The position numbers and the translations under genes are program-made. The notes beneath the pieces are model-generated. The model saw only the letters and a program-made list of their open reading frames with translations, made no database searches and was not told where the DNA came from. A stretch of 64,000 bases of DNA from positions 32,001 through 96,000 of the forward strand of contig CAWCXJ010000013.1 of the NCBI GenBank assembly GCA_963799485.1, read 5' to 3'. Every line of letters begins with the position of its first letter. Positions within the stretch are counted from its first letter, which is position 1. Shown in pieces: positions 1-64,000 of the stretch. Source of the DNA: an uncultured Trueperaceae bacterium (lineage in GTDB: Bacteria > Deinococcota > Deinococci > Deinococcales > Trueperaceae).

Positions 1-405
1 CACTATGTGCTAGGCGGCGCGTTGGAGGACTACGCGCTGCGCCAGTCGCTACCGACCGGCGACGGCTTCGACGGGATTGCGGTAGCGCTTTTAGGGCAAA
101 ACACTCCGCTCGGGGTCGTATTGTCGGCATTTCTCTTTGGTGTCCTTAAAAACGGCGGTTCAGCGCTCAACATAACCTTTACCGACCTGACCAGAGATGT
201 CGTCAACATGATTCTGGCGCTCGTGGTGCTCTTTATCGCCGCCAGAGGCTTTTTGCCCGACTATCTGACCAACCCGCTCCGGCGCAACCCGCAACTCACG
301 GACGACCCGGCTTCAGCCGAACCTCCGACCGACCCGCCCGGACGCCCTGAGCGCACCGGCGAAAGGGTAAGAGAACGTCTAGATGAATCTACAGGAGACG
401 CATAA
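1..405 (+). CDS. ABC transporter permease (nucleoside/sugar, BPD_transp_2 type), 5'-truncated by window edge
   Basis: Frame open from base 1; GFDGIAVALLG..PLGV..SAFLFG motif; stop overlaps the next permease start (TAATG). Confidence 0.85.
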   Translation, partial: HYVLGGALEDYALRQSLPTGDGFDGIAVALLGQNTPLGVVLSAFLFGVLKNGGSALNITFTDLTRDVVNMILALVVLFIAARGFLPDYLTNPLRRNPQLTDDPASAEPPTDPPGRPERTGERVRERLDESTGDA

Positions 406-1334
406 TGGAGACCGCTCTACTCTTAACGCTTGTGGCTTCGGCGCTCCGGGCGACGACGCCACTACTTTTAGCAGCACTTGGCGGGATGTTTAGTGAACGC
501 GCGGGTGTGGTGAATATTGCGCTCGAGGGCATCATCTTGTTCGGCGCACTTGCCGCCGCCGTCGCCGCCCGCTTTGCCGAACTGCCCGCGCTGGCGCAAA
601 ATCCGCAAGCGGTCGTCCCTTACGCGCCGTGGCTCGGCGTGTTGGCGGCAGCGGTCGTGGGTGGCGCTGTCGGTTGGTTACACGCGTTTATCTCGATTCG
701 TTTTCGCGCCGATCAGGTCATCTCCGGCACCGCGATCAACCTTATGGCGATCGGCCTTCCAGCCGTTATCTTGACCGGTCTGTACAACAACTCGGCGACG
801 AGCGACCCGATCCGTAACCGCTTGCCGGAGTGGAGCCTCGGCCCGTTTTCGTTTTCCCCGCTCGTTTATCTGGCGTTTTTACTGGTGCCGGTCTCATATT
901 ACGTGCTTTTTCACACGCCCTTCGGGTTGCGCCTGCGCGCGGTCGGCGAACACCCTGAAGCCGCCGACAGCGTAGGTATCGACGTGAAACGGATGCGCTA
1001 CTACGGGGTGATTATTTCGGGCGTGCTGGCGGGGCTTGGCGGCGCATTTTTAAGCATCGGCAACCTCAACCAGTTTATCTCGGAGATGTCGGGTGGGCGC
1101 GGCTTTATCGCGCTAGCGGCACTTATCTTCGGTAAATGGCACCCGCTCGGCGTCCTCGGCGCAACGCTTTTGTTCGGCGGCTTCGAGGCGGCGGCGACGC
1201 TTTTAGGCGGCAGCCAGCTGATGCCCCCGACCATCGTGCAGAGCTTGCCGTTTATCCTGACGATGTTTGTCTTAGCCGGATTTATCGGGCGTTCGGTCGC
1301 GCCCAAAGCTATCGGGAAACCGTTTGTCAAGTAA
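405..1334 (+). CDS. ABC transporter permease (nucleoside/sugar, BPD_transp_2 type)
   Basis: SERAGVVNIALEG, GLRLRAVGEHPEAADSVG and GRGFIALAALIFGKW motifs. Confidence 0.92.
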   Translation: METALLLTLVASALRATTPLLLAALGGMFSERAGVVNIALEGIILFGALAAAVAARFAELPALAQNPQAVVPYAPWLGVLAAAVVGGAVGWLHAFISIRFRADQVISGTAINLMAIGLPAVILTGLYNNSATSDPIRNRLPEWSLGPFSFSPLVYLAFLLVPVSYYVLFHTPFGLRLRAVGEHPEAADSVGIDVKRMRYYGVIISGVLAGLGGAFLSIGNLNQFISEMSGGRGFIALAALIFGKWHPLGVLGATLLFGGFEAAATLLGGSQLMPPTIVQSLPFILTMFVLAGFIGRSVAPKAIGKPFVK

Positions 1335-1485
1335 GGGGCTCCCGGAGTCGGTCAAGAGCGATGGATAAAAAGAACGCAGAAGGTAGAATAGAAGATGTAG
1401 AAGGCTCGAGGTTGTCTTCTCCGTTACCGCGCTCAACTCTCTTCAGTAGTCATTTGATCATCTTCTAAACAGAACAGGAGTTTTC

Positions 1486-3039
1486 ATGGAACGTTCAGCA
1501 GGTATTCTTTTGCACCCGACCTCGCTTCCGGGGGGGCACGGTATCGGTGATTTGGGCGCGCAAGCTTACGCCTGGGTCGATTTTCTAGAGGCGGCGAAAC
1601 AGGGGTTGTGGCAAGTCCTCCCGCTCGGGCCGACAGGCTACGGCGACTCGCCGTACCAGAGTTTTAGTGCGTTTGCCGGAAACCCGAACCTGATCAGTCT
1701 GGACGGGTTGTTGGCGCAAGGTTTTCTCAGCTCCGACGACCTCGGGGAAGCTCCCGCCAACGACGGCCCCGTCGATTACGGTGCGGTCATCCCCTTCAAA
1801 GACGCCGCGCTGCGACGCGCCGCCGAAACCTTCCAAAAAATTGCAACATCTGAACAACAGGCCGAATTTAGCGCGTTTTGCGGCGCGCAGGCGTACTGGT
1901 TAGACGATTACGCGCTCTTTATGGCGCTTAAGGAAGCGCATGGCGGCGCAGCCTGGAACAGCTGGGGTACCGACCTGCGGACGCGCAAAAAACGTGCGCT
2001 GGCTAAGTTCAGCAGCGAAAATGAAGCAACGATTACCCGCCACAAGCTCTGGCAGTGGTTCTTTTACGGGCAGTGGCTGGCGCTTAAAGGCTACGCCAAC
2101 GACCGGGGTATCCAGATTATCGGTGATATTCCTATCTTTATCGCCTACGACTCCGCCGACGCGTGGGCGAACCCCGAGCTGTACTACTTCGACGATGAGG
2201 GCAATCCGGAGGTCGTCGCGGGGGTACCGCCCGACTATTTCAGCAAGACCGGGCAACGTTGGGGTAACCCGCTCTACCGCTGGAAAAAGATGGAGAAACG
2301 CGACTTCGCCTGGTGGGTCTCGAGGTTTCGCTCGTGCCTGGACTTTTACGACCTCATCCGCGTCGATCACTTTCGCGGCTTCGAGTCGTACTGGGAAATT
2401 CCTGCTGAAAACGACACCGCCGAACACGGTCGCTGGGTCAAAGGCCCCGGTCAGGCGCTTTTCGATACGCTCGAGCGTGAGCTGGACGATTTACCTATCA
2501 TCGCCGAGGATTTGGGCGTCATCACGCCCAAGGTCGAAAAACTGCGTGACGACAACGGCCTGCCGGGGATGAAAGTCTTGCAGTTTGCCTTTGCCGGAGA
2601 CGGCGCCGACCTCTATTTGCCGCACAACTATTCTGAAAACTTCGTCGTCTATACGGGTACCCACGACAACGACACCACGCAGAGCTGGTACGACAGCGCG
2701 CCTACCGGTGAACGCCACTTCGTCCGGCGTTACCTGGCCCGCGACGACAGCGCCGTCGTCTGGGAGCTTATCCGGCTGGCGTTTTCGTCGGTGGCCCGCT
2801 ACGCGGTCGTGCCGCTGCAAGACGTTTTGCAACTCGGTTCCGAAGCGCGGATGAACACGCCGGGTCAGGCGGGGGGGAACTGGGGCTGGCGGTTTGAAGA
2901 AGGGCAGTTAGAGCCCTGGATCGCGCCCGCACTGGCTGATATGACTGAAATGTACAACCGGATACCGGGCGCGGAGGTCGCGGATACCCCGTACCGGCAG
3001 AGCGCAACGAAAACGGAGATTGAAGAAGAGGCAGACTGA
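1486..3039 (+). CDS. malQ: 4-alpha-glucanotransferase (amylomaltase, GH77)
   Basis: GILLHPTSLPG, RVDHFRGF, IIAEDLG, YTGTHDNDT motifs; AGGAG RBS. Confidence 0.97.
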   Translation: MERSAGILLHPTSLPGGHGIGDLGAQAYAWVDFLEAAKQGLWQVLPLGPTGYGDSPYQSFSAFAGNPNLISLDGLLAQGFLSSDDLGEAPANDGPVDYGAVIPFKDAALRRAAETFQKIATSEQQAEFSAFCGAQAYWLDDYALFMALKEAHGGAAWNSWGTDLRTRKKRALAKFSSENEATITRHKLWQWFFYGQWLALKGYANDRGIQIIGDIPIFIAYDSADAWANPELYYFDDEGNPEVVAGVPPDYFSKTGQRWGNPLYRWKKMEKRDFAWWVSRFRSCLDFYDLIRVDHFRGFESYWEIPAENDTAEHGRWVKGPGQALFDTLERELDDLPIIAEDLGVITPKVEKLRDDNGLPGMKVLQFAFAGDGADLYLPHNYSENFVVYTGTHDNDTTQSWYDSAPTGERHFVRRYLARDDSAVVWELIRLAFSSVARYAVVPLQDVLQLGSEARMNTPGQAGGNWGWRFEEGQLEPWIAPALADMTEMYNRIPGAEVADTPYRQSATKTEIEEEAD

Positions 3040-3049
3040 TAACTGCTAC

Positions 3050-3081
3050 AAGAGGGTAGTTCATGGGTACGCTACCCTCTT
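3050..3081 (+). terminator. Stem-loop downstream of malQ
   Basis: AAGAGGGTAG ... CTACCCTCTT perfect 10-bp inverted repeat 10 nt after the stop; weak U-tract. Confidence 0.55.
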
Positions 3082-3157
3082 AGCTTGACCTGAGTGTTCC
3101 AGATGTTCGTAATAAGGGTTGTCGGATTGGCTTGCTTGTGCTTTAAGAGAGCATTGA

Positions 3158-3521
3158 ATGAAAACCTCGCAAGGTGGAACTCAAATATACTGTCCCCATT
3201 GCAAGAGAGTGAGAGTCTGCAAAGCCGTTTCACCTTCCGAGTATGGGAATCTTCAGAACGACAGCTGTATACGACAAATCACGAAGACATTCGTTGGTTT
3301 CATAGAGGTCGCTTTTGCCTCAACGGTAACGCGACCTTTTGACAGCAGAAGTTGACGAAAATTTTCTGGATGAGTTGGTTGAGTTGAGAAGGGCACTAGC
3401 TGTGGTCAGATCCAACGCGGAAAAGTATATGGAAGAACCTAAATTGGCATCAAAAACCTTAAATAAGTTTGTGAAACCGTTGGATAAGTTAAGAGCTTTA
3501 CAAGTTCATGACGATGTATGA
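3158..3521 (+). pseudogene. Frameshifted low-GC zinc-ribbon (CPxC...RxRxC) hypothetical protein
   Basis: Three consecutive frames stitch into MKTSQGGTQIYCPHCKRVRVCKAVSPSEYG / ESSERQLYTTNHEDIRWFHRGRFCLNGNATF / LTAEVDENFLDELVELRRAL...; AT-rich relative to flanks. Confidence 0.65.
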
Positions 3522-3581
3522 TCCCGTTAGGATTGAAGCAGTCGCCAGTATCATCAAGAATGAAGCACAGGCAAATCCGAG

Positions 3582-4805
3582 TTAAGTTCTAAAAAGCACA
3601 TCCTCACGCCGAAAACTGCGTAAGGCAAACCAGAGCAAAAGTGCTGCTAAAAGGAGGCTCGAGCCCCACGCTAACAGCGCTAAAGGCAGCTCGAACGTTC
3701 CTTTTACGGCGTCGTTCATCAAAAGCAGTGTGCCGAACGCAGGCAGCGCGTAGATAACCGGGCTCGAGCCGAAAAAGTCCGAAAATTGCAAGCTCACGAC
3801 CGGCAGCACCAAAACGAGCGAAAGCGGCGCGACGTAGCTCTGCGCCTCCTTAAACGAGCGCGCAAAAAGCGTGATGGCAATCAGCAGCGCGGCGACGAGC
3901 GCCGCTAACAGCAGGGCGCTTACCAGCAGTGCGAGCAGTTCGCTAGCGTTGACGCGCAAGGTTCCGCCGAGACCCTGCGCGACTCTTCCGGCCCCACCAC
4001 TCAGCCGCCCGCTAAACGCCACGCTCAGCAGCCACCCACTCCCCAAAAACCCCACCAGCGCCACCGACGCCGCGCTCAGGCCGAACAGCAAGGTTGCCGA
4101 AAACTTGCCGACGACGACCTCGGCGCGTCTTACCGGGCTCACGAGCAGCGCCTCCAACGTCCCGCGTTCTTTCTCCCCGGCGGTCGCGTCGATGGCGACC
4201 ATCTGCCCGCCGGTCAGTGTCCAGATAATCACGAAAAAAGGGATCAGCCAGCCGAGTGACCCGCTCGCACGCTCCGACGCGGTGCTCGCGTCGCGGGTCT
4301 CGAGCCTTAGCGGGGTGAGGATGTTGGGCTCGAGTCCTGCCTGCTCAATCCGTTGCCGGACGAGCGACTTTTCGTAGGTTTCGACCGCTCCGGTTAGCTT
4401 TTCCGTTAGGAGTTCGTCACGTAGCCCGCCGCTTTTACGGTACAGCACGAGCGACGCACGCCCTTCGCGAAGGTTTGCGGCAAAACTTTGCGGTACGCTA
4501 AATGCCGCCACGACTTCTTCTGAATGCACCGCAGCCTCAGCGTTTTTTACGGCGACTAAACGGATATTTTCGCGCTCCATTGTTGCTACGAAAGCCGTCG
4601 GCAAACGTCCTAAACCTTCTGCGCCGACCGTCGTCTCCCGCACCGCTTCACGCCCAAACAGCCCGCCCAAAACGAGCGGCAAGCCGAGCATCACGAGCGG
4701 CAGCACGACGAGGGGAATGAGCAGGTTGGCAAGCACCGCGCGGTGGTCTCTCAGGGTGGACAAGACTTCACGGTAGGCGACCGCCCAAACCATCCCCGGC
4801 CTCAC
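3582..4805 (-). CDS. ABC-2 type exporter permease (NatB-like)
   Basis: AGEKERGTLEALLVSPV and ARSFKEAQ motifs; multiple TM segments. Confidence 0.9.
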   Translation of the reverse strand: MRPGMVWAVAYREVLSTLRDHRAVLANLLIPLVVLPLVMLGLPLVLGGLFGREAVRETTVGAEGLGRLPTAFVATMERENIRLVAVKNAEAAVHSEEVVAAFSVPQSFAANLREGRASLVLYRKSGGLRDELLTEKLTGAVETYEKSLVRQRIEQAGLEPNILTPLRLETRDASTASERASGSLGWLIPFFVIIWTLTGGQMVAIDATAGEKERGTLEALLVSPVRRAEVVVGKFSATLLFGLSAASVALVGFLGSGWLLSVAFSGRLSGGAGRVAQGLGGTLRVNASELLALLVSALLLAALVAALLIAITLFARSFKEAQSYVAPLSLVLVLPVVSLQFSDFFGSSPVIYALPAFGTLLLMNDAVKGTFELPLALLAWGSSLLLAALLLWFALRSFRREDVLFRT

Positions 4806-5575
4806 GGCGTCACCTCGTCCGTTATTTTGTCCTTCCGGGCTGAACCTGCCTGAACCAGATTACGCTCGACCAGTTTGAAAAAGGCGGCCTCGAGCCCCGC
4901 CGCCCCAGCCTCGTGCACGAGCTGTTCAGGCGTCCCCTGCGCAACGATTTCACCGCCGTAAAGAATGGCGACGCGCCCGCACAACTCTTCAACCTCGCTC
5001 ATCACATGCGTCGAGTAGAGTACCGTGCGCCCCTCGGCGGCGTAAGTTTTGACGAACTCCAACACGCTCCGCCGCGCCATCACGTCCAAACCGGAGGTCG
5101 CTTCGTCGAAAAAGATGATGTCGGGGTCGTGCAGCACCGCCCGCGCGATGACAATTTTTTGCTTCATGCCGGTGGAGAAGTCGCCGGCGCGTTTGCCTAG
5201 CGTGCTGCCCAGGTCTAGGGGGGAGCCTAATTCCTCAATCCGCGCGTCTACCTGAGCCCGCTTCATGCCGTAAAGCCGCCCGAAATAGCGGAGCGTTTCC
5301 CGCCCCGTCAGGCGGTCGTAAAGCCCCATCCCGCCACTGACGACGCCGATACGCCGCCGCACCTGTTCAGGCTGCTTCGCCACATTAAAGCCGCCGACCT
5401 CCGCATGGCCTTCAGTCGGTGAGAGGAGCGTCGCCAGAATCCGCAAGGTCGTCGTTTTACCCGCCCCGTTCGGGCCGAGCAGTCCGAACACCTCACCCGG
5501 AGAGACCGTAAACGATACGCCGCGCAGCACGGACGTTTCGCCGAACGTTTTGCCTAGAGCTTCCGCTAGAATCAT
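4802..5575 (-). CDS. ABC transporter ATP-binding protein (NatA-like)
   Basis: Walker A GPNGAGKTT, FSTGMKQK signature, FFDEATSGLD; start placed at ATG 5575; 4-nt overlap with permease. Confidence 0.93.
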   Translation of the reverse strand: MILAEALGKTFGETSVLRGVSFTVSPGEVFGLLGPNGAGKTTTLRILATLLSPTEGHAEVGGFNVAKQPEQVRRRIGVVSGGMGLYDRLTGRETLRYFGRLYGMKRAQVDARIEELGSPLDLGSTLGKRAGDFSTGMKQKIVIARAVLHDPDIIFFDEATSGLDVMARRSVLEFVKTYAAEGRTVLYSTHVMSEVEELCGRVAILYGGEIVAQGTPEQLVHEAGAAGLEAAFFKLVERNLVQAGSARKDKITDEVTP

Positions 5576-5687
5576 CTTCGTATCATAGGGCGCGTGCGCA
5601 CGACCAAAGTTACGGACCTTCACGTGTTGCGCCGTAAAATCTTTCTACTTTCGCATCTCGCGCCGTAAAAGTCCGTTCTCACGTCTC

Positions 5688-6473
5688 ATGTATGATGAGG
5701 CCGTGTCCGAACACGACTTTGGCGCTTTAGACAGCCTGCAGCTGATTCCGCGCCTTTTGCACGGGGTTGCCGACCCCGACACGCACCTGACGCTGCTGGG
5801 CCGCGACCTCGCTGCGCCGATGTTGCCCTTAGCCGACACGCTAGGGGGCGACGCCGGAACGCTCAGCTTGCTGGACGCTGAACTGCTCTTGGCCCAAGAC
5901 GACGCGTTTCCGGCAACCTTGCCCCTCTTGAAACCTGAAAAGATGGGCTTACTCATGCCTAAGGTCAGAAAGTTGGTGGCTCGAGGGGTGCCGGGGTTCG
6001 TGCTCGATTTGACCGCCTTTGCCGAATCGCCGCCTTACGGGAGCCTCGAGTTCCACCCCCGCACCCGCGAAGACCTGGCTGAACTCCGCGCCGCTGCCGG
6101 GGTTCCCTTGTGGCTTTACGGCGTCAGCAGCGTGTCCGACGCCGAAGTTGCGAGTGAAGCGGGTTTGGAGGGCGTCGTCGTCAACACCGGGGCCGGCATA
6201 TTTCTGGGCGCACCGGCAACGGCTGAGGTTTTTCCCGATATTCTCGACGCGGTAGCCGGGACGATTTCGGTCTACGCCGGGGGCGAGGTGCGGAGCGGCG
6301 TCGATGTGTTTCGTTATCTCGCCCTCGGCGCCGAGGCCGTCGTGGTCGATACCGACCGTTCGCTCCTGAACTTGCGGGCCGAACTCACCTACGCCATGCG
6401 TTTGACCGGCTGTGAAACCCTCGCCGACATCTCGTATGAAGCTATTTTTGCGCCGCTTTTTAGCGAACTTTAG
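5688..6473 (+). CDS. FMN-dependent alpha-hydroxy acid dehydrogenase-like protein with degenerate active site
   Basis: Family-like segments LIPRLL, VRSGVDVFRYLALGAEAV, AMRLTGC; SNHGGR replaced by VNTGAG. Confidence 0.75.
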   Translation: MYDEAVSEHDFGALDSLQLIPRLLHGVADPDTHLTLLGRDLAAPMLPLADTLGGDAGTLSLLDAELLLAQDDAFPATLPLLKPEKMGLLMPKVRKLVARGVPGFVLDLTAFAESPPYGSLEFHPRTREDLAELRAAAGVPLWLYGVSSVSDAEVASEAGLEGVVVNTGAGIFLGAPATAEVFPDILDAVAGTISVYAGGEVRSGVDVFRYLALGAEAVVVDTDRSLLNLRAELTYAMRLTGCETLADISYEAIFAPLFSEL

Positions 6474-6552
6474 CCGAATGGGGTACGGTTTCAAAAAGGT
6501 TTCCCTCGAGTATCCTTGACCCCTGTAAAAGCTCCGCCCTATACTCCGGGGC

Positions 6553-7545
6553 ATGAGCGCCCCCAGCCCAGCCAAAGCCGTCAAAACATTCCTGTTCGTG
6601 CTGACATTCACGTTTTTGCTGACAGGGTATGCCCAGCAAATGCCCGCGACCGCTGAAGCCGTGCAGCTCAAGACACCCTCGGGTACCCTGTACGGCACCT
6701 TGCAGCTACCTGCGGGCAAAGGGCCTGTTACCGTCGCTCTCATCCACCCCGGCTCCGGCCCGACCGACCGCAACGGCAACCAGGGAATTGTGCAGCCAGA
6801 CAACCTCAAACTGCTCGCCGAAGCCCTCGCGCAAAATGGTATCGCCAGCCTTCGCATTGACAAACGCGGCGTCGGTGAGAGTGCAGCGGCAGCCTCTTCA
6901 GAGGCGGAGTTGCGTTTTGATACCTACGTCGGGGACGCCGCCCGGTGGTTGGAACAGCTCAGGGGAGACCCCCGCTTTAACACCGTCGCCGTTATCGGAC
7001 ACAGTGAAGGCGCACTCATCGGGCTGCTCGCCGCTAAGAAAGCAGACGCCGACCTGTACGTCTCTATCGCCGGTGCCGGCGAGCGGGCGAGTGACATCTT
7101 GCGCCGCCAGCTCAGCCAGCAGCTGCCGGAAACGCTGATGCAGGAGGTTGACGCTATCCTAAAGCGTTTAGAGGCAGGGGAGATCGTTGACCCGCTGCCG
7201 GAGAGTGTCGCAAACGTCCCCGCTCTCGCCAGTCTCTTTCGCGCCAGCGTCCAGCCCTACCTCATCAGCTGGTTCAAGTACGACCCCGCGCAGGAGCTGA
7301 GCACTCTGGAGATACCGGCCCTTATCCTTCAGGGTACGACGGACTTGCAGGTTTCCGAAGCGGACGCGCGTAAGCTTGGAGAGGCGCAACCGGACGCCGA
7401 GCTGGTCTTCGTACCGGGGATGAACCATGTGTTTAAGGAAGCGCCCGCCGACCCGGCGGCGAACGAGGCAACCTACACCAACCCGGATTTGCCGCTAGCG
7501 GGCGGACTGGTAGAGCCGCTCGTCACCTTTTTGGAGAAAAAGTAA
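6553..7545 (+). CDS. Secreted alpha/beta-fold hydrolase
   Basis: Signal peptide; GSGPTDRNGN, nucleophile GHSEG, QGTTDLQV, GMNH. Confidence 0.9.
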   Translation: MSAPSPAKAVKTFLFVLTFTFLLTGYAQQMPATAEAVQLKTPSGTLYGTLQLPAGKGPVTVALIHPGSGPTDRNGNQGIVQPDNLKLLAEALAQNGIASLRIDKRGVGESAAAASSEAELRFDTYVGDAARWLEQLRGDPRFNTVAVIGHSEGALIGLLAAKKADADLYVSIAGAGERASDILRRQLSQQLPETLMQEVDAILKRLEAGEIVDPLPESVANVPALASLFRASVQPYLISWFKYDPAQELSTLEIPALILQGTTDLQVSEADARKLGEAQPDAELVFVPGMNHVFKEAPADPAANEATYTNPDLPLAGGLVEPLVTFLEKK

Positions 7546-7653
7546 ACTCCGTTCTGGACTTTCCGCGCCTTTGGTAGACAAACCTTACGAAGTGGTCGTG
7601 CGGTTCGGAAAGTGCGTTTTGCACCCTCGGCTACCCGACTATAGAAACCGGCG

Positions 7654-8034
7654 CTAGCGTTTAAGTGCCCGGAGCCGTTTAGCTGCCTCTTCTGCGCCGA
7701 TTTCGCCGCGCTCCAAGAGCCCCAAAATATCGGTACGCTCCCCCCGCACTTCCTGCGTTTCCGGCGGCGATTCGTAGCCGAGCGAGCGGAGCATCCCGTC
7801 GAAGCGGCTCCTGACTGTCGGATACGACACGCCCAAAATCCGCTCGACCTCTTTGAGGTTGCCGCGCACGCGCATAAAGAGCCGCATAAACTCGAGGTTC
7901 TCCGGGCTCAGCGTGGCAAACTCGTTCGGCGTAAAACGCCCTTCGATGGCGACGCCGGAGGTGGGACACTCGAGCCGCGTGACCTCCAGCGGGTCTCCCG
8001 TAACCGGGCAGCGGGTCGGCATCGGCAAGCTCAT
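7654..8034 (-). CDS. DUF2089-family protein (Zn ribbon + HTH + SHOCT-like tail)
   Basis: CPVTG...CP, RGNLKEVERILGVSYPTVR, LERGEIGAEEA. Confidence 0.88.
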   Translation of the reverse strand: MSLPMPTRCPVTGDPLEVTRLECPTSGVAIEGRFTPNEFATLSPENLEFMRLFMRVRGNLKEVERILGVSYPTVRSRFDGMLRSLGYESPPETQEVRGERTDILGLLERGEIGAEEAAKRLRALKR

Positions 8035-8966
8035 GCGTCCGCCCGAACCGTGACGTCGCCGGCGATGAGGTGCAGCTCGAGGTGCGCCTCACCCGCGCCC
8101 AGGGTGCCTTCAAAGTTGCCGCCGACAAAGCCGCCGCTACGGGAGAAGTTCGGCGGCAAGGTCAAATCGCCGCAGGTTGCGCTACCCGAAACCGTCACCG
8201 ACGCACCCGCCAAAAAGGTCAGGTTGACGTCGCCCGAGGTCGTCCGGAGCCGCTGTTCGCCCGTTTGAGGGCGCAGTTTTACGGTGACGTCGCCGGCTGT
8301 TACCGTCAGGTCGAGGGTTTCGGCGTCTACAAGTTTGAAGTCGCCCCCCGTAAAACTCCCTTTTACGGCCTTGACCCCGCGAATCTCACTGTCGCCTGAA
8401 GCAATCCTCAAGTCTAAACCCACGCTTTCGGGCAGGCGCACCTTGACGTCCCCGGCAGCCTGGTGCAGCCGCGTCAGCCAGTTGCTATCGCCTTTGGCTT
8501 CCGGGGGTGTGCGGATGAGATAGCCCGTTTCGGTACGCTCCAAGGTCGCTTTACCCGTCACCACCGGGCTGTTCAGGGCAGGGTCGGCCTCGACGGAAAG
8601 GTCGCCGCAAAAGCCGCTCAGTTTGAGCCACTGCTGCACTGCGTCCATTTTTGGTGGTGTTCGAGACGTTTCGGGTGGATAAGGGGGCGGGGGCGGTGCT
8701 GAAGCCGGCGGTTGCGGGGGTTGCACGGGCGGTATTACGGCGGCCTCTGTAGATTGTCCGGCAGCGGGAGGCGCAGAGGAAGACTCGGCGGGCGAGGTCG
8801 GTTGTGACGCGGCTTCGCTCGAGTTTTCACTCATTTCTTCCTGAGCCTCGTTTTCTCCCAACGCCGTAAAAAGAATCTCGGCCTCGGCTTGGGTGATGCG
8901 GCCCGACTCTAACAGCGCCTGCACGCGGGCGTGTTCGCTGGAACCGTTCTGCTGGGCGTCGCTCAT
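8031..8966 (-). CDS. DUF4097/adhesin-like beta-strand repeat protein with N-terminal SHOCT-like segment
   Basis: Repeated xGDV/xGDL beta motifs, Pro-rich linker; AAGGAGA RBS before ATG 8966; ATGA overlaps on both sides. Confidence 0.75.
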   Translation of the reverse strand: MSDAQQNGSSEHARVQALLESGRITQAEAEILFTALGENEAQEEMSENSSEAASQPTSPAESSSAPPAAGQSTEAAVIPPVQPPQPPASAPPPPPYPPETSRTPPKMDAVQQWLKLSGFCGDLSVEADPALNSPVVTGKATLERTETGYLIRTPPEAKGDSNWLTRLHQAAGDVKVRLPESVGLDLRIASGDSEIRGVKAVKGSFTGGDFKLVDAETLDLTVTAGDVTVKLRPQTGEQRLRTTSGDVNLTFLAGASVTVSGSATCGDLTLPPNFSRSGGFVGGNFEGTLGAGEAHLELHLIAGDVTVRADA

Positions 8967-9151
8967 AAAATCTCCTTTGGGGTGGGGTGGGGCTCGAGTC
9001 TCTCGGCAGCCCCACGTAACCGCGCGGCGAGGGCCGAACGCCATAAAGGGTGAGCTGTATGCCGTAAAAGACGCTGCATCTCGGCTGCTCGTTGAAACTT
9101 TTCGGCACGGGTTTTAGCTTCTTCGACTGCGGCGTAAAACCTGCTGTCCAT
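8963..9151 (-). CDS. Small hypothetical protein, first gene of the DUF2089 operon
   Basis: AAAAGGAGA RBS; directly after a consensus promoter; ATGA coupling to the next gene. Confidence 0.7.
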   Translation of the reverse strand: MDSRFYAAVEEAKTRAEKFQRAAEMQRLLRHTAHPLWRSALAARLRGAAERLEPHPTPKEIL

Positions 9152-9169
9152 GTCATCTCCTTTTGCTAA

Positions 9170-9226
9170 AAGATAAACCTAAACTATGAATATGTCAAGT
9201 AAAAATTGCTATATGTAAAAATTGCT
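9170..9226 (-). promoter_or_regulatory. Sigma70 promoter TTGACA-17-TATCTT with upstream 12-bp direct repeat
   Basis: -35 at 9198-9193, -10 at 9175-9170; GTAAAAATTGCT at 9199-9210 and 9215-9226. Confidence 0.75.
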
Positions 9227-9351
9227 TTGCTATTTTGTCTATAAAGAGTCAGGGTTGTGTTAGTTGTAAAAAGCGTTTCAGGGACTCGAGCCTTCCCAAA
9301 TCGTCCGATAGGCGGAGGTTGGCGGGCAGGCGCACTGGTATCTTTGAGGTT

Positions 9352-10767
9352 ATGCCTTCTTCACCGCCCGCCCGCATTTTCGACGCCGAACACCGTACCC
9401 TCACGCTGGGCATCCTTCTGGGCGTGACGCTCGTGGCTTTCGAGTCGCTCGCCGTCGTCACCATCGCGCCCCGCTTTTCCGCTGAACTAGGCGGCACCGA
9501 CCTTTACGGCTGGGTCTTTAGCGCCCTGCTGCTGACCTCGCTTCTGGGCACTGTCATCGGCGGGCAGCTGGCGGATACGAAGGGGCCGGGCCGCGTCATC
9601 TTGCTGGGGCTGATTGTTTTCGGGTTCGGCCTCGCCGTTGCCGGGGCCGCGCCGACGATGCTCGTGTTGCTCGCGGGTCGGTTGCTGCAGGGCTTGGGCG
9701 GCGGCGCACTCGTCACAGCTCTTTTCGCGGTCGTCAACCTCGCTTACAGCGACCGTTTGCGTCCGGCGGTGTTCGCGGCGATGTCGAGCGCGTGGGTGGT
9801 GCCGGGGCTCGTCGGGCCACTTTTGGCGGCGTTTATCGCGGAGGCCGCGGGTTGGCGAGTGGTGTTCTGGGGTCTGTTGCCGCTGCTGGTTATTGTCGCT
9901 GTTTTAACCGTTCCGGCCTTCGGGCGGTTTCCTCGACCGGACGCCGTAAAGAGACCGAACCGACTCCCGCAAGCTTTGAGTTTGGCGCTCGGGACGGGGT
10001 TCTTTCTGGCGGGGTTGACGCTGGCGTCGTGGTGGGGCGCTCTGCTGCTCGTGGTCGGGGGGCCACTGGCGTTTGTGAGCTTGCGCCGACTTTTGCCTGC
10101 CGGAACGCTCCGGGCGCGGGCGGGTTTACCGGCGGTGGTGGCCTCGAGAGGACTCTTTTACGCTTCATTCGCCGGGGTCGAGGCGTTTTTGGCGTTTATG
10201 CTGACCCGCGTTCACGGCTACACGGAAACCGTCGCGGGCGTCGTGATTGCGACCGGGGCGCTCAGCTGGGCATCAGGCTCGTTTTTGCAGGCGCAGCTCG
10301 AGCGGCGCGGCTCCGGCGAGCTGGGGCGGGCGCGGCGCGTGCGTTTCGGCACGTTTTTGCTGACTGCCGGACTCGCCGTACAACTTGTGGCCCTCTTCGC
10401 GCCCTCCTACTCGCTTCTCATCAGCGTGTTGGGCTGGGGCACCGCAGGCTTGGGCATGGGGCTGGCGCACTCGACCTCTTCGGTGCTGGCGTTTGCGGCG
10501 GCTCCGGCAGGTGAGGGCGGTTCGGTGTCGGCGTCGTTGCAGCTTGCCGACCAGTTTTCCTCGGCGCTGTCAACGGGTATCGGTGGGGCGCTCCTGGGCT
10601 TGGCGGTGGGGCTCGGCAGTTCGGAGCAGGTCGGGGTGGCGTGGGCGTTCGGCTTCTGCTTGCTGCTGATCGTTGCGGCGGTGTGGACGTCGGGGCGGAT
10701 TCCTGCGCCTAACGTCGGGGGACGGGACGTTGTAGAGCAGGGTGCGCTGGCCGCTGAGGGGCGGTAA
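9352..10767 (+). CDS. MFS transporter (DHA2-like)
   Basis: About 14 hydrophobic segments; GQLADTKGP motif A, GRLLQGLGGG; leaderless start (TATCTT 7 nt before ATG). Confidence 0.9.
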   Translation: MPSSPPARIFDAEHRTLTLGILLGVTLVAFESLAVVTIAPRFSAELGGTDLYGWVFSALLLTSLLGTVIGGQLADTKGPGRVILLGLIVFGFGLAVAGAAPTMLVLLAGRLLQGLGGGALVTALFAVVNLAYSDRLRPAVFAAMSSAWVVPGLVGPLLAAFIAEAAGWRVVFWGLLPLLVIVAVLTVPAFGRFPRPDAVKRPNRLPQALSLALGTGFFLAGLTLASWWGALLLVVGGPLAFVSLRRLLPAGTLRARAGLPAVVASRGLFYASFAGVEAFLAFMLTRVHGYTETVAGVVIATGALSWASGSFLQAQLERRGSGELGRARRVRFGTFLLTAGLAVQLVALFAPSYSLLISVLGWGTAGLGMGLAHSTSSVLAFAAAPAGEGGSVSASLQLADQFSSALSTGIGGALLGLAVGLGSSEQVGVAWAFGFCLLLIVAAVWTSGRIPAPNVGGRDVVEQGALAAEGR

Positions 10768-10776
10768 ACTCAGGGT

Positions 10777-11370
10777 GTGATTGCGTATCTAGACGGGGTC
10801 GTGGCGGAGGTGCGGGCGAACAGTCTGGTGGTTCAGGCGGGCGGGTTCGGGCTCGAGGTCTTCGCCCCCAAGTCCACCCTGATGGTCTCCAAAGTCGGCA
10901 CAGCGCTGCGGCTCCACACCTATTTTTTGGTCAAAGAAGACCTCATGGCGCTCTACGGTTTTCACGACCGCGACGCACATACGCTGTTCACCTACCTTAT
11001 CGGCGTGTCGGGCGTCGGGCCGAAGCTCGCTTTGGCGCTTTTGTCGGGGATGCAGACCTCGCTCGTTGCGGGCGCGATTTTGCAGGGCGACGCCGGACTG
11101 TTAGCGAGTGCGCCGGGGGTCGGCAAACGGATGGCCGAGCGCATTATCCTAGACCTCAAAACCAAATTGCCTGAACACTTGCAGGCACCGGGGGCCACGG
11201 GCCGCGTGATGAGTTTGACAACGCCCGCCGCCGAAGATGCGGTCGAGGCGTTGTTGGCGCTCGGCTACCGCGAAACGCAGGTCAAAGGTGTCGTTGCCGA
11301 ACTTGCCCTAAAAGACAGCGAAGCGACGGCGGAAGCGCTGATTCGTAAGGCACTCTCGAGACTCCGCTAG
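10777..11370 (+). CDS. ruvA: Holliday junction branch migration protein RuvA
   Basis: MIAYLDG, LYGF, VSGVGPKLAL, PGVGKRMAERI, ALLALGY. Confidence 0.97.
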   Translation: MIAYLDGVVAEVRANSLVVQAGGFGLEVFAPKSTLMVSKVGTALRLHTYFLVKEDLMALYGFHDRDAHTLFTYLIGVSGVGPKLALALLSGMQTSLVAGAILQGDAGLLASAPGVGKRMAERIILDLKTKLPEHLQAPGATGRVMSLTTPAAEDAVEALLALGYRETQVKGVVAELALKDSEATAEALIRKALSRLR

Positions 11371-11373
11371 GCT

Positions 11374-11733
11374 GTGAAGGTCGCTCCTGCAAGTTCTCTG
11401 CCGGCAAGTCGGGAGCGGCTCGAGCAAGTCCGCACCTACCTCCGCGATTACCCCGCTTCGGTCGCCCTCGTTTCCTACGCCGGTGACGCGCCGCCACTCG
11501 TCCGGTTGGGTACACTCGTCACCCGTAAACAGCTCGCCTCGGGGCTGATTACCGACCCCGTGCTGCTACGCTTCACCGAACGCCTCAAAAAAACCCGCCC
11601 GGATTTGAGTCTCGCGCAGTTTTTACGGCTACCTGTACCTGTGAGCGCCGGAGACCAAGAGGTTTACACCGCCCGGTTGGGTAAGTGGCTGTTTGAAGTG
11701 AAGATGTTGGAACGCGCTTTGGAAGGTCTATAA
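11374..11733 (+). CDS. Hypothetical protein
   Basis: ORF packed between ruvA and the next gene (gaps of 3 and 1 nt). Confidence 0.7.
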   Translation: MKVAPASSLPASRERLEQVRTYLRDYPASVALVSYAGDAPPLVRLGTLVTRKQLASGLITDPVLLRFTERLKKTRPDLSLAQFLRLPVPVSAGDQEVYTARLGKWLFEVKMLERALEGL

Positions 11734-11734
11734 G

Positions 11735-12205
11735 ATGACTACACTACGCTACTACTCGAAAAAAGACAGCTGGCTGCTCGCGCTTATAGGGGCTGTGTTG
11801 TTACTCCCGCTTGCCCTGGCTATCTACGACCTTTTTCAGGGTGATATAGACGGGCTATCGTCTTTGTTTTTCGGAATCGCCGTACCGGGAACCTTGCTGC
11901 TGCTCACCTACCCGCTCTATTACGACCTGACGCCCACCGCACTAGAGGTGCGCGGCGGTATTCTCGTCAACCAACAGATTCCGCTGTCGGCGGTTCAAGA
12001 GGTCGTGCCGACCCGCAACCCGCTGAGCGCACCCGCGTGGTCACTCGACCGGCTCCGGGTCAACTACGAAACCGAGGACGGCGAGAGTTTTATGCTGATT
12101 TCACCAACAGATAAAACCGGATTTATGGCTGAACTGACCCGGCGTGACGGGGGGCTCGAGCTTCAGGACCAGCGGGTCGTCCGCGTTGACTGGCGCGGCG
12201 ACTAA
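11735..12205 (+). CDS. Membrane protein with bacterial PH domain
   Basis: Two TM helices then NPLSAPAWSLDRL and LISP motifs. Confidence 0.8.
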   Translation: MTTLRYYSKKDSWLLALIGAVLLLPLALAIYDLFQGDIDGLSSLFFGIAVPGTLLLLTYPLYYDLTPTALEVRGGILVNQQIPLSAVQEVVPTRNPLSAPAWSLDRLRVNYETEDGESFMLISPTDKTGFMAELTRRDGGLELQDQRVVRVDWRGD

Positions 12206-12231
12206 AGAGCTAAACGCTCGAGCTAGCAACC

Positions 12232-13362
12232 TTACCCTGCTAACTTCACAGGCTCACTCAGCGCGACGCTGGGCGGGACGACCTCGAGGCCGAACGCGTC
12301 CCCCACACCCTGAAAGGTCAGCTGGCCCTGGTAGGTATTGAGCCCTTTCATGAGCGCCGGGTCGTGTTGCAGCGCCCCCGCGCCGTGCTCGGCGAGTGCG
12401 AGCGCGTACTTGAGCGTCTGGTTCGACAGGGCGATGGTGCTCGTATTCGGCACGGCTCCCGGCATGTTGGCGACGCCGTAGTGCACCACGCCGTCTACGA
12501 CAAAGGTCGGGTCGTCGTGGGTGGTCGGGCGAATCGTTTCGATACAGCCGCCCTGGTCAACTGCGACGTCTACGATAACGCTGCCCGGTTTCATCGTCCC
12601 GATCATCTCACGCGTGACCAGATGCGGAGCCCTGGCCCCCGGAATCAGCACCGCCCCGACGAGCAGGTCGGCGCGAGCGACCAGCTCGGCGATGTTGGCA
12701 GGCGTACTCGCTAAAGTCTGCAGGCTGCTGCCGAACACATCGTCCAGATACTGCAAGCGTGCGTGGCTCACATCCAAAATGGTGACGCGCGCGCCGAGGC
12801 CGACAGCGATTTTGGCGGCGTTGGTGCCTACCATGCCGCCGCCCAAGACGACCACTTCACCCGCCTGGACGCCCGGTACACCGCCGAGCAGCAACCCGCG
12901 TCCGCCTAAAAACTTGCCGAGATAGTGCGCCCCGACCTGGGTCGCCATCCGTCCGGCAACTTCGCTCATCGGCGTTAAGAGGGGGAGTGAGCCGTTGGCG
13001 AGTTGCACCGTTTCATACGCCACGGCGGCGGTTCCGGCCCCTAGCAGCGCCTCGGTCAGCGGGCGGTCGGCGGCGAGGTGCAGGTAAGTAAAGAGCAGCA
13101 GGTCGGCCCGTAAAAATCCGTACTCCTGTTTTATCGGCTCTTTGACCTTCAAGACCATCTCCTGCGCCCACGCTTCGGCGGCGCTACCGACAATCTCCGC
13201 GCCCTGCGCCGCGTATTCGTCGTCTGAAAAGCCGCTGCCGACCCCGGCTCCCGTTTCGACGGCTACCTTGTGCCCGTGCGCTACGAACCCATGAACCGTA
13301 CCGGGGGTTGCCGCGACTCTATATTCGTGAGTCTTGACCTCTTTGGGGACGCCTATATTCAT
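12232..13362 (-). CDS. ald: Alanine dehydrogenase
   Basis: [47 protein letters not shown]. Confidence 0.97.
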
Positions 13363-13480
13363 ATCCTTCACCTCGCTATACATAAGTCTATCGTAAACGT
13401 GCCCGAGCGATGATTTATTTGAAAACGTCAAAGGTAGTCATAGCGCGGGGGTGCAACCCCTTGTTCGGGCGTCTGCCGGG

Positions 13481-14386
13481 TCAAGTCCAGACACGCAGAA
13501 ATTTCATCCGGCCCGCCTGTACTTCGGCAACTGCCACGAGCGTCCGCGACGGGTCAACCAACCCGAGGCGTCCGTCGGCGAGGGCTTCGGAAGGTAGACG
13601 CTGACCCTGCCGGACCCTGGTGACCTGAGCGGTGTCTAACTCGAGCAGCGGATAAGGTAGCGCGTCAGCGAGGCTTAAACCGGGAACACTTGAAAGCTCA
13701 TCTAAAGAAATGGCTTGTTCCAGCCCAAAAATCCCCGATTGTGTCCGAACGAGGCCCGAAAGATGCGCCGGAACGCCTAGAGCCGCGCCTAAATCCCTGG
13801 CAAAGGCCCGCAGGTAAGTCCCGGCCTGTACGCGCACCTCGAACAGCGCGGTAGGAAAGTCGCCGAGTGTCGGGGGCAGGGGTGCGGGAGGCTCGAGCGT
13901 CCCCTTCAGCGTGTCTCTAATGGGTGCAAACCCCAGCAACTCAATCGCCTTGTAGCCAGCCGGACGAGCTTCCAACTTGAGCGTCTCACCCTTACGCGCC
14001 GCCTCATAACCCTTGACACCTCCCTTTTTTACGGCGGAATACTGCGGCGGCAATTGTTCGGAAAGCTCTAGAAATGGCGGCAGCGCAGCCTGAATACTTG
14101 CGGCGGTCAATCCTGAAGCGTCGGCGGTCTCGCTGACCGGGCCTTCGGCGTCGAGTGTGTCGGTTCCGGCTCCGAACGAGACCCACGCCAAATACCGTTT
14201 TTCCGAAGCTGTTAAAAAGGGGGAGAGCTTGGTCGCGCCGTCGCTTAAAATGACCAGCACGCCGGTTGCCAGCGGGTCGAGGGTTCCGGCGTGACCGACG
14301 GCCCTGGTTTTCAGGCGTTTACGGGCCTGCGCCACTACGTCGTGCGAAGTCAGGCCGAGGGGTTTGTCCAGAATATAAACAGGCAT
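13481..14386 (-). CDS. truB: tRNA pseudouridine(55) synthase
   Basis: LDKPLGLTSHDVV, GHAGTLDPLATG, PPQYSA, GTYLR. Confidence 0.96.
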   Translation of the reverse strand: MPVYILDKPLGLTSHDVVAQARKRLKTRAVGHAGTLDPLATGVLVILSDGATKLSPFLTASEKRYLAWVSFGAGTDTLDAEGPVSETADASGLTAASIQAALPPFLELSEQLPPQYSAVKKGGVKGYEAARKGETLKLEARPAGYKAIELLGFAPIRDTLKGTLEPPAPLPPTLGDFPTALFEVRVQAGTYLRAFARDLGAALGVPAHLSGLVRTQSGIFGLEQAISLDELSSVPGLSLADALPYPLLELDTAQVTRVRQGQRLPSEALADGRLGLVDPSRTLVAVAEVQAGRMKFLRVWT

Positions 14387-14387
14387 T

Positions 14388-14792
14388 TCAGACCTCGAGT
14401 AGCGGGGCACCCATCCGGGTCGCCGCTCTTTGAAGCGGCGCGTCTAACGTCGCAAGCGGCAATCCCAGACTCACCGCCAAATCCAAATAAGCTGCGTCGT
14501 AAGCCGAAAGACCATACGCGCGGCCCAGCGCCAGCGGCGAGCCGAACTTCGGGAGTGCGTCCGAGACGATAATCGGTAACGCTTCTAACAGGCCGACAAA
14601 CCGCGCCGTTTGTGCCTGCGTCAGCCGCTGACGGCGTTCGCCGACCAACAAGACGTTGGCGACCTCGAGCTGCCACAACGTAGGAACCACAGCTTGAGTT
14701 TTTTCCAAGGTGTCCAGGACGCCCTCACTATAGGGCGTCGTTTCATCTTCAAAACACCAGGCCACCGTAACCGACGCGTCCAGCACAAACAC
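14388..14792 (-). CDS. vapC: Type II toxin, PIN domain VapC family
   Basis: VLDAS, EVANVL, LSAYDAAYLDLA, LATLD. Confidence 0.92.
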   Translation of the reverse strand: MFVLDASVTVAWCFEDETTPYSEGVLDTLEKTQAVVPTLWQLEVANVLLVGERRQRLTQAQTARFVGLLEALPIIVSDALPKFGSPLALGRAYGLSAYDAAYLDLAVSLGLPLATLDAPLQRAATRMGAPLLEV

Positions 14793-15029
14793 CTAAGCGC
14801 GCCCCTCTTCAATCAGCTCACGCACTGAAAGTTCACCTAAAGTAACCCCCCGCCTAAACGCCCGCAACTCCCTGATAACAGTACCGGGGTCGGCGCGTGT
14901 TCGGTCAGGAGGCGTGAGTTTGGCAACCGCATGACCGTGTTTGGTAATCGTGATGCTTTTACCCTCTGCGACCTCTTCCAAGAGCTGTGATAAATGCGTT
15001 TTCGCGTCGTAAGCACCAACTTTACGCAC
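14793..15029 (-). CDS. Type II antitoxin, Phd/YefM family
   Basis: DAKTHLSQLLEEV..G..ITITKHGHAVAKL; GGAGG RBS before GTG 15029. Confidence 0.92.
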   Translation of the reverse strand: MRKVGAYDAKTHLSQLLEEVAEGKSITITKHGHAVAKLTPPDRTRADPGTVIRELRAFRRGVTLGELSVRELIEEGRA

Positions 15030-15048
15030 AGGTGTGACCTCCCCCAAA

Positions 15049-15090
15049 CTGGTCTAAAGCTAGTCTAAACCGACCAGATGAGCCTGTCAA
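15049..15090 (-). promoter_or_regulatory. TA operon promoter TTGACA-17-TAGACT with overlapping operator-like repeats
   Basis: -35 at 15090-15085, -10 at 15067-15062; CTGGTC...GACCAG inverted repeat and two GTCTAAA copies. Confidence 0.75.
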
Positions 15091-15101
15091 CATTTTAGCT
15101 A

Positions 15102-15132
15102 TTGACAAAGTATTGTAAATGTACAACAATAC
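15102..15132 (+). promoter_or_regulatory. Promoter/operator of the XRE regulator
   Basis: TTGACA at 15102 followed by palindrome GTATTGT-N9-ACAATAC (15110-15132). Confidence 0.65.
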
Positions 15133-15161
15133 GTTCTAGTTTTACGGTAAGAGAGGTGAAG

Positions 15162-15425
15162 GTGCCCGAAACCAAACTGACGATCTACAACCGGCTTTCC
15201 GTTTTACGGGCCGAGCGGGGCTTGTCGCGGCAAGAGCTCGCGGACGCAGTAGGGGTGAACTATCAGACCATCGGTTACTTAGAGCGCGGCGACTACAACC
15301 CGAGCCTCGAGCTAGCCTTCAAACTCAGTGAGTTTTTCGGGTTGCCGATTGAGGTTATTTTTTCGACTCGACCTCTTAAACCCTTGAGTGAAGCACTTTT
15401 TGAAGTTAAGGAAAGTGCTGCATGA
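15162..15425 (+). CDS. XRE/Cro-family HTH transcriptional regulator
   Basis: NRLSVLRAERGLSRQELADAVGVNYQTIGYLERGDYNPSLELA; GAGG RBS. Confidence 0.92.
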   Translation: MPETKLTIYNRLSVLRAERGLSRQELADAVGVNYQTIGYLERGDYNPSLELAFKLSEFFGLPIEVIFSTRPLKPLSEALFEVKESAA

Positions 15426-15490
15426 GCGGGCCGAAAAGTTTTGTTGTTTGGCTCGAGCCCAACCCTCCCGAAACTGAGGTCACCACATGA
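15422..15490 (+). CDS. 22-aa mini-ORF (probable remnant of a membrane-protein gene, or a coupling peptide)
   Basis: MSGPKSFVVWLEPNPPETEVTT; ATGA overlaps with both neighbours. Confidence 0.45.
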   Translation: MSGPKSFVVWLEPNPPETEVTT

Positions 15491-15948
15491 CACGCATCAA
15501 CACCCGTAAAAACCGGCGCTTATATGTGACGTTGTACGCGCTCGCGCTCGTTTTCCTCTATCCGCCCTTATACGAAAATCTAGGTACACTGGCGACGCTC
15601 GCCTTTTTCTTCGTTTCACCCCTGTATTACGCCCGTAGCGCTCTCATAGCGGCTTACCGAAAGAACCGTATGGATGAACGAGAGCGTGGTGTGGCGCTCG
15701 AGGGTTACGAAAACGCCTATGCAATTTTGGCGCTCACTCTAGTCGTCAGCCTTTTTGTTGCCAAAGTCTATCCACCCTCCATATGGCTAGCGGTCGTCGC
15801 GCCTTACTTCCTCTTTACACCGAGCGTACTTTTCGACCCATTCACCATGACGTTGCTGGTTTTGGTGTTACCAGCTTGTGTGATTGCTTGGCGCGAGCCA
15901 GGCCCACTCCCAAATGAACCCACCGTTCTTGCCGACACCCGCACCTAA
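15487..15948 (+). CDS. Membrane protein (DUF2178-like DERE motif)
   Basis: Four TM segments, MDERE motif, C-terminal AWREP. Confidence 0.75.
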   Translation: MTRINTRKNRRLYVTLYALALVFLYPPLYENLGTLATLAFFFVSPLYYARSALIAAYRKNRMDERERGVALEGYENAYAILALTLVVSLFVAKVYPPSIWLAVVAPYFLFTPSVLFDPFTMTLLVLVLPACVIAWREPGPLPNEPTVLADTRT

Positions 15949-15958
15949 ACGTTAAACA

Positions 15959-15984
15959 GGGCTCTCACCATTTAGTGAAAGCCC
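15959..15984. terminator. Hairpin between convergent genes
   Basis: GGGCTCTCAC-CATTTA-GTGAAAGCCC. Confidence 0.55.
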
Positions 15985-16008
15985 CGGCTGAGTTACTTGT
16001 TCGCGTTT

Positions 16009-16989
16009 TTACTTTGCCATATCGTAAGCGACTTGAGGCAGAAACTGACCCGCCGCCGAACCTTTACCCACGCCGCAGTCGCCGTCGGATTCACCCGGCG
16101 ACTTGACCCATAAGAGCATCTCCAAACCCTTGCTGCCCGCAACTTTACGCGAGGTCACGCCGAGTTTACGGCCTGCCGGGTTGCACCAATCGTTCCCCGG
16201 CCCCGCCCCGTTGCGGCTCGTGTCGATGACAAAACGCGTATTACCACCGAGCTTTTGCACGATGCTGTTGCCGTAACGTCGGCTCTCGTCGGTTGTCCGG
16301 TAGTTCGAGGTGTTGAGCGCAAAACCTGCCGCCTTGCCGATGTCGGCTGCTTTGAGGCGGGTCGCCATGTCCGCCGCAGACTTCCAGTTCGAGTTGCCCG
16401 CGTCGAGGTAGACTTTGGCTTTGGGTGCGCCCCGGCTGAACTCGTTGACGGCGAAAGACAGCAGGTCTGTGACCAGTTTGGTGTTGGTGCCCTGCTGACA
16501 GTCTAACAAAAGCGGCAGGGCGTCGGGCTCGAGGATCACCACCGCGCTGCGCGGACCGACCCCCTTGACAAAGTTGCGAATCCAGGTTTTGTACGCTTCC
16601 GGACTGCCCGCGCCGCCGGAGCTGTACTGCCCGCAGTCGCGTCCCGGAATGTTATACGCCACGAAAATGGGCGTTTTGCCGGCAGCCGCCGCAGCTTTCG
16701 TATAAGACGCGGCTTCTCCCTCGATGTCGGGTGTCCAGTCGCCGACCCACTTGCCCTGGGGCTGACTGGCAATTTTTTGCCGGATGACCGCTGCCCTGCC
16801 GTCTGCAGCGTTGCTCTCGACCCAGCCTGCCACCGGGCTGTTCGGATTGACGTAAAACGGGCTCGTTGCGGCGGTCTCGAGTTCGGCTTTAGTCTCCGGT
16901 GAGCTGGCTGACGTGCTGCTACAAGCTGCCAACCCCAGCGTGAGAAAGCAACCGAGCAGAGCGGGTAAGTAACGTTTGACGCGCACCAT
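16009..16989 (-). CDS. Glycoside hydrolase family 6 (endoglucanase-type) lipoprotein
   Basis: Lipobox LAAC; YNIPGRDCG, ILEPDAL, YLDAGN, VIDTSRNG, WCNP, WVKSPGESDG. Confidence 0.92.
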   Translation of the reverse strand: MVRVKRYLPALLGCFLTLGLAACSSTSASSPETKAELETAATSPFYVNPNSPVAGWVESNAADGRAAVIRQKIASQPQGKWVGDWTPDIEGEAASYTKAAAAAGKTPIFVAYNIPGRDCGQYSSGGAGSPEAYKTWIRNFVKGVGPRSAVVILEPDALPLLLDCQQGTNTKLVTDLLSFAVNEFSRGAPKAKVYLDAGNSNWKSAADMATRLKAADIGKAAGFALNTSNYRTTDESRRYGNSIVQKLGGNTRFVIDTSRNGAGPGNDWCNPAGRKLGVTSRKVAGSKGLEMLLWVKSPGESDGDCGVGKGSAAGQFLPQVAYDMAK

Positions 16990-17238
16990 CTGTGTCCCCC
17001 TGAGTTGAAGTTTTACCCGAGAAACGTAACAGATTTTTCCATGAGAACTTTCTTTTAGTTCGTTAAACACAACTCGGTAGAAATAAAAGTTTCACAAGCA
17101 GCAGTGCTGTGAAGTTACTCGAAGCGGTTGTAGTCAAGCTGTAGCGTAGCGCCGTAAAAAGCTCGAGGCTTACCCAGCTCGCCGTAAAACCCAGGCACCC
17201 TTAGAACCCGGGTGCCTTTCACGCCGTATACTCTAACG

Positions 17239-19857
17239 GTGCCCCGCAAACTCATCTGTCTTGTCCTGCTGAGCGTTCAGCTTGCCTTCGCCGCTCAAGT
17301 CACCTCGCCACGCGTCAAGGTCATCTTTAGCGACCCCGCTAAAACCGCCTACGCCGAACGTGTCGCCGCTGAAGCTGAAAAGGCGCTGGACGTGCTGATT
17401 CCGCTTTTCGGGTTTACGCCGCCGCCCATCACGCTGCGTCTGGAAAACACCACCGACGTGTATAACGCGCTCGCGTCCCCGTTACCCCGCCCCGGCGTCG
17501 GTTTACGGCTGCTGTTTCCGACCGAGGTTTCGCTCGGTTACCGCGCCGGGGACGCGCTGCGGCTCGTGCTGGTTCACGAACTGACGCACCTCATGCAGTT
17601 TTCTTACCTTACCGGGCGCGGCGACGGGCTCCGCTTCGGGCTGGTCGGAGAAAACGTGGCGAACGTACCCCCGGCGTGGCTCGTCGAGGGCTTGGCGGTC
17701 TGGACGGAATCGGCATTTACGACAGGGGGCCGCCGGGACGACGCGCTGACCCGTGGCCTGGTCGAAAGTGCGGTGCTCGCCGGAACCGCGCCGTCTCTGA
17801 CCGAGGCGAGTCTGGGAACCTACGGTGCGTGGCCCGGTGGACAGACCGAATACCTTTTCGGTGTAGGGTTTACGGGCTACTTGATTCAAAAGCACGGGTT
17901 TGGGGCAATCAAAAAGGCGCTGGCATTTCATAATGCGGCGGGGTTTTTACGACCTTTTGCGGGGTCGTGGCGACTTGCAGTCGGTACCGACCTGGAGGCC
18001 GAGTGGGAAGCGTGGCAGCGTGAGGTGCGCCGAAGGGCGGAGGCTCGAGCCGAGCGGGTCGAGAAAGCCGGACGCGCCGGGACGCCCAAGACCGACACCG
18101 GCTGGTACACCCGCGCCCCGGCGCTCAGCCCGGACGGACAACAGCTCGCGTGGGTGGGGTGGCCTGCGGCAATTATGCTGGCAGAGGTTGCCGAGGGCAA
18201 GCTCGAGCGAAAGCGCGTACTTTTAGACAACCGGCTACCGGGGGGGCTCGAGTGGCTGAACCCGCACACCCTTCTCTACGCGCGTCCGGTGCGGCGTCCG
18301 GGGCACACCTACGCTGAGGTGTTTACGCTCGACACGCGCACGGGGCGAGAAACACAACTGACCGAGGGCGCACGGGCGAAGCTGCCTGCGCCGCTGCCGG
18401 GGGGCTGCGTTTTATACGTGACCGATAACGGGACGCGCTCGCGGCTCGAGCAGCTCTGTCCCGACAAACCTGCTTTTACCCGCTGGCGGAGCCAACCGGG
18501 CGTCCACATCGTCGGGTTGGCGACGAGCCGCCGGGGGCAGGTGGCAGTCAGTGTCTGGCAACGGGGTTGGGTCGATGTGGCGCGCCTCAAGGACGGCGCA
18601 CTTCACTACCTCACCCGCGACCCCGCGCAAGACCTCGACCCGAGCTGGCAGGGCGAAAATGTGCTCTTGTTCCGCTCCGACCGGGCCGGGGCGACGTTTG
18701 AACTCTACGCGCTGACGCTCGCGGGCGGTTTGGAACGGTTGAGCCAAACGGTGGGCGGGGCGTTTATGCCCGAGGCGGGCGCAGGTGGGACGTGGTTCGC
18801 TCGTTTGGGCGGGGACGGGTACAACCTCGCCTGGTTGCCGAGCTTGCCGACAGGTGAGGGCTTCAGAGTATCTCTACCCAAAAAACAGCGTCCTCTGAAG
18901 CGCTCGAGCATCCCGGTGCCCGTTTTTCCCGTTACGACTTACTATCCTCTAAACAGCCTCAAACCTTACGGCTGGCTCCCGACGAACGGTGGGGTCGGTT
19001 TGTCACCCCCCGGCGCGTCCCTCGAGCTGTCCGTTATCGCCCAGGACGACAGCCTCGACCACAACCTCCGGACGACGCTCGGTTTCGACTCCGGTTTGAC
19101 CGCCTTGTCCGGGTTTTACGGTTTCGTTCGTTACGACTTCGGCGGCGGCCTGGCACTTCAGGCGACGCCGCCGCCGCTGCGTTACGCCGTGCAGTCCGGC
19201 GCGTGGCCCCTTACGCCGCATCTCGGAACGGTGCGGGAGACCGTCGCCGGAACTAAAGCTTCGGTAAGCGCGCGGCTGCCGCAAGACCGTCTGCTGCTGA
19301 GTTGGGGCCTCGAGGCCGGTCTCGTTCACGTGTTGGGGCAACCTTCCGGCCTGGTTCTCGACGCCCGCGCCGACGCTGCGGTGGCGCGCGGGCAGGCCGA
19401 TACCTGGGGCTACCGTACCGAGGGCTGGCGTGTGTCGGCTACGGGTCTACTCAGCGCGACCGGCGCAGCGCCGTCGCCGGGCGCGTGGGGTGATGGGAGT
19501 TACACCCTGCCGTTGGCGGGATTGGGGCGGCTCGAGTTCGGCGTCCGGGCGGGCTACCGTCCGGCGTGGCCTGTTCCTTTACGAGCCGACGCCGATTTTG
19601 CCGCGCTTCTCAGCGTCGGCGGAGCGCGCAGTTTTCCCCTCAAGCTGCGTTTTGGTGACGGGCTCTACGCGCTGGAAAGAGTTACGCTCGAGCCCCGGCT
19701 TCGCACCTGGCTGGACAGTAGTTCCCTGTATCTGGGCGGCGACCTCACCGTGTCGCTCGATTCGGTTTTGGGGTACGGGGCCCCGGTCAGCCTGAGCGGG
19801 ACGCTGGGGTATACGCGCGGGGTGTGGACGCGGTTTGCGGTGCGCTTGCCGCTTTAG
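17239..19857 (+). CDS. Secreted multidomain protein: Zn-peptidase-like (HELTH) + TolB/PD40 propeller + probable C-terminal beta-barrel
   Basis: Signal peptide; HELTH...WLVEG; SPDG and DPSW repeats; amphipathic C-terminal strands; leaderless TATACT-6-GTG. Confidence 0.75.
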   Translation: MPRKLICLVLLSVQLAFAAQVTSPRVKVIFSDPAKTAYAERVAAEAEKALDVLIPLFGFTPPPITLRLENTTDVYNALASPLPRPGVGLRLLFPTEVSLGYRAGDALRLVLVHELTHLMQFSYLTGRGDGLRFGLVGENVANVPPAWLVEGLAVWTESAFTTGGRRDDALTRGLVESAVLAGTAPSLTEASLGTYGAWPGGQTEYLFGVGFTGYLIQKHGFGAIKKALAFHNAAGFLRPFAGSWRLAVGTDLEAEWEAWQREVRRRAEARAERVEKAGRAGTPKTDTGWYTRAPALSPDGQQLAWVGWPAAIMLAEVAEGKLERKRVLLDNRLPGGLEWLNPHTLLYARPVRRPGHTYAEVFTLDTRTGRETQLTEGARAKLPAPLPGGCVLYVTDNGTRSRLEQLCPDKPAFTRWRSQPGVHIVGLATSRRGQVAVSVWQRGWVDVARLKDGALHYLTRDPAQDLDPSWQGENVLLFRSDRAGATFELYALTLAGGLERLSQTVGGAFMPEAGAGGTWFARLGGDGYNLAWLPSLPTGEGFRVSLPKKQRPLKRSSIPVPVFPVTTYYPLNSLKPYGWLPTNGGVGLSPPGASLELSVIAQDDSLDHNLRTTLGFDSGLTALSGFYGFVRYDFGGGLALQATPPPLRYAVQSGAWPLTPHLGTVRETVAGTKASVSARLPQDRLLLSWGLEAGLVHVLGQPSGLVLDARADAAVARGQADTWGYRTEGWRVSATGLLSATGAAPSPGAWGDGSYTLPLAGLGRLEFGVRAGYRPAWPVPLRADADFAALLSVGGARSFPLKLRFGDGLYALERVTLEPRLRTWLDSSSLYLGGDLTVSLDSVLGYGAPVSLSGTLGYTRGVWTRFAVRLPL

Positions 19858-19982
19858 GAAGAGAGTAACCAGCAACGAGCAATGAAGAAGTCAAAACCTC
19901 GCTGCTCGGTACCCACTGCTTTCCCGCCTTACCTCCTATTTACAACGCGCCGCGCTGCGTTACGATGCGTTTGGAGGTTTCC

Positions 19983-21152
19983 GTGAAACTAAAATACGCC
20001 TCGGTAGCCCTTGCGCTGGCCTTTCTCTTTACCTTGCTTGTCGCCTGCAGCAGCCCGACTACAACGCTGCCCGGTGAACCGGACACTCCGGCTTTGCCCG
20101 ATCTGCCTGCGGGTCAGTGGAAGACTTTTTCGCCGGGCGGTGACACGGTTTGCGCCGACGGTTCGCCCTACGCCTACTTTGTCCGGCCCGGTACGGTCAA
20201 CAAACTCGTGGTGGACTTTCAAGGAGGCGGTGCGTGCTGGAATGGTGGTACCTGCGGTAGTCCTGTATATCAACCTAATGTTGTCGGTGCACCGGGCACG
20301 GCAAACTCGCAAGAAGAAGTAGGCCTTTACGACCACACCGACGCGCGAAACCCGGTCAAAGACTGGTATCACGTATATATCACCTACTGCACCGCCGATA
20401 TTCATCTAGGTGACAGCGTAGAAACCTACCAAACGTCTTCAGGCCCGAAAACGATCAATCACAACGGTCAAAAAAATGTGGACGCGGTTCTAGACTGGGT
20501 TGAAAAAAACTTTGAAGCACCGGAAGCTATCTTGGTTACGGGTTGCAGTGCCGGGGCCTACGGCGCGGCGCTCTACACACCGCGAATCGCTAAAGCTTAC
20601 CCGGACGCCGACGTGACCGAACTCGGTGACAGCGGCGCGGGCGTCATTCCGGAATCGTTTGTCACCGGCGAAGACGGCCTCAACCGCTGGAACATCGGCG
20701 CGGCACTGCCGGACGAGATTGACCTTACCGGCGGGGTGCCCGCAACATTTTTAGCCGACGCCTACGTCGCTATCGGCGACGCGTACCCGGAGGTGACGCT
20801 GGCGCAGTACAACAGCGCATTTGACGGCACTCAGATTTTCTTTTACGGTTTGCAACTCGGGGTTGACCTCACTGACCCGACCGCCCAACAAGCTGCAGCA
20901 CAGGCGTGGGCTGCAGGACTAAACACCTCGCTAACCAAGATTCAGACGGGTTTGCCGGGGCAGTTCTCGAGCTACACCTCAGCCTTTGACGACGATCCCA
21001 ATACACCAGGTACGGCGCACTGCATCATCACTCGCCCTGAGTTCTATACCTTGACGACGAGCGGCGTCTTGTTTACAGATTGGCTGGACGGTCTACTCAA
21101 CGACGCTCCGCCCGCCCCGGTTGTGCCGGACAACATTCCTACGCCGAGCTAG
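19983..21152 (+). CDS. Pectinacetylesterase/Notum-family hydrolase lipoprotein
   Basis: Lipobox LVAC; CADGSP, FQGGGACW, YCTADIHLG, GCSAG nucleophile; GGAGG RBS. Confidence 0.88.
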   Translation: MKLKYASVALALAFLFTLLVACSSPTTTLPGEPDTPALPDLPAGQWKTFSPGGDTVCADGSPYAYFVRPGTVNKLVVDFQGGGACWNGGTCGSPVYQPNVVGAPGTANSQEEVGLYDHTDARNPVKDWYHVYITYCTADIHLGDSVETYQTSSGPKTINHNGQKNVDAVLDWVEKNFEAPEAILVTGCSAGAYGAALYTPRIAKAYPDADVTELGDSGAGVIPESFVTGEDGLNRWNIGAALPDEIDLTGGVPATFLADAYVAIGDAYPEVTLAQYNSAFDGTQIFFYGLQLGVDLTDPTAQQAAAQAWAAGLNTSLTKIQTGLPGQFSSYTSAFDDDPNTPGTAHCIITRPEFYTLTTSGVLFTDWLDGLLNDAPPAPVVPDNIPTPS

Positions 21153-21865
21153 CCGGTCTCTTCGGCAGAATCCGGCAAGGTCGGCTCGAGGTCGGTCAGC
21201 CACAGCACCTCGCCCTGCGCGCGAATAGCTCTAGCCGGGGTCTGGTCGTAATTCGGTGAATCTTCGGGAGCGAGGGTGCGCTCCAAAGCCGCCCTTTTTC
21301 CCTCGCCCTGAACCAAAAACGCGACCGTGCGGCTCCGGCTGAGGGTATTTGCCGTCATGCTCAGCCGCGTCTCTTTACCGGGCGGTTTGACGACCGTCGT
21401 CAAACCTTCATCGAAAACCGCGCCGGTTCCGGGAAACAGGCTCGCGGTGTGCGCGTCGTCGCCCAAGCCTAAAAAAGTCAGGTCGAACGGGGCAGTGTTG
21501 AGAAACTCTTGAAGTGTATCACCTAATTCCATCGCGGCAGCTTCGGGGTCGTCCTCTACGTAAGGCCACGGGTGAATATTCTCTGCTGGTACGGGTACAC
21601 GGTCTATCAGGGATTTCTTAGCCGCGCCGTAATTACTTTCGGCGTGGTCGTGCGGCACAAACCGTTCATCGCCCCAAAAGATGTGAGTATCTTTCCAAAA
21701 CGCAGCATCGGCGTGTTCGGCGGCGAGCTGCTCATACATCTTGAGCGGCGTCGAACCGCCTGAGAGGACGACCACAAAGCGCCCGTTTGCGGCGACGCTC
21801 GCCTCGGCCTGTTCGACAAACAGCGTTCCGGCAGCCTGCGCGACATCTTTAACGTAGGTCATCAT
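21149..21865 (-). CDS. pgl: 6-phosphogluconolactonase
   Basis: LSGGSTP, WGDERFVP, SNY, LGLGDDAHTASLFP. Confidence 0.95.
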   Translation of the reverse strand: MMTYVKDVAQAAGTLFVEQAEASVAANGRFVVVLSGGSTPLKMYEQLAAEHADAAFWKDTHIFWGDERFVPHDHAESNYGAAKKSLIDRVPVPAENIHPWPYVEDDPEAAAMELGDTLQEFLNTAPFDLTFLGLGDDAHTASLFPGTGAVFDEGLTTVVKPPGKETRLSMTANTLSRSRTVAFLVQGEGKRAALERTLAPEDSPNYDQTPARAIRAQGEVLWLTDLEPTLPDSAEETG

Positions 21866-22025
21866 CGACTCCTCTCGCCCGGTCGGCTTTGGGCCGACCG
21901 TAAGCTTCGTCTTAGAGCATAAGGGTTAGCGCGCCAAACCTCGAGAAAACACCGTTTCGGTATCCCGGCTTAGAACCTCGTATGTGCTTTTCGCGCAGCC
22001 CGGCGCGGCTTGTTAAACTGTCCAG

Positions 22026-22625
22026 ATGATTTCACGGGAAACCCTAACACGCGAAGATACGCTTGCGCTTATGGAAAGCTGGACAGAATCGGAAAGTTTG
22101 CGTAAACACATGCTCGCCGTCGAGTCGGCGACTGCCGCCTACGCCCGCAAACTCGGCGCTGACGAAACCATGTGGCGCGTCGCAGCACTTTTGCACGACT
22201 TCGATTATGAGCGCTACCCGACACCGGACGAAGCCGGGCATCCTTACGTGGGCGTAAGTTACTTGCGTGAGCAAGGTTATCCGGAAGAGGTGCTAGACGC
22301 CATCATGGGCCACGCCGACTATACCGGCGTCCCCCGTAAAACGCCGCTTGCCCGGGCGCTCTACGCCTGCGACGAGCTGACCGGCCTGATTACGGCGGCG
22401 ACGCTCGTGCGGCCCGACAAAGATGTGCGCAGCGTCGAGCTTAGAAGCCTCAAAAAGAAGTTTAAGGACAAGGCGTTTGCGCGGGGCGTCAACCGTGAAG
22501 ATGTGATGCGCGGAGCCGATGAGCTGGGTGTAGAGCTGTGGGAACATGTGGCGTTTGTACTCTCAGCGGTGCAAGCGGACGCCGTAAAACTCGGTTTGGA
22601 CGGCTCTTTAGCGGTGCAAAAGTAG
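22026..22625 (+). CDS. HD/HDIG-domain metal-dependent phosphohydrolase
   Basis: LRKHMLAVE, LLHDFDYE, CDELTG, KKFKDKAFARGVNR. Confidence 0.9.
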   Translation: MISRETLTREDTLALMESWTESESLRKHMLAVESATAAYARKLGADETMWRVAALLHDFDYERYPTPDEAGHPYVGVSYLREQGYPEEVLDAIMGHADYTGVPRKTPLARALYACDELTGLITAATLVRPDKDVRSVELRSLKKKFKDKAFARGVNREDVMRGADELGVELWEHVAFVLSAVQADAVKLGLDGSLAVQK

Positions 22626-22663
22626 GCGGTGGCTGAAAGGGTTAAGTCGGCGTGTAAGCTCTG

Positions 22664-22692
22664 AAAAAGGCTCGAGCGGTGGGGCTCGAGCC
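22664..22692 (-). terminator. Intrinsic terminator of lepB formed from two GCTCGAGC copies
   Basis: Minus strand GGCTCGAGC-CCCACC-GCTCGAGCC-TTTTT. Confidence 0.75.
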
Positions 22693-22705
22693 GCTACCGT
22701 AAAGT

Positions 22706-23623
22706 CTAGTTTGCCGCCTGCTCCGTCTCCGGCACCGCTTCAAACGCGGCGGGCGGATTTAACAAACGCCAGTTCCACTCCCCGTCCCGGCGTGGCGGCC
22801 AGATGACGGCGGTCGCTTGCCCGGCAATCGACAAACTCGTGACCGGGCCGAAATAACGCGAATCTTCGCTGCCGCCCTTGCTCGACTCGCGGTTGTCGCC
22901 CATCAAAAAGTAGCGCCCTTCGGGGATAATCAGTTCGTGTAAAAAGGGCGTTCCACTAGGCGCATCCGCCGGAATCGGGGCGAGCGCGGCAATAGTGCTG
23001 CCGTAGTAGAGCTGCATTTCTTCGCTGCCGATGGGTGCAGGCCCGCCGTTGTTGGGGTCGTAAGTGCCGAAAATCAAGCCTTGAAAGCCGGTCACTTTGC
23101 CGTCTTGCGCGGTAACGACCGGGTAATTGATGGGGTCGGGGGTAATTTCGCCGGAGTCCGCGATAAAGCCCTGGTCGATGGCGACGCCGTTGACGTAAAC
23201 CTGACCGTCTTGAATATAAAAGCGGTCGCCGGGACGGGCAATCACGCGTTTGATAAAAAACGACGGCCTGCCGCCACCCTCTTGCAGGGTCGGTGAGTTG
23301 GCGGGTTCGCGCACGACCACGATGTCGCCGCGTTCGTATTCGCCCAGCACCCCTGCGCGCCGGAGCCAGGTGTCGAATTTGGGGATAAACACGCGGTCGC
23401 CGGTGAAGAGTGCCTGCGGCAACTGCCCGCTACCGCCGTTTAAGTTGGGCCGCATCGACGAGCCGACCACGCCGACTGTCGTAAAGACGAAAGTCACGAT
23501 GAGGTAGGCGACGATTAGAGCTTCAGCGTAGCCTCTTACTTCGTGCCAGAAGCGCTCTGAACCGGATTTCGGGGGGTCTTTTTTGGAAGCGTCTTTCCGC
23601 GTATCGCGGGTGTTCGATGTCAT
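22706..23623 (-). CDS. lepB: Signal peptidase I
   Basis: TM then GSSMRPNL (Ser), FIKRV (Lys), MGDNR...SEDSRYFG. Confidence 0.95.
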   Translation of the reverse strand: MTSNTRDTRKDASKKDPPKSGSERFWHEVRGYAEALIVAYLIVTFVFTTVGVVGSSMRPNLNGGSGQLPQALFTGDRVFIPKFDTWLRRAGVLGEYERGDIVVVREPANSPTLQEGGGRPSFFIKRVIARPGDRFYIQDGQVYVNGVAIDQGFIADSGEITPDPINYPVVTAQDGKVTGFQGLIFGTYDPNNGGPAPIGSEEMQLYYGSTIAALAPIPADAPSGTPFLHELIIPEGRYFLMGDNRESSKGGSEDSRYFGPVTSLSIAGQATAVIWPPRRDGEWNWRLLNPPAAFEAVPETEQAAN

Positions 23624-23716
23624 AAAAGCAGTCTACTCCCAAGACGCGGCCTTAGGCGCAAATTATGGCCTTTAACCCTTTATCCGGTCGCTGAGTTTCG
23701 GTTGCCGGGTTCTGGG

Positions 23717-24004
23717 TCAGATAATCCCGAGTGCGCCCGGAACCTGCAAAACCACGATAACGCCGCCAAGTAACGCGACAAGGCTAAAGCGAGCGTCGAT
23801 TTTTCGGTCGAGTTTGTCGAACTTCACGTCTGTTTGCTGGATGAAGGTATCGAACCTCGCGCCCATTTTTTGCTCGAGCTTGTCGAGTTTGGTATCAGCC
23901 AACCTGATTTCGGCACGCAAATCGTTAAAACCGTTTTCTAAGTGGGCCTCGAGCGTACTCAGCCGCTTGTCAATCTGCTCGTAAGACCCCTCAAGTCGCG
24001 CCAT
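23717..24004 (-). CDS. Small coiled-coil protein with C-terminal TM helix (Bdr/DUF1640-like)
   Basis: Repetitive D-x-K-F/L-D heptads and hydrophobic C-terminus. Confidence 0.65.
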   Translation of the reverse strand: MARLEGSYEQIDKRLSTLEAHLENGFNDLRAEIRLADTKLDKLEQKMGARFDTFIQQTDVKFDKLDRKIDARFSLVALLGGVIVVLQVPGALGII

Positions 24005-24120
24005 TCTGACTTCAAGGGGGATTGGTAGGTTCAGCGAGCATTAAAGGCGTGGTGACAGACTTTCGGGCCCGGTGCAACACACCTGGTCGCTACAACCAAA
24101 ACCGAAGTTTTGCCGGAAAG

Positions 24121-25113
24121 TTACTTGGCCTTACTCTTCTGCTCTAAAGCCGGAGCTTTTTTGATTTGTTCGGTCTGTGCGGACAACCGTTTGAAGGCGG
24201 CCTTGTCGGATTTGCCGGTCGTAAGGGCGCGGACGGGCTCAGGTGTTTGGGCTTCTTCAAGCGCACTTTGCGGCAACAGCCCCGCCTCGACAAAAACGTG
24301 CAGCGCACTCCACTCGCCGATGGCGACGATCTCTTCAAACGCCCAGAACGCCTCGATGTTCAGGTGCGGCATCGAGTACTGCACGCGCAGGTCGGCGGGG
24401 TGCAGGTTGTACTGGAGTTCGGTCAGGATGCTGCCGGTAATGTCGGTCGCGCGGAGCATCATCTGCGCCATGGGGTTGCGGCGCTCGAGCCGAAACCGAC
24501 TCACCACCCGCTCCCACCAACCACCCTCTTCGGACGTTCCGGCGAGAGACGCCCGCCGCGCCATCGTCGCGTCGCCGGCGATGGTAAAGTCGGCGTGCAA
24601 GAAGGCGGCGGCGTTGACGGGGATGTTATTCACGATACCGCCGTCGGCCAAGGTGCGCCCGTTAAAGACCACGGGTTCAAACGCGCCGGGAAAACAGCTC
24701 GAGGCCCGAATCGCCGTAATCAGGTCGCCGCGAAAGATAAACACCTCTTCGCCGGTCTCGACGTCGGTGGTTGAAATGACCAGCGGTTTCTTGAGTTCAT
24801 CGAAGGTCGCGGGCAAATGCGAGGCTAAAAACGTGTGGAGCTTTACGCCCTTAAAAAGCCCGTTGCCGAATGAAAAATCGATGATGTCGCGCCACGAGAC
24901 GCTCTTGGCAATCTCGTAAATCTCTTCGGCGCTGTAACCGTTCGCGTAAAACGCACCCAAAACCGCGCCCATCGAGGTGCCGGCAATCACGTCGGCTTGG
25001 GTTCCGGCTTTTTCCAGCACCCGCAAGAGGCCGATATGAGCAAAACCCCGCGCCGCGCCACCACTTAAGATCAGTCCGACGCGTTTGGGTTGTCCCGGGG
25101 TCTCAACGTCCAC
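24121..25113 (-). CDS. Patatin-like phospholipase
   Basis: SGGAARG, GTSMG, DGG motifs. Confidence 0.93.
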   Translation of the reverse strand: MDVETPGQPKRVGLILSGGAARGFAHIGLLRVLEKAGTQADVIAGTSMGAVLGAFYANGYSAEEIYEIAKSVSWRDIIDFSFGNGLFKGVKLHTFLASHLPATFDELKKPLVISTTDVETGEEVFIFRGDLITAIRASSCFPGAFEPVVFNGRTLADGGIVNNIPVNAAAFLHADFTIAGDATMARRASLAGTSEEGGWWERVVSRFRLERRNPMAQMMLRATDITGSILTELQYNLHPADLRVQYSMPHLNIEAFWAFEEIVAIGEWSALHVFVEAGLLPQSALEEAQTPEPVRALTTGKSDKAAFKRLSAQTEQIKKAPALEQKSKAK

Positions 25114-25176
25114 ACGTCAGCTTAACAGGTTCGCCAAAAACGGCCCGTCAGCTGTTACGCGCCGTAAACTGGCCTT

Positions 25177-25758
25177 ATGCTGCACGTCACGCCGCAAAAC
25201 GTACCGGAAACGGTACCGGAGACCCTCGAGACACCCCGGCTGCTGCTCCGCGCCCCGCGCCCGGACGACGCGCCGGAACTTTACGCCGCCGTCTGCGATT
25301 CGCTTCCGGAACTGAGCCTCTACATGAGCTGGGCGACGCCCGAGTATTCACTTTCTGCCGCTCGAGCGAACACCGAGGCCGCTATCGCCGCGTTTACGGT
25401 GCGGGAAGGTTTGCGCTACCACTTTTTCGACCGGATGACGGGCGCGTTCGTCGGCAACGCTTCGTTTCATCATATCGATTGGTCGGTACCGAAGCTCGAG
25501 CTGGGTTACTGGTTGCATTCGGCCTACACGGGAAAAGGCTTGATGCGCGAGGCGGTCTCGGCGCTCTGCGACATGGCGGAGCAGGAGCTGGGCGCGGTGC
25601 GCCTCGAGATTCGCTGCGACAGCCGCAACCTCAAAAGCGCCCGCGTCGCCGAGGCGTGTGGGTTCGGGCTCGCGGGGATACGGCGTGAGACTCGAGACCC
25701 GCTGGGAAATCTGCGCGATACGCGTCTCTACGCTCGTACTTCCCGCCGTAAAAAGTAA
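25177..25758 (+). CDS. GNAT N-acetyltransferase (RimJ/RimL family)
   Basis: LETPRLLLR, ELGYWL, GKGLM, NLKSARVAE. Confidence 0.9.
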   Translation: MLHVTPQNVPETVPETLETPRLLLRAPRPDDAPELYAAVCDSLPELSLYMSWATPEYSLSAARANTEAAIAAFTVREGLRYHFFDRMTGAFVGNASFHHIDWSVPKLELGYWLHSAYTGKGLMREAVSALCDMAEQELGAVRLEIRCDSRNLKSARVAEACGFGLAGIRRETRDPLGNLRDTRLYARTSRRKK

Positions 25759-25779
25759 AAAGGGCGCGAAAGCGCCCTC
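25750..25779 (-). terminator. Intrinsic terminator of htrA
   Basis: AGGGCGC-GAAA-GCGCCCT hairpin preceded by A-tracts (U-tract on the minus strand). Confidence 0.8.
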
Positions 25780-25798
25780 AACCGGTACTTTATTCGGT

Positions 25799-27115
25799 TC
25801 AGTTTTGCTGCTGATTCTGCCCGTTCTGCTGCGGTACCTGTGCGAGTGTTACCTCGACCTGCTGCTCCTGTCCGTCACGAACGATGGTCAGTGTGACAGT
25901 GTCCCCGGCACCCCGACTCAGGATGGCGTTTTGCAGCTCGCCGGTGGTCGTAACGGGCTCGCCGTTAACCGCCGTAATCACGTCGCCGCCGATGGGCACG
26001 GGCTGACCTTGAAACGCGACCGTGAGTTCGGGGTTAGCGCCCTGAAGCCCGGCTTCTTCCGCCGCACTCCCCGGCTGCACACTCTGAACGATGACGCCCT
26101 GGTCGGGGAGGTTGAAGTTTTGCCGGATGCTCTCCGGGTAGTTTGAAACGCTCGAGATTTCGATACCTAGACGCGCGCGGTTCTCGAGGCTGACGAAGCC
26201 GCCTTGCTCGAGCTGGGCGAGGCTACTCTGCAGCAGGTTGCTCGGTACCGCAAAGCCGATGCCGATGTTGCCTACATTGCCGCCGAAACCGCCGCCACCA
26301 GCAAGGATTTGCGTGTTGATGCCGATCACTTCACCGCTCGAGTTTAAGAGCGGGCCGCCCGAGTTGCCGGGGTTGATGGCGGCGTCGGTCTGGACATACG
26401 GTACTTCGACCCGTCCGATGCTGGGCGCAAAACGGCTTACCGCCGAGACAATCCCTGCCGAAACGGTGCTGTCGAGGCCGAACGGGTTGCCGATAGCGAT
26501 GGCCTTTTCGCCGACCTGGATGTTGTCCGAGTTGGCGATGGGAATCGCCTGGACGCCTGCGGGTAGATCGCCCGGGTTTTGCAGTTCGATCAGCGCGAGG
26601 TCGTAAAGCGTGTTGACGCCGACGACGTTGACCGGCAGCTCGGTTTCACTGCCGGGGAAGATAACGCTGATGCTCGAGCCCTCTGTGTACTCGACCGAGT
26701 TGTCTTGCAACGTGTCGGCGACCACGTGATAGTTCGTAATCATCCGTCCGGCGTCGTCGATAACAAAGCCGCTGCCTGCGCCCTGTTGCGGCGGCAACTG
26801 TTGCTGCTGCCCGTCGGGGGTTTGCGGATTCAAAAAGTCTCGAAATTGCGGCGGAATCTGGTCTAGAAAATCCTGGAGTCCTTCAGGTGTTTGCCCGTTC
26901 GCTTGAACCTGCGCGGTGACGTTGACCGACACGACGCTCGGCCCATACCGGTTTACCACGTCTATCGTGTTCTGCTCATACTCGGTCAGCGCAGCAGCTT
27001 GAGCGGCAACACCCCCGGAGGCCGTTTGAGCGCTCGTTAAACCGCCCAAACCCAGCGCGCCGACACCTAAAAGGCCGCTCACACCAGCGACCCGTGCTAA
27101 TTGTCCTACTTTCAT
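25799..27115 (-). CDS. htrA: HtrA/DegP-family serine protease (S1C) with PDZ domain
   Basis: GSGFV, TNYHVV, DLALI, TDAAINPGNSGGPL; AAGGAG RBS. Confidence 0.95.
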   Translation of the reverse strand: MKVGQLARVAGVSGLLGVGALGLGGLTSAQTASGGVAAQAAALTEYEQNTIDVVNRYGPSVVSVNVTAQVQANGQTPEGLQDFLDQIPPQFRDFLNPQTPDGQQQQLPPQQGAGSGFVIDDAGRMITNYHVVADTLQDNSVEYTEGSSISVIFPGSETELPVNVVGVNTLYDLALIELQNPGDLPAGVQAIPIANSDNIQVGEKAIAIGNPFGLDSTVSAGIVSAVSRFAPSIGRVEVPYVQTDAAINPGNSGGPLLNSSGEVIGINTQILAGGGGFGGNVGNIGIGFAVPSNLLQSSLAQLEQGGFVSLENRARLGIEISSVSNYPESIRQNFNLPDQGVIVQSVQPGSAAEEAGLQGANPELTVAFQGQPVPIGGDVITAVNGEPVTTTGELQNAILSRGAGDTVTLTIVRDGQEQQVEVTLAQVPQQNGQNQQQN

Positions 27116-27327
27116 GTACACTCCTTTTTTTGGGCTTGTAAACCTTACAGGTATAACCCTCATTTAACCGTACCCAGCCCCTATGAGTCTGACCCTTCTC
27201 ATGTATGAACTCTGTGAGGCAGGACAAACTCGGGTTCTAAAGAGACTTTAACACTGTTCTCAGCAGACGCTAACATAGATGCGACCAGACCTCTAAAGCT
27301 GAGCCGACCTCGTGATAGGGTGCGGCG

Positions 27328-28503
27328 ATGGCTGAAGTCGAACAAGTACGGGTAACGGAAAAAGGGGCGCGGCGGCTGGCGTCGGGACACCCGTGGGTGT
27401 TTGCCAGCGATTTACGCGTTTCAGGGCGCGCTGCGCCCGGTTTGGCGGCAGTTTTCAACCCTCGCGGGGAACGGCTCGGCGAAGGGTTTTACAATCCGCA
27501 CTCGAAGCTGGCTTTGCGGCTCGTGACGCGGGGCGACGCACAGGTTACGCCCGAGCTTATCGCTACGCGCCTCCGGCAAGCAGCGACGTACCGGGCGCGG
27601 GCGGCGGCAGGCTTTGAAGCGTTTCGCGTCGTCCACAGCGAAGCGGACGGCCTGCCGGGTCTGACGGTCGATAAATACGGCGATTATCTGGTGCTGCAGC
27701 AACACGCCGCCGCACTCTCGAGTTTTACCCAAGTTATCGTCGCAACGCTGGTAGACAGCTACGCCCCCAAAGGCATTTTGGCCCGGAACGACAACGCGGT
27801 GAGGCGGCTCGAGGCCCTCCCTCAAGAAATTACGCTGCTCGCCGGGTCGGTGCCTGAAGCGGTGCCCTTTACCGAAGGTAACGTGACGCTCACCGCTGCG
27901 CCCTACACGGGCCAAAAAACCGGCGCGTTTTTAGACCAGCGGGCAAACCATGTGTACGCGGGTCAGCAGGCCTACGGTCGCGCCTTAGACGTGTTTTCGT
28001 ATCACGGCGGCTTTGCCTTGCAGCTCGCCCGCCGCGCCGACGAGACGACGGCGGTGGACTCGAGCGCCCCCGCACTGGCACAACTGGAGCGGAGCGCCGG
28101 GGCCAACGACCTCGCCGTAAAGACGGTTCAGGGCGACGCCTTCGCCGTGTTGCGCGGCCTCGTCAGCGGCGCGGAGCGGTTTGATACAGTGGTTTTAGAC
28201 CCCCCGGCGTTTGCCAAAGGCCGCACTCAGGTGACGGCGGCGCTGACGGGCTACCGTGACCTTAATCTGCACGCACTCAAGCTGCTCGCGGTCGGCGGAC
28301 GGCTCCTCACCGCGAGCTGCTCGCACTTCATCTCCGAAGCGGTGTTTTTAGAGATGCTTACGGGGGCGGCGCAAGACGCAGGAAGGACGGTGCGGGTGCT
28401 TGCCAAACGGGGCGCTGCGGCGTGTCACCCGGAAGTGCTGAGCTTGCCGGAAACGCGTTATCTGACGTTTGTAGGGCTCGAGGTTACCGACATCATTCGC
28501 TGA
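27328..28503 (+). CDS. Class I SAM-dependent rRNA methyltransferase (RlmI-like)
   Basis: GHPWVF, SEADGLPGL, GQKTGAFLDQR, VLDPPAF, SCS. Confidence 0.9.
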   Translation: MAEVEQVRVTEKGARRLASGHPWVFASDLRVSGRAAPGLAAVFNPRGERLGEGFYNPHSKLALRLVTRGDAQVTPELIATRLRQAATYRARAAAGFEAFRVVHSEADGLPGLTVDKYGDYLVLQQHAAALSSFTQVIVATLVDSYAPKGILARNDNAVRRLEALPQEITLLAGSVPEAVPFTEGNVTLTAAPYTGQKTGAFLDQRANHVYAGQQAYGRALDVFSYHGGFALQLARRADETTAVDSSAPALAQLERSAGANDLAVKTVQGDAFAVLRGLVSGAERFDTVVLDPPAFAKGRTQVTAALTGYRDLNLHALKLLAVGGRLLTASCSHFISEAVFLEMLTGAAQDAGRTVRVLAKRGAAACHPEVLSLPETRYLTFVGLEVTDIIR

Positions 28504-28531
28504 AAGACAGGTTTGAGATGTGTGGTTCAAG

Positions 28532-28801
28532 ATGACAGGTTTGGGAGAACAGCTGCGCGAGGTTTTGGCGGCGCAGGGGCTTTCGCCCGAACAGCTCGAC
28601 GCTTTGGCCGCGCAGCTCGTGTGGCGAGTAGGCCGTAGCGGAGACGAGGGGCCGGTGACGGTGCGGGTCGGTTTTGCCACGAGCGCCGCGCTCTTTGCCG
28701 ACTTGCCGCGCCTCAAGACGGCGTCGGACGCCGAACTCGAGGAGGCTGCCCAAACGGGCGCAGTGCGCGTAGAATGGGTGGGGACGCGCCCGCGCCCTTA
28801 A
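28532..28801 (+). CDS. DUF3248-like protein
   Basis: LVWRVGR...VTVRVGFA...FADLPRL...VRVEWV pattern typical of Deinococcus-Thermus. Confidence 0.75.
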   Translation: MTGLGEQLREVLAAQGLSPEQLDALAAQLVWRVGRSGDEGPVTVRVGFATSAALFADLPRLKTASDAELEEAAQTGAVRVEWVGTRPRP

Positions 28802-28813
28802 ACCGGTTTAGTT

Positions 28814-29329
28814 ATGGATATCGCGCACACGGTTCACTTTGGTTTCGACCTCAGCCTCGCTCCGGCTGAGGCGGTGGCCTTCGTGCGCGACGTGCCGCGC
28901 AGCCTCGCCTACGCCGCCTTTATCCGCGATATGGAAGTCTTCGAGGTGGGCAGCCTCCAGCACGTGCGCGCGTTGCTGCCGGTCAACGCAGCGTTTTTCG
29001 GTCAGCAAGAGCTGACCTTTGAAAGTACCTTAAAACCGACCGTGCGGGGGGCCGAGCTGAGCCCGCTGCCGCTTTCCGAACCGCGTCTGGGTTGGGCCGA
29101 GGTCGCCGGACGCGCCGACGTGCAACCCTTACCGAGCGGCAGCCGCGTCGTCTACGACTTCGACATCACAATTCACCTGAACTTGCCCGAACCCGAGAAA
29201 TGGGGCGGGCGGGCGCTCCTCAAGATGATTCATTTTACGGCGCAGCGGGTGCTGGAAAATATCGCGGCGGATTTTCCCGCAGCCGTGCAGCGGGCTGCGG
29301 CTGAAACCGAAGCGGCGTACCAGGCATAA
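28814..29329 (+). CDS. DUF3809-like protein
   Basis: PEKWGGRALLKM motif; follows the DUF3248-like gene. Confidence 0.72.
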   Translation: MDIAHTVHFGFDLSLAPAEAVAFVRDVPRSLAYAAFIRDMEVFEVGSLQHVRALLPVNAAFFGQQELTFESTLKPTVRGAELSPLPLSEPRLGWAEVAGRADVQPLPSGSRVVYDFDITIHLNLPEPEKWGGRALLKMIHFTAQRVLENIAADFPAAVQRAAAETEAAYQA

Positions 29330-29359
29330 ATCAGGTGCCGTAGCTGAAATAGCTGGCGC

Positions 29360-29745
29360 TCTTCCTGAACTTACGGTCATGGACGTAGAAAAAGCCCGGT
29401 GTTTTATACCGATTTGCCCGGGTTTACGGTGCTTTTCTCCCGACCCGAAGCGCGTTTTGCCTATCTGGGTCTGGGTGACGCGCAGCTGATGCTCGACCAA
29501 TACAGCGAGGGGCAAGGCTGGGACGGCTCGAGCTTCCCTTCGGTCGCGGCATCAACTTGCAAACCGAAGTCGAATTGGAGCCCGCTGCTCACACGTTTGG
29601 CAGCGGCGAAGCACAGCTTTTCGTCCCGCCGGAAACAAACTGGTACCATCAGGACGGCGAGCTGCACGGCAACCGTGAATTTTTGGTACAACCGGACGGT
29701 TATGTGCTCAGGTTCAGCGAATATCTCGGGACGAAACCAGTCTAG
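29360..29745 (+). pseudogene. VOC/glyoxalase (bleomycin-resistance-like) pseudogene
   Basis: LPELTV / FYTDLPGF..AQLML / PFGRGINLQ / LLTRLAA / NWY..REFLVQ-PDGYVLRF spread over at least 4 frame changes. Confidence 0.8.
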
Positions 29746-29756
29746 GCGTTTTACGG

Positions 29757-31103
29757 CTACTTGCCGACACAGAAGTTTTTGAAAATATGCTCTAAAGTCT
29801 CTTCAGCCACGTCGCCGCGTCCGGTGAGTTCGGCAAGTGTTTTGAGCGCGTCGGCCAGGTCGAGCGCGGCGAGGTCGTCGGGTGCATTTTGGGCGCGCAG
29901 GAGATGGTCGCGCACCGTTTCCAACGCTTGAATCTGCCGTTCGCCGCCGAGCCACAATTCGCTCCCTCCGGCGTCGCCGATGAGCTTGCCCCGAATGAGC
30001 GCGCGGAGGGTGTCCAAGCCTGCGCCGGTCGTTGCGGAAATGTTCAGCACATTTACGGGGAGGCTATCGGGTGCCCAGACCGGCTCCAGGTCGGTTTTGC
30101 TCGCCAGAACCAGAAGCCGCGCCGGGTCGAGGTCGCGGGTAAGGGCGAGGTCGCCGGAGTCCAGCTCCCGGCTCGTATCGAGCAGCAGCAAGCTCAAATC
30201 GGCGTTTTGCGCAATACTCCGCGCGAGTTCGACGCCGCTCGCTTCTACTACGTCGCCGGTATCTCTGATGCCCGCCGTGTCGATGGCTGTGACCGGGACG
30301 CCGAGGATGTCCAGGGGAGCCTCGAGGTAGTCTCGAGTCGTCCCCGGCACGTCCGACACGAGCGAGCGCCCGTAACCGAGCAGCGCATTTAAGAGGCTCG
30401 ATTTTCCGGCGTTGGGTTTGCCGATGAGCGCCAGCCGCGCCCCCCGCTGCGCCATCCGGCCCGCTTTGGCGGTACCTAAAAGCTTGTCGATACGGCCCAC
30501 GGCCCGCGCGAGCGGTGCCGCAAACTCCGCGTCGGGCACGCCCTCATCCGGGTAGTCGAACATCGCCTGAACATCGCCGTAAACTTGCGTGACATCGCTC
30601 TGGATAAGGCCGAGTTGCTCGCTCAGTGTTTTGGACAACCCCAACGCCGCGCTCCGCCGTGCGCTGTCACTCTGCGCGTTGACGAGTTCCAAAACGGCCT
30701 CGGCCTGCACCAGATCGAGCCGCCCGGAGAGGAAGGCGCGCAGCGTAAACTCGCCCGGTTGCGCGAGCCGCGCCCCGTGCTGCACGCACAGCTCTAAAAC
30801 GCGTCGTAAAACGGCGGGGCCGCCGTGCGTTTGCAGCTCCAACACGTCTTCGCCGGTGTACGAGCGCGGGGCGCGGAAGGTCAGCAGCAGGCTCTCGTCA
30901 ATGAGTTCGGCCTCATCCAGCACGCGACCGTAAACGACCCGGTTAGCCGGAAGCTCCGTGACCCTGCGCCCGTTGTTCGGCGTAAAGAGTTTGCTGCCGA
31001 CCCCGTAGGCGTTCGGCCCTGAAAGCCGCACGATACCCACGGCTCCGACGCCGGGAGCGGTGGCAATGGCGGCGATGGTGTCACCTTGGGGCGGGAGCGG
31101 CAT
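29757..31103 (-). CDS. mnmE: tRNA modification GTPase MnmE
   Basis: TIAAIAT, SYTGED, GKPNAGKSS, GTTRD, DTAG, FCVGK terminus. Confidence 0.98.
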   Translation of the reverse strand: MPLPPQGDTIAAIATAPGVGAVGIVRLSGPNAYGVGSKLFTPNNGRRVTELPANRVVYGRVLDEAELIDESLLLTFRAPRSYTGEDVLELQTHGGPAVLRRVLELCVQHGARLAQPGEFTLRAFLSGRLDLVQAEAVLELVNAQSDSARRSAALGLSKTLSEQLGLIQSDVTQVYGDVQAMFDYPDEGVPDAEFAAPLARAVGRIDKLLGTAKAGRMAQRGARLALIGKPNAGKSSLLNALLGYGRSLVSDVPGTTRDYLEAPLDILGVPVTAIDTAGIRDTGDVVEASGVELARSIAQNADLSLLLLDTSRELDSGDLALTRDLDPARLLVLASKTDLEPVWAPDSLPVNVLNISATTGAGLDTLRALIRGKLIGDAGGSELWLGGERQIQALETVRDHLLRAQNAPDDLAALDLADALKTLAELTGRGDVAEETLEHIFKNFCVGK

Positions 31104-31194
31104 AGGGTATTAAAACGTCCGCTGTGAGCGGGCGGCGTCCGCTAAACGACGCCCAATGTTTGGCTGTTTCTGAACGAATTTTTGCAAGTCTACG

Positions 31195-32496
31195 TCAGGC
31201 TGCTTGAAGCGCAACTTCAGAGAACGCCTCGTTGGCTGCCTGGATCATCCGGTCGATATCGGCCTCGGTATGGGCATACGATAAAAACGCCGCCTCATAC
31301 GCGCTTGCAGGCCAGTAAATCCCCCGGTTCAAAAGGCCGTGAAACCACCGTCTGAACTGCCCTGTATCGGTCGTGCTGGCGCTTTCAAAGTCTGTAACCG
31401 CCTGCTCGGTAAAAAACACCGTAATCATCGAGCCGACGCGGTTGATGGTCACGGGCACACCGTTCGCCTCGGCTGCGCCTTCAAGCCCGGTCTCCAACTG
31501 CGCGCCCCTCGCTTCTAACACTTCGTACAAATCCGGCAGCGCATCCATCGCCGCAAACGTCGCAAGCCCCGCCGCCATCGCCAGCGGATTGCCCGAGAGC
31601 GTCCCGGCCTGATAGACCTTGCCGACCGGGGAGACCTGCGCCATGAACTGCGCCTTGCCGCCGTAGGCTCCGACCGGCAGGCCGCCGCCGATGATTTTGC
31701 CCCAGCACACCAGGTCGGCGTCGATGCCGTAACGCTCGACCGCGCCGCCACGGGCGAGCCGAAAGCCGGTCATCACCTCGTCGGCGATGAGCAGTGCGCC
31801 GTTGTTACGGGTCAACTCGCGCAAGCCGCTTAAAAACTCATGGGTCGGCTCGACCACGCCCATATTACCGACGACGGGCTCGAGGATAACCGCCGCAATC
31901 TCATCCGGGCGCAGTTCAAAAAGTTCCCGCACCGAGTCCAAATCGTTGTACTGCGCGACCAGCGTCGTTTTTGCGGTATCTGCCGGAACCCCCGCCGACG
32001 ACGGCACACCGGTCGTCATCGCCCCCGAGCCTGCCGCAACCAAGAGCCCGTCGGCGTGTCCGTGATAGTTCCCGGCGAACTTGACGATGTAGTCGCGTCC
32101 GGTTGCGCCCCTTGCCACCCGCAGGGCGCTCATCGTCGCTTCGGTGCCCGAATTGACGAAGCGCACCCGTTCGCACCCCGGATAGCGTTTTAAGACCTCT
32201 TCAGCCAAAGCAACTTCGCGGCCCGTCGGCGCGCCGAACGAAGTCCCGTCCGCCGCTGCATTTTGTACCGCCGCCACGACCGCCGGGTGCGCGTGCCCTA
32301 AAATCATCGGCCCCCACGAGCCGATGGCGTCTAGATAGGTGTTGCCGTCGGCGTCGGTCAGCGTTACGCCTTTGGCCTTGGTGATAAACCGGGGTGTCCC
32401 GCCAACTGAGCCGAAGGCGCGAACCGGCGAGTTGACGCCGCCCGGAATCAGCTTTGCGGCTTGGGCAAACAGGGCTTCTGAAGCGTGTGTATCCAT
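31195..32496 (-). CDS. hemL: Glutamate-1-semialdehyde 2,1-aminomutase
   Basis: IPGGVNSPVRAF, SGTEATMSA, DEVMTGFR, GKIIGGGLP, YQAGTLSGNP. Confidence 0.97.
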   Translation of the reverse strand: MDTHASEALFAQAAKLIPGGVNSPVRAFGSVGGTPRFITKAKGVTLTDADGNTYLDAIGSWGPMILGHAHPAVVAAVQNAAADGTSFGAPTGREVALAEEVLKRYPGCERVRFVNSGTEATMSALRVARGATGRDYIVKFAGNYHGHADGLLVAAGSGAMTTGVPSSAGVPADTAKTTLVAQYNDLDSVRELFELRPDEIAAVILEPVVGNMGVVEPTHEFLSGLRELTRNNGALLIADEVMTGFRLARGGAVERYGIDADLVCWGKIIGGGLPVGAYGGKAQFMAQVSPVGKVYQAGTLSGNPLAMAAGLATFAAMDALPDLYEVLEARGAQLETGLEGAAEANGVPVTINRVGSMITVFFTEQAVTDFESASTTDTGQFRRWFHGLLNRGIYWPASAYEAAFLSYAHTEADIDRMIQAANEAFSEVALQAA

Positions 32497-32579
32497 CCGC
32501 TTATGCTGGCACGGCGGCGGCTCTAAAAGGGCGTGTCAGCCTACTTGAAAGGCTCGAGGGTGTGCGACCAGCTTCAAAG

Positions 32580-33950
32580 TCAGGTTGCTGAAGCCGGCAC
32601 AATCTGACGACGCAGAAATACGAGCCCTGCTAGCCCAGCAACAACATAGGCCACACCCTGCACATTGATGACCGGCACGATGCCTAGCGGGTCGCCGAAC
32701 ACCGCTGCGAGTGTAAGGCCCGCAAGGTTGAGCAGCGCCATCGTCGTTCCGTACGCCCCGAATACGCGACCCCGGTACCGGTCTTCAACGTTGATCTGAA
32801 AGAGGGTAAGTAGCCCCGCCTGGAGTGCAGACACGGGAAGACCGGCCAAGGCAATCAGCAGGAGCGCGAGGGTGACGCCGGACAGAAAAAAAGGGTAGTT
32901 GAAAATAACCAGGTCGATGACGCCGAGTCCAAGTGCGCCCCAGCCGAGCAGCCAAAACGGTTTGAAGCGGTCAGCAAGCCCACTTATCAGTATGCCCCCA
33001 ATGATACCGCCGACCGCCTGTGCCGACATCAGCCAACCGACCATGACCGCTTCTCCCCGCAGGACATCGGTGACGAAAGGGATAAAAAGTGCGGACATGA
33101 CTCCTTCACCGACCGAGGTGATGGCGATGATGACAAAGAGCAGCGTCACTACGCGGTTTTGTTGGACGAGTCTGAGACCCTCGAGCCACTCTCTCCACAC
33201 GCCGCTCAGCCCACTAAATACCACCGGTGACTCTGTGGGCGGTTCTGGTACTTCTGCCGGGCGAGGATTTAACCGAACAAGGGCCACACAGCCAGCAGCG
33301 ACGAGAAAAGACGCCGCGTCGAGGAGGACAACGCCTTGCAGCCCTACAAAGCCCATCACGACGCCACCCAGCGCTGGCCCAATCAGGCGTGCCAGGTTGT
33401 CGTTGAGGGCGTTGAGCGCGTTGGCTGGAGCGAGCTGAGGTTCTTCGACCACAGTCGGTAAAAATGCGTTCTCAGCCGGGATGAAAAAGCGGCTGACGGC
33501 GGCCTGTATGAAAGCGACCGGGTAGACGAGCCAGAGCCAACCAGTTGTAGGAACGAGAGCTAAAGGCAGCACCCCGGCAAACAGCAGCAGGTTCGTGACG
33601 ACCATTGTGCGTTGCCGGTTCCAGCGGTCGACGAAGATGCCTGCGACCGAACCGAGCAAGATACGGGGCACGGTTCCTACCATGAACGTCAACCCGGTCG
33701 CCAGCGTAGAACCAGTGGTTTCGTAGACATACACGGGCAGACCAATCTGGAGGGCCCAACTCCCGATCATCGAGACGAGCCCACCCCACCAGAGCAGTGC
33801 GAAGTTGCGGTTGGCAAGCATTAAGGTAAGGGGTGGGGCGGTTGGCTTTGCGAGACTTTGAGTTGCACGTTGGGCCTGTCTCCTCCGGGCCGCATCTTGC
33901 AAACGTGCTTGGTGACGTTGGTGTGCCTCGGAGTCCCTAAACCAGCGCAT
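32580..33950 (-). CDS. MFS transporter (DHA3/macrolide-efflux-like); start uncertain
   Basis: NRNFALLW, GIFVDRWNR motif A, YRGRVFG; about 12 TM segments. Confidence 0.88.
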   Translation of the reverse strand: MRWFRDSEAHQRHQARLQDAARRRQAQRATQSLAKPTAPPLTLMLANRNFALLWWGGLVSMIGSWALQIGLPVYVYETTGSTLATGLTFMVGTVPRILLGSVAGIFVDRWNRQRTMVVTNLLLFAGVLPLALVPTTGWLWLVYPVAFIQAAVSRFFIPAENAFLPTVVEEPQLAPANALNALNDNLARLIGPALGGVVMGFVGLQGVVLLDAASFLVAAGCVALVRLNPRPAEVPEPPTESPVVFSGLSGVWREWLEGLRLVQQNRVVTLLFVIIAITSVGEGVMSALFIPFVTDVLRGEAVMVGWLMSAQAVGGIIGGILISGLADRFKPFWLLGWGALGLGVIDLVIFNYPFFLSGVTLALLLIALAGLPVSALQAGLLTLFQINVEDRYRGRVFGAYGTTMALLNLAGLTLAAVFGDPLGIVPVINVQGVAYVVAGLAGLVFLRRQIVPASAT

Positions 33951-33980
33951 GACCTTAGCGTCGGTGTTATCCTACTGCAA

Positions 33981-34652
33981 ATGAAAGACGCAAATTCAGA
34001 TAGGACGTCCAACGAAGGTTTTTGGACTGTGACCAATATAGAGCAAGCGAAACTGCTTACCGACGCTACGAGTAAAGCATTTTTCAAGCCGTTTTTAGCA
34101 AGGGAATGCACCGTAAGCCGCGCAGCTGAGGAAGTGGGTTGCAACGTCAACACCATGCTCTACCGGGTCAAGACGTTTGTCCGGGTTGGGTTACTCGAGG
34201 TCGCCCACATAGAAAAGCGGGTAGGACGGCCTATCAGGCACTACCGCTCGGTTCATGACGCGTATCTGATTCCTGATGGCGTCACGCCTTACGCCGACCT
34301 TGAAGAGCGGTTGTTAAGGCAGATTCGACCCTTTTGGGAGACGCTGATGCGGTCACTTGCCCGCGCCTACCGCGAGCGAGGTCTGGGCGGGCAGTACCTG
34401 CAACGCACCACCACAGGCGTAGTCACGACAAGCTTGGCGACCCAAGGCGAGGGAGATGGCTTAGCTGACTTCTGGTCGGCTCTGTCGCCTGTCTACTCGG
34501 ATATGACACTCGACTTGACGCCAGCAGAGGCTGAAGCACTGGCACATCGTTTGCTAAGGATTCTAGCAGAAGCATCCCAAAATATCGCTACAAAAGAGCT
34601 GAAGGGGAGTCGGCAGTACGTTTTGCAGGTCGCTCTAGTACCTTCTGAATAG
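33981..34652 (+). CDS. Winged-HTH transcriptional regulator
   Basis: TVSRAAEEVG..NTMLYRV...GLLEV...GRPIRHY; TATCCT 7 nt before ATG; divergent from the MFS gene. Confidence 0.8.
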   Translation: MKDANSDRTSNEGFWTVTNIEQAKLLTDATSKAFFKPFLARECTVSRAAEEVGCNVNTMLYRVKTFVRVGLLEVAHIEKRVGRPIRHYRSVHDAYLIPDGVTPYADLEERLLRQIRPFWETLMRSLARAYRERGLGGQYLQRTTTGVVTTSLATQGEGDGLADFWSALSPVYSDMTLDLTPAEAEALAHRLLRILAEASQNIATKELKGSRQYVLQVALVPSE

Positions 34653-34773
34653 CTGAAAAACGATCATAGGCTAACGACCATAGACTATAGAAGCTGTGCA
34701 GCGTCTAGATCATCTTTTTGCAAGCGCGTCACATATTTGCTACCTGACGGGCTTGTTAAACTGCGCTAAACCC

Positions 34774-35664
34774 ATGGAAACCATCACTTTCATCCAGCAG
34801 CTCGCCTCCCCGACGCTCGACCATTTTTTTCGCTTGATGAGCGGGCTGGGTAGCACGAGGGCGTATATCGTGCTGCTCCTCGGCGCGTATCTGGCGCTCG
34901 ACGCCCGCTTGGGGCAGCGTCTGGGCATCTTCGTCCTGGTCGGCTTTTATCTCAACTTTCATCTCAAAGGGCTCGTCGGTACCGAAAGGCCGTTTTTAAT
35001 CGACCCGAGTGTCGCGCGTACACCCGAGGCGGTTCCGACAAGCGGGCCGGGATTTCCGAGCGGTCACGCACAGCTCAGTGTCACGTTTTGGGGCTACGCG
35101 GCGTGGTGGCTCTCGCGCCGCTGGTTTTGGGCAGTGGCGCTTCTGGTGGTCGCGCTGATTTCACTCTCGAGGCTCTACCTGGGGATGCATTTTCTCGTCG
35201 ACGTGGTGGGTGGCCTCGCTATCGGCGCGGTCTATACGGCGGCGGCAGCCTTTGCCGAACCGTTCTGGCTGAGTTTGCGGAGCGTTTCCAAACCCCTGCG
35301 GGCCGCCGTAGGCTTTTTTACGCCGCTCGCGCTGCTGCTCGCGTTGCCTCCGCCGGGCCTCGAGGCCGGCCTTATCATGGGGGCTTTGGCCGCCTTCGGC
35401 AGCGCGCCGCTGCTTATGCCCTACACGCCGCCCCAAGGTCTGTGGCGGCGTCTGCTGGTCGCTGTAATCGGGATTGCACTGGTATTTGCGGCGCTGAGCG
35501 CCTCGAGCCTGCTGCTTACCGAAGCGGTTAAACGCAGCGCGCTGGGCGGCTTTTTTCGCTACGTCTTTATCGCCTATATCGGTCTTTACCTGACGCCGTG
35601 GTTCGCGCAGGCCGTGCGGCTTGCGCCGAAACCGCTTGGGACAAACGCCGATGCGAAAAGTTAA
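34774..35664 (+). CDS. PAP2-family membrane phosphatase
   Basis: K..RP, FPSGH, SRLYLGMHF..D motifs. Confidence 0.9.
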   Translation: METITFIQQLASPTLDHFFRLMSGLGSTRAYIVLLLGAYLALDARLGQRLGIFVLVGFYLNFHLKGLVGTERPFLIDPSVARTPEAVPTSGPGFPSGHAQLSVTFWGYAAWWLSRRWFWAVALLVVALISLSRLYLGMHFLVDVVGGLAIGAVYTAAAAFAEPFWLSLRSVSKPLRAAVGFFTPLALLLALPPPGLEAGLIMGALAAFGSAPLLMPYTPPQGLWRRLLVAVIGIALVFAALSASSLLLTEAVKRSALGGFFRYVFIAYIGLYLTPWFAQAVRLAPKPLGTNADAKS

Positions 35665-36469
35665 ATTGACGCTCGAGTACGACGGCAGCGACTTTTACGG
35701 CTGGCAAGTCCAGGCCAAAACCGGCGCGCGCAGCCCGAAGGAACGCGTTTTACGCACGGTGCAGGGAACGCTCGAGGCTGCCTTGTCCGACGTTCCCGGC
35801 GCGGTTCCCAGAGTAATGGCGGCGGGCCGTACCGACGCGGGTGTTCACGCGCTGGCGATGACCGCACACTACCTGACTGCAGACACCGTTCCTATCTCCA
35901 AAACCGCCGCCGCCTTAAACGCCCGTCTGCCCGGTGACGTGCGCGTCTTAAACGCCGAAACCGCGTCGCCGGACTTCGAAGCGCAGTTTGGCTGTCTTTA
36001 CCGCCGCTACGAATACCGTTTACGGCAACTGCACGGCGAGCGGGGTCTTGCCGGGTCGGCGCTCGAGCGTAAACGAATCCTCTTTTTGCCCCAACGCCTC
36101 GACGTGGGCGCGATGCAGGCAGCCGCGCCGCAATTTGAAGGCACCCGCGATTTTGCGGCGCTGGCAACCCAGGAGACGCGGGGGACGGTGCGAACGCTCT
36201 ACCGCTGCCGCCTGAGTATTCACGGGGCCGACCTGTGCCTGCACGTCGCCGCCGACGGCTTTTTACGCAACATGGTGCGGGCGCTCGTCGGGACGCTCCT
36301 CTGGGTCGGCGAAGGCAAGCTGAACCCTGAAGCAGTTCCGGCGCTTTTGGCGACGAAAGACCGCCGCCGGATGGGGCCGAACGTGCCGCCGCACGGTCTT
36401 TACTTTGCCGAAGCCGGGTACACGCCGTGGGTCGCCGAGCGTAGCCCTGCCGAGTCGTTTGACCGCTAG
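35651..36469 (+). CDS. truA: tRNA pseudouridine(38-40) synthase
   Basis: YDGSDFYGWQ, AGRTDAGVHA, GFLRNMVR, PHGLY. Confidence 0.96.
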   Translation: MRKVKLTLEYDGSDFYGWQVQAKTGARSPKERVLRTVQGTLEAALSDVPGAVPRVMAAGRTDAGVHALAMTAHYLTADTVPISKTAAALNARLPGDVRVLNAETASPDFEAQFGCLYRRYEYRLRQLHGERGLAGSALERKRILFLPQRLDVGAMQAAAPQFEGTRDFAALATQETRGTVRTLYRCRLSIHGADLCLHVAADGFLRNMVRALVGTLLWVGEGKLNPEAVPALLATKDRRRMGPNVPPHGLYFAEAGYTPWVAERSPAESFDR

Positions 36470-36529
36470 GCTCGAGCTGCGGGCTCAGAAAGTCGGGTTG
36501 CTGCCCTTCACGCTGTGACAAAATAGCTT

Positions 36530-38026
36530 ATGACAAAATATCTGCTGGTTTGGCTGGCTTTCGCCGGGGTAGCCTTTGCCCGCCCCCCCGAAGGCACGGT
36601 TTTTTACGAGATATTCGTGCGTTCGTTTCAAGACAGTAACGGCGACGGCGTTGGTGACTTGCAGGGCGCAACCGAAAGACTCGACTACCTGCAAGCTTTG
36701 GGTGTCGGCGGCGTCTGGCTGATGCCGCTCCACCCTTCACCGAGTTACCACGGCTACGACGTGACCGACTATAAAGAGGTCAATCCCGACTACGGCACGC
36801 TCTCCGACTTCAAGGCGTTTTTGGCCGCCGCTCATGAGCGCGGCATAGACGTTATTTTAGATTTGGTCGTCAACCACACCTCGTCGCAGCACCCGTGGTT
36901 TTTACAGGCCGAGGCGGGCAATCCCAAATACCGTAGATTCTACAATTTTTCCGAAACCGACCCCGGTTGGCGCGGGCTGGGCGGCCCTGCTTGGCACGAG
37001 GCCCCGGACGGCTCGTACTACCTGGGGCTTTTCTGGAGCGAGATGCCCGACCTCAACTACCGCAACCCGGCGGTGATGCGGGAGATGGAGGACGTGGCGC
37101 GGTACTGGTTAGAGTTAGGCGTAGACGGCTTCCGGGTAGACGCGGTTCAGCACATCATCGAGAGTCCAACCGGAAGCGTCGCCAACACGCCCGAGAATAT
37201 CGCGTGGGTCGGGCAGTTTGAGGACTTCATCCACTCGGTCAAGCCCGACGCCTACTTAGTCGGCGAAACCTGGACGGACACTGAAACCATCGCCCGCTAC
37301 TTTGAACGCGCCGGGCTCGACTACGCGTTTAACTATCCACTTTTTACGGCCTTGATAAACGCCGTGCAAGACCGCGACCCGGCGGGACTCGAGGCTGTAC
37401 TAACCCAGGACAAGGCGCTCTATCCGCCCACAGCGCGGCAGGCGACGTTTATCTCGAACCACGACCAGATTCGGCCCGGTACGGCGCTGGGCTTTTTACG
37501 GCGCGACGAGGCGCGGCTCAAGCTCGCTGCCGGACTCCTGTTGACCCTGCCGGGAACGCCCTTTATCTATTACGGCGAAGAACTCGGCCTGCCAAACGGC
37601 CCCGGCGACGCCGACGAGGAGAAACGCACGCCGATGCTGTGGGACGGCTCGGAAAATTTCGGCTTTACGACCGGCACGCCCTGGTACGCGTTTAGCAGCG
37701 ACGACGAAACCTTGACTGTTGCCGCTCAAGCCGCCGACCCGGACTCTGTTTTGAACTGGTACAAAAAACTCATCACTTTGCGTAAGGCGCATCCGGCACT
37801 TTTACGGGGAACGCTTACGTTGACCTCACCAGAAAACCCCGAGGTACTCGAGTTCCGCCGTAAAACCAAAGGCGAAACGGTCGTCGTTTTTGCCAACTTC
37901 GACGACGAAACCCAGATAGCTACTGCCGAGTATGCCGGAGCGACGGACTTGCTGACTGGGCAGACGGTAGGGGAGACGCTTACCTTGGGAGAGTTGGGCG
38001 TGGCGGTGCTCGAGCTTCCTGACTAG
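36530..38026 (+). CDS. Secreted GH13 alpha-amylase-family glycosidase
   Basis: Signal peptide; DSNGDGVGDL, DLVVNH, GFRVDAV, VGE, NHD, YYGEE. Confidence 0.93.
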   Translation: MTKYLLVWLAFAGVAFARPPEGTVFYEIFVRSFQDSNGDGVGDLQGATERLDYLQALGVGGVWLMPLHPSPSYHGYDVTDYKEVNPDYGTLSDFKAFLAAAHERGIDVILDLVVNHTSSQHPWFLQAEAGNPKYRRFYNFSETDPGWRGLGGPAWHEAPDGSYYLGLFWSEMPDLNYRNPAVMREMEDVARYWLELGVDGFRVDAVQHIIESPTGSVANTPENIAWVGQFEDFIHSVKPDAYLVGETWTDTETIARYFERAGLDYAFNYPLFTALINAVQDRDPAGLEAVLTQDKALYPPTARQATFISNHDQIRPGTALGFLRRDEARLKLAAGLLLTLPGTPFIYYGEELGLPNGPGDADEEKRTPMLWDGSENFGFTTGTPWYAFSSDDETLTVAAQAADPDSVLNWYKKLITLRKAHPALLRGTLTLTSPENPEVLEFRRKTKGETVVVFANFDDETQIATAEYAGATDLLTGQTVGETLTLGELGVAVLELPD

Positions 38027-38055
38027 ACAGCCTGCGGTAAAAAGGAGTGTGCAGC

Positions 38056-38385
38056 GTGGCGTTACTAAAAGGTGTTATCAAAGAAATAGCGATGATTTTT
38101 ATCGCTGCTTGGCTTGTGCTGGGTTCCCTGGCCGTTCCGAACAAAGTCGCTGACCGGGTGGAATTGGCTCAGGTCAGGCTCGGTTATCCGGTTTGTTTTG
38201 TCGTGCAGGACTCGAGCGGCCTAGCTATCGGGTTACCGGATAGCCCTCCGTTTCCTTACCCTTTAGGCTTTGGAAGTCCCTGGGACAATCCTGCTCGGTT
38301 CTTGTGGGGCAACTTCTGGCTTTCGCTCATTTTGGTATGCGCCGCTGTAAGACTCGCGCTTTACGCACTCAACCGATACAGCTAA
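38056..38385 (+). CDS. Hypothetical membrane protein
   Basis: AAGGAG 8 nt before GTG 38056; two hydrophobic segments. Confidence 0.55.
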   Translation: MALLKGVIKEIAMIFIAAWLVLGSLAVPNKVADRVELAQVRLGYPVCFVVQDSSGLAIGLPDSPPFPYPLGFGSPWDNPARFLWGNFWLSLILVCAAVRLALYALNRYS

Positions 38386-39197
38386 TCATGAGCGGTCTCG
38401 AGCCCCACCTCCCGCTCTTCACTTCTACTAAACCACCGCACAAACACCGTCCCGATGGCAATCAGCATGACCGTCATGTACACCACGCCCATAATCACTC
38501 CGGCAAGCTGCTGGTCTTGCATAGCCGACGTCCCAATCGCCTGCGAAGTGCGTTCGTACCACGGGTAGATCAGGCCGGTCGCAAAAGAAAAAACGCTCGA
38601 GAACGGGTTGTGCGTAAAAATCAGTACGACGAGATAGATAAGTTGCACTTTGTATGACGGGCTCGGGAGCGCGTCCGGTAGCGGATTCATTACGGGCCAC
38701 CACATCAAGACTGCTGCGCCGAAAATCGCAAAATACGTGTAGTAGTGCAGCAAATCGTTTGTAAACATCAAGGTTTTAAGCAGTGCGGGGACGTGAATAA
38801 TTAAAAAGGCCAGGTTGAAGTGGATAACATTGACGACCGGGCGCGTAAAAAACCGTAAAATCGGTTTGATGACGGGGTGGAGCGCCACGGGCGCAATCAG
38901 CCAGCCGGGAATCCCGAGTAAAAAAATTGGCGCGACGACGAAGATAACGAGCATCATCGTCAGCATGTGCGCCGAGAGCAAGAACAATTCGCCGATGGTG
39001 TGGAGCGGTGAGACGAAAATCAGCGTGAGGAGCGTCATGCTGAAGTAGAACAGCAGCGCTTTCATGGTCGGGTAGGTTTCGCCGGGAAAAAAGCGTCGCC
39101 GCAAGGGGCCGGTGCCGAGCGCGTAAAAGAGCACGGCGACGAGCGTCAGCGCTACCGGGAGGGGCTCGAGCCGCCACAAGTTCATCAAGTCGCCCAT
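38382..39197 (-). CDS. Cytochrome c oxidase assembly protein (caa3 CtaG family)
   Basis: LLSAHM, APIFLLGIP, MWWPV, DQQLAGVIM. Confidence 0.88.
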   Translation of the reverse strand: MGDLMNLWRLEPLPVALTLVAVLFYALGTGPLRRRFFPGETYPTMKALLFYFSMTLLTLIFVSPLHTIGELFLLSAHMLTMMLVIFVVAPIFLLGIPGWLIAPVALHPVIKPILRFFTRPVVNVIHFNLAFLIIHVPALLKTLMFTNDLLHYYTYFAIFGAAVLMWWPVMNPLPDALPSPSYKVQLIYLVVLIFTHNPFSSVFSFATGLIYPWYERTSQAIGTSAMQDQQLAGVIMGVVYMTVMLIAIGTVFVRWFSRSEEREVGLETAHD

Positions 39198-39326
39198 ACA
39201 CTATTCTACATTCTACGGTGCTGCGGGCGGGAAGTTTGTCCCCTGATTCTCGCTTGTAAAGTCGGTAAATTTTGCCGGACGTTCAGGTTCTGACCTTTAC
39301 CTTTTTGCCTCTTACACCTTCGTCTC

Positions 39327-40085
39327 CTACCCCTTCGTCTCTGTCGTTGCGGGTTCGGGTACCTCCCCCCCGTGCGCGGCGTCGCTATAATAAGCGTCGA
39401 TCTCACCGGGAATATCTGCTGTTTCGTCTACGACCTTAAAGAGTTCCAGGTCTTTTTCGCGGATGGTGCCGTGTTCCAAAAGCGTTCCCTGCAACCAATC
39501 CAGCAGTCCTTGCCAGTAGCTGCGGCCCACCAGGTAAACCGGAAACGGCAAAATCTTTTTGGTCTGAATGAGCGTCAAGGCCTCGAACAGCTCGTCGATG
39601 GTGCCGAAACCGCCCGGAAACACTACGAACGCCGAAGAATATTTGACCAGCATCACCTTACGGACGAAAAAGTAACGGAACTTCACCTCGTCGGTCTGGT
39701 ACGGGTTCGGCGCTTGCTCAAAGGGCAAATCGACGTTGAGGCCGATGCTGCGCCCGCCCGCCTCATACGCGCCCTTGTTCCCCGCCTCCATTACACCGGG
39801 GCCGCCGCCGGTTATAACGGTGTAGCCGCCCCGGGCCAAAAGCTGCGCGAGCGCTTCGGCCTGGGCGTAGTAGCGGTGGCCTTCTTTAAGGCGCGCCGAA
39901 CCGAAAATCGTCACGGCTTTGGTCACGCCGCTCATCTCTTCAAACCCTTGAACGAATTCGCCCATGATCCGAAAAAGCCGCCACGACTCACCTGCGAGCG
40001 CATCTATAACGTACTGCTGTTCGGGCCTGCCGACAATCGGCGTCGCTTGGCCTCTGGGGTTGTCCGGTCTCAGGTCATCTGGCAT
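39327..40085 (-). CDS. LOG-family (TIGR00730-like) nucleotide phosphoribohydrolase
   Basis: FGSAR, TGGGPGVMEA, YFFVRK, PGGFGTIDE; TAGACT 5 nt before ATG 40085. Confidence 0.92.
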   Translation of the reverse strand: MPDDLRPDNPRGQATPIVGRPEQQYVIDALAGESWRLFRIMGEFVQGFEEMSGVTKAVTIFGSARLKEGHRYYAQAEALAQLLARGGYTVITGGGPGVMEAGNKGAYEAGGRSIGLNVDLPFEQAPNPYQTDEVKFRYFFVRKVMLVKYSSAFVVFPGGFGTIDELFEALTLIQTKKILPFPVYLVGRSYWQGLLDWLQGTLLEHGTIREKDLELFKVVDETADIPGEIDAYYSDAAHGGEVPEPATTETKG

Positions 40086-40116
40086 TTGCCAGTCTACCGC
40101 GCGCCGAGCCTGAAGG

Positions 40117-40755
40117 TTAATCCTCACTCACCGGATAGCGGCGGCTGCCGGTAACCGCCACAACAACGAGCAGCAGGTAAAACACGCCGACGAGACCCGC
40201 GACCACCGCGCCCGAAACCGGGCCGATAGAGGCTTCTGCAAGCGCACCCCGGCTGTCTTGATGCATCACCGTCAGCTTGCCCCACCACGCCAGAGTGAGC
40301 GCGGTGTAGACCCACAAATAGGTGCGCCGGAGCCGCCAGCCGAGCGCGGCGAGCTGCGACACGGGGCTTTCGGGTTCGCGCAGGTCGTCTAGCAGCGTCT
40401 TTTCCCAGTCCGGTTCGGGCGCGCCACCCAACGCTTCGGCGAAAAAGCCCAGCTCGAGCAACCTCACGCGTCGGTGCGCCGTCTCATAGATGCGAAACCG
40501 CCGGGCCTCGAGGTTCAAAAAAAAGAGCGTCAAGACCATCGCGAAGATAAATACGACGTGGGACACCGCCGGATTACCGAGGGCGAAGGTCACAATCCCG
40601 GCGGTGGTGACGACGGCCCAGTTGGTTGTCGTGTCGAGCCGCACCCGGTACGAGGTCATCCGGCCCAGTTCGCCGCGGTAGAGGTGAATCAGGCTGTTCG
40701 TCTCGTTGCTGTCTCTTTGAACGTCCTGGCTTTTGTCCTGAGCTGATGGCGTCAC
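40117..40755 (-). CDS. DUF2270-family membrane protein
   Basis: HLYRGE..RM...R.RLDTTTNWAV and EARR motifs. Confidence 0.85.
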   Translation of the reverse strand: MTPSAQDKSQDVQRDSNETNSLIHLYRGELGRMTSYRVRLDTTTNWAVVTTAGIVTFALGNPAVSHVVFIFAMVLTLFFLNLEARRFRIYETAHRRVRLLELGFFAEALGGAPEPDWEKTLLDDLREPESPVSQLAALGWRLRRTYLWVYTALTLAWWGKLTVMHQDSRGALAEASIGPVSGAVVAGLVGVFYLLLVVVAVTGSRRYPVSED

Positions 40756-40831
40756 GCTTACCAGTATGGCCTGCCGAGCTTTTTACTGCGAGTCTTTTAC
40801 TGTCTGTACGGACACGCGGTAAAGTAGCAGG

Positions 40832-41275
40832 GTGAACGACCGGAACCGCTACGCCTACACCCTCCGGGTTAGGCCGGACGAAATCGACGAACTCGGACAC
40901 GTGAACAACACCGTGTACCTGCGTTACGCCGAGGACGTGGCGCGGGCCCACTCGGACGCGCTCGGTCTGACCTTGAAGGTCTATAAAGAACTCGGCGTCG
41001 TACCGGTCGTGCGGCGGCACACCATCACCTACTTTCAGAGCGCGGTGTTGGGCGACGAGATAACCGTAAGCACCTGCGTCGAGGCGTTTAAGGGTGCGCG
41101 GGCCGGTCGGACGACCAAGCTGGAGCGTCAAGGCGGCGTCCTCCTTGCCGAGGTCGAAACCGAATGGGTCTGGATTACCGTAACGCGGGGCCGCCCGACG
41201 CGCGTACCGCAAAAGGTCTTGGAGGCCTTCGGGCTGGGCAACGAGGTTCACACCGGTCAGATTAAGGGTTGGTGA
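40832..41275 (+). CDS. Acyl-CoA thioesterase (4HBT/YbgC-like)
   Basis: EIDELGHVNNTVYL motif. Confidence 0.9.
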   Translation: MNDRNRYAYTLRVRPDEIDELGHVNNTVYLRYAEDVARAHSDALGLTLKVYKELGVVPVVRRHTITYFQSAVLGDEITVSTCVEAFKGARAGRTTKLERQGGVLLAEVETEWVWITVTRGRPTRVPQKVLEAFGLGNEVHTGQIKGW

Positions 41276-41332
41276 AGCTTTGCTTTCAGCCCTTCTGTTA
41301 GACTGGCGGCAGTTTCTAACGGGAGGTTGTCC

Positions 41333-42040
41333 TTGCTGCGTACTTACGTTTTACCTTTGGTCTGCCTGCTGCTCTTAAGCGCCTGCGCGCCGACATTTTT
41401 GGGCCGTACCCCGACCCCGGCTGCTCCCGGCGTGCGCGAAACGAGCCTCAGCGCGGGGTATCCGTTCGGGCTGACCGAGCCGCCGCCTAGAGGTGCGGAG
41501 TACGGTGTCGACCCGGCTTACTGGCCCGTCCCCTTGCCGCTAGGCCTCCGCATCGCCTACGGCAGAAGTGAAACGTTAGAAACGAACCTCGAGCTGATGA
41601 CCATAATCGCCAGTTTTGGAGCGCGTTACGGCGTCAAAAAACGTTTTAGAGAAGCGCCTGTAGAACTCGCGTTCGATTACGGCGGCTCGCTTTACCTTTC
41701 AAATGTCGGTGTCGATGCGGGCATCTTGGCGGCTGTGCCGCTCGGAGACGCCAAACTTTACGGCGGGTTGCGCGGTTTCGGGTCTTATGCGTTTGGCAAA
41801 TATCTCGTGGGTGGCGACCTCGGGGATGAAAGCCTTAACGAATTCGGTGGTGCGGTGGCGCTGACTGTAGGTAGCGAGGTGCCCCTAAAAGCCAGTCAAA
41901 GTGTGATGCTCGAGCTGACCTTGCTCACCAATCTCTACAACGGCATTACCGACTGCGGCATTTTTGCTCCTGAAGGTTGCGTGCTTTCGTCCCAACCAGT
42001 AGGGTTCTCGCTGGTTCCGGCGGTTACGTTTAACTTCTAA
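41333..42040 (+). CDS. Hypothetical lipoprotein, possibly beta-barrel-like
   Basis: GGGAGG 6 nt before TTG 41333; lipobox LSAC; ends in TFNF. Confidence 0.65.
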   Translation: MLRTYVLPLVCLLLLSACAPTFLGRTPTPAAPGVRETSLSAGYPFGLTEPPPRGAEYGVDPAYWPVPLPLGLRIAYGRSETLETNLELMTIIASFGARYGVKKRFREAPVELAFDYGGSLYLSNVGVDAGILAAVPLGDAKLYGGLRGFGSYAFGKYLVGGDLGDESLNEFGGAVALTVGSEVPLKASQSVMLELTLLTNLYNGITDCGIFAPEGCVLSSQPVGFSLVPAVTFNF

Positions 42041-44334
42041 GACCGTAAATACGCCACCGTGACGCCGTGCCCACCTTCATACGGCGGCGCATCTTCGTAG
42101 CGCTCGACCCGTTTTTCGTTTTTGAGGTAGGTTCTTACCGCGTCGCGGAGCGTCCCTGTCCCTTTGCCGTGCAAGATGCGGACGCGCGGAGATTTAAGCG
42201 CGTGGGCCTCGAGCACAAAATCGCGCACCTTTTCTAAAGCCGGTTCAACCCGTTCGGCGCGGATGTTGAGTTCGTCGTCGAAACGCGTCGGGGCGGTGTA
42301 GCCTGACTGCTTTTTGACTTTCGGTTGTGCCTGGAGCTTGACGCTGCTTTTCGGCACCGTTACTTTGAGCAGCCCGAGTTGCACGACCACTTCACTTCCG
42401 CGTACCTCGACAATGGGCCCTTTGGCTCCGTACGACTCGACGTAAACGGTTGCACCGGGCTCAAGCGTCGGTTTTTTACGCTCTGAAGGCAGCGGAATCT
42501 TCTGCGCCGCCGGAATTTTCGGTTTGACGTTGCGCCTAAGTTGTTGCAGTTCGTTTAATGCCTGCGAACGTCCCTCAGGATCGCTTGTTGCAGTCCGCTT
42601 GAGCTCTTTGGCACGCTGCAAGGTGTCTTGCAACAGTTCGTCGGCCCGTTCGGCAGCGGCGGCTAGAACCGCGTCCTCGCGGCCCCGTAATTTTTCAATC
42701 TGTTCGCGTAGCACAGCGGCTTCGCGGGCGGCTTCGTCGCGGCCTTGTTCCAGCTGCACCTGGCCCTGCGCCAGCTCGTCGCGCTGCCGCTCCAAAGTCT
42801 GGAGGAGGGTCTCCAAGGCCGCCCCTTCCGGCCCTAGAATCTCTTGCGCCCGCAGCAGCAGTTCATCGGCCAGCCCCAAGCGTTCGGCAATGGCGAGCGC
42901 GTAACTCCGGCCCGGTTGCCCGACGACGAGTTCAAAGCGGGGGGCGAGGTTCGCTACGTCGAAACTCATCGCGGCGTTTTGCACGCCGTCGGTCTCTGAA
43001 GCAAATACCTTTAAGGGGGCCAGGTGCGTGTTGATAAGGCCACGTGCGCCGCTCTTTAAGATGCGCTCGAGAATCGCCCGCGACAACGCCGCACCTTCAT
43101 CGGGGTCGGTACCGGAACCGAGTTCGTCGATGAGCACCAGCACGTCCGGTGCGGCCCGCTCGGAGATCGCCTTGAGGTTTTTCAGGTGCCCCGCATACGT
43201 CGATAAACTCGCCTCGATACTCTGCTCGTCGCCGACGTCGCTCAGGAGCGCCGTAAAGTGCGGCAACGTAGGTTTGTCCTCGGCGGCCACGAAAAGCCCG
43301 CTGTGCGCCATGACTGCCGCCAGCCCGAGCGTCTTTAGGAGCACCGTTTTACCCCCGGCGTTCGGGCCGGTGACGATTAACAGGCGGCGTTCGTCGTCCA
43401 GCGCTACGGTGTTGGGTACACATCCACTGATGAGCGGGTGACGCGCACCCATCAGTTTGACCGTACCGTCCGTGCTAAAACTCGGCTGCGTAAGCCGCCA
43501 GTCTTTTGCCAGCCGTGCGCTCGCCGCCACCAGGTCAAGTTCGGCCAGGGTCTCCAACGTTTCGTCCAGACCCGGTTCAAACGCTAAGCGCTGCCCGAGC
43601 GAAATCAAGATGCGCCGCACCTCGTCGCGTTCTTCAAACTCCAGGAGCGCCAGCTCGTTGTTCAGCGGTACGATACTTTGCGGTTCGACGAAAACCGTCG
43701 CGCCCGAGTCCGAGGTGTCCAAAACGATACCCGGCACCCGCGACTGTGACGAGGCCCGCACCGGAATTACATAACGGTCGCGCCGCAGCGTGATGAGGTT
43801 GTCCTGGACGAACTCGGCGTAGCGGCCCAACAGCTCTTGCAGGCGGTCGCGGATACGGCCCCGGAGCGGATTCAGGCGGCGGCGGATTTCGCGGAGTTTG
43901 GGCGTCGCGTCGTCGCGGACGCGTCCGTCCGGGTCGAGCTGTTCGCGCACCAAACGCAGCGCCCCGTCGAAACTACCGAGTTGCCGTGCCAGTTCGGACA
44001 AGGCCGGGCGCTCAGACGCCAGGATGCTCCGTTTGACCGTGCCCGACGCGTCCATCGTGTAGGCGATTTCTAGCAGCTCGAGCCCCTCCAACACCCGTCC
44101 GTCCCGCACGCGCTCCAGCAGAGGCCGGATATCGTGAACGCCGCCCAAAGACAGGTCGGAGCCTGAGAGCGCCTCGGCGGTGCGCACCCACGCCCGTTCC
44201 GTTTCAAAACGGCTTAGCTCCGGCGAAACGGCGAGCGCCCGCTCTACGCCCAAGGACGAGGCGGCGCGCTCACTGAGCGCCGCTTGGATGCGGGGAAAGT
44301 CGAGCTTTTGCAGCGTGGTGGCGGTGACGTTCAC
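42037..44334 (-). CDS. mutS2: Endonuclease MutS2
   Basis: TGPNAGGKT, DEQSIEASLSTY, DELGSGTDP, C-terminal Smr (HGKGTG); TATAAT upstream. Confidence 0.96.
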   Translation of the reverse strand: MNVTATTLQKLDFPRIQAALSERAASSLGVERALAVSPELSRFETERAWVRTAEALSGSDLSLGGVHDIRPLLERVRDGRVLEGLELLEIAYTMDASGTVKRSILASERPALSELARQLGSFDGALRLVREQLDPDGRVRDDATPKLREIRRRLNPLRGRIRDRLQELLGRYAEFVQDNLITLRRDRYVIPVRASSQSRVPGIVLDTSDSGATVFVEPQSIVPLNNELALLEFEERDEVRRILISLGQRLAFEPGLDETLETLAELDLVAASARLAKDWRLTQPSFSTDGTVKLMGARHPLISGCVPNTVALDDERRLLIVTGPNAGGKTVLLKTLGLAAVMAHSGLFVAAEDKPTLPHFTALLSDVGDEQSIEASLSTYAGHLKNLKAISERAAPDVLVLIDELGSGTDPDEGAALSRAILERILKSGARGLINTHLAPLKVFASETDGVQNAAMSFDVANLAPRFELVVGQPGRSYALAIAERLGLADELLLRAQEILGPEGAALETLLQTLERQRDELAQGQVQLEQGRDEAAREAAVLREQIEKLRGREDAVLAAAAERADELLQDTLQRAKELKRTATSDPEGRSQALNELQQLRRNVKPKIPAAQKIPLPSERKKPTLEPGATVYVESYGAKGPIVEVRGSEVVVQLGLLKVTVPKSSVKLQAQPKVKKQSGYTAPTRFDDELNIRAERVEPALEKVRDFVLEAHALKSPRVRILHGKGTGTLRDAVRTYLKNEKRVERYEDAPPYEGGHGVTVAYLRS

Positions 44335-44525
44335 AAACAAAAATTATACCGGTTTGGGCGGCGAGACTTATAGCGAGAAGCTACGCTTGGAACGCTACGC
44401 TGCCGGTGTCGTCGGCCTTAAGGTCAAGTCTGGAGAAGGGCTCAAGGTTCTCGGCGACTTTTCAAAAACACAACCGCGCCTAAAGAGCTTCTGCCCGACA
44501 AAACCTCACCTCTTTCGTTCAGAAG

Positions 44526-45458
44526 CTACGCGTGCCCGGTTCGCAAAATTTCCCGCAGCTCTAAGGTCAACACCTGCACCGCTACCCCCGGCGACGCATA
44601 CGCCGCTAACGCCGCCTCACACCGCTCGAGCGCCGCCAATCCCGCTGCATACGCCCCGCCGGGCCATTCGCTCAGGCGGGCGCGGAGAAGCTCGGAAACG
44701 CTGAAGCGGGCGTCTTCCGACCAGGCTTTCTCTAAAGCGTCGGCCCGTTCAAACGCCTCTTCCAGACCTTTGGGCAGCGCCAGCAGGTAGTCGTGCACGA
44801 CGCTGAGCTGCGCGGAAAACGCGTCCGGATGTTCAGCAGCCTCCAAAAGTTCGCCGATACGCCCGAGCCTGGCTGCCGGGTGCGGTTCAGGCAGGGCGAT
44901 AGGGGCGTCAACCGCGCCGAAACGAACCGTCACGCTCCTCGAGACAATCGTCGGCAACACGCTTTCCACGCTCGGCGCGATAAGAATTACGACCGCATAC
45001 GAGGGCGGTTCTTCTAAAAACTTGAGAAAGGCGTTGGCGGCGGCGGGGCTCAGCAGGTCGGCTCCGTCGATGATGCCGACGCGTTTGGCGAAGCGGGGAC
45101 GGGCCTCGAGCCAGGTGCTTAGGGGTGTATCGGGGCTGTCTTCGCGCGCTACGAGGTCGCCGATACGGAGCTGCGGACGGCGGCTGCGGCGGCCCGTTTT
45201 GGTCTCTAACACCGGGGCGAGTTCGCGCAGGTCGGGGTGGTCGCCCGCAGTGAAAAGCCGGCAGCTCTCGCATTCGCCGCACGGCTCTGCGGCTGCATTC
45301 AGGCAGTTGAGCAGCTGCGCGTACCAGCGCGCAACCACCCTTCGTCCGACACGCGGCGGGCCGACAAAAAGGAGTGTATGCGCGCGCCCGTTTACGCCAA
45401 GACCGCGCAGGGTCGCCCGCGCCTCGTCGTGACCGATAAGGGCCGGGGAAGTGCTCAA
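44526..45458 (-). CDS. holB: DNA polymerase III delta' subunit
   Basis: LIGH, CGECESC, HPD, ANAFLKFLEEPP, LPTIVSRS; TTG start right after the upstream stop. Confidence 0.88.
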   Translation of the reverse strand: MSTSPALIGHDEARATLRGLGVNGRAHTLLFVGPPRVGRRVVARWYAQLLNCLNAAAEPCGECESCRLFTAGDHPDLRELAPVLETKTGRRSRRPQLRIGDLVAREDSPDTPLSTWLEARPRFAKRVGIIDGADLLSPAAANAFLKFLEEPPSYAVVILIAPSVESVLPTIVSRSVTVRFGAVDAPIALPEPHPAARLGRIGELLEAAEHPDAFSAQLSVVHDYLLALPKGLEEAFERADALEKAWSEDARFSVSELLRARLSEWPGGAYAAGLAALERCEAALAAYASPGVAVQVLTLELREILRTGHA

Positions 45459-45459
45459 G

Positions 45460-46206
45460 CTAGCGGCCCTTGCCGAGCCGCGCCGCCAGCGACAAAGGGT
45501 AATCGGCGTCTTTGACAAGTCGCTGCACCATGCCGACGTCGAAAGGCACCCGGTAATGCTCCAAGGTGCGCGCGTCTTCGTCGTAAACGGCGTAGGAGGC
45601 GAGCGGAATCCCGTCCCGAGGTTGCCCGACCGAGCCCGGGTTAAAGAGCACTCGAGCGTTCGGCGGGATGCGGTAACTTGTTTTTTCTCTTGTTAAGGGA
45701 ATGCTCCGGGAGAGTTTTCGTCTACCGTGTTCGGTAAACAAGTAGATGATCGGGACGTGGGTATGGCCGAAAAAGAGCAGCGGGCGCGACATCCGGGGCG
45801 GCTCGTTCCGGGCGCGCTCGAGCGAATCGACGTAATCCCACGAACCGGCCAAGGTGCTGTGAACGGCCTCCCAGGTTTCCCCGAAGGCGTAGCGGGGCAG
45901 CTGCGCCAAAAAGCTCCGGGCAGGGACGCTCAGCCGGGTTCGCTGTTGGTCCAAAACCTCGGTGACGACGCTCCGAAAAGTGCCGTCGCCGGTGGGCTCG
46001 AGTAAAATCGCGTCGTGGTTACCCAAAATTCCTGCTGTCAGGGGCAGCGTCCGGAGCAGCGTTACGACCTCTTCGGGTTGCGGGTAGTAACCTACCGCGT
46101 CGCCTAAAAAGATGACCTGTTGCCAGTTCTGCGTTTCGGCGTGTTGTAAAACCGCCGTAAGTGCGACGGCGTTGGCGTGGACGTCGCTAAGGAGCAGATA
46201 ACGCAT
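45460..46206 (-). CDS. Metallophosphoesterase (calcineurin-like)
   Basis: SDVHAN, GDAVGY, GNHD, GHTH, NPGSVGQPRD. Confidence 0.93.
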   Translation of the reverse strand: MRYLLLSDVHANAVALTAVLQHAETQNWQQVIFLGDAVGYYPQPEEVVTLLRTLPLTAGILGNHDAILLEPTGDGTFRSVVTEVLDQQRTRLSVPARSFLAQLPRYAFGETWEAVHSTLAGSWDYVDSLERARNEPPRMSRPLLFFGHTHVPIIYLFTEHGRRKLSRSIPLTREKTSYRIPPNARVLFNPGSVGQPRDGIPLASYAVYDEDARTLEHYRVPFDVGMVQRLVKDADYPLSLAARLGKGR

Positions 46207-46282
46207 GTTCTGCTACTTTATCAGGTTGACAGGCGCGCGCAGTCGTCACGTGCCTGCCAGCGGCGCGGGCTATACTTGAGAG

Positions 46283-47404
46283 GTGACGCGCGCTCTCTGC
46301 CGGAAGCTTTTGTGGACTGTTTTAGGGACTGTGCTGCTCTTTGGGAGTAGCGCGCACGCCCAGATCGTCGTCCCCGACTTCGGGGTGCAGGGTGACGTAC
46401 CCGCTGTTATGGTCGAGCGCTTTATGAAGATTTTCCGGCAACAGCTCGGACTCCGCACGGGTTTAAGCGTGTTGCCGGGGACGACCGCCGCACAGACTTT
46501 GGTGGGCCGTTTGGAACCCGACGTCGCCGCCGCGATTGCTACTCTGGGCGGCGGTCGCTACAGCGTTTCCGGCGAGGTTATCGCGCGCGATACGGGCCTT
46601 AGCGAGACCAACTACACCGTCAACTTGCTCGTTATCGACGCGCGCACGCGCCGCACCTCCGACCTTTTCAGTCAACCTTTGGAACGTACCGACGTGCCCG
46701 CCGCCGTCGCCACGCTGACGCGGGCAGTCGGCGCGTTCGTCAACCCGGCGAGTTTGCCCGCGCGCGGCTCGGCAAGTTTGTTTATCACCAGTGAGCCGGG
46801 TGACGCTTCGGTTTATCTAAACGGCGTCGAGGTCGGGACGACCGCCAACCCGCTCTTGCCGCTTGCCCCCGGACGTTACGAAGTCGAGGTGCGTAAAGAG
46901 GGCTTTTTACCCGAGAGCGATACGGTCGCCCTCGAGATGGACGAAACGCAGTTTTTGGCCTTTTCGCTCACCGAGATTCGCGGCGGCAGTATCCTGGTCA
47001 GCAGTGTGCCCACAGCCGAAGTGTTGCTCGACGGTCGCAGCGTCGGGCAGACCCCGCTGACGACCCAGGCAGAGCCGGGAGTACGCACGCTCCGCCTGAC
47101 CCGGCCGGGTTTTAGGCCGACTGTACAGTCGGTTACGGTGCGCAACTTTTTCGTCTCGCGGGTGCCGGAAGTAAGGCTCGAGCCCAACTATCAAAACCTC
47201 GTCTTCTGGACGCCTTTGACCGGCTTTAGCGTAACGGTCGACGGGGTGGCGCGGCCCCGCAACTTCGCCCCCAACTTGCAACCGGGCATACACCGGGCCG
47301 TCTTGTCGCGGGGCGGCGTCGATATCCCCTTTACCTTCGAGCTGCCGCGCCCCGGCGTCTTTGAACTCGACGTACAAACGCGTGAACTCACCAGGCTCGA
47401 GTAG
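46283..47404 (+). CDS. Secreted PEGA-domain protein
   Basis: Signal peptide; ITSEPGDASVYLNG and SSVPTAEVLLDG..VGQTP repeats. Confidence 0.85.
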   Translation: MTRALCRKLLWTVLGTVLLFGSSAHAQIVVPDFGVQGDVPAVMVERFMKIFRQQLGLRTGLSVLPGTTAAQTLVGRLEPDVAAAIATLGGGRYSVSGEVIARDTGLSETNYTVNLLVIDARTRRTSDLFSQPLERTDVPAAVATLTRAVGAFVNPASLPARGSASLFITSEPGDASVYLNGVEVGTTANPLLPLAPGRYEVEVRKEGFLPESDTVALEMDETQFLAFSLTEIRGGSILVSSVPTAEVLLDGRSVGQTPLTTQAEPGVRTLRLTRPGFRPTVQSVTVRNFFVSRVPEVRLEPNYQNLVFWTPLTGFSVTVDGVARPRNFAPNLQPGIHRAVLSRGGVDIPFTFELPRPGVFELDVQTRELTRLE

Positions 47405-47534
47405 CGCCGGGTCATTAGCGACAATCCAAAGACGACCTCCTAAAGAAAATCTCGTCACAGGCGCTTCGCGAGCTTTCGCGCCAAGCTTGTCTTGAACACA
47501 TCGTTCAGACGCTCTTTCGCTAAAGCCGGTTGCT

Positions 47535-48557
47535 TCAGCCTAAATAATGTGTCAGCAACGTCAAAGACGCCTCTACGTCACGTTTGGCGACCATTTCGGT
47601 GACGGTGTGAACATAACGCGACGGAATGGAAAGCGTCAGGCTGGCGACGCCGGCGCGTGAACGTTGTACCGCGCCGGCGTCGGTACCGCCCAGCGGCAGC
47701 AGTTCAAACTGATAGGGAACCCCTTGTGCTTCAGCCAGGGCGACAAATTCATCGAGTAGCCAACGCGTACTGATCGACGCCGAATCCATGACCTTGAGCG
47801 CCACCCCGCCGCCCAACTGCGTGACGCGCTGCTCGCTCGGTGTACCCGGAATATCGACAGCGAGCGTGGTGTCGAGGGCGACGCCGATGTCGGGTTTTAC
47901 GGCGAAGGCTGCGGTCTGGGCGCCGCGCAACCCGACCTCTTCTTGGACGCTGAAAACGGCGTAGACGTCGTGTTTGGGATTCTCGAGCGTTTTCAAGAGT
48001 TCGACCAGGATAAAACAGTTGACCCGGTCGTCCAGCGCTTTGCCGGTCACGACCGCGCCCAAGTCGACGAACGGTTGCCGTAAAGTCAGCGGATCGCCGA
48101 GCCGTACTTTTTCTTTTACGGTCTCGGCGGGGAGGCCGGTATCGACGATAAACTCGGGAAGCTTCGGAACCTTTTCGCGTTCTTCGGGACTCGAGATATG
48201 CACCGGTTTGACGCCGGGGTTCATCACCCCGACGAGCGCGCCGCTGCCGGCGTGAACTGTCACCTGCCGGGCAAAGAGGTTGCGCGTATCGAAGCCGCCG
48301 ACGTTTTGCACCCGTAAAAAACCGTCTTCGTCGATAAAGCGCACGTAAAAGCCGATTTCGTCCATGTGCGCGGCGAGCATGACCCGCTTCGCGCCGTCTT
48401 GTGCTGCTTTCTTGTGGGCGATAAGGTTGCCCATCGTATCGGTCTCGAGGCTGTCTACTACACCCTCCAACTCGGCGCTGAGCAGCTCACGGATACCCTC
48501 TTCCCGGCCCGGCACCCCGGCAGCTTCGGAGAGCCTTTTGAGCAGGTCGTAATCCAT
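47535..48557 (-). CDS. M42-family metallo-aminopeptidase
   Basis: AAHMDEIG, KALDDR, VQEEVGLRGA, GGTDA, RYVH; TAATG overlap with the upstream gene. Confidence 0.94.
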   Translation of the reverse strand: MDYDLLKRLSEAAGVPGREEGIRELLSAELEGVVDSLETDTMGNLIAHKKAAQDGAKRVMLAAHMDEIGFYVRFIDEDGFLRVQNVGGFDTRNLFARQVTVHAGSGALVGVMNPGVKPVHISSPEEREKVPKLPEFIVDTGLPAETVKEKVRLGDPLTLRQPFVDLGAVVTGKALDDRVNCFILVELLKTLENPKHDVYAVFSVQEEVGLRGAQTAAFAVKPDIGVALDTTLAVDIPGTPSEQRVTQLGGGVALKVMDSASISTRWLLDEFVALAEAQGVPYQFELLPLGGTDAGAVQRSRAGVASLTLSIPSRYVHTVTEMVAKRDVEASLTLLTHYLG

Positions 48558-49324
48558 TACAGCTTGCCTTTTAGATACGTCGCCGAGTTGCGGACGCTCG
48601 CCACCGGGTCTTTGGGGTTGTCGTGTTCGACGACGAACCACGCAGCCCCGGCAGCCTCGGCAGCGGGGAGCAGCGTGTCCCACGAGAGAGTTCCCGAACC
48701 GACGTCGGCCCAGCCGTCCTCGTCCTCGTTTTCGCCGGGCGGCGCAATGTCCTTGACGTGAACACGTTCGACGCGGCCCGAAAAGGTTTGGAGCAGGTCG
48801 AGCGGGTCTCGGTCGCCGCGAACGACCCAGGCAAGGTCGAGTTCCAACCCGAGAGATTCCCCGGCACCCTCTACGAGCCACTCGAGCGCAGGCCGACCCG
48901 CAATCATTTTCATCTCGAAGTCGTGGTTGTGATAGAGGAGCTTCATGCCGCTCTCCTCGAGCTTCTTGGCGTGTTCACCGAGGCGCACGCCCAAATCCTG
49001 CCAGCCTTGGGCGTCTTCCGAACGTGCACCGGGGTCGATCCACGGGACGATAATCGTGTCGTTCCCCACGGCCTTATTGAAAGCAATTACACCGTCCGGG
49101 TCGTTTTCCAAATCGGTGAGGGCGACGTGGCTCGAGGAGACCGTCAGGCCGTGTTTTTCCAGTAGCGCGTTAAGTTCGTCGGCAGTGACCCCCTGTGTTC
49201 CGACCGTTTCGATACCGTCGTAACCCGCGTCGGCAACCTCGCCTAAAATCTCGCCTAACGGCAGCTCGAGGTTGCGCAAACTGTACATCTGCACGGCTAA
49301 CTTGGGTGATTGAACGTTACTCAT
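48557..49324 (-). CDS. Sugar phosphate isomerase/epimerase (IolE/XylA-like TIM barrel)
   Basis: YHNHDFE, ELDLAW, HVKD, VEHD metal ligands. Confidence 0.9.
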   Translation of the reverse strand: MSNVQSPKLAVQMYSLRNLELPLGEILGEVADAGYDGIETVGTQGVTADELNALLEKHGLTVSSSHVALTDLENDPDGVIAFNKAVGNDTIIVPWIDPGARSEDAQGWQDLGVRLGEHAKKLEESGMKLLYHNHDFEMKMIAGRPALEWLVEGAGESLGLELDLAWVVRGDRDPLDLLQTFSGRVERVHVKDIAPPGENEDEDGWADVGSGTLSWDTLLPAAEAAGAAWFVVEHDNPKDPVASVRNSATYLKGKL

Positions 49325-50420
49325 CTAAAATCCCTTCGACAAGCCCGAGTGGGAGCGGCGCGGGGCGCTCGGCGCGGCTTGAAAGCGTCAGCGTCCGTTC
49401 GGCTTCGGCAGCTTCTAAAATACTCTGCATCGCGTCGAGCACATGATACGCCAGCGCGCCGCTCGCCCGGTGGGGCCGCCCGCTCATCATGGCCTGCGCC
49501 ATATCCGCGACGCCCAAGCCGCGGCTGTTTTCGGTATAGCCGTGCGTCAGCGGCAAGGTCGTCCACTCGGACGCATCGGCGCGTTTTATCCGCACCGGCC
49601 CGCCGAAGGTATTGGGGTCGGGCACCGAGAGCGTGCCTTCGGTACCGTAAATCTCGATGCGCGGCAACTCCGACGCCCACACGTCGAACGAGGTCATCAG
49701 CGTCCCGACCGCGCCCGACTCAAAGCTCAAGAGCGCGCTGATATGCGTCGGCGTCGTCACCGGAATCTTCGTGCCGAAGTTGGGCTGACTCGTCACCAGG
49801 CGTTCTGAAAAGGTCGTTTTGGCAGTGCTGGCGACCTTGTGAACCGGGCCTAAAAGATGCACGAGCGCCGTGAGATAGTACGGCCCGAGGTCGAACAGCG
49901 GCCCGGCCCCCGGCATATAAAAAAAAGTCGGGTCGGGATGCCACATCTCCATGCCGCGACTCAGCATAAAGGCAGTTGCGCCGACGGGCTCGCCGATCCA
50001 GCCGTCGTCGATGAGTTTACGGCTTGTTTGCAGGCCCGCACCTAAAAAGGTGTCGGGCGCGCAGCCGACGCGCAAATTCTGCCGTTCAGCAGCGTCCAAC
50101 ACGGGTTTGGCGTCTTCGCGCACGGTGCCGAGCGGTTTTTCGCTGTAGACCGCCTTGCCCGCCGCTAGAATCTGCCGGCTCACCGCGGCGTGAACGTTCG
50201 GAATCGTCAGGTTGACCACGAGTTTGACCTCGGGGTCGGCCAAGAGCGCGTCAACCGTAAGGGCTTTTTCGACGCCGAACTCGGCGGCTCTGGCCTCGGC
50301 ACGGGGCAGCTCGAGGTCGGCTACTGCCGCGACCCTAAACGCCTGAAAGAACTTGGCGGCGTTGAGATACTGACTGCTGACGTTGCCCGCGCCGATAATA
50401 CCGACGGCTATAGGGTTCAT
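49317..50420 (-). CDS. Gfo/Idh/MocA-family oxidoreductase
   Basis: GIIGAGNVS, SEKP, APDTFLG, DLGPYY; AAGGAGG RBS. Confidence 0.93.
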   Translation of the reverse strand: MNPIAVGIIGAGNVSSQYLNAAKFFQAFRVAAVADLELPRAEARAAEFGVEKALTVDALLADPEVKLVVNLTIPNVHAAVSRQILAAGKAVYSEKPLGTVREDAKPVLDAAERQNLRVGCAPDTFLGAGLQTSRKLIDDGWIGEPVGATAFMLSRGMEMWHPDPTFFYMPGAGPLFDLGPYYLTALVHLLGPVHKVASTAKTTFSERLVTSQPNFGTKIPVTTPTHISALLSFESGAVGTLMTSFDVWASELPRIEIYGTEGTLSVPDPNTFGGPVRIKRADASEWTTLPLTHGYTENSRGLGVADMAQAMMSGRPHRASGALAYHVLDAMQSILEAAEAERTLTLSSRAERPAPLPLGLVEGILDE

Positions 50421-50566
50421 AAAATGATAGCGCCTCCTTCAAATAAGCTTTACGGGAGCCTAACAGATTGCCTTGTAGCAAGGCAAGACAGGTGGGGCAA
50501 CGCCTGACCAAGCGTCCCTGCACGCACACTCCGCCGGGCGCTCGCTGATTTAAGTTTTGACCCTCC

Positions 50567-50594
50567 AAAGCGTTTACACTAAAGCGTTTGCATC
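50567..50594 (-). promoter_or_regulatory. Tandem LacI/GalR-like operator sites
   Basis: Minus strand TGCAAACGCTTTAG-TGTAAACGCTTTGG, about 150 nt upstream of the sugar oxidoreductase operon. Confidence 0.55.
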
Positions 50595-50645
50595 CGGGTC
50601 GTAAACACCGCCCGGTCGCCCCGGACAACCTGCCGAACTCGCCCC

Positions 50646-50695
50646 GGCGTATGTACTTCTGGCATATGTGCTTCTGGCGTAATGTACTTCTGGCA
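50646..50695. repeat. Intergenic 15/16-bp tandem repeat x3
   Basis: GGCGTATGTACTTCT GGCATATGTGCTTCT GGCGTAATGTACTTCT GGCA. Confidence 0.85.
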
Positions 50696-50705
50696 AGCGC
50701 CGGAC

Positions 50706-50842
50706 CGAGCTACGTGACCGGTAAAACGCTCGCGGTGACGGGCGGGATGGGGGGTGAGCCTTAAAGCTCAGTTGCCGTCCCGGTAAACCTTTTTTCTGGC
50801 CGCGAGCCCTGGCGCTGCAAATAGCAAAGAGCAGTGAGCTCG
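50706..50842. ncRNA. Candidate structured RNA (nested long hairpin)
   Basis: Nested pairings CGAGCT/AGCTCG, CCGG/CTGG, GCTCGCGGT/GCCGCGAGC, GGGATGG/CCGTCCC, TGAGC/GCTCA. Confidence 0.35.
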
Positions 50843-50907
50843 AGGCTTGTACGCAAAAGCTTGCCTAGACGGACTATCCGTAACCCACTTCCTTTACACT
50901 AAAGCTA

Positions 50908-52371
50908 GTGAAGTACGCCGTAAACCTTGTTTGTACCGCGACGCTTTTATGGACGTTGTGGTCTGGCGCAACTGCCCAAAATCCCGCTCAAAATATCGAC
51001 GAAGACGTCAACGTGTACTTCGGTTTTGCCGGTGAAATCGTTGCCGACGCGTGGAACCCGCTGCGCGTCACGCTCCGCGACAGTGAGCGCGCCGAACTGC
51101 TGCTCGAGCTAGACGTCGGCAGTTTACGGCGTGGCCCCGTCTCGTTTCGCTACAGCGCGGAGCTGGCGGGCGGGCGCGGGCTCTACACCTTTGAAGACGA
51201 CGTGTATCTTCCGGCGTGGCGCAGCTTCAGCTGGCTGGTGCGAACTCCGGACAAGGTTGTGGCGAGCGGCAGCGTGCCGCGCTACCGGGCCGACGCCAGA
51301 CCCCTGCAACTGGTTCAGGGGCCCCAGGCGGGTGCGGGTACCCCATTTTTTGCCGAGGGTGCCAGAATCGTCGAGGTTACGGGGGCCGACCTGCCCGAAC
51401 GCGCCGCAGCCTATAACGGCGTCGAGAGCATCTTGCTCTTGCCGCAAACCGCGCCGCCGACGCCCGCTGCGCTGGTTGCGGCAGCTACCGCCGGCAGCGC
51501 CGTTTTGCTCGGTGGCGAGTTGGGACAAGCTTACGCAGATATTTCGGCGTTGGCTGAGGCCGGGGTGCAACCGCTGGGCGCAGGGACGATAAACCGCCTT
51601 GCTGAAGTTGACCGCACTTCGGTGCAGCGGGCGTTGCAGTACCCTCGGCTCGAGCCCGACGCGCTCCTCGCTACGCTGACAGGTGATGAACTGACGCAGG
51701 CACCCGCGGGACAGAGTGCGACCTGGATTACGCTGCGCGCCGCTGCTTACGCTCTCGCACTGCTCCTTTTACTCCGTTTCGGCGGTGGGCCGGGGGTGCT
51801 GGCGGCGCTGCTCCTCGCCGGCAGCCTGTCGCTCGCGGCGTGGCGTACCCGTCCGGCTGAGCCGCTGCTGCGCCGCGACCGGAGCGTCGTGCTGAGCCGC
51901 GGAGCCCTCGCGCTCCGCACCGACCTGCACTATCTGTTCAGCTTTCCGGGCGGCGCTGCCGACGTGCTTTACGCCGCGCACCCGCTGCCGGTTAGAAGCG
52001 TGGCCGGCTACCGGGCAGGGCCGGAGAACCTCGAGGTCGATCTGCCCACTTACGGCAGCGCGCTCCTTGCCGGCAGACCGCAGCTCGAGCCCGCCGTTCT
52101 AAACTGGGAAGGTGAAGCTGTCGTCAACGAAAGCCAAAACCCTCTGACCGACGTTTTTGTCACCTGGGGCGGTGCAAATACCGGCAGGATCGGGACAGTC
52201 TCGAGAAGTGGACGACAGGGCGACGTGGGGCCGGGCGAAACGCTCACGATAGGCTCCGGCAGTCTGACGGTTCCGGAGCTTTATACGGGCCTCGAGCCGC
52301 TCTTGCCGCCGGGGAGTGTCCTCGCCCGCGACGGCGGTACGGTCTATATTTTGCTGCCTAAAACGCCTTGA
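50908..52371 (+). CDS. Hypothetical exported/membrane protein
   Basis: Signal peptide, WNPLRVTL, LPERAAAYNGV, two internal TM helices; leaderless TACACT-7-GTG. Confidence 0.75.
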   Translation: MKYAVNLVCTATLLWTLWSGATAQNPAQNIDEDVNVYFGFAGEIVADAWNPLRVTLRDSERAELLLELDVGSLRRGPVSFRYSAELAGGRGLYTFEDDVYLPAWRSFSWLVRTPDKVVASGSVPRYRADARPLQLVQGPQAGAGTPFFAEGARIVEVTGADLPERAAAYNGVESILLLPQTAPPTPAALVAAATAGSAVLLGGELGQAYADISALAEAGVQPLGAGTINRLAEVDRTSVQRALQYPRLEPDALLATLTGDELTQAPAGQSATWITLRAAAYALALLLLLRFGGGPGVLAALLLAGSLSLAAWRTRPAEPLLRRDRSVVLSRGALALRTDLHYLFSFPGGAADVLYAAHPLPVRSVAGYRAGPENLEVDLPTYGSALLAGRPQLEPAVLNWEGEAVVNESQNPLTDVFVTWGGANTGRIGTVSRSGRQGDVGPGETLTIGSGSLTVPELYTGLEPLLPPGSVLARDGGTVYILLPKTP

Positions 52372-52403
52372 CCGTTCCGGCAAGCTGTTGACGAGGTTTA
52401 CCG

Positions 52404-52823
52404 CTAAAGCAGCAGCTGAAAGTGATGCGACGAGATAACAAAGCCTTCGCGCAGGTAAAACTTGTGCGCCCGAAAACGCTGCACGCCCGAGTCGAGATGA
52501 AGCTGCGCGCAGCCCGCCTCTCTTGCTAAAGCCTTGAGATAATCCAGCAGCGCCTTGCTGTAATCCTTGGAACGGGCTGCTTCGCTCGTTACCAAGTCGT
52601 AAACGTGCAGGTATTTGCCGTAGGCAAACGCCTCGCTCAGCCAGAACCCGGCAACGGCGACGACCCGGCTTTCGTCTTGGACAAAGGCAAGTTGATAGTC
52701 TTGGGTCTCGAGGCGCTTTAGCTGAGGTAGAAACTCGGCCTCTTCCAGGTGCGTCCGCAACTCTTTTAGCACCGTAAAACAAGCGCGTTTTTCGGCGTCG
52801 GTTTGGGCGAGTTTGATGTTCAT
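52404..52823 (-). CDS. GNAT N-acetyltransferase
   Basis: ELRTHL, DLVT, LHLDSGVQRFRAHKFY; AGGAG RBS before ATG 52823. Confidence 0.88.
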   Translation of the reverse strand: MNIKLAQTDAEKRACFTVLKELRTHLEEAEFLPQLKRLETQDYQLAFVQDESRVVAVAGFWLSEAFAYGKYLHVYDLVTSEAARSKDYSKALLDYLKALAREAGCAQLHLDSGVQRFRAHKFYLREGFVISSHHFQLLL

Positions 52824-52967
52824 ACGGTCTCCTGTAGCAGGTATCATCTGGTCGGCAACGCTCTCAATTTGGGTTTTTTCGACTAGCACGCACATTCTGC
52901 GATGATAGCTGTGTCAATCTTTTGTGAAAATGTCATTTGATAGCGCCTGAACGTGCTAGCTTGACCC

Positions 52968-53654
52968 ATGATATTACTGCCTGAAGAGCCGCATTTTGAA
53001 CCTTGGCAGGTGACGTCGTTGCGGGCGTTTGTCGGGTTGATTCAAGCTGAGCTTCCCGGAGATAGGCCGGGTGTTGTGGCGATTGACGGGCGCAGCGCCA
53101 ACGGTAAATCAACGCTCGCAGCACGTTTGAGCCGAGAAGTTACCGGTTCGGTCGTCGTGCATACGGATGACGTTCCCGCGAGCGCTGCTTGGCCGGGTAG
53201 AGATATCTATTCACCTTCTACAAATGCAGCACCCTCTTTTTTCGATTGGGCAGAGCGGGTACGGGAGACTGTTTTGAAACCTGCACGTGCCGGAAATACC
53301 GTAAAGTACCGTCCTCCATCTTGGACAGATTGGCTACGAGACGAGGGCGCTTTTATAGATGTGCCGCTGGGTTGTAGCCTGCTGATTTTTGAAGGTGTCG
53401 GTGCCGCCCGCCGAGAATTGACAGACTTAATTGACGTAGCGGTGTGGGTGCAATCAGATATTGAGAAGGCCAAAGCGAGAGGCATCATCCGTGATGGCGA
53501 TAATGTGGAAGCCGTTACCCTTTGGGAAAAGTGGATGGCTGAAGAGTTTCCTTTTTTAGCTGGGCAGCGGCCTTGGGAAAGGGCAAACTTCGTCGTTTGC
53601 GGTACGCCCGAACTCGAGCACGACCCCACCACAGAAGTTGTCGTCGCAGCTTGA
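52968..53654 (+). CDS. Uridine-kinase-like P-loop NTPase
   Basis: IDGRSANGKST Walker A, VHTDD, EGVGA, RPWERA. Confidence 0.8.
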   Translation: MILLPEEPHFEPWQVTSLRAFVGLIQAELPGDRPGVVAIDGRSANGKSTLAARLSREVTGSVVVHTDDVPASAAWPGRDIYSPSTNAAPSFFDWAERVRETVLKPARAGNTVKYRPPSWTDWLRDEGAFIDVPLGCSLLIFEGVGAARRELTDLIDVAVWVQSDIEKAKARGIIRDGDNVEAVTLWEKWMAEEFPFLAGQRPWERANFVVCGTPELEHDPTTEVVVAA

Positions 53655-53734
53655 AAGCTGCCTTGTTTTCCAGCGCTGTCACCTCAGTCTGGGTTCTGCG
53701 TCCTGTCTACGCAAACCCTGTCCAAACGTAAGTG

Positions 53735-54190
53735 CTAGAGGCGTTTCGTCATAAACACGCTGTTCGGGTCGTCGGTGTAGTCGGCGAAAGGGCCACACGC
53801 CGTAAAACCGTAGCGCAAATATAGGGCTCTCGCCGGTGCGAACGCAGGCATCGCGCCTGTTTCCAGATATAAACGGGCGTACCCGCGCTTTTCGGCCTCT
53901 TCGAGGATGTGCTCGAGCAACCTCTTTCCGACACCCCGACCCCGGTGCGCCGCCGCGGTACGCATCGATTTGACCTCACCTGTGTTTGCGCCCAGTTCCT
54001 TGAGCGCCCCGCACCCGAGCAGTTCGTCACCTTCCCAAGCCGTCCAGAAGGTGACGTCAGGCGCGCGGAGCGCCTCCAGCCCGAGCGCGTGGATACTTTC
54101 AGGCGGCGTGATTTCGTGCATATGCTCGAGGTGTTCCCGGAGCAACGCAGCAATCTTTTCGCCCTTCAGGTCGTCTTGGCAGATGTGCAT
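53735..54190 (-). CDS. GNAT N-acetyltransferase (YsnE/YedL-like)
   Basis: [40 protein letters not shown]. Confidence 0.9.
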
Positions 54191-54220
54191 AGGCGCTCCT
54201 AAAGCCGTCGCCGGGCAGCG

Positions 54221-55769
54221 CTAGGAGAGCTGCCGATATGCGCCCAGCGTTAAAAAAGGCGCGAAGGTGTCGTCCAACACGAGTGCGTCGAGCAGCGCAG
54301 CGGCGTCTTTTAACTCTGGTGAAGCCGTCAAGCTTCCCTATTTCTTCATCTCGGAGGTTGCGGTAGTGCGTTTCGGAGAAGGTTTCACCGGACGCCAGTT
54401 TCGCCCCGTGCTTGAGCCACTGCCACAGCTGCGCCCGCGAGATTTCGGCGGTCGCCGCGTCCTCCATGAGGTTGAAAATGGCCACCGCGCCGGTTCCCGA
54501 AAGCCACGCGCTGAGGTACTGCAGCGCCACACTGATGTTGTTGCGTGCGCCCGCTTCGGTAATTTCGCCCCCCGGCACCTCGGCGTTGATGAGCGCGGCG
54601 GCGTCCGGCTGCACGTCGTCTCGCTGCCGGTCTTTCTGGTTGGGGCGTTCGTTTAGCACGGCGTCGAATTCAGCCTGCGCGACGCCGATGAGGTCGGGGT
54701 GCGCGACCCAGGTCCCGTCGCAACCTGCGCGGGCTTCGCGGCGTTTGTCTTCACGAACTTTTTCCAGCGCCTCTTCGGTTACCGCCGGGTCGCGGCGGTT
54801 GGGGATAAACGCCGCCATCCCGCCCACCGCGTGTGCGCTGCGCCGGTGACAGGTCTTAATCAGCAGCTCGGTGTACGCGTGCATAAAGGGAACGCCCATC
54901 GTGATCTGCGCGCGGTCGGGCAACACCTTGTCGGCGCGTTCCCGAAAAGTTTTGATAAACGAGAAGATATAGTCCCAGCGGCCCGCGTTGAGACCGGCGG
55001 CGTGCTCGCGCAGTTCGTACAAGATTTCGTCCATCTCGAAAGCGGCGGGGAGCGTCTCGATCAGGACGGTGGCGCGCACCGTCCCGACAGGAATTTCCAG
55101 ATAGTTCTGGGCGAAAATAAAGACTTCGTTCCAGAACCGGGCCTCGAGGTGAGACTCGAGCTTCGGAATGTAAAAATACGGGCCGCTCCCGCGCCCTAGC
55201 AGTTCGGCGGCGCTGTGAAAAAAGTAAAGCCCGAAGTCGAACAGACTTCCCGATATCGCTTCGTCACCTGCCGTGGCGTGTTTTTCGTTTAAGTGCAGAC
55301 CGCGCGGGCGCACGACCAAGGTCGCTGTTTGGTCGTTTAGCGCGTAGGTTTTGCCTCCGGTCGTAAGCTTTAGGGTCTTTCTCACGGCGTCGTAAAGGCT
55401 GACCTGCGCGCCGACGATGTTCGCCCACGTCGGTGACAGCGAGTCTTCGATATCGGCCATAAAAACTTTTGCGGGCGAATTGAGCGCGTTGATGATCATC
55501 TTCGCTTCGGCGGGGCCGGTAATCTCGACGCGGCGGTCGTCGAGGTCGGCGGGGGCTGGTGCGACTTGCCAATCACCGCTGCGGATATGTTCGGTTTCAG
55601 GCAAAAAGCCCGGCAGCCGACCTTCGTTAAAGGTGCGCTGGCGGTGGGTGCGCTGCGCCAACAGGTTTTGCCGTTTGGCCTCGAACGCCTCGTGAAGCGC
55701 ACTGAGAAAAGTTAGCGCTTCAGCGTTTAGGATATGACCGGCGTCACTGGCTTGAACGCTCAGGGGCAT
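54221..55769 (-). CDS. aceB: Malate synthase A, with a +1 frameshift near the 3' end
   Basis: [47 protein letters not shown]; conserved tail ...[14 protein letters not shown] lies in the +1 frame after about 54330. Confidence 0.92.
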
Positions 55770-55837
55770 CTAAGAACTCCTTTTTGGTGGGTTGGGCGCA
55801 GGCGTGTTTAAGGCGGGGCCGGGTACGGCTCGAGCGT

Positions 55838-55864
55838 AAAAAGGGGAGGGTATAAGCCTCTCCC
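55838..55864 (-). terminator. Probable intrinsic terminator of msrA
   Basis: Minus strand GGGAGAGG-CTTATAC-CCTCCCC-TTTTT. Confidence 0.6.
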
Positions 55865-55891
55865 TACCCCTCGTCTGATTTTACGGTGCCG

Positions 55892-56392
55892 CTAGGCGTC
55901 GACCGTCAGGTAGCTGCCGAAATAGATACGGTGGCAGGTATACCCGCCCGGATTTTTGACGAGGTAGTCCTGATGGTAGCCTTCGGCGGGCCAGAACTGC
56001 GTCAAGGGCTCCAGGGTCGTTACGACTTTGTTGGACCAGCGCCCCGAGTTGTTGACGATCTCGATCATCTCTTCGGCGGTGCGTTTTTCTTCTTCGTCTT
56101 GGTAGAAAATGGCCGAGCGGTAAGACGCGCCTCTATCGTTGCCCTGACGGTTTAGCGTGGTCGGGTCGTGAACCTGAAAGAAAAAGTCGAGCAGCCGCTG
56201 GTAACTAGTCACGTCCGGGTCGTAGGTGATTTTTAGCGCCTCGGCGTGACCGGGGTGACGCCCATAGGTCGGGTTGTCGTTTTCTCCGCCGGTATAACCG
56301 ACCTCGGTATCTAAGACACCGGGTTGTTTGCGGATGAGGTCTTCAAGACCCCAGAAACAGCCACCTGCCAAGATTGCGGTACGTTCTGTCAT
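55892..56392 (-). CDS. msrA: Peptide-methionine (S)-S-oxide reductase
   Basis: [44 protein letters not shown]. Confidence 0.97.
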
Positions 56393-56582
56393 AGATTTGA
56401 CTCCTTCACGGGTTAAGTTTACCCGTTTACGGGCAAACCGGCGGCGTCTCGGTGACAGGCTTTAACGCCGGCGTAACCGTTTTTGCCTTTATGCCTCAGT
56501 TGTACCCTGGTACGCCGATATTCGGTATTCGGCAACTGAAACTGCCCTGCGCCTAAAAAATCTCAGATGTTACAAAAAAGAC

Positions 56583-56611
56583 TTTACAACCGTGTGCAAG
56601 GTGTGTAAAAT
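56583..56611 (+). promoter_or_regulatory. Sigma70 promoter TTTACA-17-TAAAAT
   Basis: -35 at 56583-56588, -10 at 56606-56611. Confidence 0.7.
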
Positions 56612-56617
56612 GAGCTC

Positions 56618-56647
56618 GTGATATACGTTTTCGCTCGAGCTAGCTGA
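56618..56647 (+). CDS. Candidate leaderless leader peptide MIYVFARAS
   Basis: GTG 6 nt after the -10 box; followed by a hairpin and a terminator. Confidence 0.5.
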
Positions 56648-56678
56648 CCTGCGGTACGTTTTAACGTATCGCTCTCCC

Positions 56679-56708
56679 GACCGGCCCCCACGTGGTGCGG
56701 TCTTTTTT
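56679..56708 (+). terminator. Attenuator-type terminator in the aminotransferase leader
   Basis: GACCG-GCC...GGT-G-CGGTC followed by TTTTTT, 63 nt before the ATG. Confidence 0.7.
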
Positions 56709-56771
56709 ATTGCTACTTTTTTACCTCTACTTTATCGGCGGGCTGCTCGGCCTAAACAGAAAAGGTGTGAC

Positions 56772-57935
56772 ATGAACGCTCCCCAACCCGTGCTGCTCTT
56801 GACCCCCGGCCCTACCCCCCTGCACCCCCGGGCTAGCGCAGCCCTGTCGTGGCCGATGATCGGTCACATGGACCCGGAGGTTTTCGCCTACAACGACCGG
56901 GTGGCGCGCGACCTCAAGGTGCTTTACGGCGCAAACGACGACGCGTTTACCGCGCTCTTGTCCGGCACGGGTTCCTTGGGGATGGAGGCGGGCTTTGCCA
57001 ACTTGCTCGAGCGGGGCGACCGGGCGCTCGTTTTATCGAACGGCGTGTTCGGCGAGCGGATGGCGGAGATGGCGTTGCGGCTCGGCGCGGAGGTAAGTGT
57101 GCTGCGCGCGCCGCTCGGCAGTCCGGTGGAGGTCGGTGAGGTGCGGCGGGCGGCCCGTGAGCTGCAGCCGAAACTCATCTCGGTCGTTCACGGCGAGACG
57201 AGTACAGGTGTGCTGAACCCGGTGCCTGAAATCGGTCAGGTCGCCCGCGAGGTCGGCGCGCTCTATTCGGTGGACGCGGTGACAACCGTCGGGATGTTGC
57301 CCTTTAACGCCTCGGCGTGGGGGATCGATTACGCCTATACGGGTTCGCAAAAGTGTTTGTCAGCCCCGCCCGGACTCGCCCCGGTGATGTTCAGCCGCCG
57401 CGCGGTGGAGGTTATCGCGGCGCGCAAGACGCCGGTCGGTACCTGGTACGGCGACGCGCTCGGGATGCTCGGCTACTGGGGTGAGGGGCCGGTGCGGAGC
57501 TACCATCACACCGTTCCGGTACAACTGCACTGGGCGACCGGCGAGGCGATTCGGGCAGTTTTAGAAGAGGGTATTCCGGCGCGGGCGGCGCGGGCGCGGG
57601 CGCTCGAGGACGCCGCCCTCTACGCCCTCTCCGCGCTCGGGTTTCGAGCTTTCGTCCCCGAGGCGTACCGTTTACCGACGGTTTTAGCCGTAGAACTTCC
57701 TGAAGGTTTCGACGACGCCGGTGTCCGGGCTGCGCTCCGCGAACGCTACCGCATCAGCGTCACCGGCGGGCTCGGCGCGACGGCGGGTAAAATCTGGCGA
57801 CTCGGTTTGATGGGCGAAAGCGCCCACGCCGCGCACTACGCGCGGCTGATGGACGCGTTATCAGAGATTCTGGGCGCGCCCGAACTCAAACGCCGTTTCG
57901 ACGAGGCGACCCTGGGGGCGGCGGTTGTCCGCTGA
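56772..57935 (+). CDS. Class-V PLP aminotransferase (alanine-glyoxylate/serine-pyruvate family)
   Basis: [46 protein letters not shown]. Confidence 0.93.
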
Positions 57936-58515
57936 CCCGGACGCTCAAGCTTTAGACCCGCAGTTTTTAGAGGCGGTGAGCACGCACACGCCGAACGACC
58001 GGGTGCGCGCTCAGGCGGCGGCTGCCGGGATGGATTTGGACGCGTTACGAGAGCGCGAGCCGCTGACCTACGCGGCGCTGAACGCGGTTTTACTGGTGCG
58101 TACCGACGCGCGGCTTGCTTCTCAGGTGAACGCGGTACTCGCACAGGTCGCGCCGCACGCACAGCTTTTTACGGTGCCGCTGACAAATCCGCAGACCAAT
58201 ACCGAGCTGCGCGTTTTTCCGCCTCTGCAAAAAGAGTGGACAGCCCTCGACGACGCGTTAGGGGTGTTTGCGGGGACACAACCGGGTAGCCTCTTCTACC
58301 GCACGGTCAGCGACCGCTCGGGTGCGCGCCGTGAACTGGCGTGGCCCCTCGAGCCTAAAGCCTGGCAGGCCGGAACCGCGCTCGTCGGCCCTTTCGCCGA
58401 CGAGGCGGAAGCAAACGCCTGGGGACAAGTTCACGCCGACCCGCGCGCCGGGTTTGTCTTCGACGCCCTGCCCTATGCGGGCGCGTGGTACTGCGACGTA
58501 TTTAAGGGCGACTGA
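57925..58515 (+). CDS. Hypothetical protein
   Basis: ORF overlapping the aminotransferase stop, with typical codon usage. Confidence 0.65.
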
Positions 58516-58605
58516 CTGCCGACTCGGCGCGGGTGTAACGAACCCTGCCGGGAGCGGTAACTGCGTGGCTGAGGCGATAAGCCTACAGGCCGTATACTCG
58601 GGTCT

Positions 58606-59645
58606 ATGACGCAAGCTGCTGAAGCCACCTCAACCTCACGTGCCGACCGAAAAACGCAACCGTGTTTTTTCCGGGGTGCAACCGACCGGCGACCTTCATC
58701 TGGGCACCTACCTGGGCGCGCTCAAAGGCTGGGTCGCGCGCCAAGACGAAGCGGAAAATATCTTCTGCGTCGTTGACCTGCACGCGCTGACGGTACCTGA
58801 AGCCGTAAATCCGGCGGTTTTACGGGAGAAGTCCTTAGAGGTCGCCGCCCTTTACCTTGCCGCCGGTCTCGACCCGAAAAAAAACCTGATCTTTATCCAG
58901 TCGCACGTCCGTGAACACAGCGAACTCGCGTGGATTTTGAACTGTCTGACGCCGCTCGGCTGGCTTTACCGGATGACGCAGTTCAAATCGAAATCCGAAG
59001 GGCGTGAGAGCGTCGGCTCGGGGCTCTTGACCTATCCGACGCTTGATGGCCGCCGACATCTTGCTCTACGACACCACTTCCGTTCCGGTAGGTGACGATC
59101 AGCGCCAGCACGTAGAACTTACCCGTGACGTCGCCACGCGCTTTAACAACATGTTCGGCGACGTTTTTACCTTGCCGAACGCGACCATCCCCGAAGAGGG
59201 CGCACGCGTCATGGGATTCGACGACCCCGCCGTAAAAATGAGCAAAAGCCTCGCGGTGACGCGTCCGGGGCACGCGGTCAACCTGTTGGACGACGAAAAG
59301 ACCATCAAAAAAGCGGTGATGTCGGCGGTGACCGACTCGGGGCGTGATACCCGGTTTGCCACTGCCTCGCCGGGAGTCAAAAACCTCTTGTCGCTCTACA
59401 AAGTCCTGACGAATACGCCGATGTCCGACATCGAAGCGAAATTTGACGCTCAGGGTTACGGGACGCTCAAAAAGGCGCTGCTCGGCGAGATTCTAGCGAC
59501 GCTCCAACCTTTACAAGCACGCTACGCCGAGATTACGGCAGATGAGGCGGGCTTAAAACGCATTTTAGCAAGTAGCGCCGAGCGCGCCCGCGACATCGCC
59601 TCAAAGACGACCGCACGCGTCCGTGACGCGACAGGTCTGGGCTGA
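58606..59645 (+). CDS. trpS: Tryptophan--tRNA ligase, interrupted by +1 frameshift(s)
   Basis: [20 protein letters not shown] | [23 protein letters not shown]; frame break at about 59043, possibly another at the A5 run near 58650. Confidence 0.92.
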
Positions 59646-60517
59646 GCGTACTGTTTCTCTTTCTGGACGGTGTGGGGCTCGGCACGTCCGACGCTGCGGT
59701 GAACCCTTTTACGGCGGCACAGACGCCGTTTCTCTCGTCCTTGCTGGGTGGCCCCCTGAGCGCCGAACGAACCGTCATCGACACGCCTCAGCTGCAGTTT
59801 CGGCCTCTCTCGGCGACGCTTTCGCACGCGGGTTTGCCGCAATCGGCGACAGGCCAAACGACGCTCCTAACGGGTCAGAACGGGGCCGAACTGATGGGGC
59901 GGCACTACGGGCCGTGGCCGGGGCCGACGCTCAAACGGGCGCTGGGTAAAGGCACAATCTTCTCCGAAGTCGTCTCTGCGGGGGGCCGCGTAGGGCTTGC
60001 CAACGCCTTTCCGCCCGGTTACTTTCGTGCGCTCACTGAAGGCAAGCAAAAGGTCAACGTCCCGGTCTATGCAGCGCAGCAAGCAGGGGTCAGGCTCCTG
60101 ACGCAAGCTGATTATGACGCTGGCAACGCCGTCAGTGCCGATTTAGACGGACAGTATTTAGGTGTACCGCAACCGCTCGCCGAAGCCGGGGCGCAGCTCG
60201 CGCGACTCGCTGCGGGCAATGACCTGACCTTTTTCGATTTCTGGCTCTCCGACACAGCAGGCCACCGCTGGACGTTTGACGAAGCGGTCAAGCTTACCGA
60301 AAAACTCGACGGGTTTCTGGCAGGCGTCGTTCCGGCGCTCGGCAGCACGACGCTGGTGCTAACGTCCGACCACGGGAACCTCGAGGATAAGTCCACCCGT
60401 TCACACACCCGCAACCCGGTACCGCTGCTGGTAATAGGTCCTTACGCCGCTACCTTCGCCGGAGCCACAAGTCTGCTGGACGTGACTCCGGCCTTACGCG
60501 TTGCCCTGGAGCTCTAA
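59642..60517 (+). CDS. Alkaline-phosphatase-superfamily metalloenzyme (phosphopentomutase/iPGM-like), probable CTG start
   Basis: [42 protein letters not shown]. Confidence 0.85.
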   Translation: MSVLFLFLDGVGLGTSDAAVNPFTAAQTPFLSSLLGGPLSAERTVIDTPQLQFRPLSATLSHAGLPQSATGQTTLLTGQNGAELMGRHYGPWPGPTLKRALGKGTIFSEVVSAGGRVGLANAFPPGYFRALTEGKQKVNVPVYAAQQAGVRLLTQADYDAGNAVSADLDGQYLGVPQPLAEAGAQLARLAAGNDLTFFDFWLSDTAGHRWTFDEAVKLTEKLDGFLAGVVPALGSTTLVLTSDHGNLEDKSTRSHTRNPVPLLVIGPYAATFAGATSLLDVTPALRVALEL

Positions 60518-61671
60518 CCGCCTAGAAGCCTCGGCAAGATGATAATCGCCGCCTCGTACCACGCGCCGATAACGAGCAGTAAAAACGCTATCGGCAGCAT
60601 CATCGTGAGTTTGCGAAACGCCAGCCTGAACCCGGCCAGACCGCCCCGGATGAGCGTGACGAGGAGCATCCCGCCGCCTGCGGTGACGAGTACATACGCC
60701 ATCAGTTCGATAAGGATAAGTACGGCGATAGAGAGCAGCGTCGCCGGGTCGCTCTGGGTTAAAAAACCAAACGGCACGCCGAGCGCGAGAAAACGGGCAC
60801 CGTTCAGGATATACGCGAGTACCCCGAACGAGATAAAGGCGACCCCGTAAGTCGTCACGACCGCGCCCATGACGAAGTTTTGGTAGAGCGTCGCGGCGGC
60901 GGCCCGCGCGACGTTACCGCTTTCGTACGCTTGCGCCGCGCCGAGCTGCGACACGCCCTCTTCGACGAGCTGGGTAACGGTCTGGGCGCAGACGGGCGGG
61001 AGGTTCGCGCCCGTAAAAACGCCGAGCCCGAAAAGTCCGTAGAGGAGCGAGATGGTGACAATCGTCAGGCGGCGGTGTTCGCGTAAATAACCCCAGCCCT
61101 CGGCGAGCCAGCGGCGAAAAAACGATGGGCGCACGAGCAGATAGATAAATAGAAGGCTGAAGGCCGCAAAAATCCAGGCAGCGACCGGCCCTTGCAGCGC
61201 GGCGGGAATGGTCGGGGTCTGAACGTTTGTCTGGACGCCGACGTTTGCTATTTGCCAGCGCCCGTCTTGATTTTTTAGGTTGACCTCGAGTACTGCCAAA
61301 CGCTCCCCCGGAAACGTCACCGGGTAGGTGTAGCGGCGCGCCTCCGGGGTGCTGTCACGTTCGACCCGGTTCTCAAAGTTGACGGTGGTACCCGCCGGCG
61401 GCGCAGGGTTGTTCAGCAGCGTCGGCAGTTGGCGGCAGACCGCTTCGGGAGAAAGCGAAGAGAGCGTCACCGGGTCAAACGGTTCGCGTGCCAGCCACGC
61501 GCGCACGGCGTTGTCCGCGACTGCTGCGGGGGCGCGCGTTTGTCCGGCTTGAGCGGTCGGCGCGGCGGGAGTTTGCTGCGGCAGCGTTTGAGATTGCCCT
61601 GCGGCGGTGGGTGCTCCCTGAACTGCGCTCAAGGCCGTGAACAGCAGCAACGCTAAAAAAAGTCGCCTCAT
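60514..61671 (-). CDS. SpoIIM-domain membrane protein with N-terminal exported domain
   Basis: Signal peptide MRRLFLALL; ATGA overlap with pyrE; C-terminal IELMAY and AWYEA. Confidence 0.75.
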   Translation of the reverse strand: MRRLFLALLLFTALSAVQGAPTAAGQSQTLPQQTPAAPTAQAGQTRAPAAVADNAVRAWLAREPFDPVTLSSLSPEAVCRQLPTLLNNPAPPAGTTVNFENRVERDSTPEARRYTYPVTFPGERLAVLEVNLKNQDGRWQIANVGVQTNVQTPTIPAALQGPVAAWIFAAFSLLFIYLLVRPSFFRRWLAEGWGYLREHRRLTIVTISLLYGLFGLGVFTGANLPPVCAQTVTQLVEEGVSQLGAAQAYESGNVARAAAATLYQNFVMGAVVTTYGVAFISFGVLAYILNGARFLALGVPFGFLTQSDPATLLSIAVLILIELMAYVLVTAGGGMLLVTLIRGGLAGFRLAFRKLTMMLPIAFLLLVIGAWYEAAIIILPRLLGG

Positions 61672-62207
61672 ACTTCCTCTAACGGTACACCGTCGCGGCA
61701 CAAGGGGCACGCGTCTGGTGTGTGGGTGGGAAACTCGAGGCTCAAAAGCGAACGCGGCGCGAGCGGCGAACCGAGGCGGTCGATGATGCAGCCTACGTCG
61801 GCACATTCGGCCCCTTCCGCTTCGGCGGCGCGAATCGCCTTGCGCAGCGACCCGCCGGTCGTAATTACGTCCTCGACGGCTAAAAACCGCTCGCCCGGAG
61901 AGATTTTGAACGCGTCCCGGATGAGCATCCGGTTTTTGCTGAACTTTTCGGCAAAGATAGCCCGGCACCCGAGCGCGCGGGCAACCGTATGCGCTAAAAC
62001 CACCCCGCCCATCGCCGGGCCGAGCACGAAGTCGGGTTCTAAACCCCGAAACTTGGCGGCGAGCGCGGCCCCGAGCGCTTCGGCGCGTTCCGGGTGCTGA
62101 AAGACGGTGGTCGATTGCAAAAACTTGGGGGAGTGGCGGCCCGAGGCGAGTAAAAAGTGCCCCTCGAGAAGTCCGCCGCTCTGCCGGTAAAGGTCTAGTA
62201 CGTCCAT
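61668..62207 (-). CDS. pyrE: Orotate phosphoribosyltransferase
   Basis: GHFLLASGRHS, GPAMGG, VEDVITTGGS, CPLC. Confidence 0.95.
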   Translation of the reverse strand: MDVLDLYRQSGGLLEGHFLLASGRHSPKFLQSTTVFQHPERAEALGAALAAKFRGLEPDFVLGPAMGGVVLAHTVARALGCRAIFAEKFSKNRMLIRDAFKISPGERFLAVEDVITTGGSLRKAIRAAEAEGAECADVGCIIDRLGSPLAPRSLLSLEFPTHTPDACPLCRDGVPLEEV

Positions 62208-62330
62208 GTTCGCCCAGCATACCGCGGCGACCCCGCCAACCGGAGCTCCCGGGTAGATGTTTCATAAGCCGGCGTGTTGTGAAGTGTACTGCAAACGAGT
62301 GTGCGACCTGTATCCGGTAAACTGGGTTGG

Positions 62331-62828
62331 ATGAAACGGGTGGAGTGGTGGGGGAACGCGGCGCAGCGCACCCTGATGGCACTTTTCCCATGTCTGGCCC
62401 GACCCGACGATACGCTGGCCCAAAACACACTTTCCGAAGCCGAATTCAGGCTCTACCGGCAGATGGACGTGCGCGACCGTGCCCACGCTTGCGCCGTGGC
62501 GCGCCGGCTTTCGGCGCTCTACCCGGACGCGTCGGACGTACTGCGCCGCGCCGCGCTGCTTCACGACGTCGGCAAAGCCGGATACGTCTACAGGCCGTGG
62601 CAGCGTATTTTCGTCGCGCTCTACACGCCGCGCACGGTGCCCGCGACGCCGCGCCTGTCAGGACTTAAGGGGGCGTGGCAGTTGCGGCGGCATCACGACC
62701 GTTACGGGGCCGAGGCCATCTTGAGCGCCGGGGGAGACGCCCGCGTCGCCGAACTCGTCGCGCGTCACCACCGGCCCGGAACCGACGCCGAGGCGGCCCG
62801 GCTGATGGAGATCGATGCCCGCTTTTAA
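62331..62828 (+). CDS. HD-domain protein
   Basis: DRAH, ALLHDVGK, HH; leaderless TAAACT-7-ATG. Confidence 0.85.
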   Translation: MKRVEWWGNAAQRTLMALFPCLARPDDTLAQNTLSEAEFRLYRQMDVRDRAHACAVARRLSALYPDASDVLRRAALLHDVGKAGYVYRPWQRIFVALYTPRTVPATPRLSGLKGAWQLRRHHDRYGAEAILSAGGDARVAELVARHHRPGTDAEAARLMEIDARF

Positions 62829-64000
62829 CCAACGGGAGGCGCTCGGCGCACAGCTCGAGTGGCTTTTTGCCCGGCAACGTTTCGGAATCAAGCTCGGTCT
62901 AAAGCGGGTTCGGGCACTTCTGGAAAGGCTGGGGCATCCTGAAGACGCTTTTACGGTCGTTCTCGTCGGCGGTACCAACGGCAAGGGGAGCTGTGCGGCG
63001 ACTCTCGCCGCCATCTTAGGAGCTGACGGACGCCCCACGGGGCTTTTTACGAGCCCGCACCTGACGCACTTCAGCGAGCGGTTTCAGGTGGACGGCGCGC
63101 CGGTTTCAGAGGCTGAACTGCTCACCGGGCTAGCGGCTGTGCGCCCGCACGCGGAGGCTTTGGGCGCGACCTTTTTTGAAATCGTCACGGCGCTCGGTTG
63201 TGTTTTGTTCGCCCGGCGTGGTGTCGAGGCGGCTGTCATGGAGGTCGGTCTCGGGGGGCGCTTCGACGCGACGAACGCCCTTTCACCGCGCCTGAGCGTG
63301 ATTACCGGCGTGGCGCTCGACCACACCGACGTTCTGGGCGACACTCTGGGAAAAATCGCTGCGGAAAAAGCAGGCATCATGCGTTCTGGAATCCAGGCGC
63401 TGACGGGCGGGTCGGGTGAAGCCCTGGACGTTTTACGGGGCGCGGCAGGCGAGCTGGGCGCGCCGCTCTGGGTACTCGGTGATGAAATCGCGCTTACGGC
63501 AACCGCTTTGGGTTGGTCGGGGGTGCGGTGCCAGGTCGAGAGTCCGCTCGGAAGCGTTGAGGTCACGACGCCGCTTTTAGGACTGCACCAGGCCCGTAAC
63601 GTCGCGCTGGCGGTGGCTGCCGCGCAGCAGTTGGGGGTCTCCGGCGGAGCGATTCGGGAGGGTGTCGCACGAACCCGCTGGGCAGGCAGGCTCGAGCCCC
63701 TCGTTTACCAGAACCGGACATTTTTACTCGACGGCGCGCACAATCCGCAGGCGGCCTCTGCGCTCGCCGACGCTTTAGGGCGTCTGGACGCTGCGCCTGT
63801 TACTTTTATCTTCGGCGCTGCGGCGGACAAAGACCTGCGTGGCCTTGTCGAAGCATTAGCGCCGGCTGCGTCGCAAGTCATCGTCACTCGCGCCGCGCTG
63901 AGCCCCAGGGCCGCTGCACCGGAAACCCTGGCTGAGCTGTGGCTACCCTATGCTTACCCTGTTCACCGCGCAGATATGCCGAAAGATGCACTCGAGCAAG
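62815..64000 (+). CDS. folC: Folylpolyglutamate/dihydrofolate synthase, 3'-truncated by window edge (absent from the ORF track)
   Basis: GGAG then ATG 62815; translates to ..RQRFGIKLGL..VGGTNGKGS..FTSPHL..EVGLGGRFDATN..LDGAHNP. Confidence 0.93.
   Translation, partial: MPAFNQREALGAQLEWLFARQRFGIKLGLKRVRALLERLGHPEDAFTVVLVGGTNGKGSCAATLAAILGADGRPTGLFTSPHLTHFSERFQVDGAPVSEAELLTGLAAVRPHAEALGATFFEIVTALGCVLFARRGVEAAVMEVGLGGRFDATNALSPRLSVITGVALDHTDVLGDTLGKIAAEKAGIMRSGIQALTGGSGEALDVLRGAAGELGAPLWVLGDEIALTATALGWSGVRCQVESPLGSVEVTTPLLGLHQARNVALAVAAAQQLGVSGGAIREGVARTRWAGRLEPLVYQNRTFLLDGAHNPQAASALADALGRLDAAPVTFIFGAAADKDLRGLVEALAPAASQVIVTRAALSPRAAAPETLAELWLPYAYPVHRADMPKDALEQ

Follow-up and report, generated by a model that had tools for sequence, protein, structure and literature searches.

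Over-represented words of bacterial chromosomes include Chi and the KOPS/FtsK-orienting polar sequences, which have a strong leading-strand skew, and the highly iterated palindromes of cyanobacteria. Among the latter, HIP1 is palindromic and linked to methyltransferases, and very-short-patch-like repair tied to a methyltransferase has reportedly been proposed for it. Another group is formed by the DNA-uptake tags. The USS of Haemophilus consists of a core and helically phased T-tracts, which are proposed to help DNA kinking in the cited part of the source (PMC3458573). The DUS of the Neisseriaceae is GCCGTCTGAA, with the 12-mer ATGCCGTCTGAA; as described in the cited portion of PMC3630211, it has clade-specific dialects and the receptor ComP, contains a stop codon when read in one of its frames, and builds up in the core genome. 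Inverted-repeat terminator pairs are frequent for both DUS and USS, according to the cited part of 10.1101/2025.10.24.684340.

Here we confirm that the core word CCGTAAA (longer form CGCCGTAAAA) occurs at about one copy per kb in the own chromosomes of an uncultured Trueperaceae bacterium and two sister species. The window, that is, the whole stretch of 64,000 nucleotides analyzed (contig CAWCXJ010000013.1), contains 45 exact copies of CCGTAAAA/TTTTACGG, with CCGTAAAA found 19 times on the plus strand and 26 times on the minus strand, while dinucleotide-preserving shuffles gave 3.01 +/- 1.70 copies (largest value 8; 0 of 100 shuffles reached 45). The over-representation claimed in the preliminary description is therefore real, and all 43 positions listed there were correct, with two minus-strand copies, at 48114 and 58167, omitted. 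The 7-base core occurs 78 times, and the 33 of these copies whose last letter is C, G or T, not A, are omitted from the list below. Frequent extension to GCCGTAAAA, also claimed earlier, is borne out by 23 such copies, and CGCCGTAAAA is present in 17 copies. The copies of CCGTAAAA in the window are as follows.

2062..2069, minus strand, exact match
3702..3709, minus strand, exact match
4433..4440, minus strand, exact match
4545..4552, minus strand, exact match
5632..5639, plus strand, GCGCCGTAAAA; same-orientation pair with 5663 at 31 bp, between divergent ORFs
5663..5670, plus strand, GCGCCGTAAAA; second of the pair with 5632
8277..8284, minus strand, exact match
8348..8355, plus strand, inverted pair with 8361
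8361..8368, minus strand, inverted pair with 8348, 13 bp start to start
8864..8871, plus strand, exact match
9062..9069, plus strand, exact match
11621..11628, minus strand, exact match
13108..13115, plus strand, exact match
14027..14034, minus strand, exact match
15140..15147, minus strand, next same-orientation copy at 62 bp
15202..15209, minus strand, exact match
15504..15511, plus strand, exact match
17152..17159, plus strand, GCGCCGTAAAA; same-orientation pair with 17182 at 30 bp, between divergent ORFs
17182..17189, plus strand, TCGCCGTAAAA; second of the pair with 17152
19114..19121, minus strand, exact match
20841..20848, minus strand, exact match
22334..22341, plus strand, exact match
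22582..22589, plus strand, exact match
25746..25753, plus strand, exact match
29233..29240, minus strand, exact match
29749..29756, minus strand, exact match
35693..35700, minus strand, exact match
37342..37349, minus strand, within alpha-amylase gene
37494..37501, minus strand, within alpha-amylase gene
37800..37807, minus strand, within alpha-amylase gene
37858..37865, plus strand, within alpha-amylase gene
38853..38860, plus strand, exact match
47895..47902, minus strand, exact match
48114..48121, minus strand, absent from the earlier list
48312..48319, plus strand, exact match
52772..52779, plus strand, exact match
53800..53807, plus strand, exact match
55879..55886, minus strand, exact match
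58167..58174, minus strand, absent from the earlier list
58818..58825, minus strand, exact match
59230..59237, plus strand, exact match
59707..59714, minus strand, exact match
61011..61018, plus strand, exact match
62949..62956, minus strand, exact match
63431..63438, minus strand, exact match
1..64000, no strand, whole window as genome sample, with the 78 cores

Genome-wide (3.655 Mb in 15 contigs), the 8-mer is present in 1547 copies, 779 and 768 by strand, and the core in 3274, about one per 1.1 kb. The reversed letters AAAATGCC, identical in composition to the 8-mer, occur 200 times and are 7.7-fold rarer than the real word; for the 10-mer the difference is 22-fold. Within coding sequence, as defined by a crude in-house gene caller (3090 genes, 80.6% coding), the 8-mer was found 1206 times versus 208.9 in synonymous shuffles (5.77-fold), and the 10-mer 433 times versus 40.3 (10.7-fold). 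Of the null models proposed earlier, the codon-preserving one leaves the signal in place, whereas the observed-to-expected ratio of the 8-mer declines from 22.8 at Markov order 0 to 4.8 at order 3, 1.44 at order 5 and only 1.17 at order 6, because high orders take in the word's own sub-words.

The word acts as a DNA-level signal, 5.8-fold above synonymous-codon shuffles, as was originally suggested. The word is read in each of the five stop-free frames but never in the TAA frame, copies also lie between genes, and coding and intergenic copies share the flank consensus of the extended form (C)(G)CCGTAAA(A). In coding DNA the word is spelled partly with sparingly used codons, for example TTA (7% of Leu codons) and GTA (12% of Val codons), and the Phe codon before TACGG is TTT in 179 cases versus TTC in 4, compared with 61% TTT elsewhere. 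The enrichment needs about 10 bp of context. Around dnaA, replication polarity of the Chi/KOPS type is lacking: the sense-strand orientation of copies is 153:77 in co-directional genes versus 124:68 in those transcribed head-on (p = 0.68), and copies between genes split 50:48.

Copies belong to resident chromosomal rather than mobile DNA. The plasmid-like contigs C2 and C3 contain 0.256 copies/kb versus 0.921 elsewhere (3.6-fold, Poisson p = 2e-22), and TAAAA, CTAAAA, TCTAAAA and CTCGAG are as dense on them as elsewhere. Depletion in islands, named earlier as a check, was complete, with zero copies in mobile islands; most of the longest word-free gaps bear integrases, transposases, TraG/VirD4 or RepB primase. 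In G005, one of the sister species, accessory contigs hold 49 copies in 190.6 kb versus 0.755/kb on the chromosome. We also observed a word-free dnaA region in all three species (10.1, 7.8 and 12.1 kb), a new feature, in which one-off variants have a normal density (4.64/kb versus 4.03 genome-wide).

Among 128 family genomes, the 10-mer is hyper-enriched in three, G000 (540 copies), G005 (435) and G001 (196), the next having about 60. These three genomes have a common flank consensus and fall on one side of a tree split with support 1.0. The word is found in the outgroup G002 at 7 of 221 G000 sites, versus 9-14% for control 7-mers, and the outgroup words at these sites (ancestral-like) are diverse, with changes including G-to-C; the sites arose by convergent point substitutions. 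They are also maintained, 83 of 181 G000 sites being shared with G005 versus 24.7% for same-composition 7-mers (p = 1e-9). Between sister species the majority of sites are not the same, and many are lineage-specific, so the word-writing process is still running. A 400-kb sample from the sister species G002 revealed no alternative "dialect" word. Two observations on gene content do not by themselves establish the phylum label: the plasmid-borne malate synthase has its best matches in Deinococcus (57-61% identity), and a search for DdrB gave no match.

Copies up to about 110 bp apart are in phase at about 10.3 bp, a new observation that was replicated in a second species. Same-orientation pairs 8-160 bp apart number 441 versus 224 expected, with a Rayleigh power of 29.3 at 10.2 bp, compared with at most 5.5 for 13 control words. 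These pairs are not DNA repeats, because their flanks have a mean identity of 0.298. Inverted copies, in their two arrangements, are offset by +0.40 and -0.40 turns, phases of equal size and opposite sign that fit the prediction of same-face geometry. In G005, same-orientation pairs gave a power of 11.1 and inverted ones 18.9, with a phase of -0.41; in G001 the phasing is weak (4.7 from 90 pairs). The A/T content flanking the word shows a weak 10.5-bp wave. Adjacent CCGTAAA...TTTACGG pairs 11-18 bp apart number just 13 among the 3274 copies.

As the best reading of these data, we tentatively propose that the word is a recognition site for a putative sequence-specific factor, spread by an uptake-sequence-like molecular drive. 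The natural-transformation machinery would prefer word-bearing DNA, the fragments taken up would recombine into the chromosome, and word-creating point mutations would be driven to fixation. The word would thus spread over the resident chromosome, on both strands and in any tolerable frame, and recent mobile arrivals would be without it. Built as a GC-rich core beside an A4 tract, with the A-tracts of neighboring copies sharing one helix face, it may be bound or taken up as bent DNA by a putative reader, as proposed for the Haemophilus USS. We infer that uptake bias may be the driver and that DNA bending may matter. Of the three readings offered in the preliminary description, uptake fits most tested hallmarks because of density, strand symmetry, mobile-DNA depletion and clade specificity. 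ComEA, ComEC, DprA, a secretin and type IV pilins are present; however, competence genes do not discriminate word-bearers, because ComEC is encoded in all six genus genomes, including three word-free ones. A search for receptors of the ComP/ComEA type, as envisaged earlier, yielded ComEA but no ComP-like pilin following the word's distribution: a minor-pilin cluster (163, 280 and 722 aa), compared across genus genomes, was detected in G005, G002 and G004, though in neither G001 nor G003, so that no pilin co-distributes with the word and no receptor candidate emerged. Further points count against the uptake reading: inverted-repeat terminator pairs are rare, the G002 sample has no dialect word, canonical DUS/USS enrichment is higher than in these genomes and, to our knowledge, transformable model species of the phylum take up DNA without sequence preference.

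The phasing and the origin gap, both absent from the preliminary description, are explained by a chromosomal DNA-binding protein no less well than by the uptake reading, and the nucleoid-protein reading given there keeps its standing and gains from them. The word would then be the binding site of an abundant putative nucleoid-associated, cohesion/sequestration-type or chromosome-marking protein, whose cooperative binding or wrapping would select for one helix face and for avoidance of the replication origin. We consider this explanation somewhat unlikely, even though it accommodates the excess and strong periodicity of non-repeat same-orientation pairs, the same-face geometry of inverted pairs, the recurrence of phasing in G005, the empty dnaA region despite normal one-off variant density, and the preference for the chromosome over plasmid-like contigs. 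Per-site selection would be tiny and hard put to drive TTA/GTA codons and amino-acid changes, the differences in most sites between sister species look more like drive and turnover, phasing in G001 is weak, and a candidate protein was not found. Moreover, we know of no nucleoid protein whose site is an asymmetric 7-10 bp word present thousands of times.

A sequence-specific repair or modification bias, such as very-short-patch-like repair tied to a word-recognizing methyltransferase, would convert mismatches towards the word on all long-resident DNA with no uptake role. The context dependence described above implies the sequence-specific protein that such a bias needs, A-tract one-off variants fall below synonymous shuffles (CCGTAGAA at 0.52), and at the orthologous sites of the outgroup CCGTAGA is the word met most often. 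Word-bearing genomes are also richer in DNA methyltransferase genes (PF01555 hits 1, 2 and 4 versus 0, 0 and 0 in the others), and G000 carries a Type III-like Mod/Res operon with a DrmD-like helicase. However, these methyltransferases are not orthologous: the G000 Mod is matched in G001 alone, by two pieces of 81-86% identity separated by a gap, next to a match that contains a TAA stop, and no match was detected in G005, where enrichment is as high as in G000. T-for-C variants, TCGTAAAA (223) and CTGTAAAA (123), are level with the A variants (208 and 123), and G-to-C transversions at positions 0 and 1 account for many of the word-creating changes. A cell-wide bias alone does not explain the deficit on plasmid-like contigs of genus-style composition, and helical phasing and the origin gap are left unexplained. 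The methylase/repair reading, suggested earlier, gained no support, as T-variants show no specific depletion and no methyltransferase follows the word's distribution, and we regard it as improbable.

Less probable still is a Chi-like recombination or repair signal for a translocating helicase-nuclease: an asymmetric 7-8-mer abundant on the chromosome and scarce on mobile DNA would suit it, but the nil polarity would demand breaks mostly not tied to replication, and the helical face should be irrelevant to a signal recognized on unwound, single-stranded DNA, whereas the copies here are phased. The idea that the enrichment merely follows from base composition, codon usage or amino-acid motifs, and that nothing reads the word, is effectively refuted: the genome does favor TTT (62%) and AAA (60%), TAAAA-containing words are generally 2-fold and CTAAAA 3.1-fold above synonymous shuffles, and the order-6 Markov model nearly absorbs the excess, but the word exceeds a null keeping protein sequence and codon usage, its reversed form of identical composition is rare, non-coding DNA shows the same consensus, CCGTAAA alone falls on C2 and C3, G003 and G004 (about 62.5% GC) are without enrichment, and helical phasing is unique to the word.

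Among described systems, Chi and KOPS resemble the word as over-represented asymmetric 8-mers on chromosomal DNA but differ in their polarity. Like HIP1, it is hyper-abundant genome-wide and spreads by point substitution within genes; unlike HIP1, it is asymmetric and has no co-distributed methyltransferase. The nearest parallel to the pattern is given by the DNA-uptake tags of Haemophilus and Neisseria, although between-copy phasing and a word-free origin are not described for DUS or USS in the cited parts of the sources. In contrast to DUS, the word has no co-distributed ComP-like pilin, no dialect in the G002 sample, and rare inverted-repeat terminators, which the cited source part reports as frequent for DUS. 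In common with DUS, as far as the cited portion describes it, the word is of 10-mer scale, occurs about once per kb, is clade-specific, accumulates in the core genome, and has one frame forbidden by a stop codon (TGA in DUS, TAA here); the first five letters GCCGT shared by DUS and GCCGTAAAA are most likely a coincidence. The USS is unrelated in sequence, belongs to another taxon with a far wider range than the three species here, and often forms inverted-repeat terminator pairs. For the present word no ComN/PpdA-type receptor was identified, and its phasing links distinct copies as far as about 110 bp apart, not only positions within an extended motif. Both, however, are hyper-abundant asymmetric words on both strands of coding and non-coding DNA, and both join a GC-rich core to A/T tracts in helical phase, here with the A4 tract inside the word.

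The asymmetric 8-mer CCGTAAAA, which contains the 7-base core CCGTAAA (reverse complement TTTACGG), occurs in 45 exact copies in the window, 19 on the plus strand and 26 on the minus strand, whereas dinucleotide-preserving shuffles of the window hold 3.01 +/- 1.70 copies and none of 100 shuffles reaches 45. All 43 coordinates listed in the preliminary description (43/43) were right on recount, and its figure of at least 43 copies was short by the two at 48114 and 58167. The window corresponds to C13:32001-96000 of the source genome. Across that genome (3,655,195 bases in 15 contigs, about 59% GC), the 8-mer is present 1547 times, with 779 and 768 copies on the two strands; the core has 3274 copies in 3.655 Mb, or one per 1.1 kb; and the commonest 10-mer is CGCCGTAAAA, with 540 copies. 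The same letters read backwards, used as a reversed control, occur 424 times as 7-mer, 200 times as 8-mer and 24 times as 10-mer, and single-base variants are 3- to 30-fold less frequent than the word, with the smallest deficit at the last A. Flank information is confined to C at position -2 (0.52), G at -1 (0.54; T there 0.04) and A at +7, and the word is therefore written (C)(G)CCGTAAA(A). An Rfam search of the window gave no matches.

The observed-to-expected ratio of the 8-mer declines from 22.8 in an order-0 Markov model to 4.8 at order 3 and 1.17 at order 6, as is expected of a model whose training data contain the sub-words of the word itself. Maximal-order Markov nulls, which absorb these sub-words, are uninformative for a 10-bp signal, and we used instead shuffles of synonymous codons inside each gene, with a gene set from a simple codon-usage caller (3090 genes, 80.6% coding) that missed some genes. 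The 8-mer had been proposed to act at the DNA level, with loss under a codon-preserving null as the test; the signal persists at 5.77-fold in coding sequence (1206 copies vs 208.9), composed of 427 sense copies vs 46.6 +/- 6.4 and 779 reverse-complement copies vs 161.7 +/- 8.9 in 30 shuffles, and the enrichment is 3.72-fold for the 7-mer and 10.7-fold for the 10-mer. Within genes, the 8-mer is distributed over the five stop-free frames (310, 117, 179, 319, and 281 copies) and has 0 copies in the TAA frame. Coding sequence (0.409/kb) and intergenic sequence (0.468/kb) carry it at similar densities and with an identical flank consensus. The word also shapes codon choice: TTT encodes Phe before TACGG 179 times and TTC 4 times, compared with 61% TTT elsewhere, and AAA encodes Lys after CCGTA 310 times and AAG 43 times, compared with 60% AAA elsewhere. 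The word takes in only some 6% of the TTA and GTA codons, so it does not account for codon usage at large. No consistent dependence of word density on gene conservation or GC3 was observed.

GC skew in the source genome is weak, and its dnaA-dnaN cluster is located at 179 kb of contig C7. On this contig, the ratio of word orientations relative to the sense strand is 153:77 in co-directional genes and 124:68 in head-on genes (Fisher p = 0.68), and intergenic copies divide 50:48 relative to the leading strand. The strand-skew check suggested in the preliminary description, by which strong polarity would have pointed to Chi or KOPS, detected no polarity around dnaA; word orientation tracks the coding strand only, which leaves a Chi- or KOPS-type role unsupported.

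Among 41 relatives in five families, enrichment was found only in G005 and G001, two genomes of the same genus as the source genome (G000). In 128 genomes of the family, where one of the 125 others (the unpublished G115) was counted only as negative, the 10-mer is hyper-enriched only in G000 (540 copies), G005 (435) and G001 (196), and the next-highest genomes have about 60 copies vs 20-30 for controls. Counts of the 8-mer and its reversed control are 1494/202 in G005, 787/223 in G001, and 193/114, 106/129 and 89/31 in the congeneric G003, G004 and G002, respectively; the excess over the control is about 7.7-, 7.4- and 3.5-fold in the three word-bearing species and a faint 1.7-fold in the nearest relative. 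GC content is 57-59.5% in the enriched genomes, about 62.5% in G003 and G004, and 69% in G002. In a tree built on 1885 columns from four concatenated proteins, a split with support 1.0 has G000, G001 and G005 together on one side, and the extended flank consensus is common to all three. No alternative "dialect" word was found in a 400-kb sample of G002, where only CTCGAG words are hyper-abundant.

The origin and turnover of sites were analyzed in codon alignments of G000 genes with 400-kb samples of G005 (242 genes), G001 (234 genes), and G002 (254 genes). G005 keeps 83 of 181 G000 sites, compared with 21-29% for all 7-mers, 24.7% for 7-mers of the same composition (p = 1e-9) and 30.1% for the single-base variants (p = 6e-5). 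G001 keeps 53/214 (24.8%), with no excess over controls (20-26%), and 53 of its 106 sites are common to G000, whereas G002 keeps 7/221 (3%), under its controls (9-14%). The orthologous words in G002 are diverse, with CCGTAGA the most frequent (26), then CCGCAAA, CCGTGAA, GCGCAAA and further ones; many have G for C at the first two positions, and point substitutions in ungapped codon alignments account for the differences between orthologous sites. This pattern indicates that convergent point substitutions, rather than insertion, gave rise to the word; dispersed repeat elements (REP, MITE) were rejected on the same substitutions and on flanks that are uninformative beyond -2, -1 and +7. In 55 genes aligned across the three word-bearing species, presence (1) and absence (0) of sites in the order G000, G005, G001 gave the patterns 100 (24 sites), 010 (18), 001 (8), 110 (11), 111 (7), 011 (3), and 101 (1). 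Some of the sites are ancestral, and each lineage is still accumulating sites or turning them over. The case is a young one: the word is confined to three species, and, as outgroups retain ancestral states, the substitutions that built it are directly readable.

Word-free stretches of up to 24 kb, vs the mean spacing of 1.1 kb, are found in the source genome. Pfam annotation of 107 ORFs in its 13 longest word-free gaps identified mobile-element hallmarks in most of them and ordinary genes in two; depletion in islands was among the checks suggested earlier. The annotated gaps include the following regions of the source genome:

C2, gap with transposases, a RepB-type primase and a recombination directionality factor
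End of C6 and C8:31-48 kb, gaps with integrases
C9:10-39 kb, two near-identical word-free modules, with duplicated TraG/VirD4-type coupling proteins, SNF2/NOV_C helicases (1170 aa) and transposases; probably duplicated conjugative-element remnants
C4:217359-241697, 24-kb stretch of 66% GC whose genes are metabolic or related to copper (CMAS-type methyltransferase, glucodextranase, G6PD, cytochrome b, multicopper oxidase, Na+/H+ antiporter); apparently an island whose donor had a higher GC content
C8:236-251 kb, gap with ordinary genes
Origin region, gap with ordinary genes

The plasmid-like contigs C2 and C3 (140.6 kb together) carry 36 copies, where the chromosomal rate predicts 129 (p = 2e-22), which corresponds to 0.256/kb vs 0.921/kb elsewhere, a 3.6-fold lower density. 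Similarly, the small contigs C1-C4 of G005 have 49 copies in 190.6 kb (0.26/kb) vs 0.755/kb in its chromosomal sample. The word marks resident vs mobile DNA in the word-bearing genomes.

Other words are also enriched in the source genome. CTCGAG has 7252 sites, 3.3-fold over an order-3 model and 3.4-fold over synonymous shuffles, with this example in the window:

17164, CTCGAG

Its density is about 2.0-2.2/kb in the four genus genomes sampled, which range from 57% to 69% GC, and on plasmid-like contigs too; its abundance looks like a genus-wide trait apart from CCGTAAA. Over synonymous shuffles, TAAAA is enriched 2.05-fold, CTAAAA 3.13-fold and TCTAAAA 5.55-fold. On C2 and C3, these three words and CTCGAG hold chromosomal density while CCGTAAA drops, so the latter reflects a separate process, outside the general compositional style. 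The coding sequence of the source genome prefers TTT (62%) over TTC and AAA (60%) over AAG, which is unusual at 59% GC; most other amino acids favor C- or G-ending codons. Several 6-bp palindromes are strongly avoided, including TTTAAA (22 copies vs 1196 expected) and, by observed-to-expected ratio, GGCGCC (0.04), CGGCCG (0.09), CGTACG (0.19), and CCGCGG (0.19), which suggests strong restriction pressure, past or present; TTTAAAA has only 4 copies. In the window, three long ORFs matched no Pfam family at E <= 1e-5:

17212-19857, plus strand, ORF of 881 aa
50908-52371, plus strand, ORF of 487 aa
60514-62430, minus strand, ORF of 638 aa

In all three word-bearing species, the core is missing from a stretch around dnaA that comprises the genes parA-gidB-gidA-dnaA-dnaN-eno-pyk-rplI:

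G000, C7:174792-184915, 10.1 kb
G005, C8:2514302-2522140, 7.8 kb
G001, C9:3375543-3387674, 12.1 kb

Given the word density of each genome, a gap of this length has a probability of about e^-9.3, e^-5.9 and e^-5.5, respectively. In the G000 region, single-base variants are present at 4.64/kb vs 4.03 genome-wide, and the densities of CGTAA and CTCGAG are normal too; the raw material is therefore there, and the complete word alone is missing. Genes of the origin region are highly conserved, with DnaA identity to G000 of 93-95% in G005, G001 and G003 and 87% in G002; elsewhere, word density shows no consistent fall with conservation.

A further property, absent from the preliminary description, emerged from the spacings between copies. 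Copies of the word cluster, with 441 same-orientation pairs 8-160 bp apart vs 224 expected, and 319 pairs in opposite orientation. The pair distances peak at multiples of about 10.3 bp (10-12, 21-22, 30-31, 42-43, 51-52, 62-63, 72, 92-94, and 102-103). Rayleigh power, defined as |sum exp(i 2 pi d/P)|^2/n with a null mean of 1, is 29.3 at P = 10.2 for same-orientation pairs, above the 3-bp codon signal (12.3), and 31.0 for adjacent pairs alone (n = 378). Phasing is present in all three classes of d mod 3 (power 20.8, 6.9, and 3.8) and fades past about 110 bp. The 24 flanking bases of paired copies have a mean identity of 0.298, with at least 0.6 in 2% of pairs, and such low identity means that the phased pairs are not DNA repeats. 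In 13 control words, including eight A-tract words and CTCGAG, no self-phasing was detected (power <= 5.5). An alpha-helix periodicity of about 10.8 nt was rejected as the cause, since the power at 10.8 bp is 4.9 vs 29.3 at 10.2 bp, phasing extends to pairs in different frames, and the control words are unphased. The A/T content around isolated copies oscillates weakly and in phase with the A-tract (amp/sd 9.2 at 10.5 bp), and the wave around control A-tract words is weaker and generic (amp/sd 5.4-5.8); this generic A-tract periodicity exists, yet the control words show no self-phasing, and it was rejected as the source.

At P = 10.3, same-orientation pairs have a phase of +0.02 turns (n = 329, power 31.2), CCGTAAA...TTTACGG pairs +0.40 (n = 117, power 7.5) and TTTACGG...CCGTAAA pairs -0.40 (n = 110, power 16.7). 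The equal and opposite offsets of the inverted pairs are the prediction of a same-face geometry, and the common reference point lies near position 5 of the word, at the center of the A-tract, or half a turn off at its 5' edge. G005 has 263 same-orientation pairs at gaps of 1-104 (reversed control, 3), 100 of which were analyzed and gave a power of 11.1 at 10.4-10.5 with phase 0, and 86 TTTACGG...CCGTAAA pairs (control, 3), 64 of which were analyzed and gave 18.9 at 10.2 with phase -0.41. The power for all 90 same-orientation pairs of G001 is only 4.7 at 10.0.

Phasing with a defined contact center, together with origin avoidance, constrains the type of protein that reads the word. We tentatively favor the reading that the word may work most like an uptake sequence. 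Its main rival, a nucleoid or chromosome-marking binding site, is considered less likely; the inter-copy phasing and the origin gap agree with a chromosomal DNA-binding protein no less well than with the uptake reading. With regard to uptake, the receptor search recommended in the preliminary description located ComEA and ComEC (C7:108-1689) in the source genome, which also encodes DprA, a secretin and a cluster of type IV pilins. ComEC is encoded in 6/6 genus genomes, including relatives without the word, so the competence machinery is necessary but not discriminating. The pilin cluster (C5:83.6-88.8 kb) encodes a PilA-like protein of 56 aa, a 722-aa PilX_N/DUF4900 protein, and pilins of 163 and 280 aa; with the G000 queries used, the three larger proteins were matched in G005, G002 and G004, not in G001 or G003. 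This one pilin cluster examined does not co-distribute with the word, and no receptor came out of the search, a point against assigning the word to the uptake sequences.

Ranked third, and improbable, is a repair- or modification-driven bias, an option also raised in the preliminary description. Matches to the methyltransferase family PF01555 occur only in the three word-bearing genomes, but in different genes; PF01555 and PF02384 matches are more numerous in these genomes and are not orthologous. The G000 match to PF01555 lies in a Type III-like operon (C4:100470-110583) that encodes a DrmD-like SNF2 helicase, a PIN pair, Mod (1084 aa) and Res (1076 aa); the mod gene has a GC content of 0.53 and 7 core copies in 3.25 kb. 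This Mod was matched only in G001, in two pieces of 81-86% identity separated by a gap, near another match that contains a stop, and was not found in G005. No orthologous methyltransferase common to the word-bearing genomes was present among the PF01555 and PF02384 matches checked, and the variant counts carry no Vsr-type signature, as T-variants are not specifically depleted; both observations argue against this bias.

Returning to the uptake-like reading, thousands of gene-embedded copies that run against codon and protein preference are more easily produced by molecular drive than by site-by-site selection, an argument established for the uptake signal sequence (USS) of Pasteurellaceae. To our knowledge, sequence-tagged recognition of self DNA in transformation has been described experimentally for two proteobacterial families only. 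More doubtful is the full scenario of a newly born self-recognition or uptake word in one genus, outside Neisseriaceae and Pasteurellaceae, with sister species at different saturation, phased A-tracts that would bend DNA coherently for a reader, and the word kept off the origin. If it holds, comparison of species distinguished by this trait alone would allow direct tests of how an uptake-type sequence arises and spreads and of what reads it, and the word could improve transformation-based genetics if uptake depends on it. Among the matches listed from the open-access literature, which do not prove the word to be unpublished, none concerned an uptake sequence in Deinococcus/Thermus relatives, and those on uptake sequences outside the two known families did not deal with this word or lineage; for the word itself, the 20 listed out of 1,063 papers gave only unrelated primer-type matches.

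Our comparison with the DNA uptake sequences of Neisseriaceae (DUS) and Pasteurellaceae (USS) draws on parts of PMC3630211, PMC3458573 and 10.1101/2025.10.24.684340, further papers from the literature search being PMC1939737, PMC7371117 and PMC12616744. The word resembles them in its occurrence at about one per kb, equally on both strands and without replication polarity, in any tolerable frame with the stop frame forbidden, and between genes. It is likewise clade-specific, built up by substitution and scarce in mobile DNA, in a genome with a competence toolkit. In contrast to DUS and USS, terminator-type inverted pairs are rare (13 adjacent pairs 11-18 bp apart among 3274 copies), and convergent intergenic regions are not enriched (0.90/kb vs 0.81-1.09/kb for other intergenic types). 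Inter-copy phasing and the origin gap also set the word apart, as neither is described for DUS or USS in the sections of these papers on which we draw. Unlike HIP1-type iterated palindromes, the word is not palindromic, and its orientations are distinguishable in frames and phase offsets. In the section of PMC3458573 used here, the USS is composed of a core and helically phased T-tracts, proposed to aid DNA kinking at the pore; this makeup is a precedent for linking an uptake word to the helical face.
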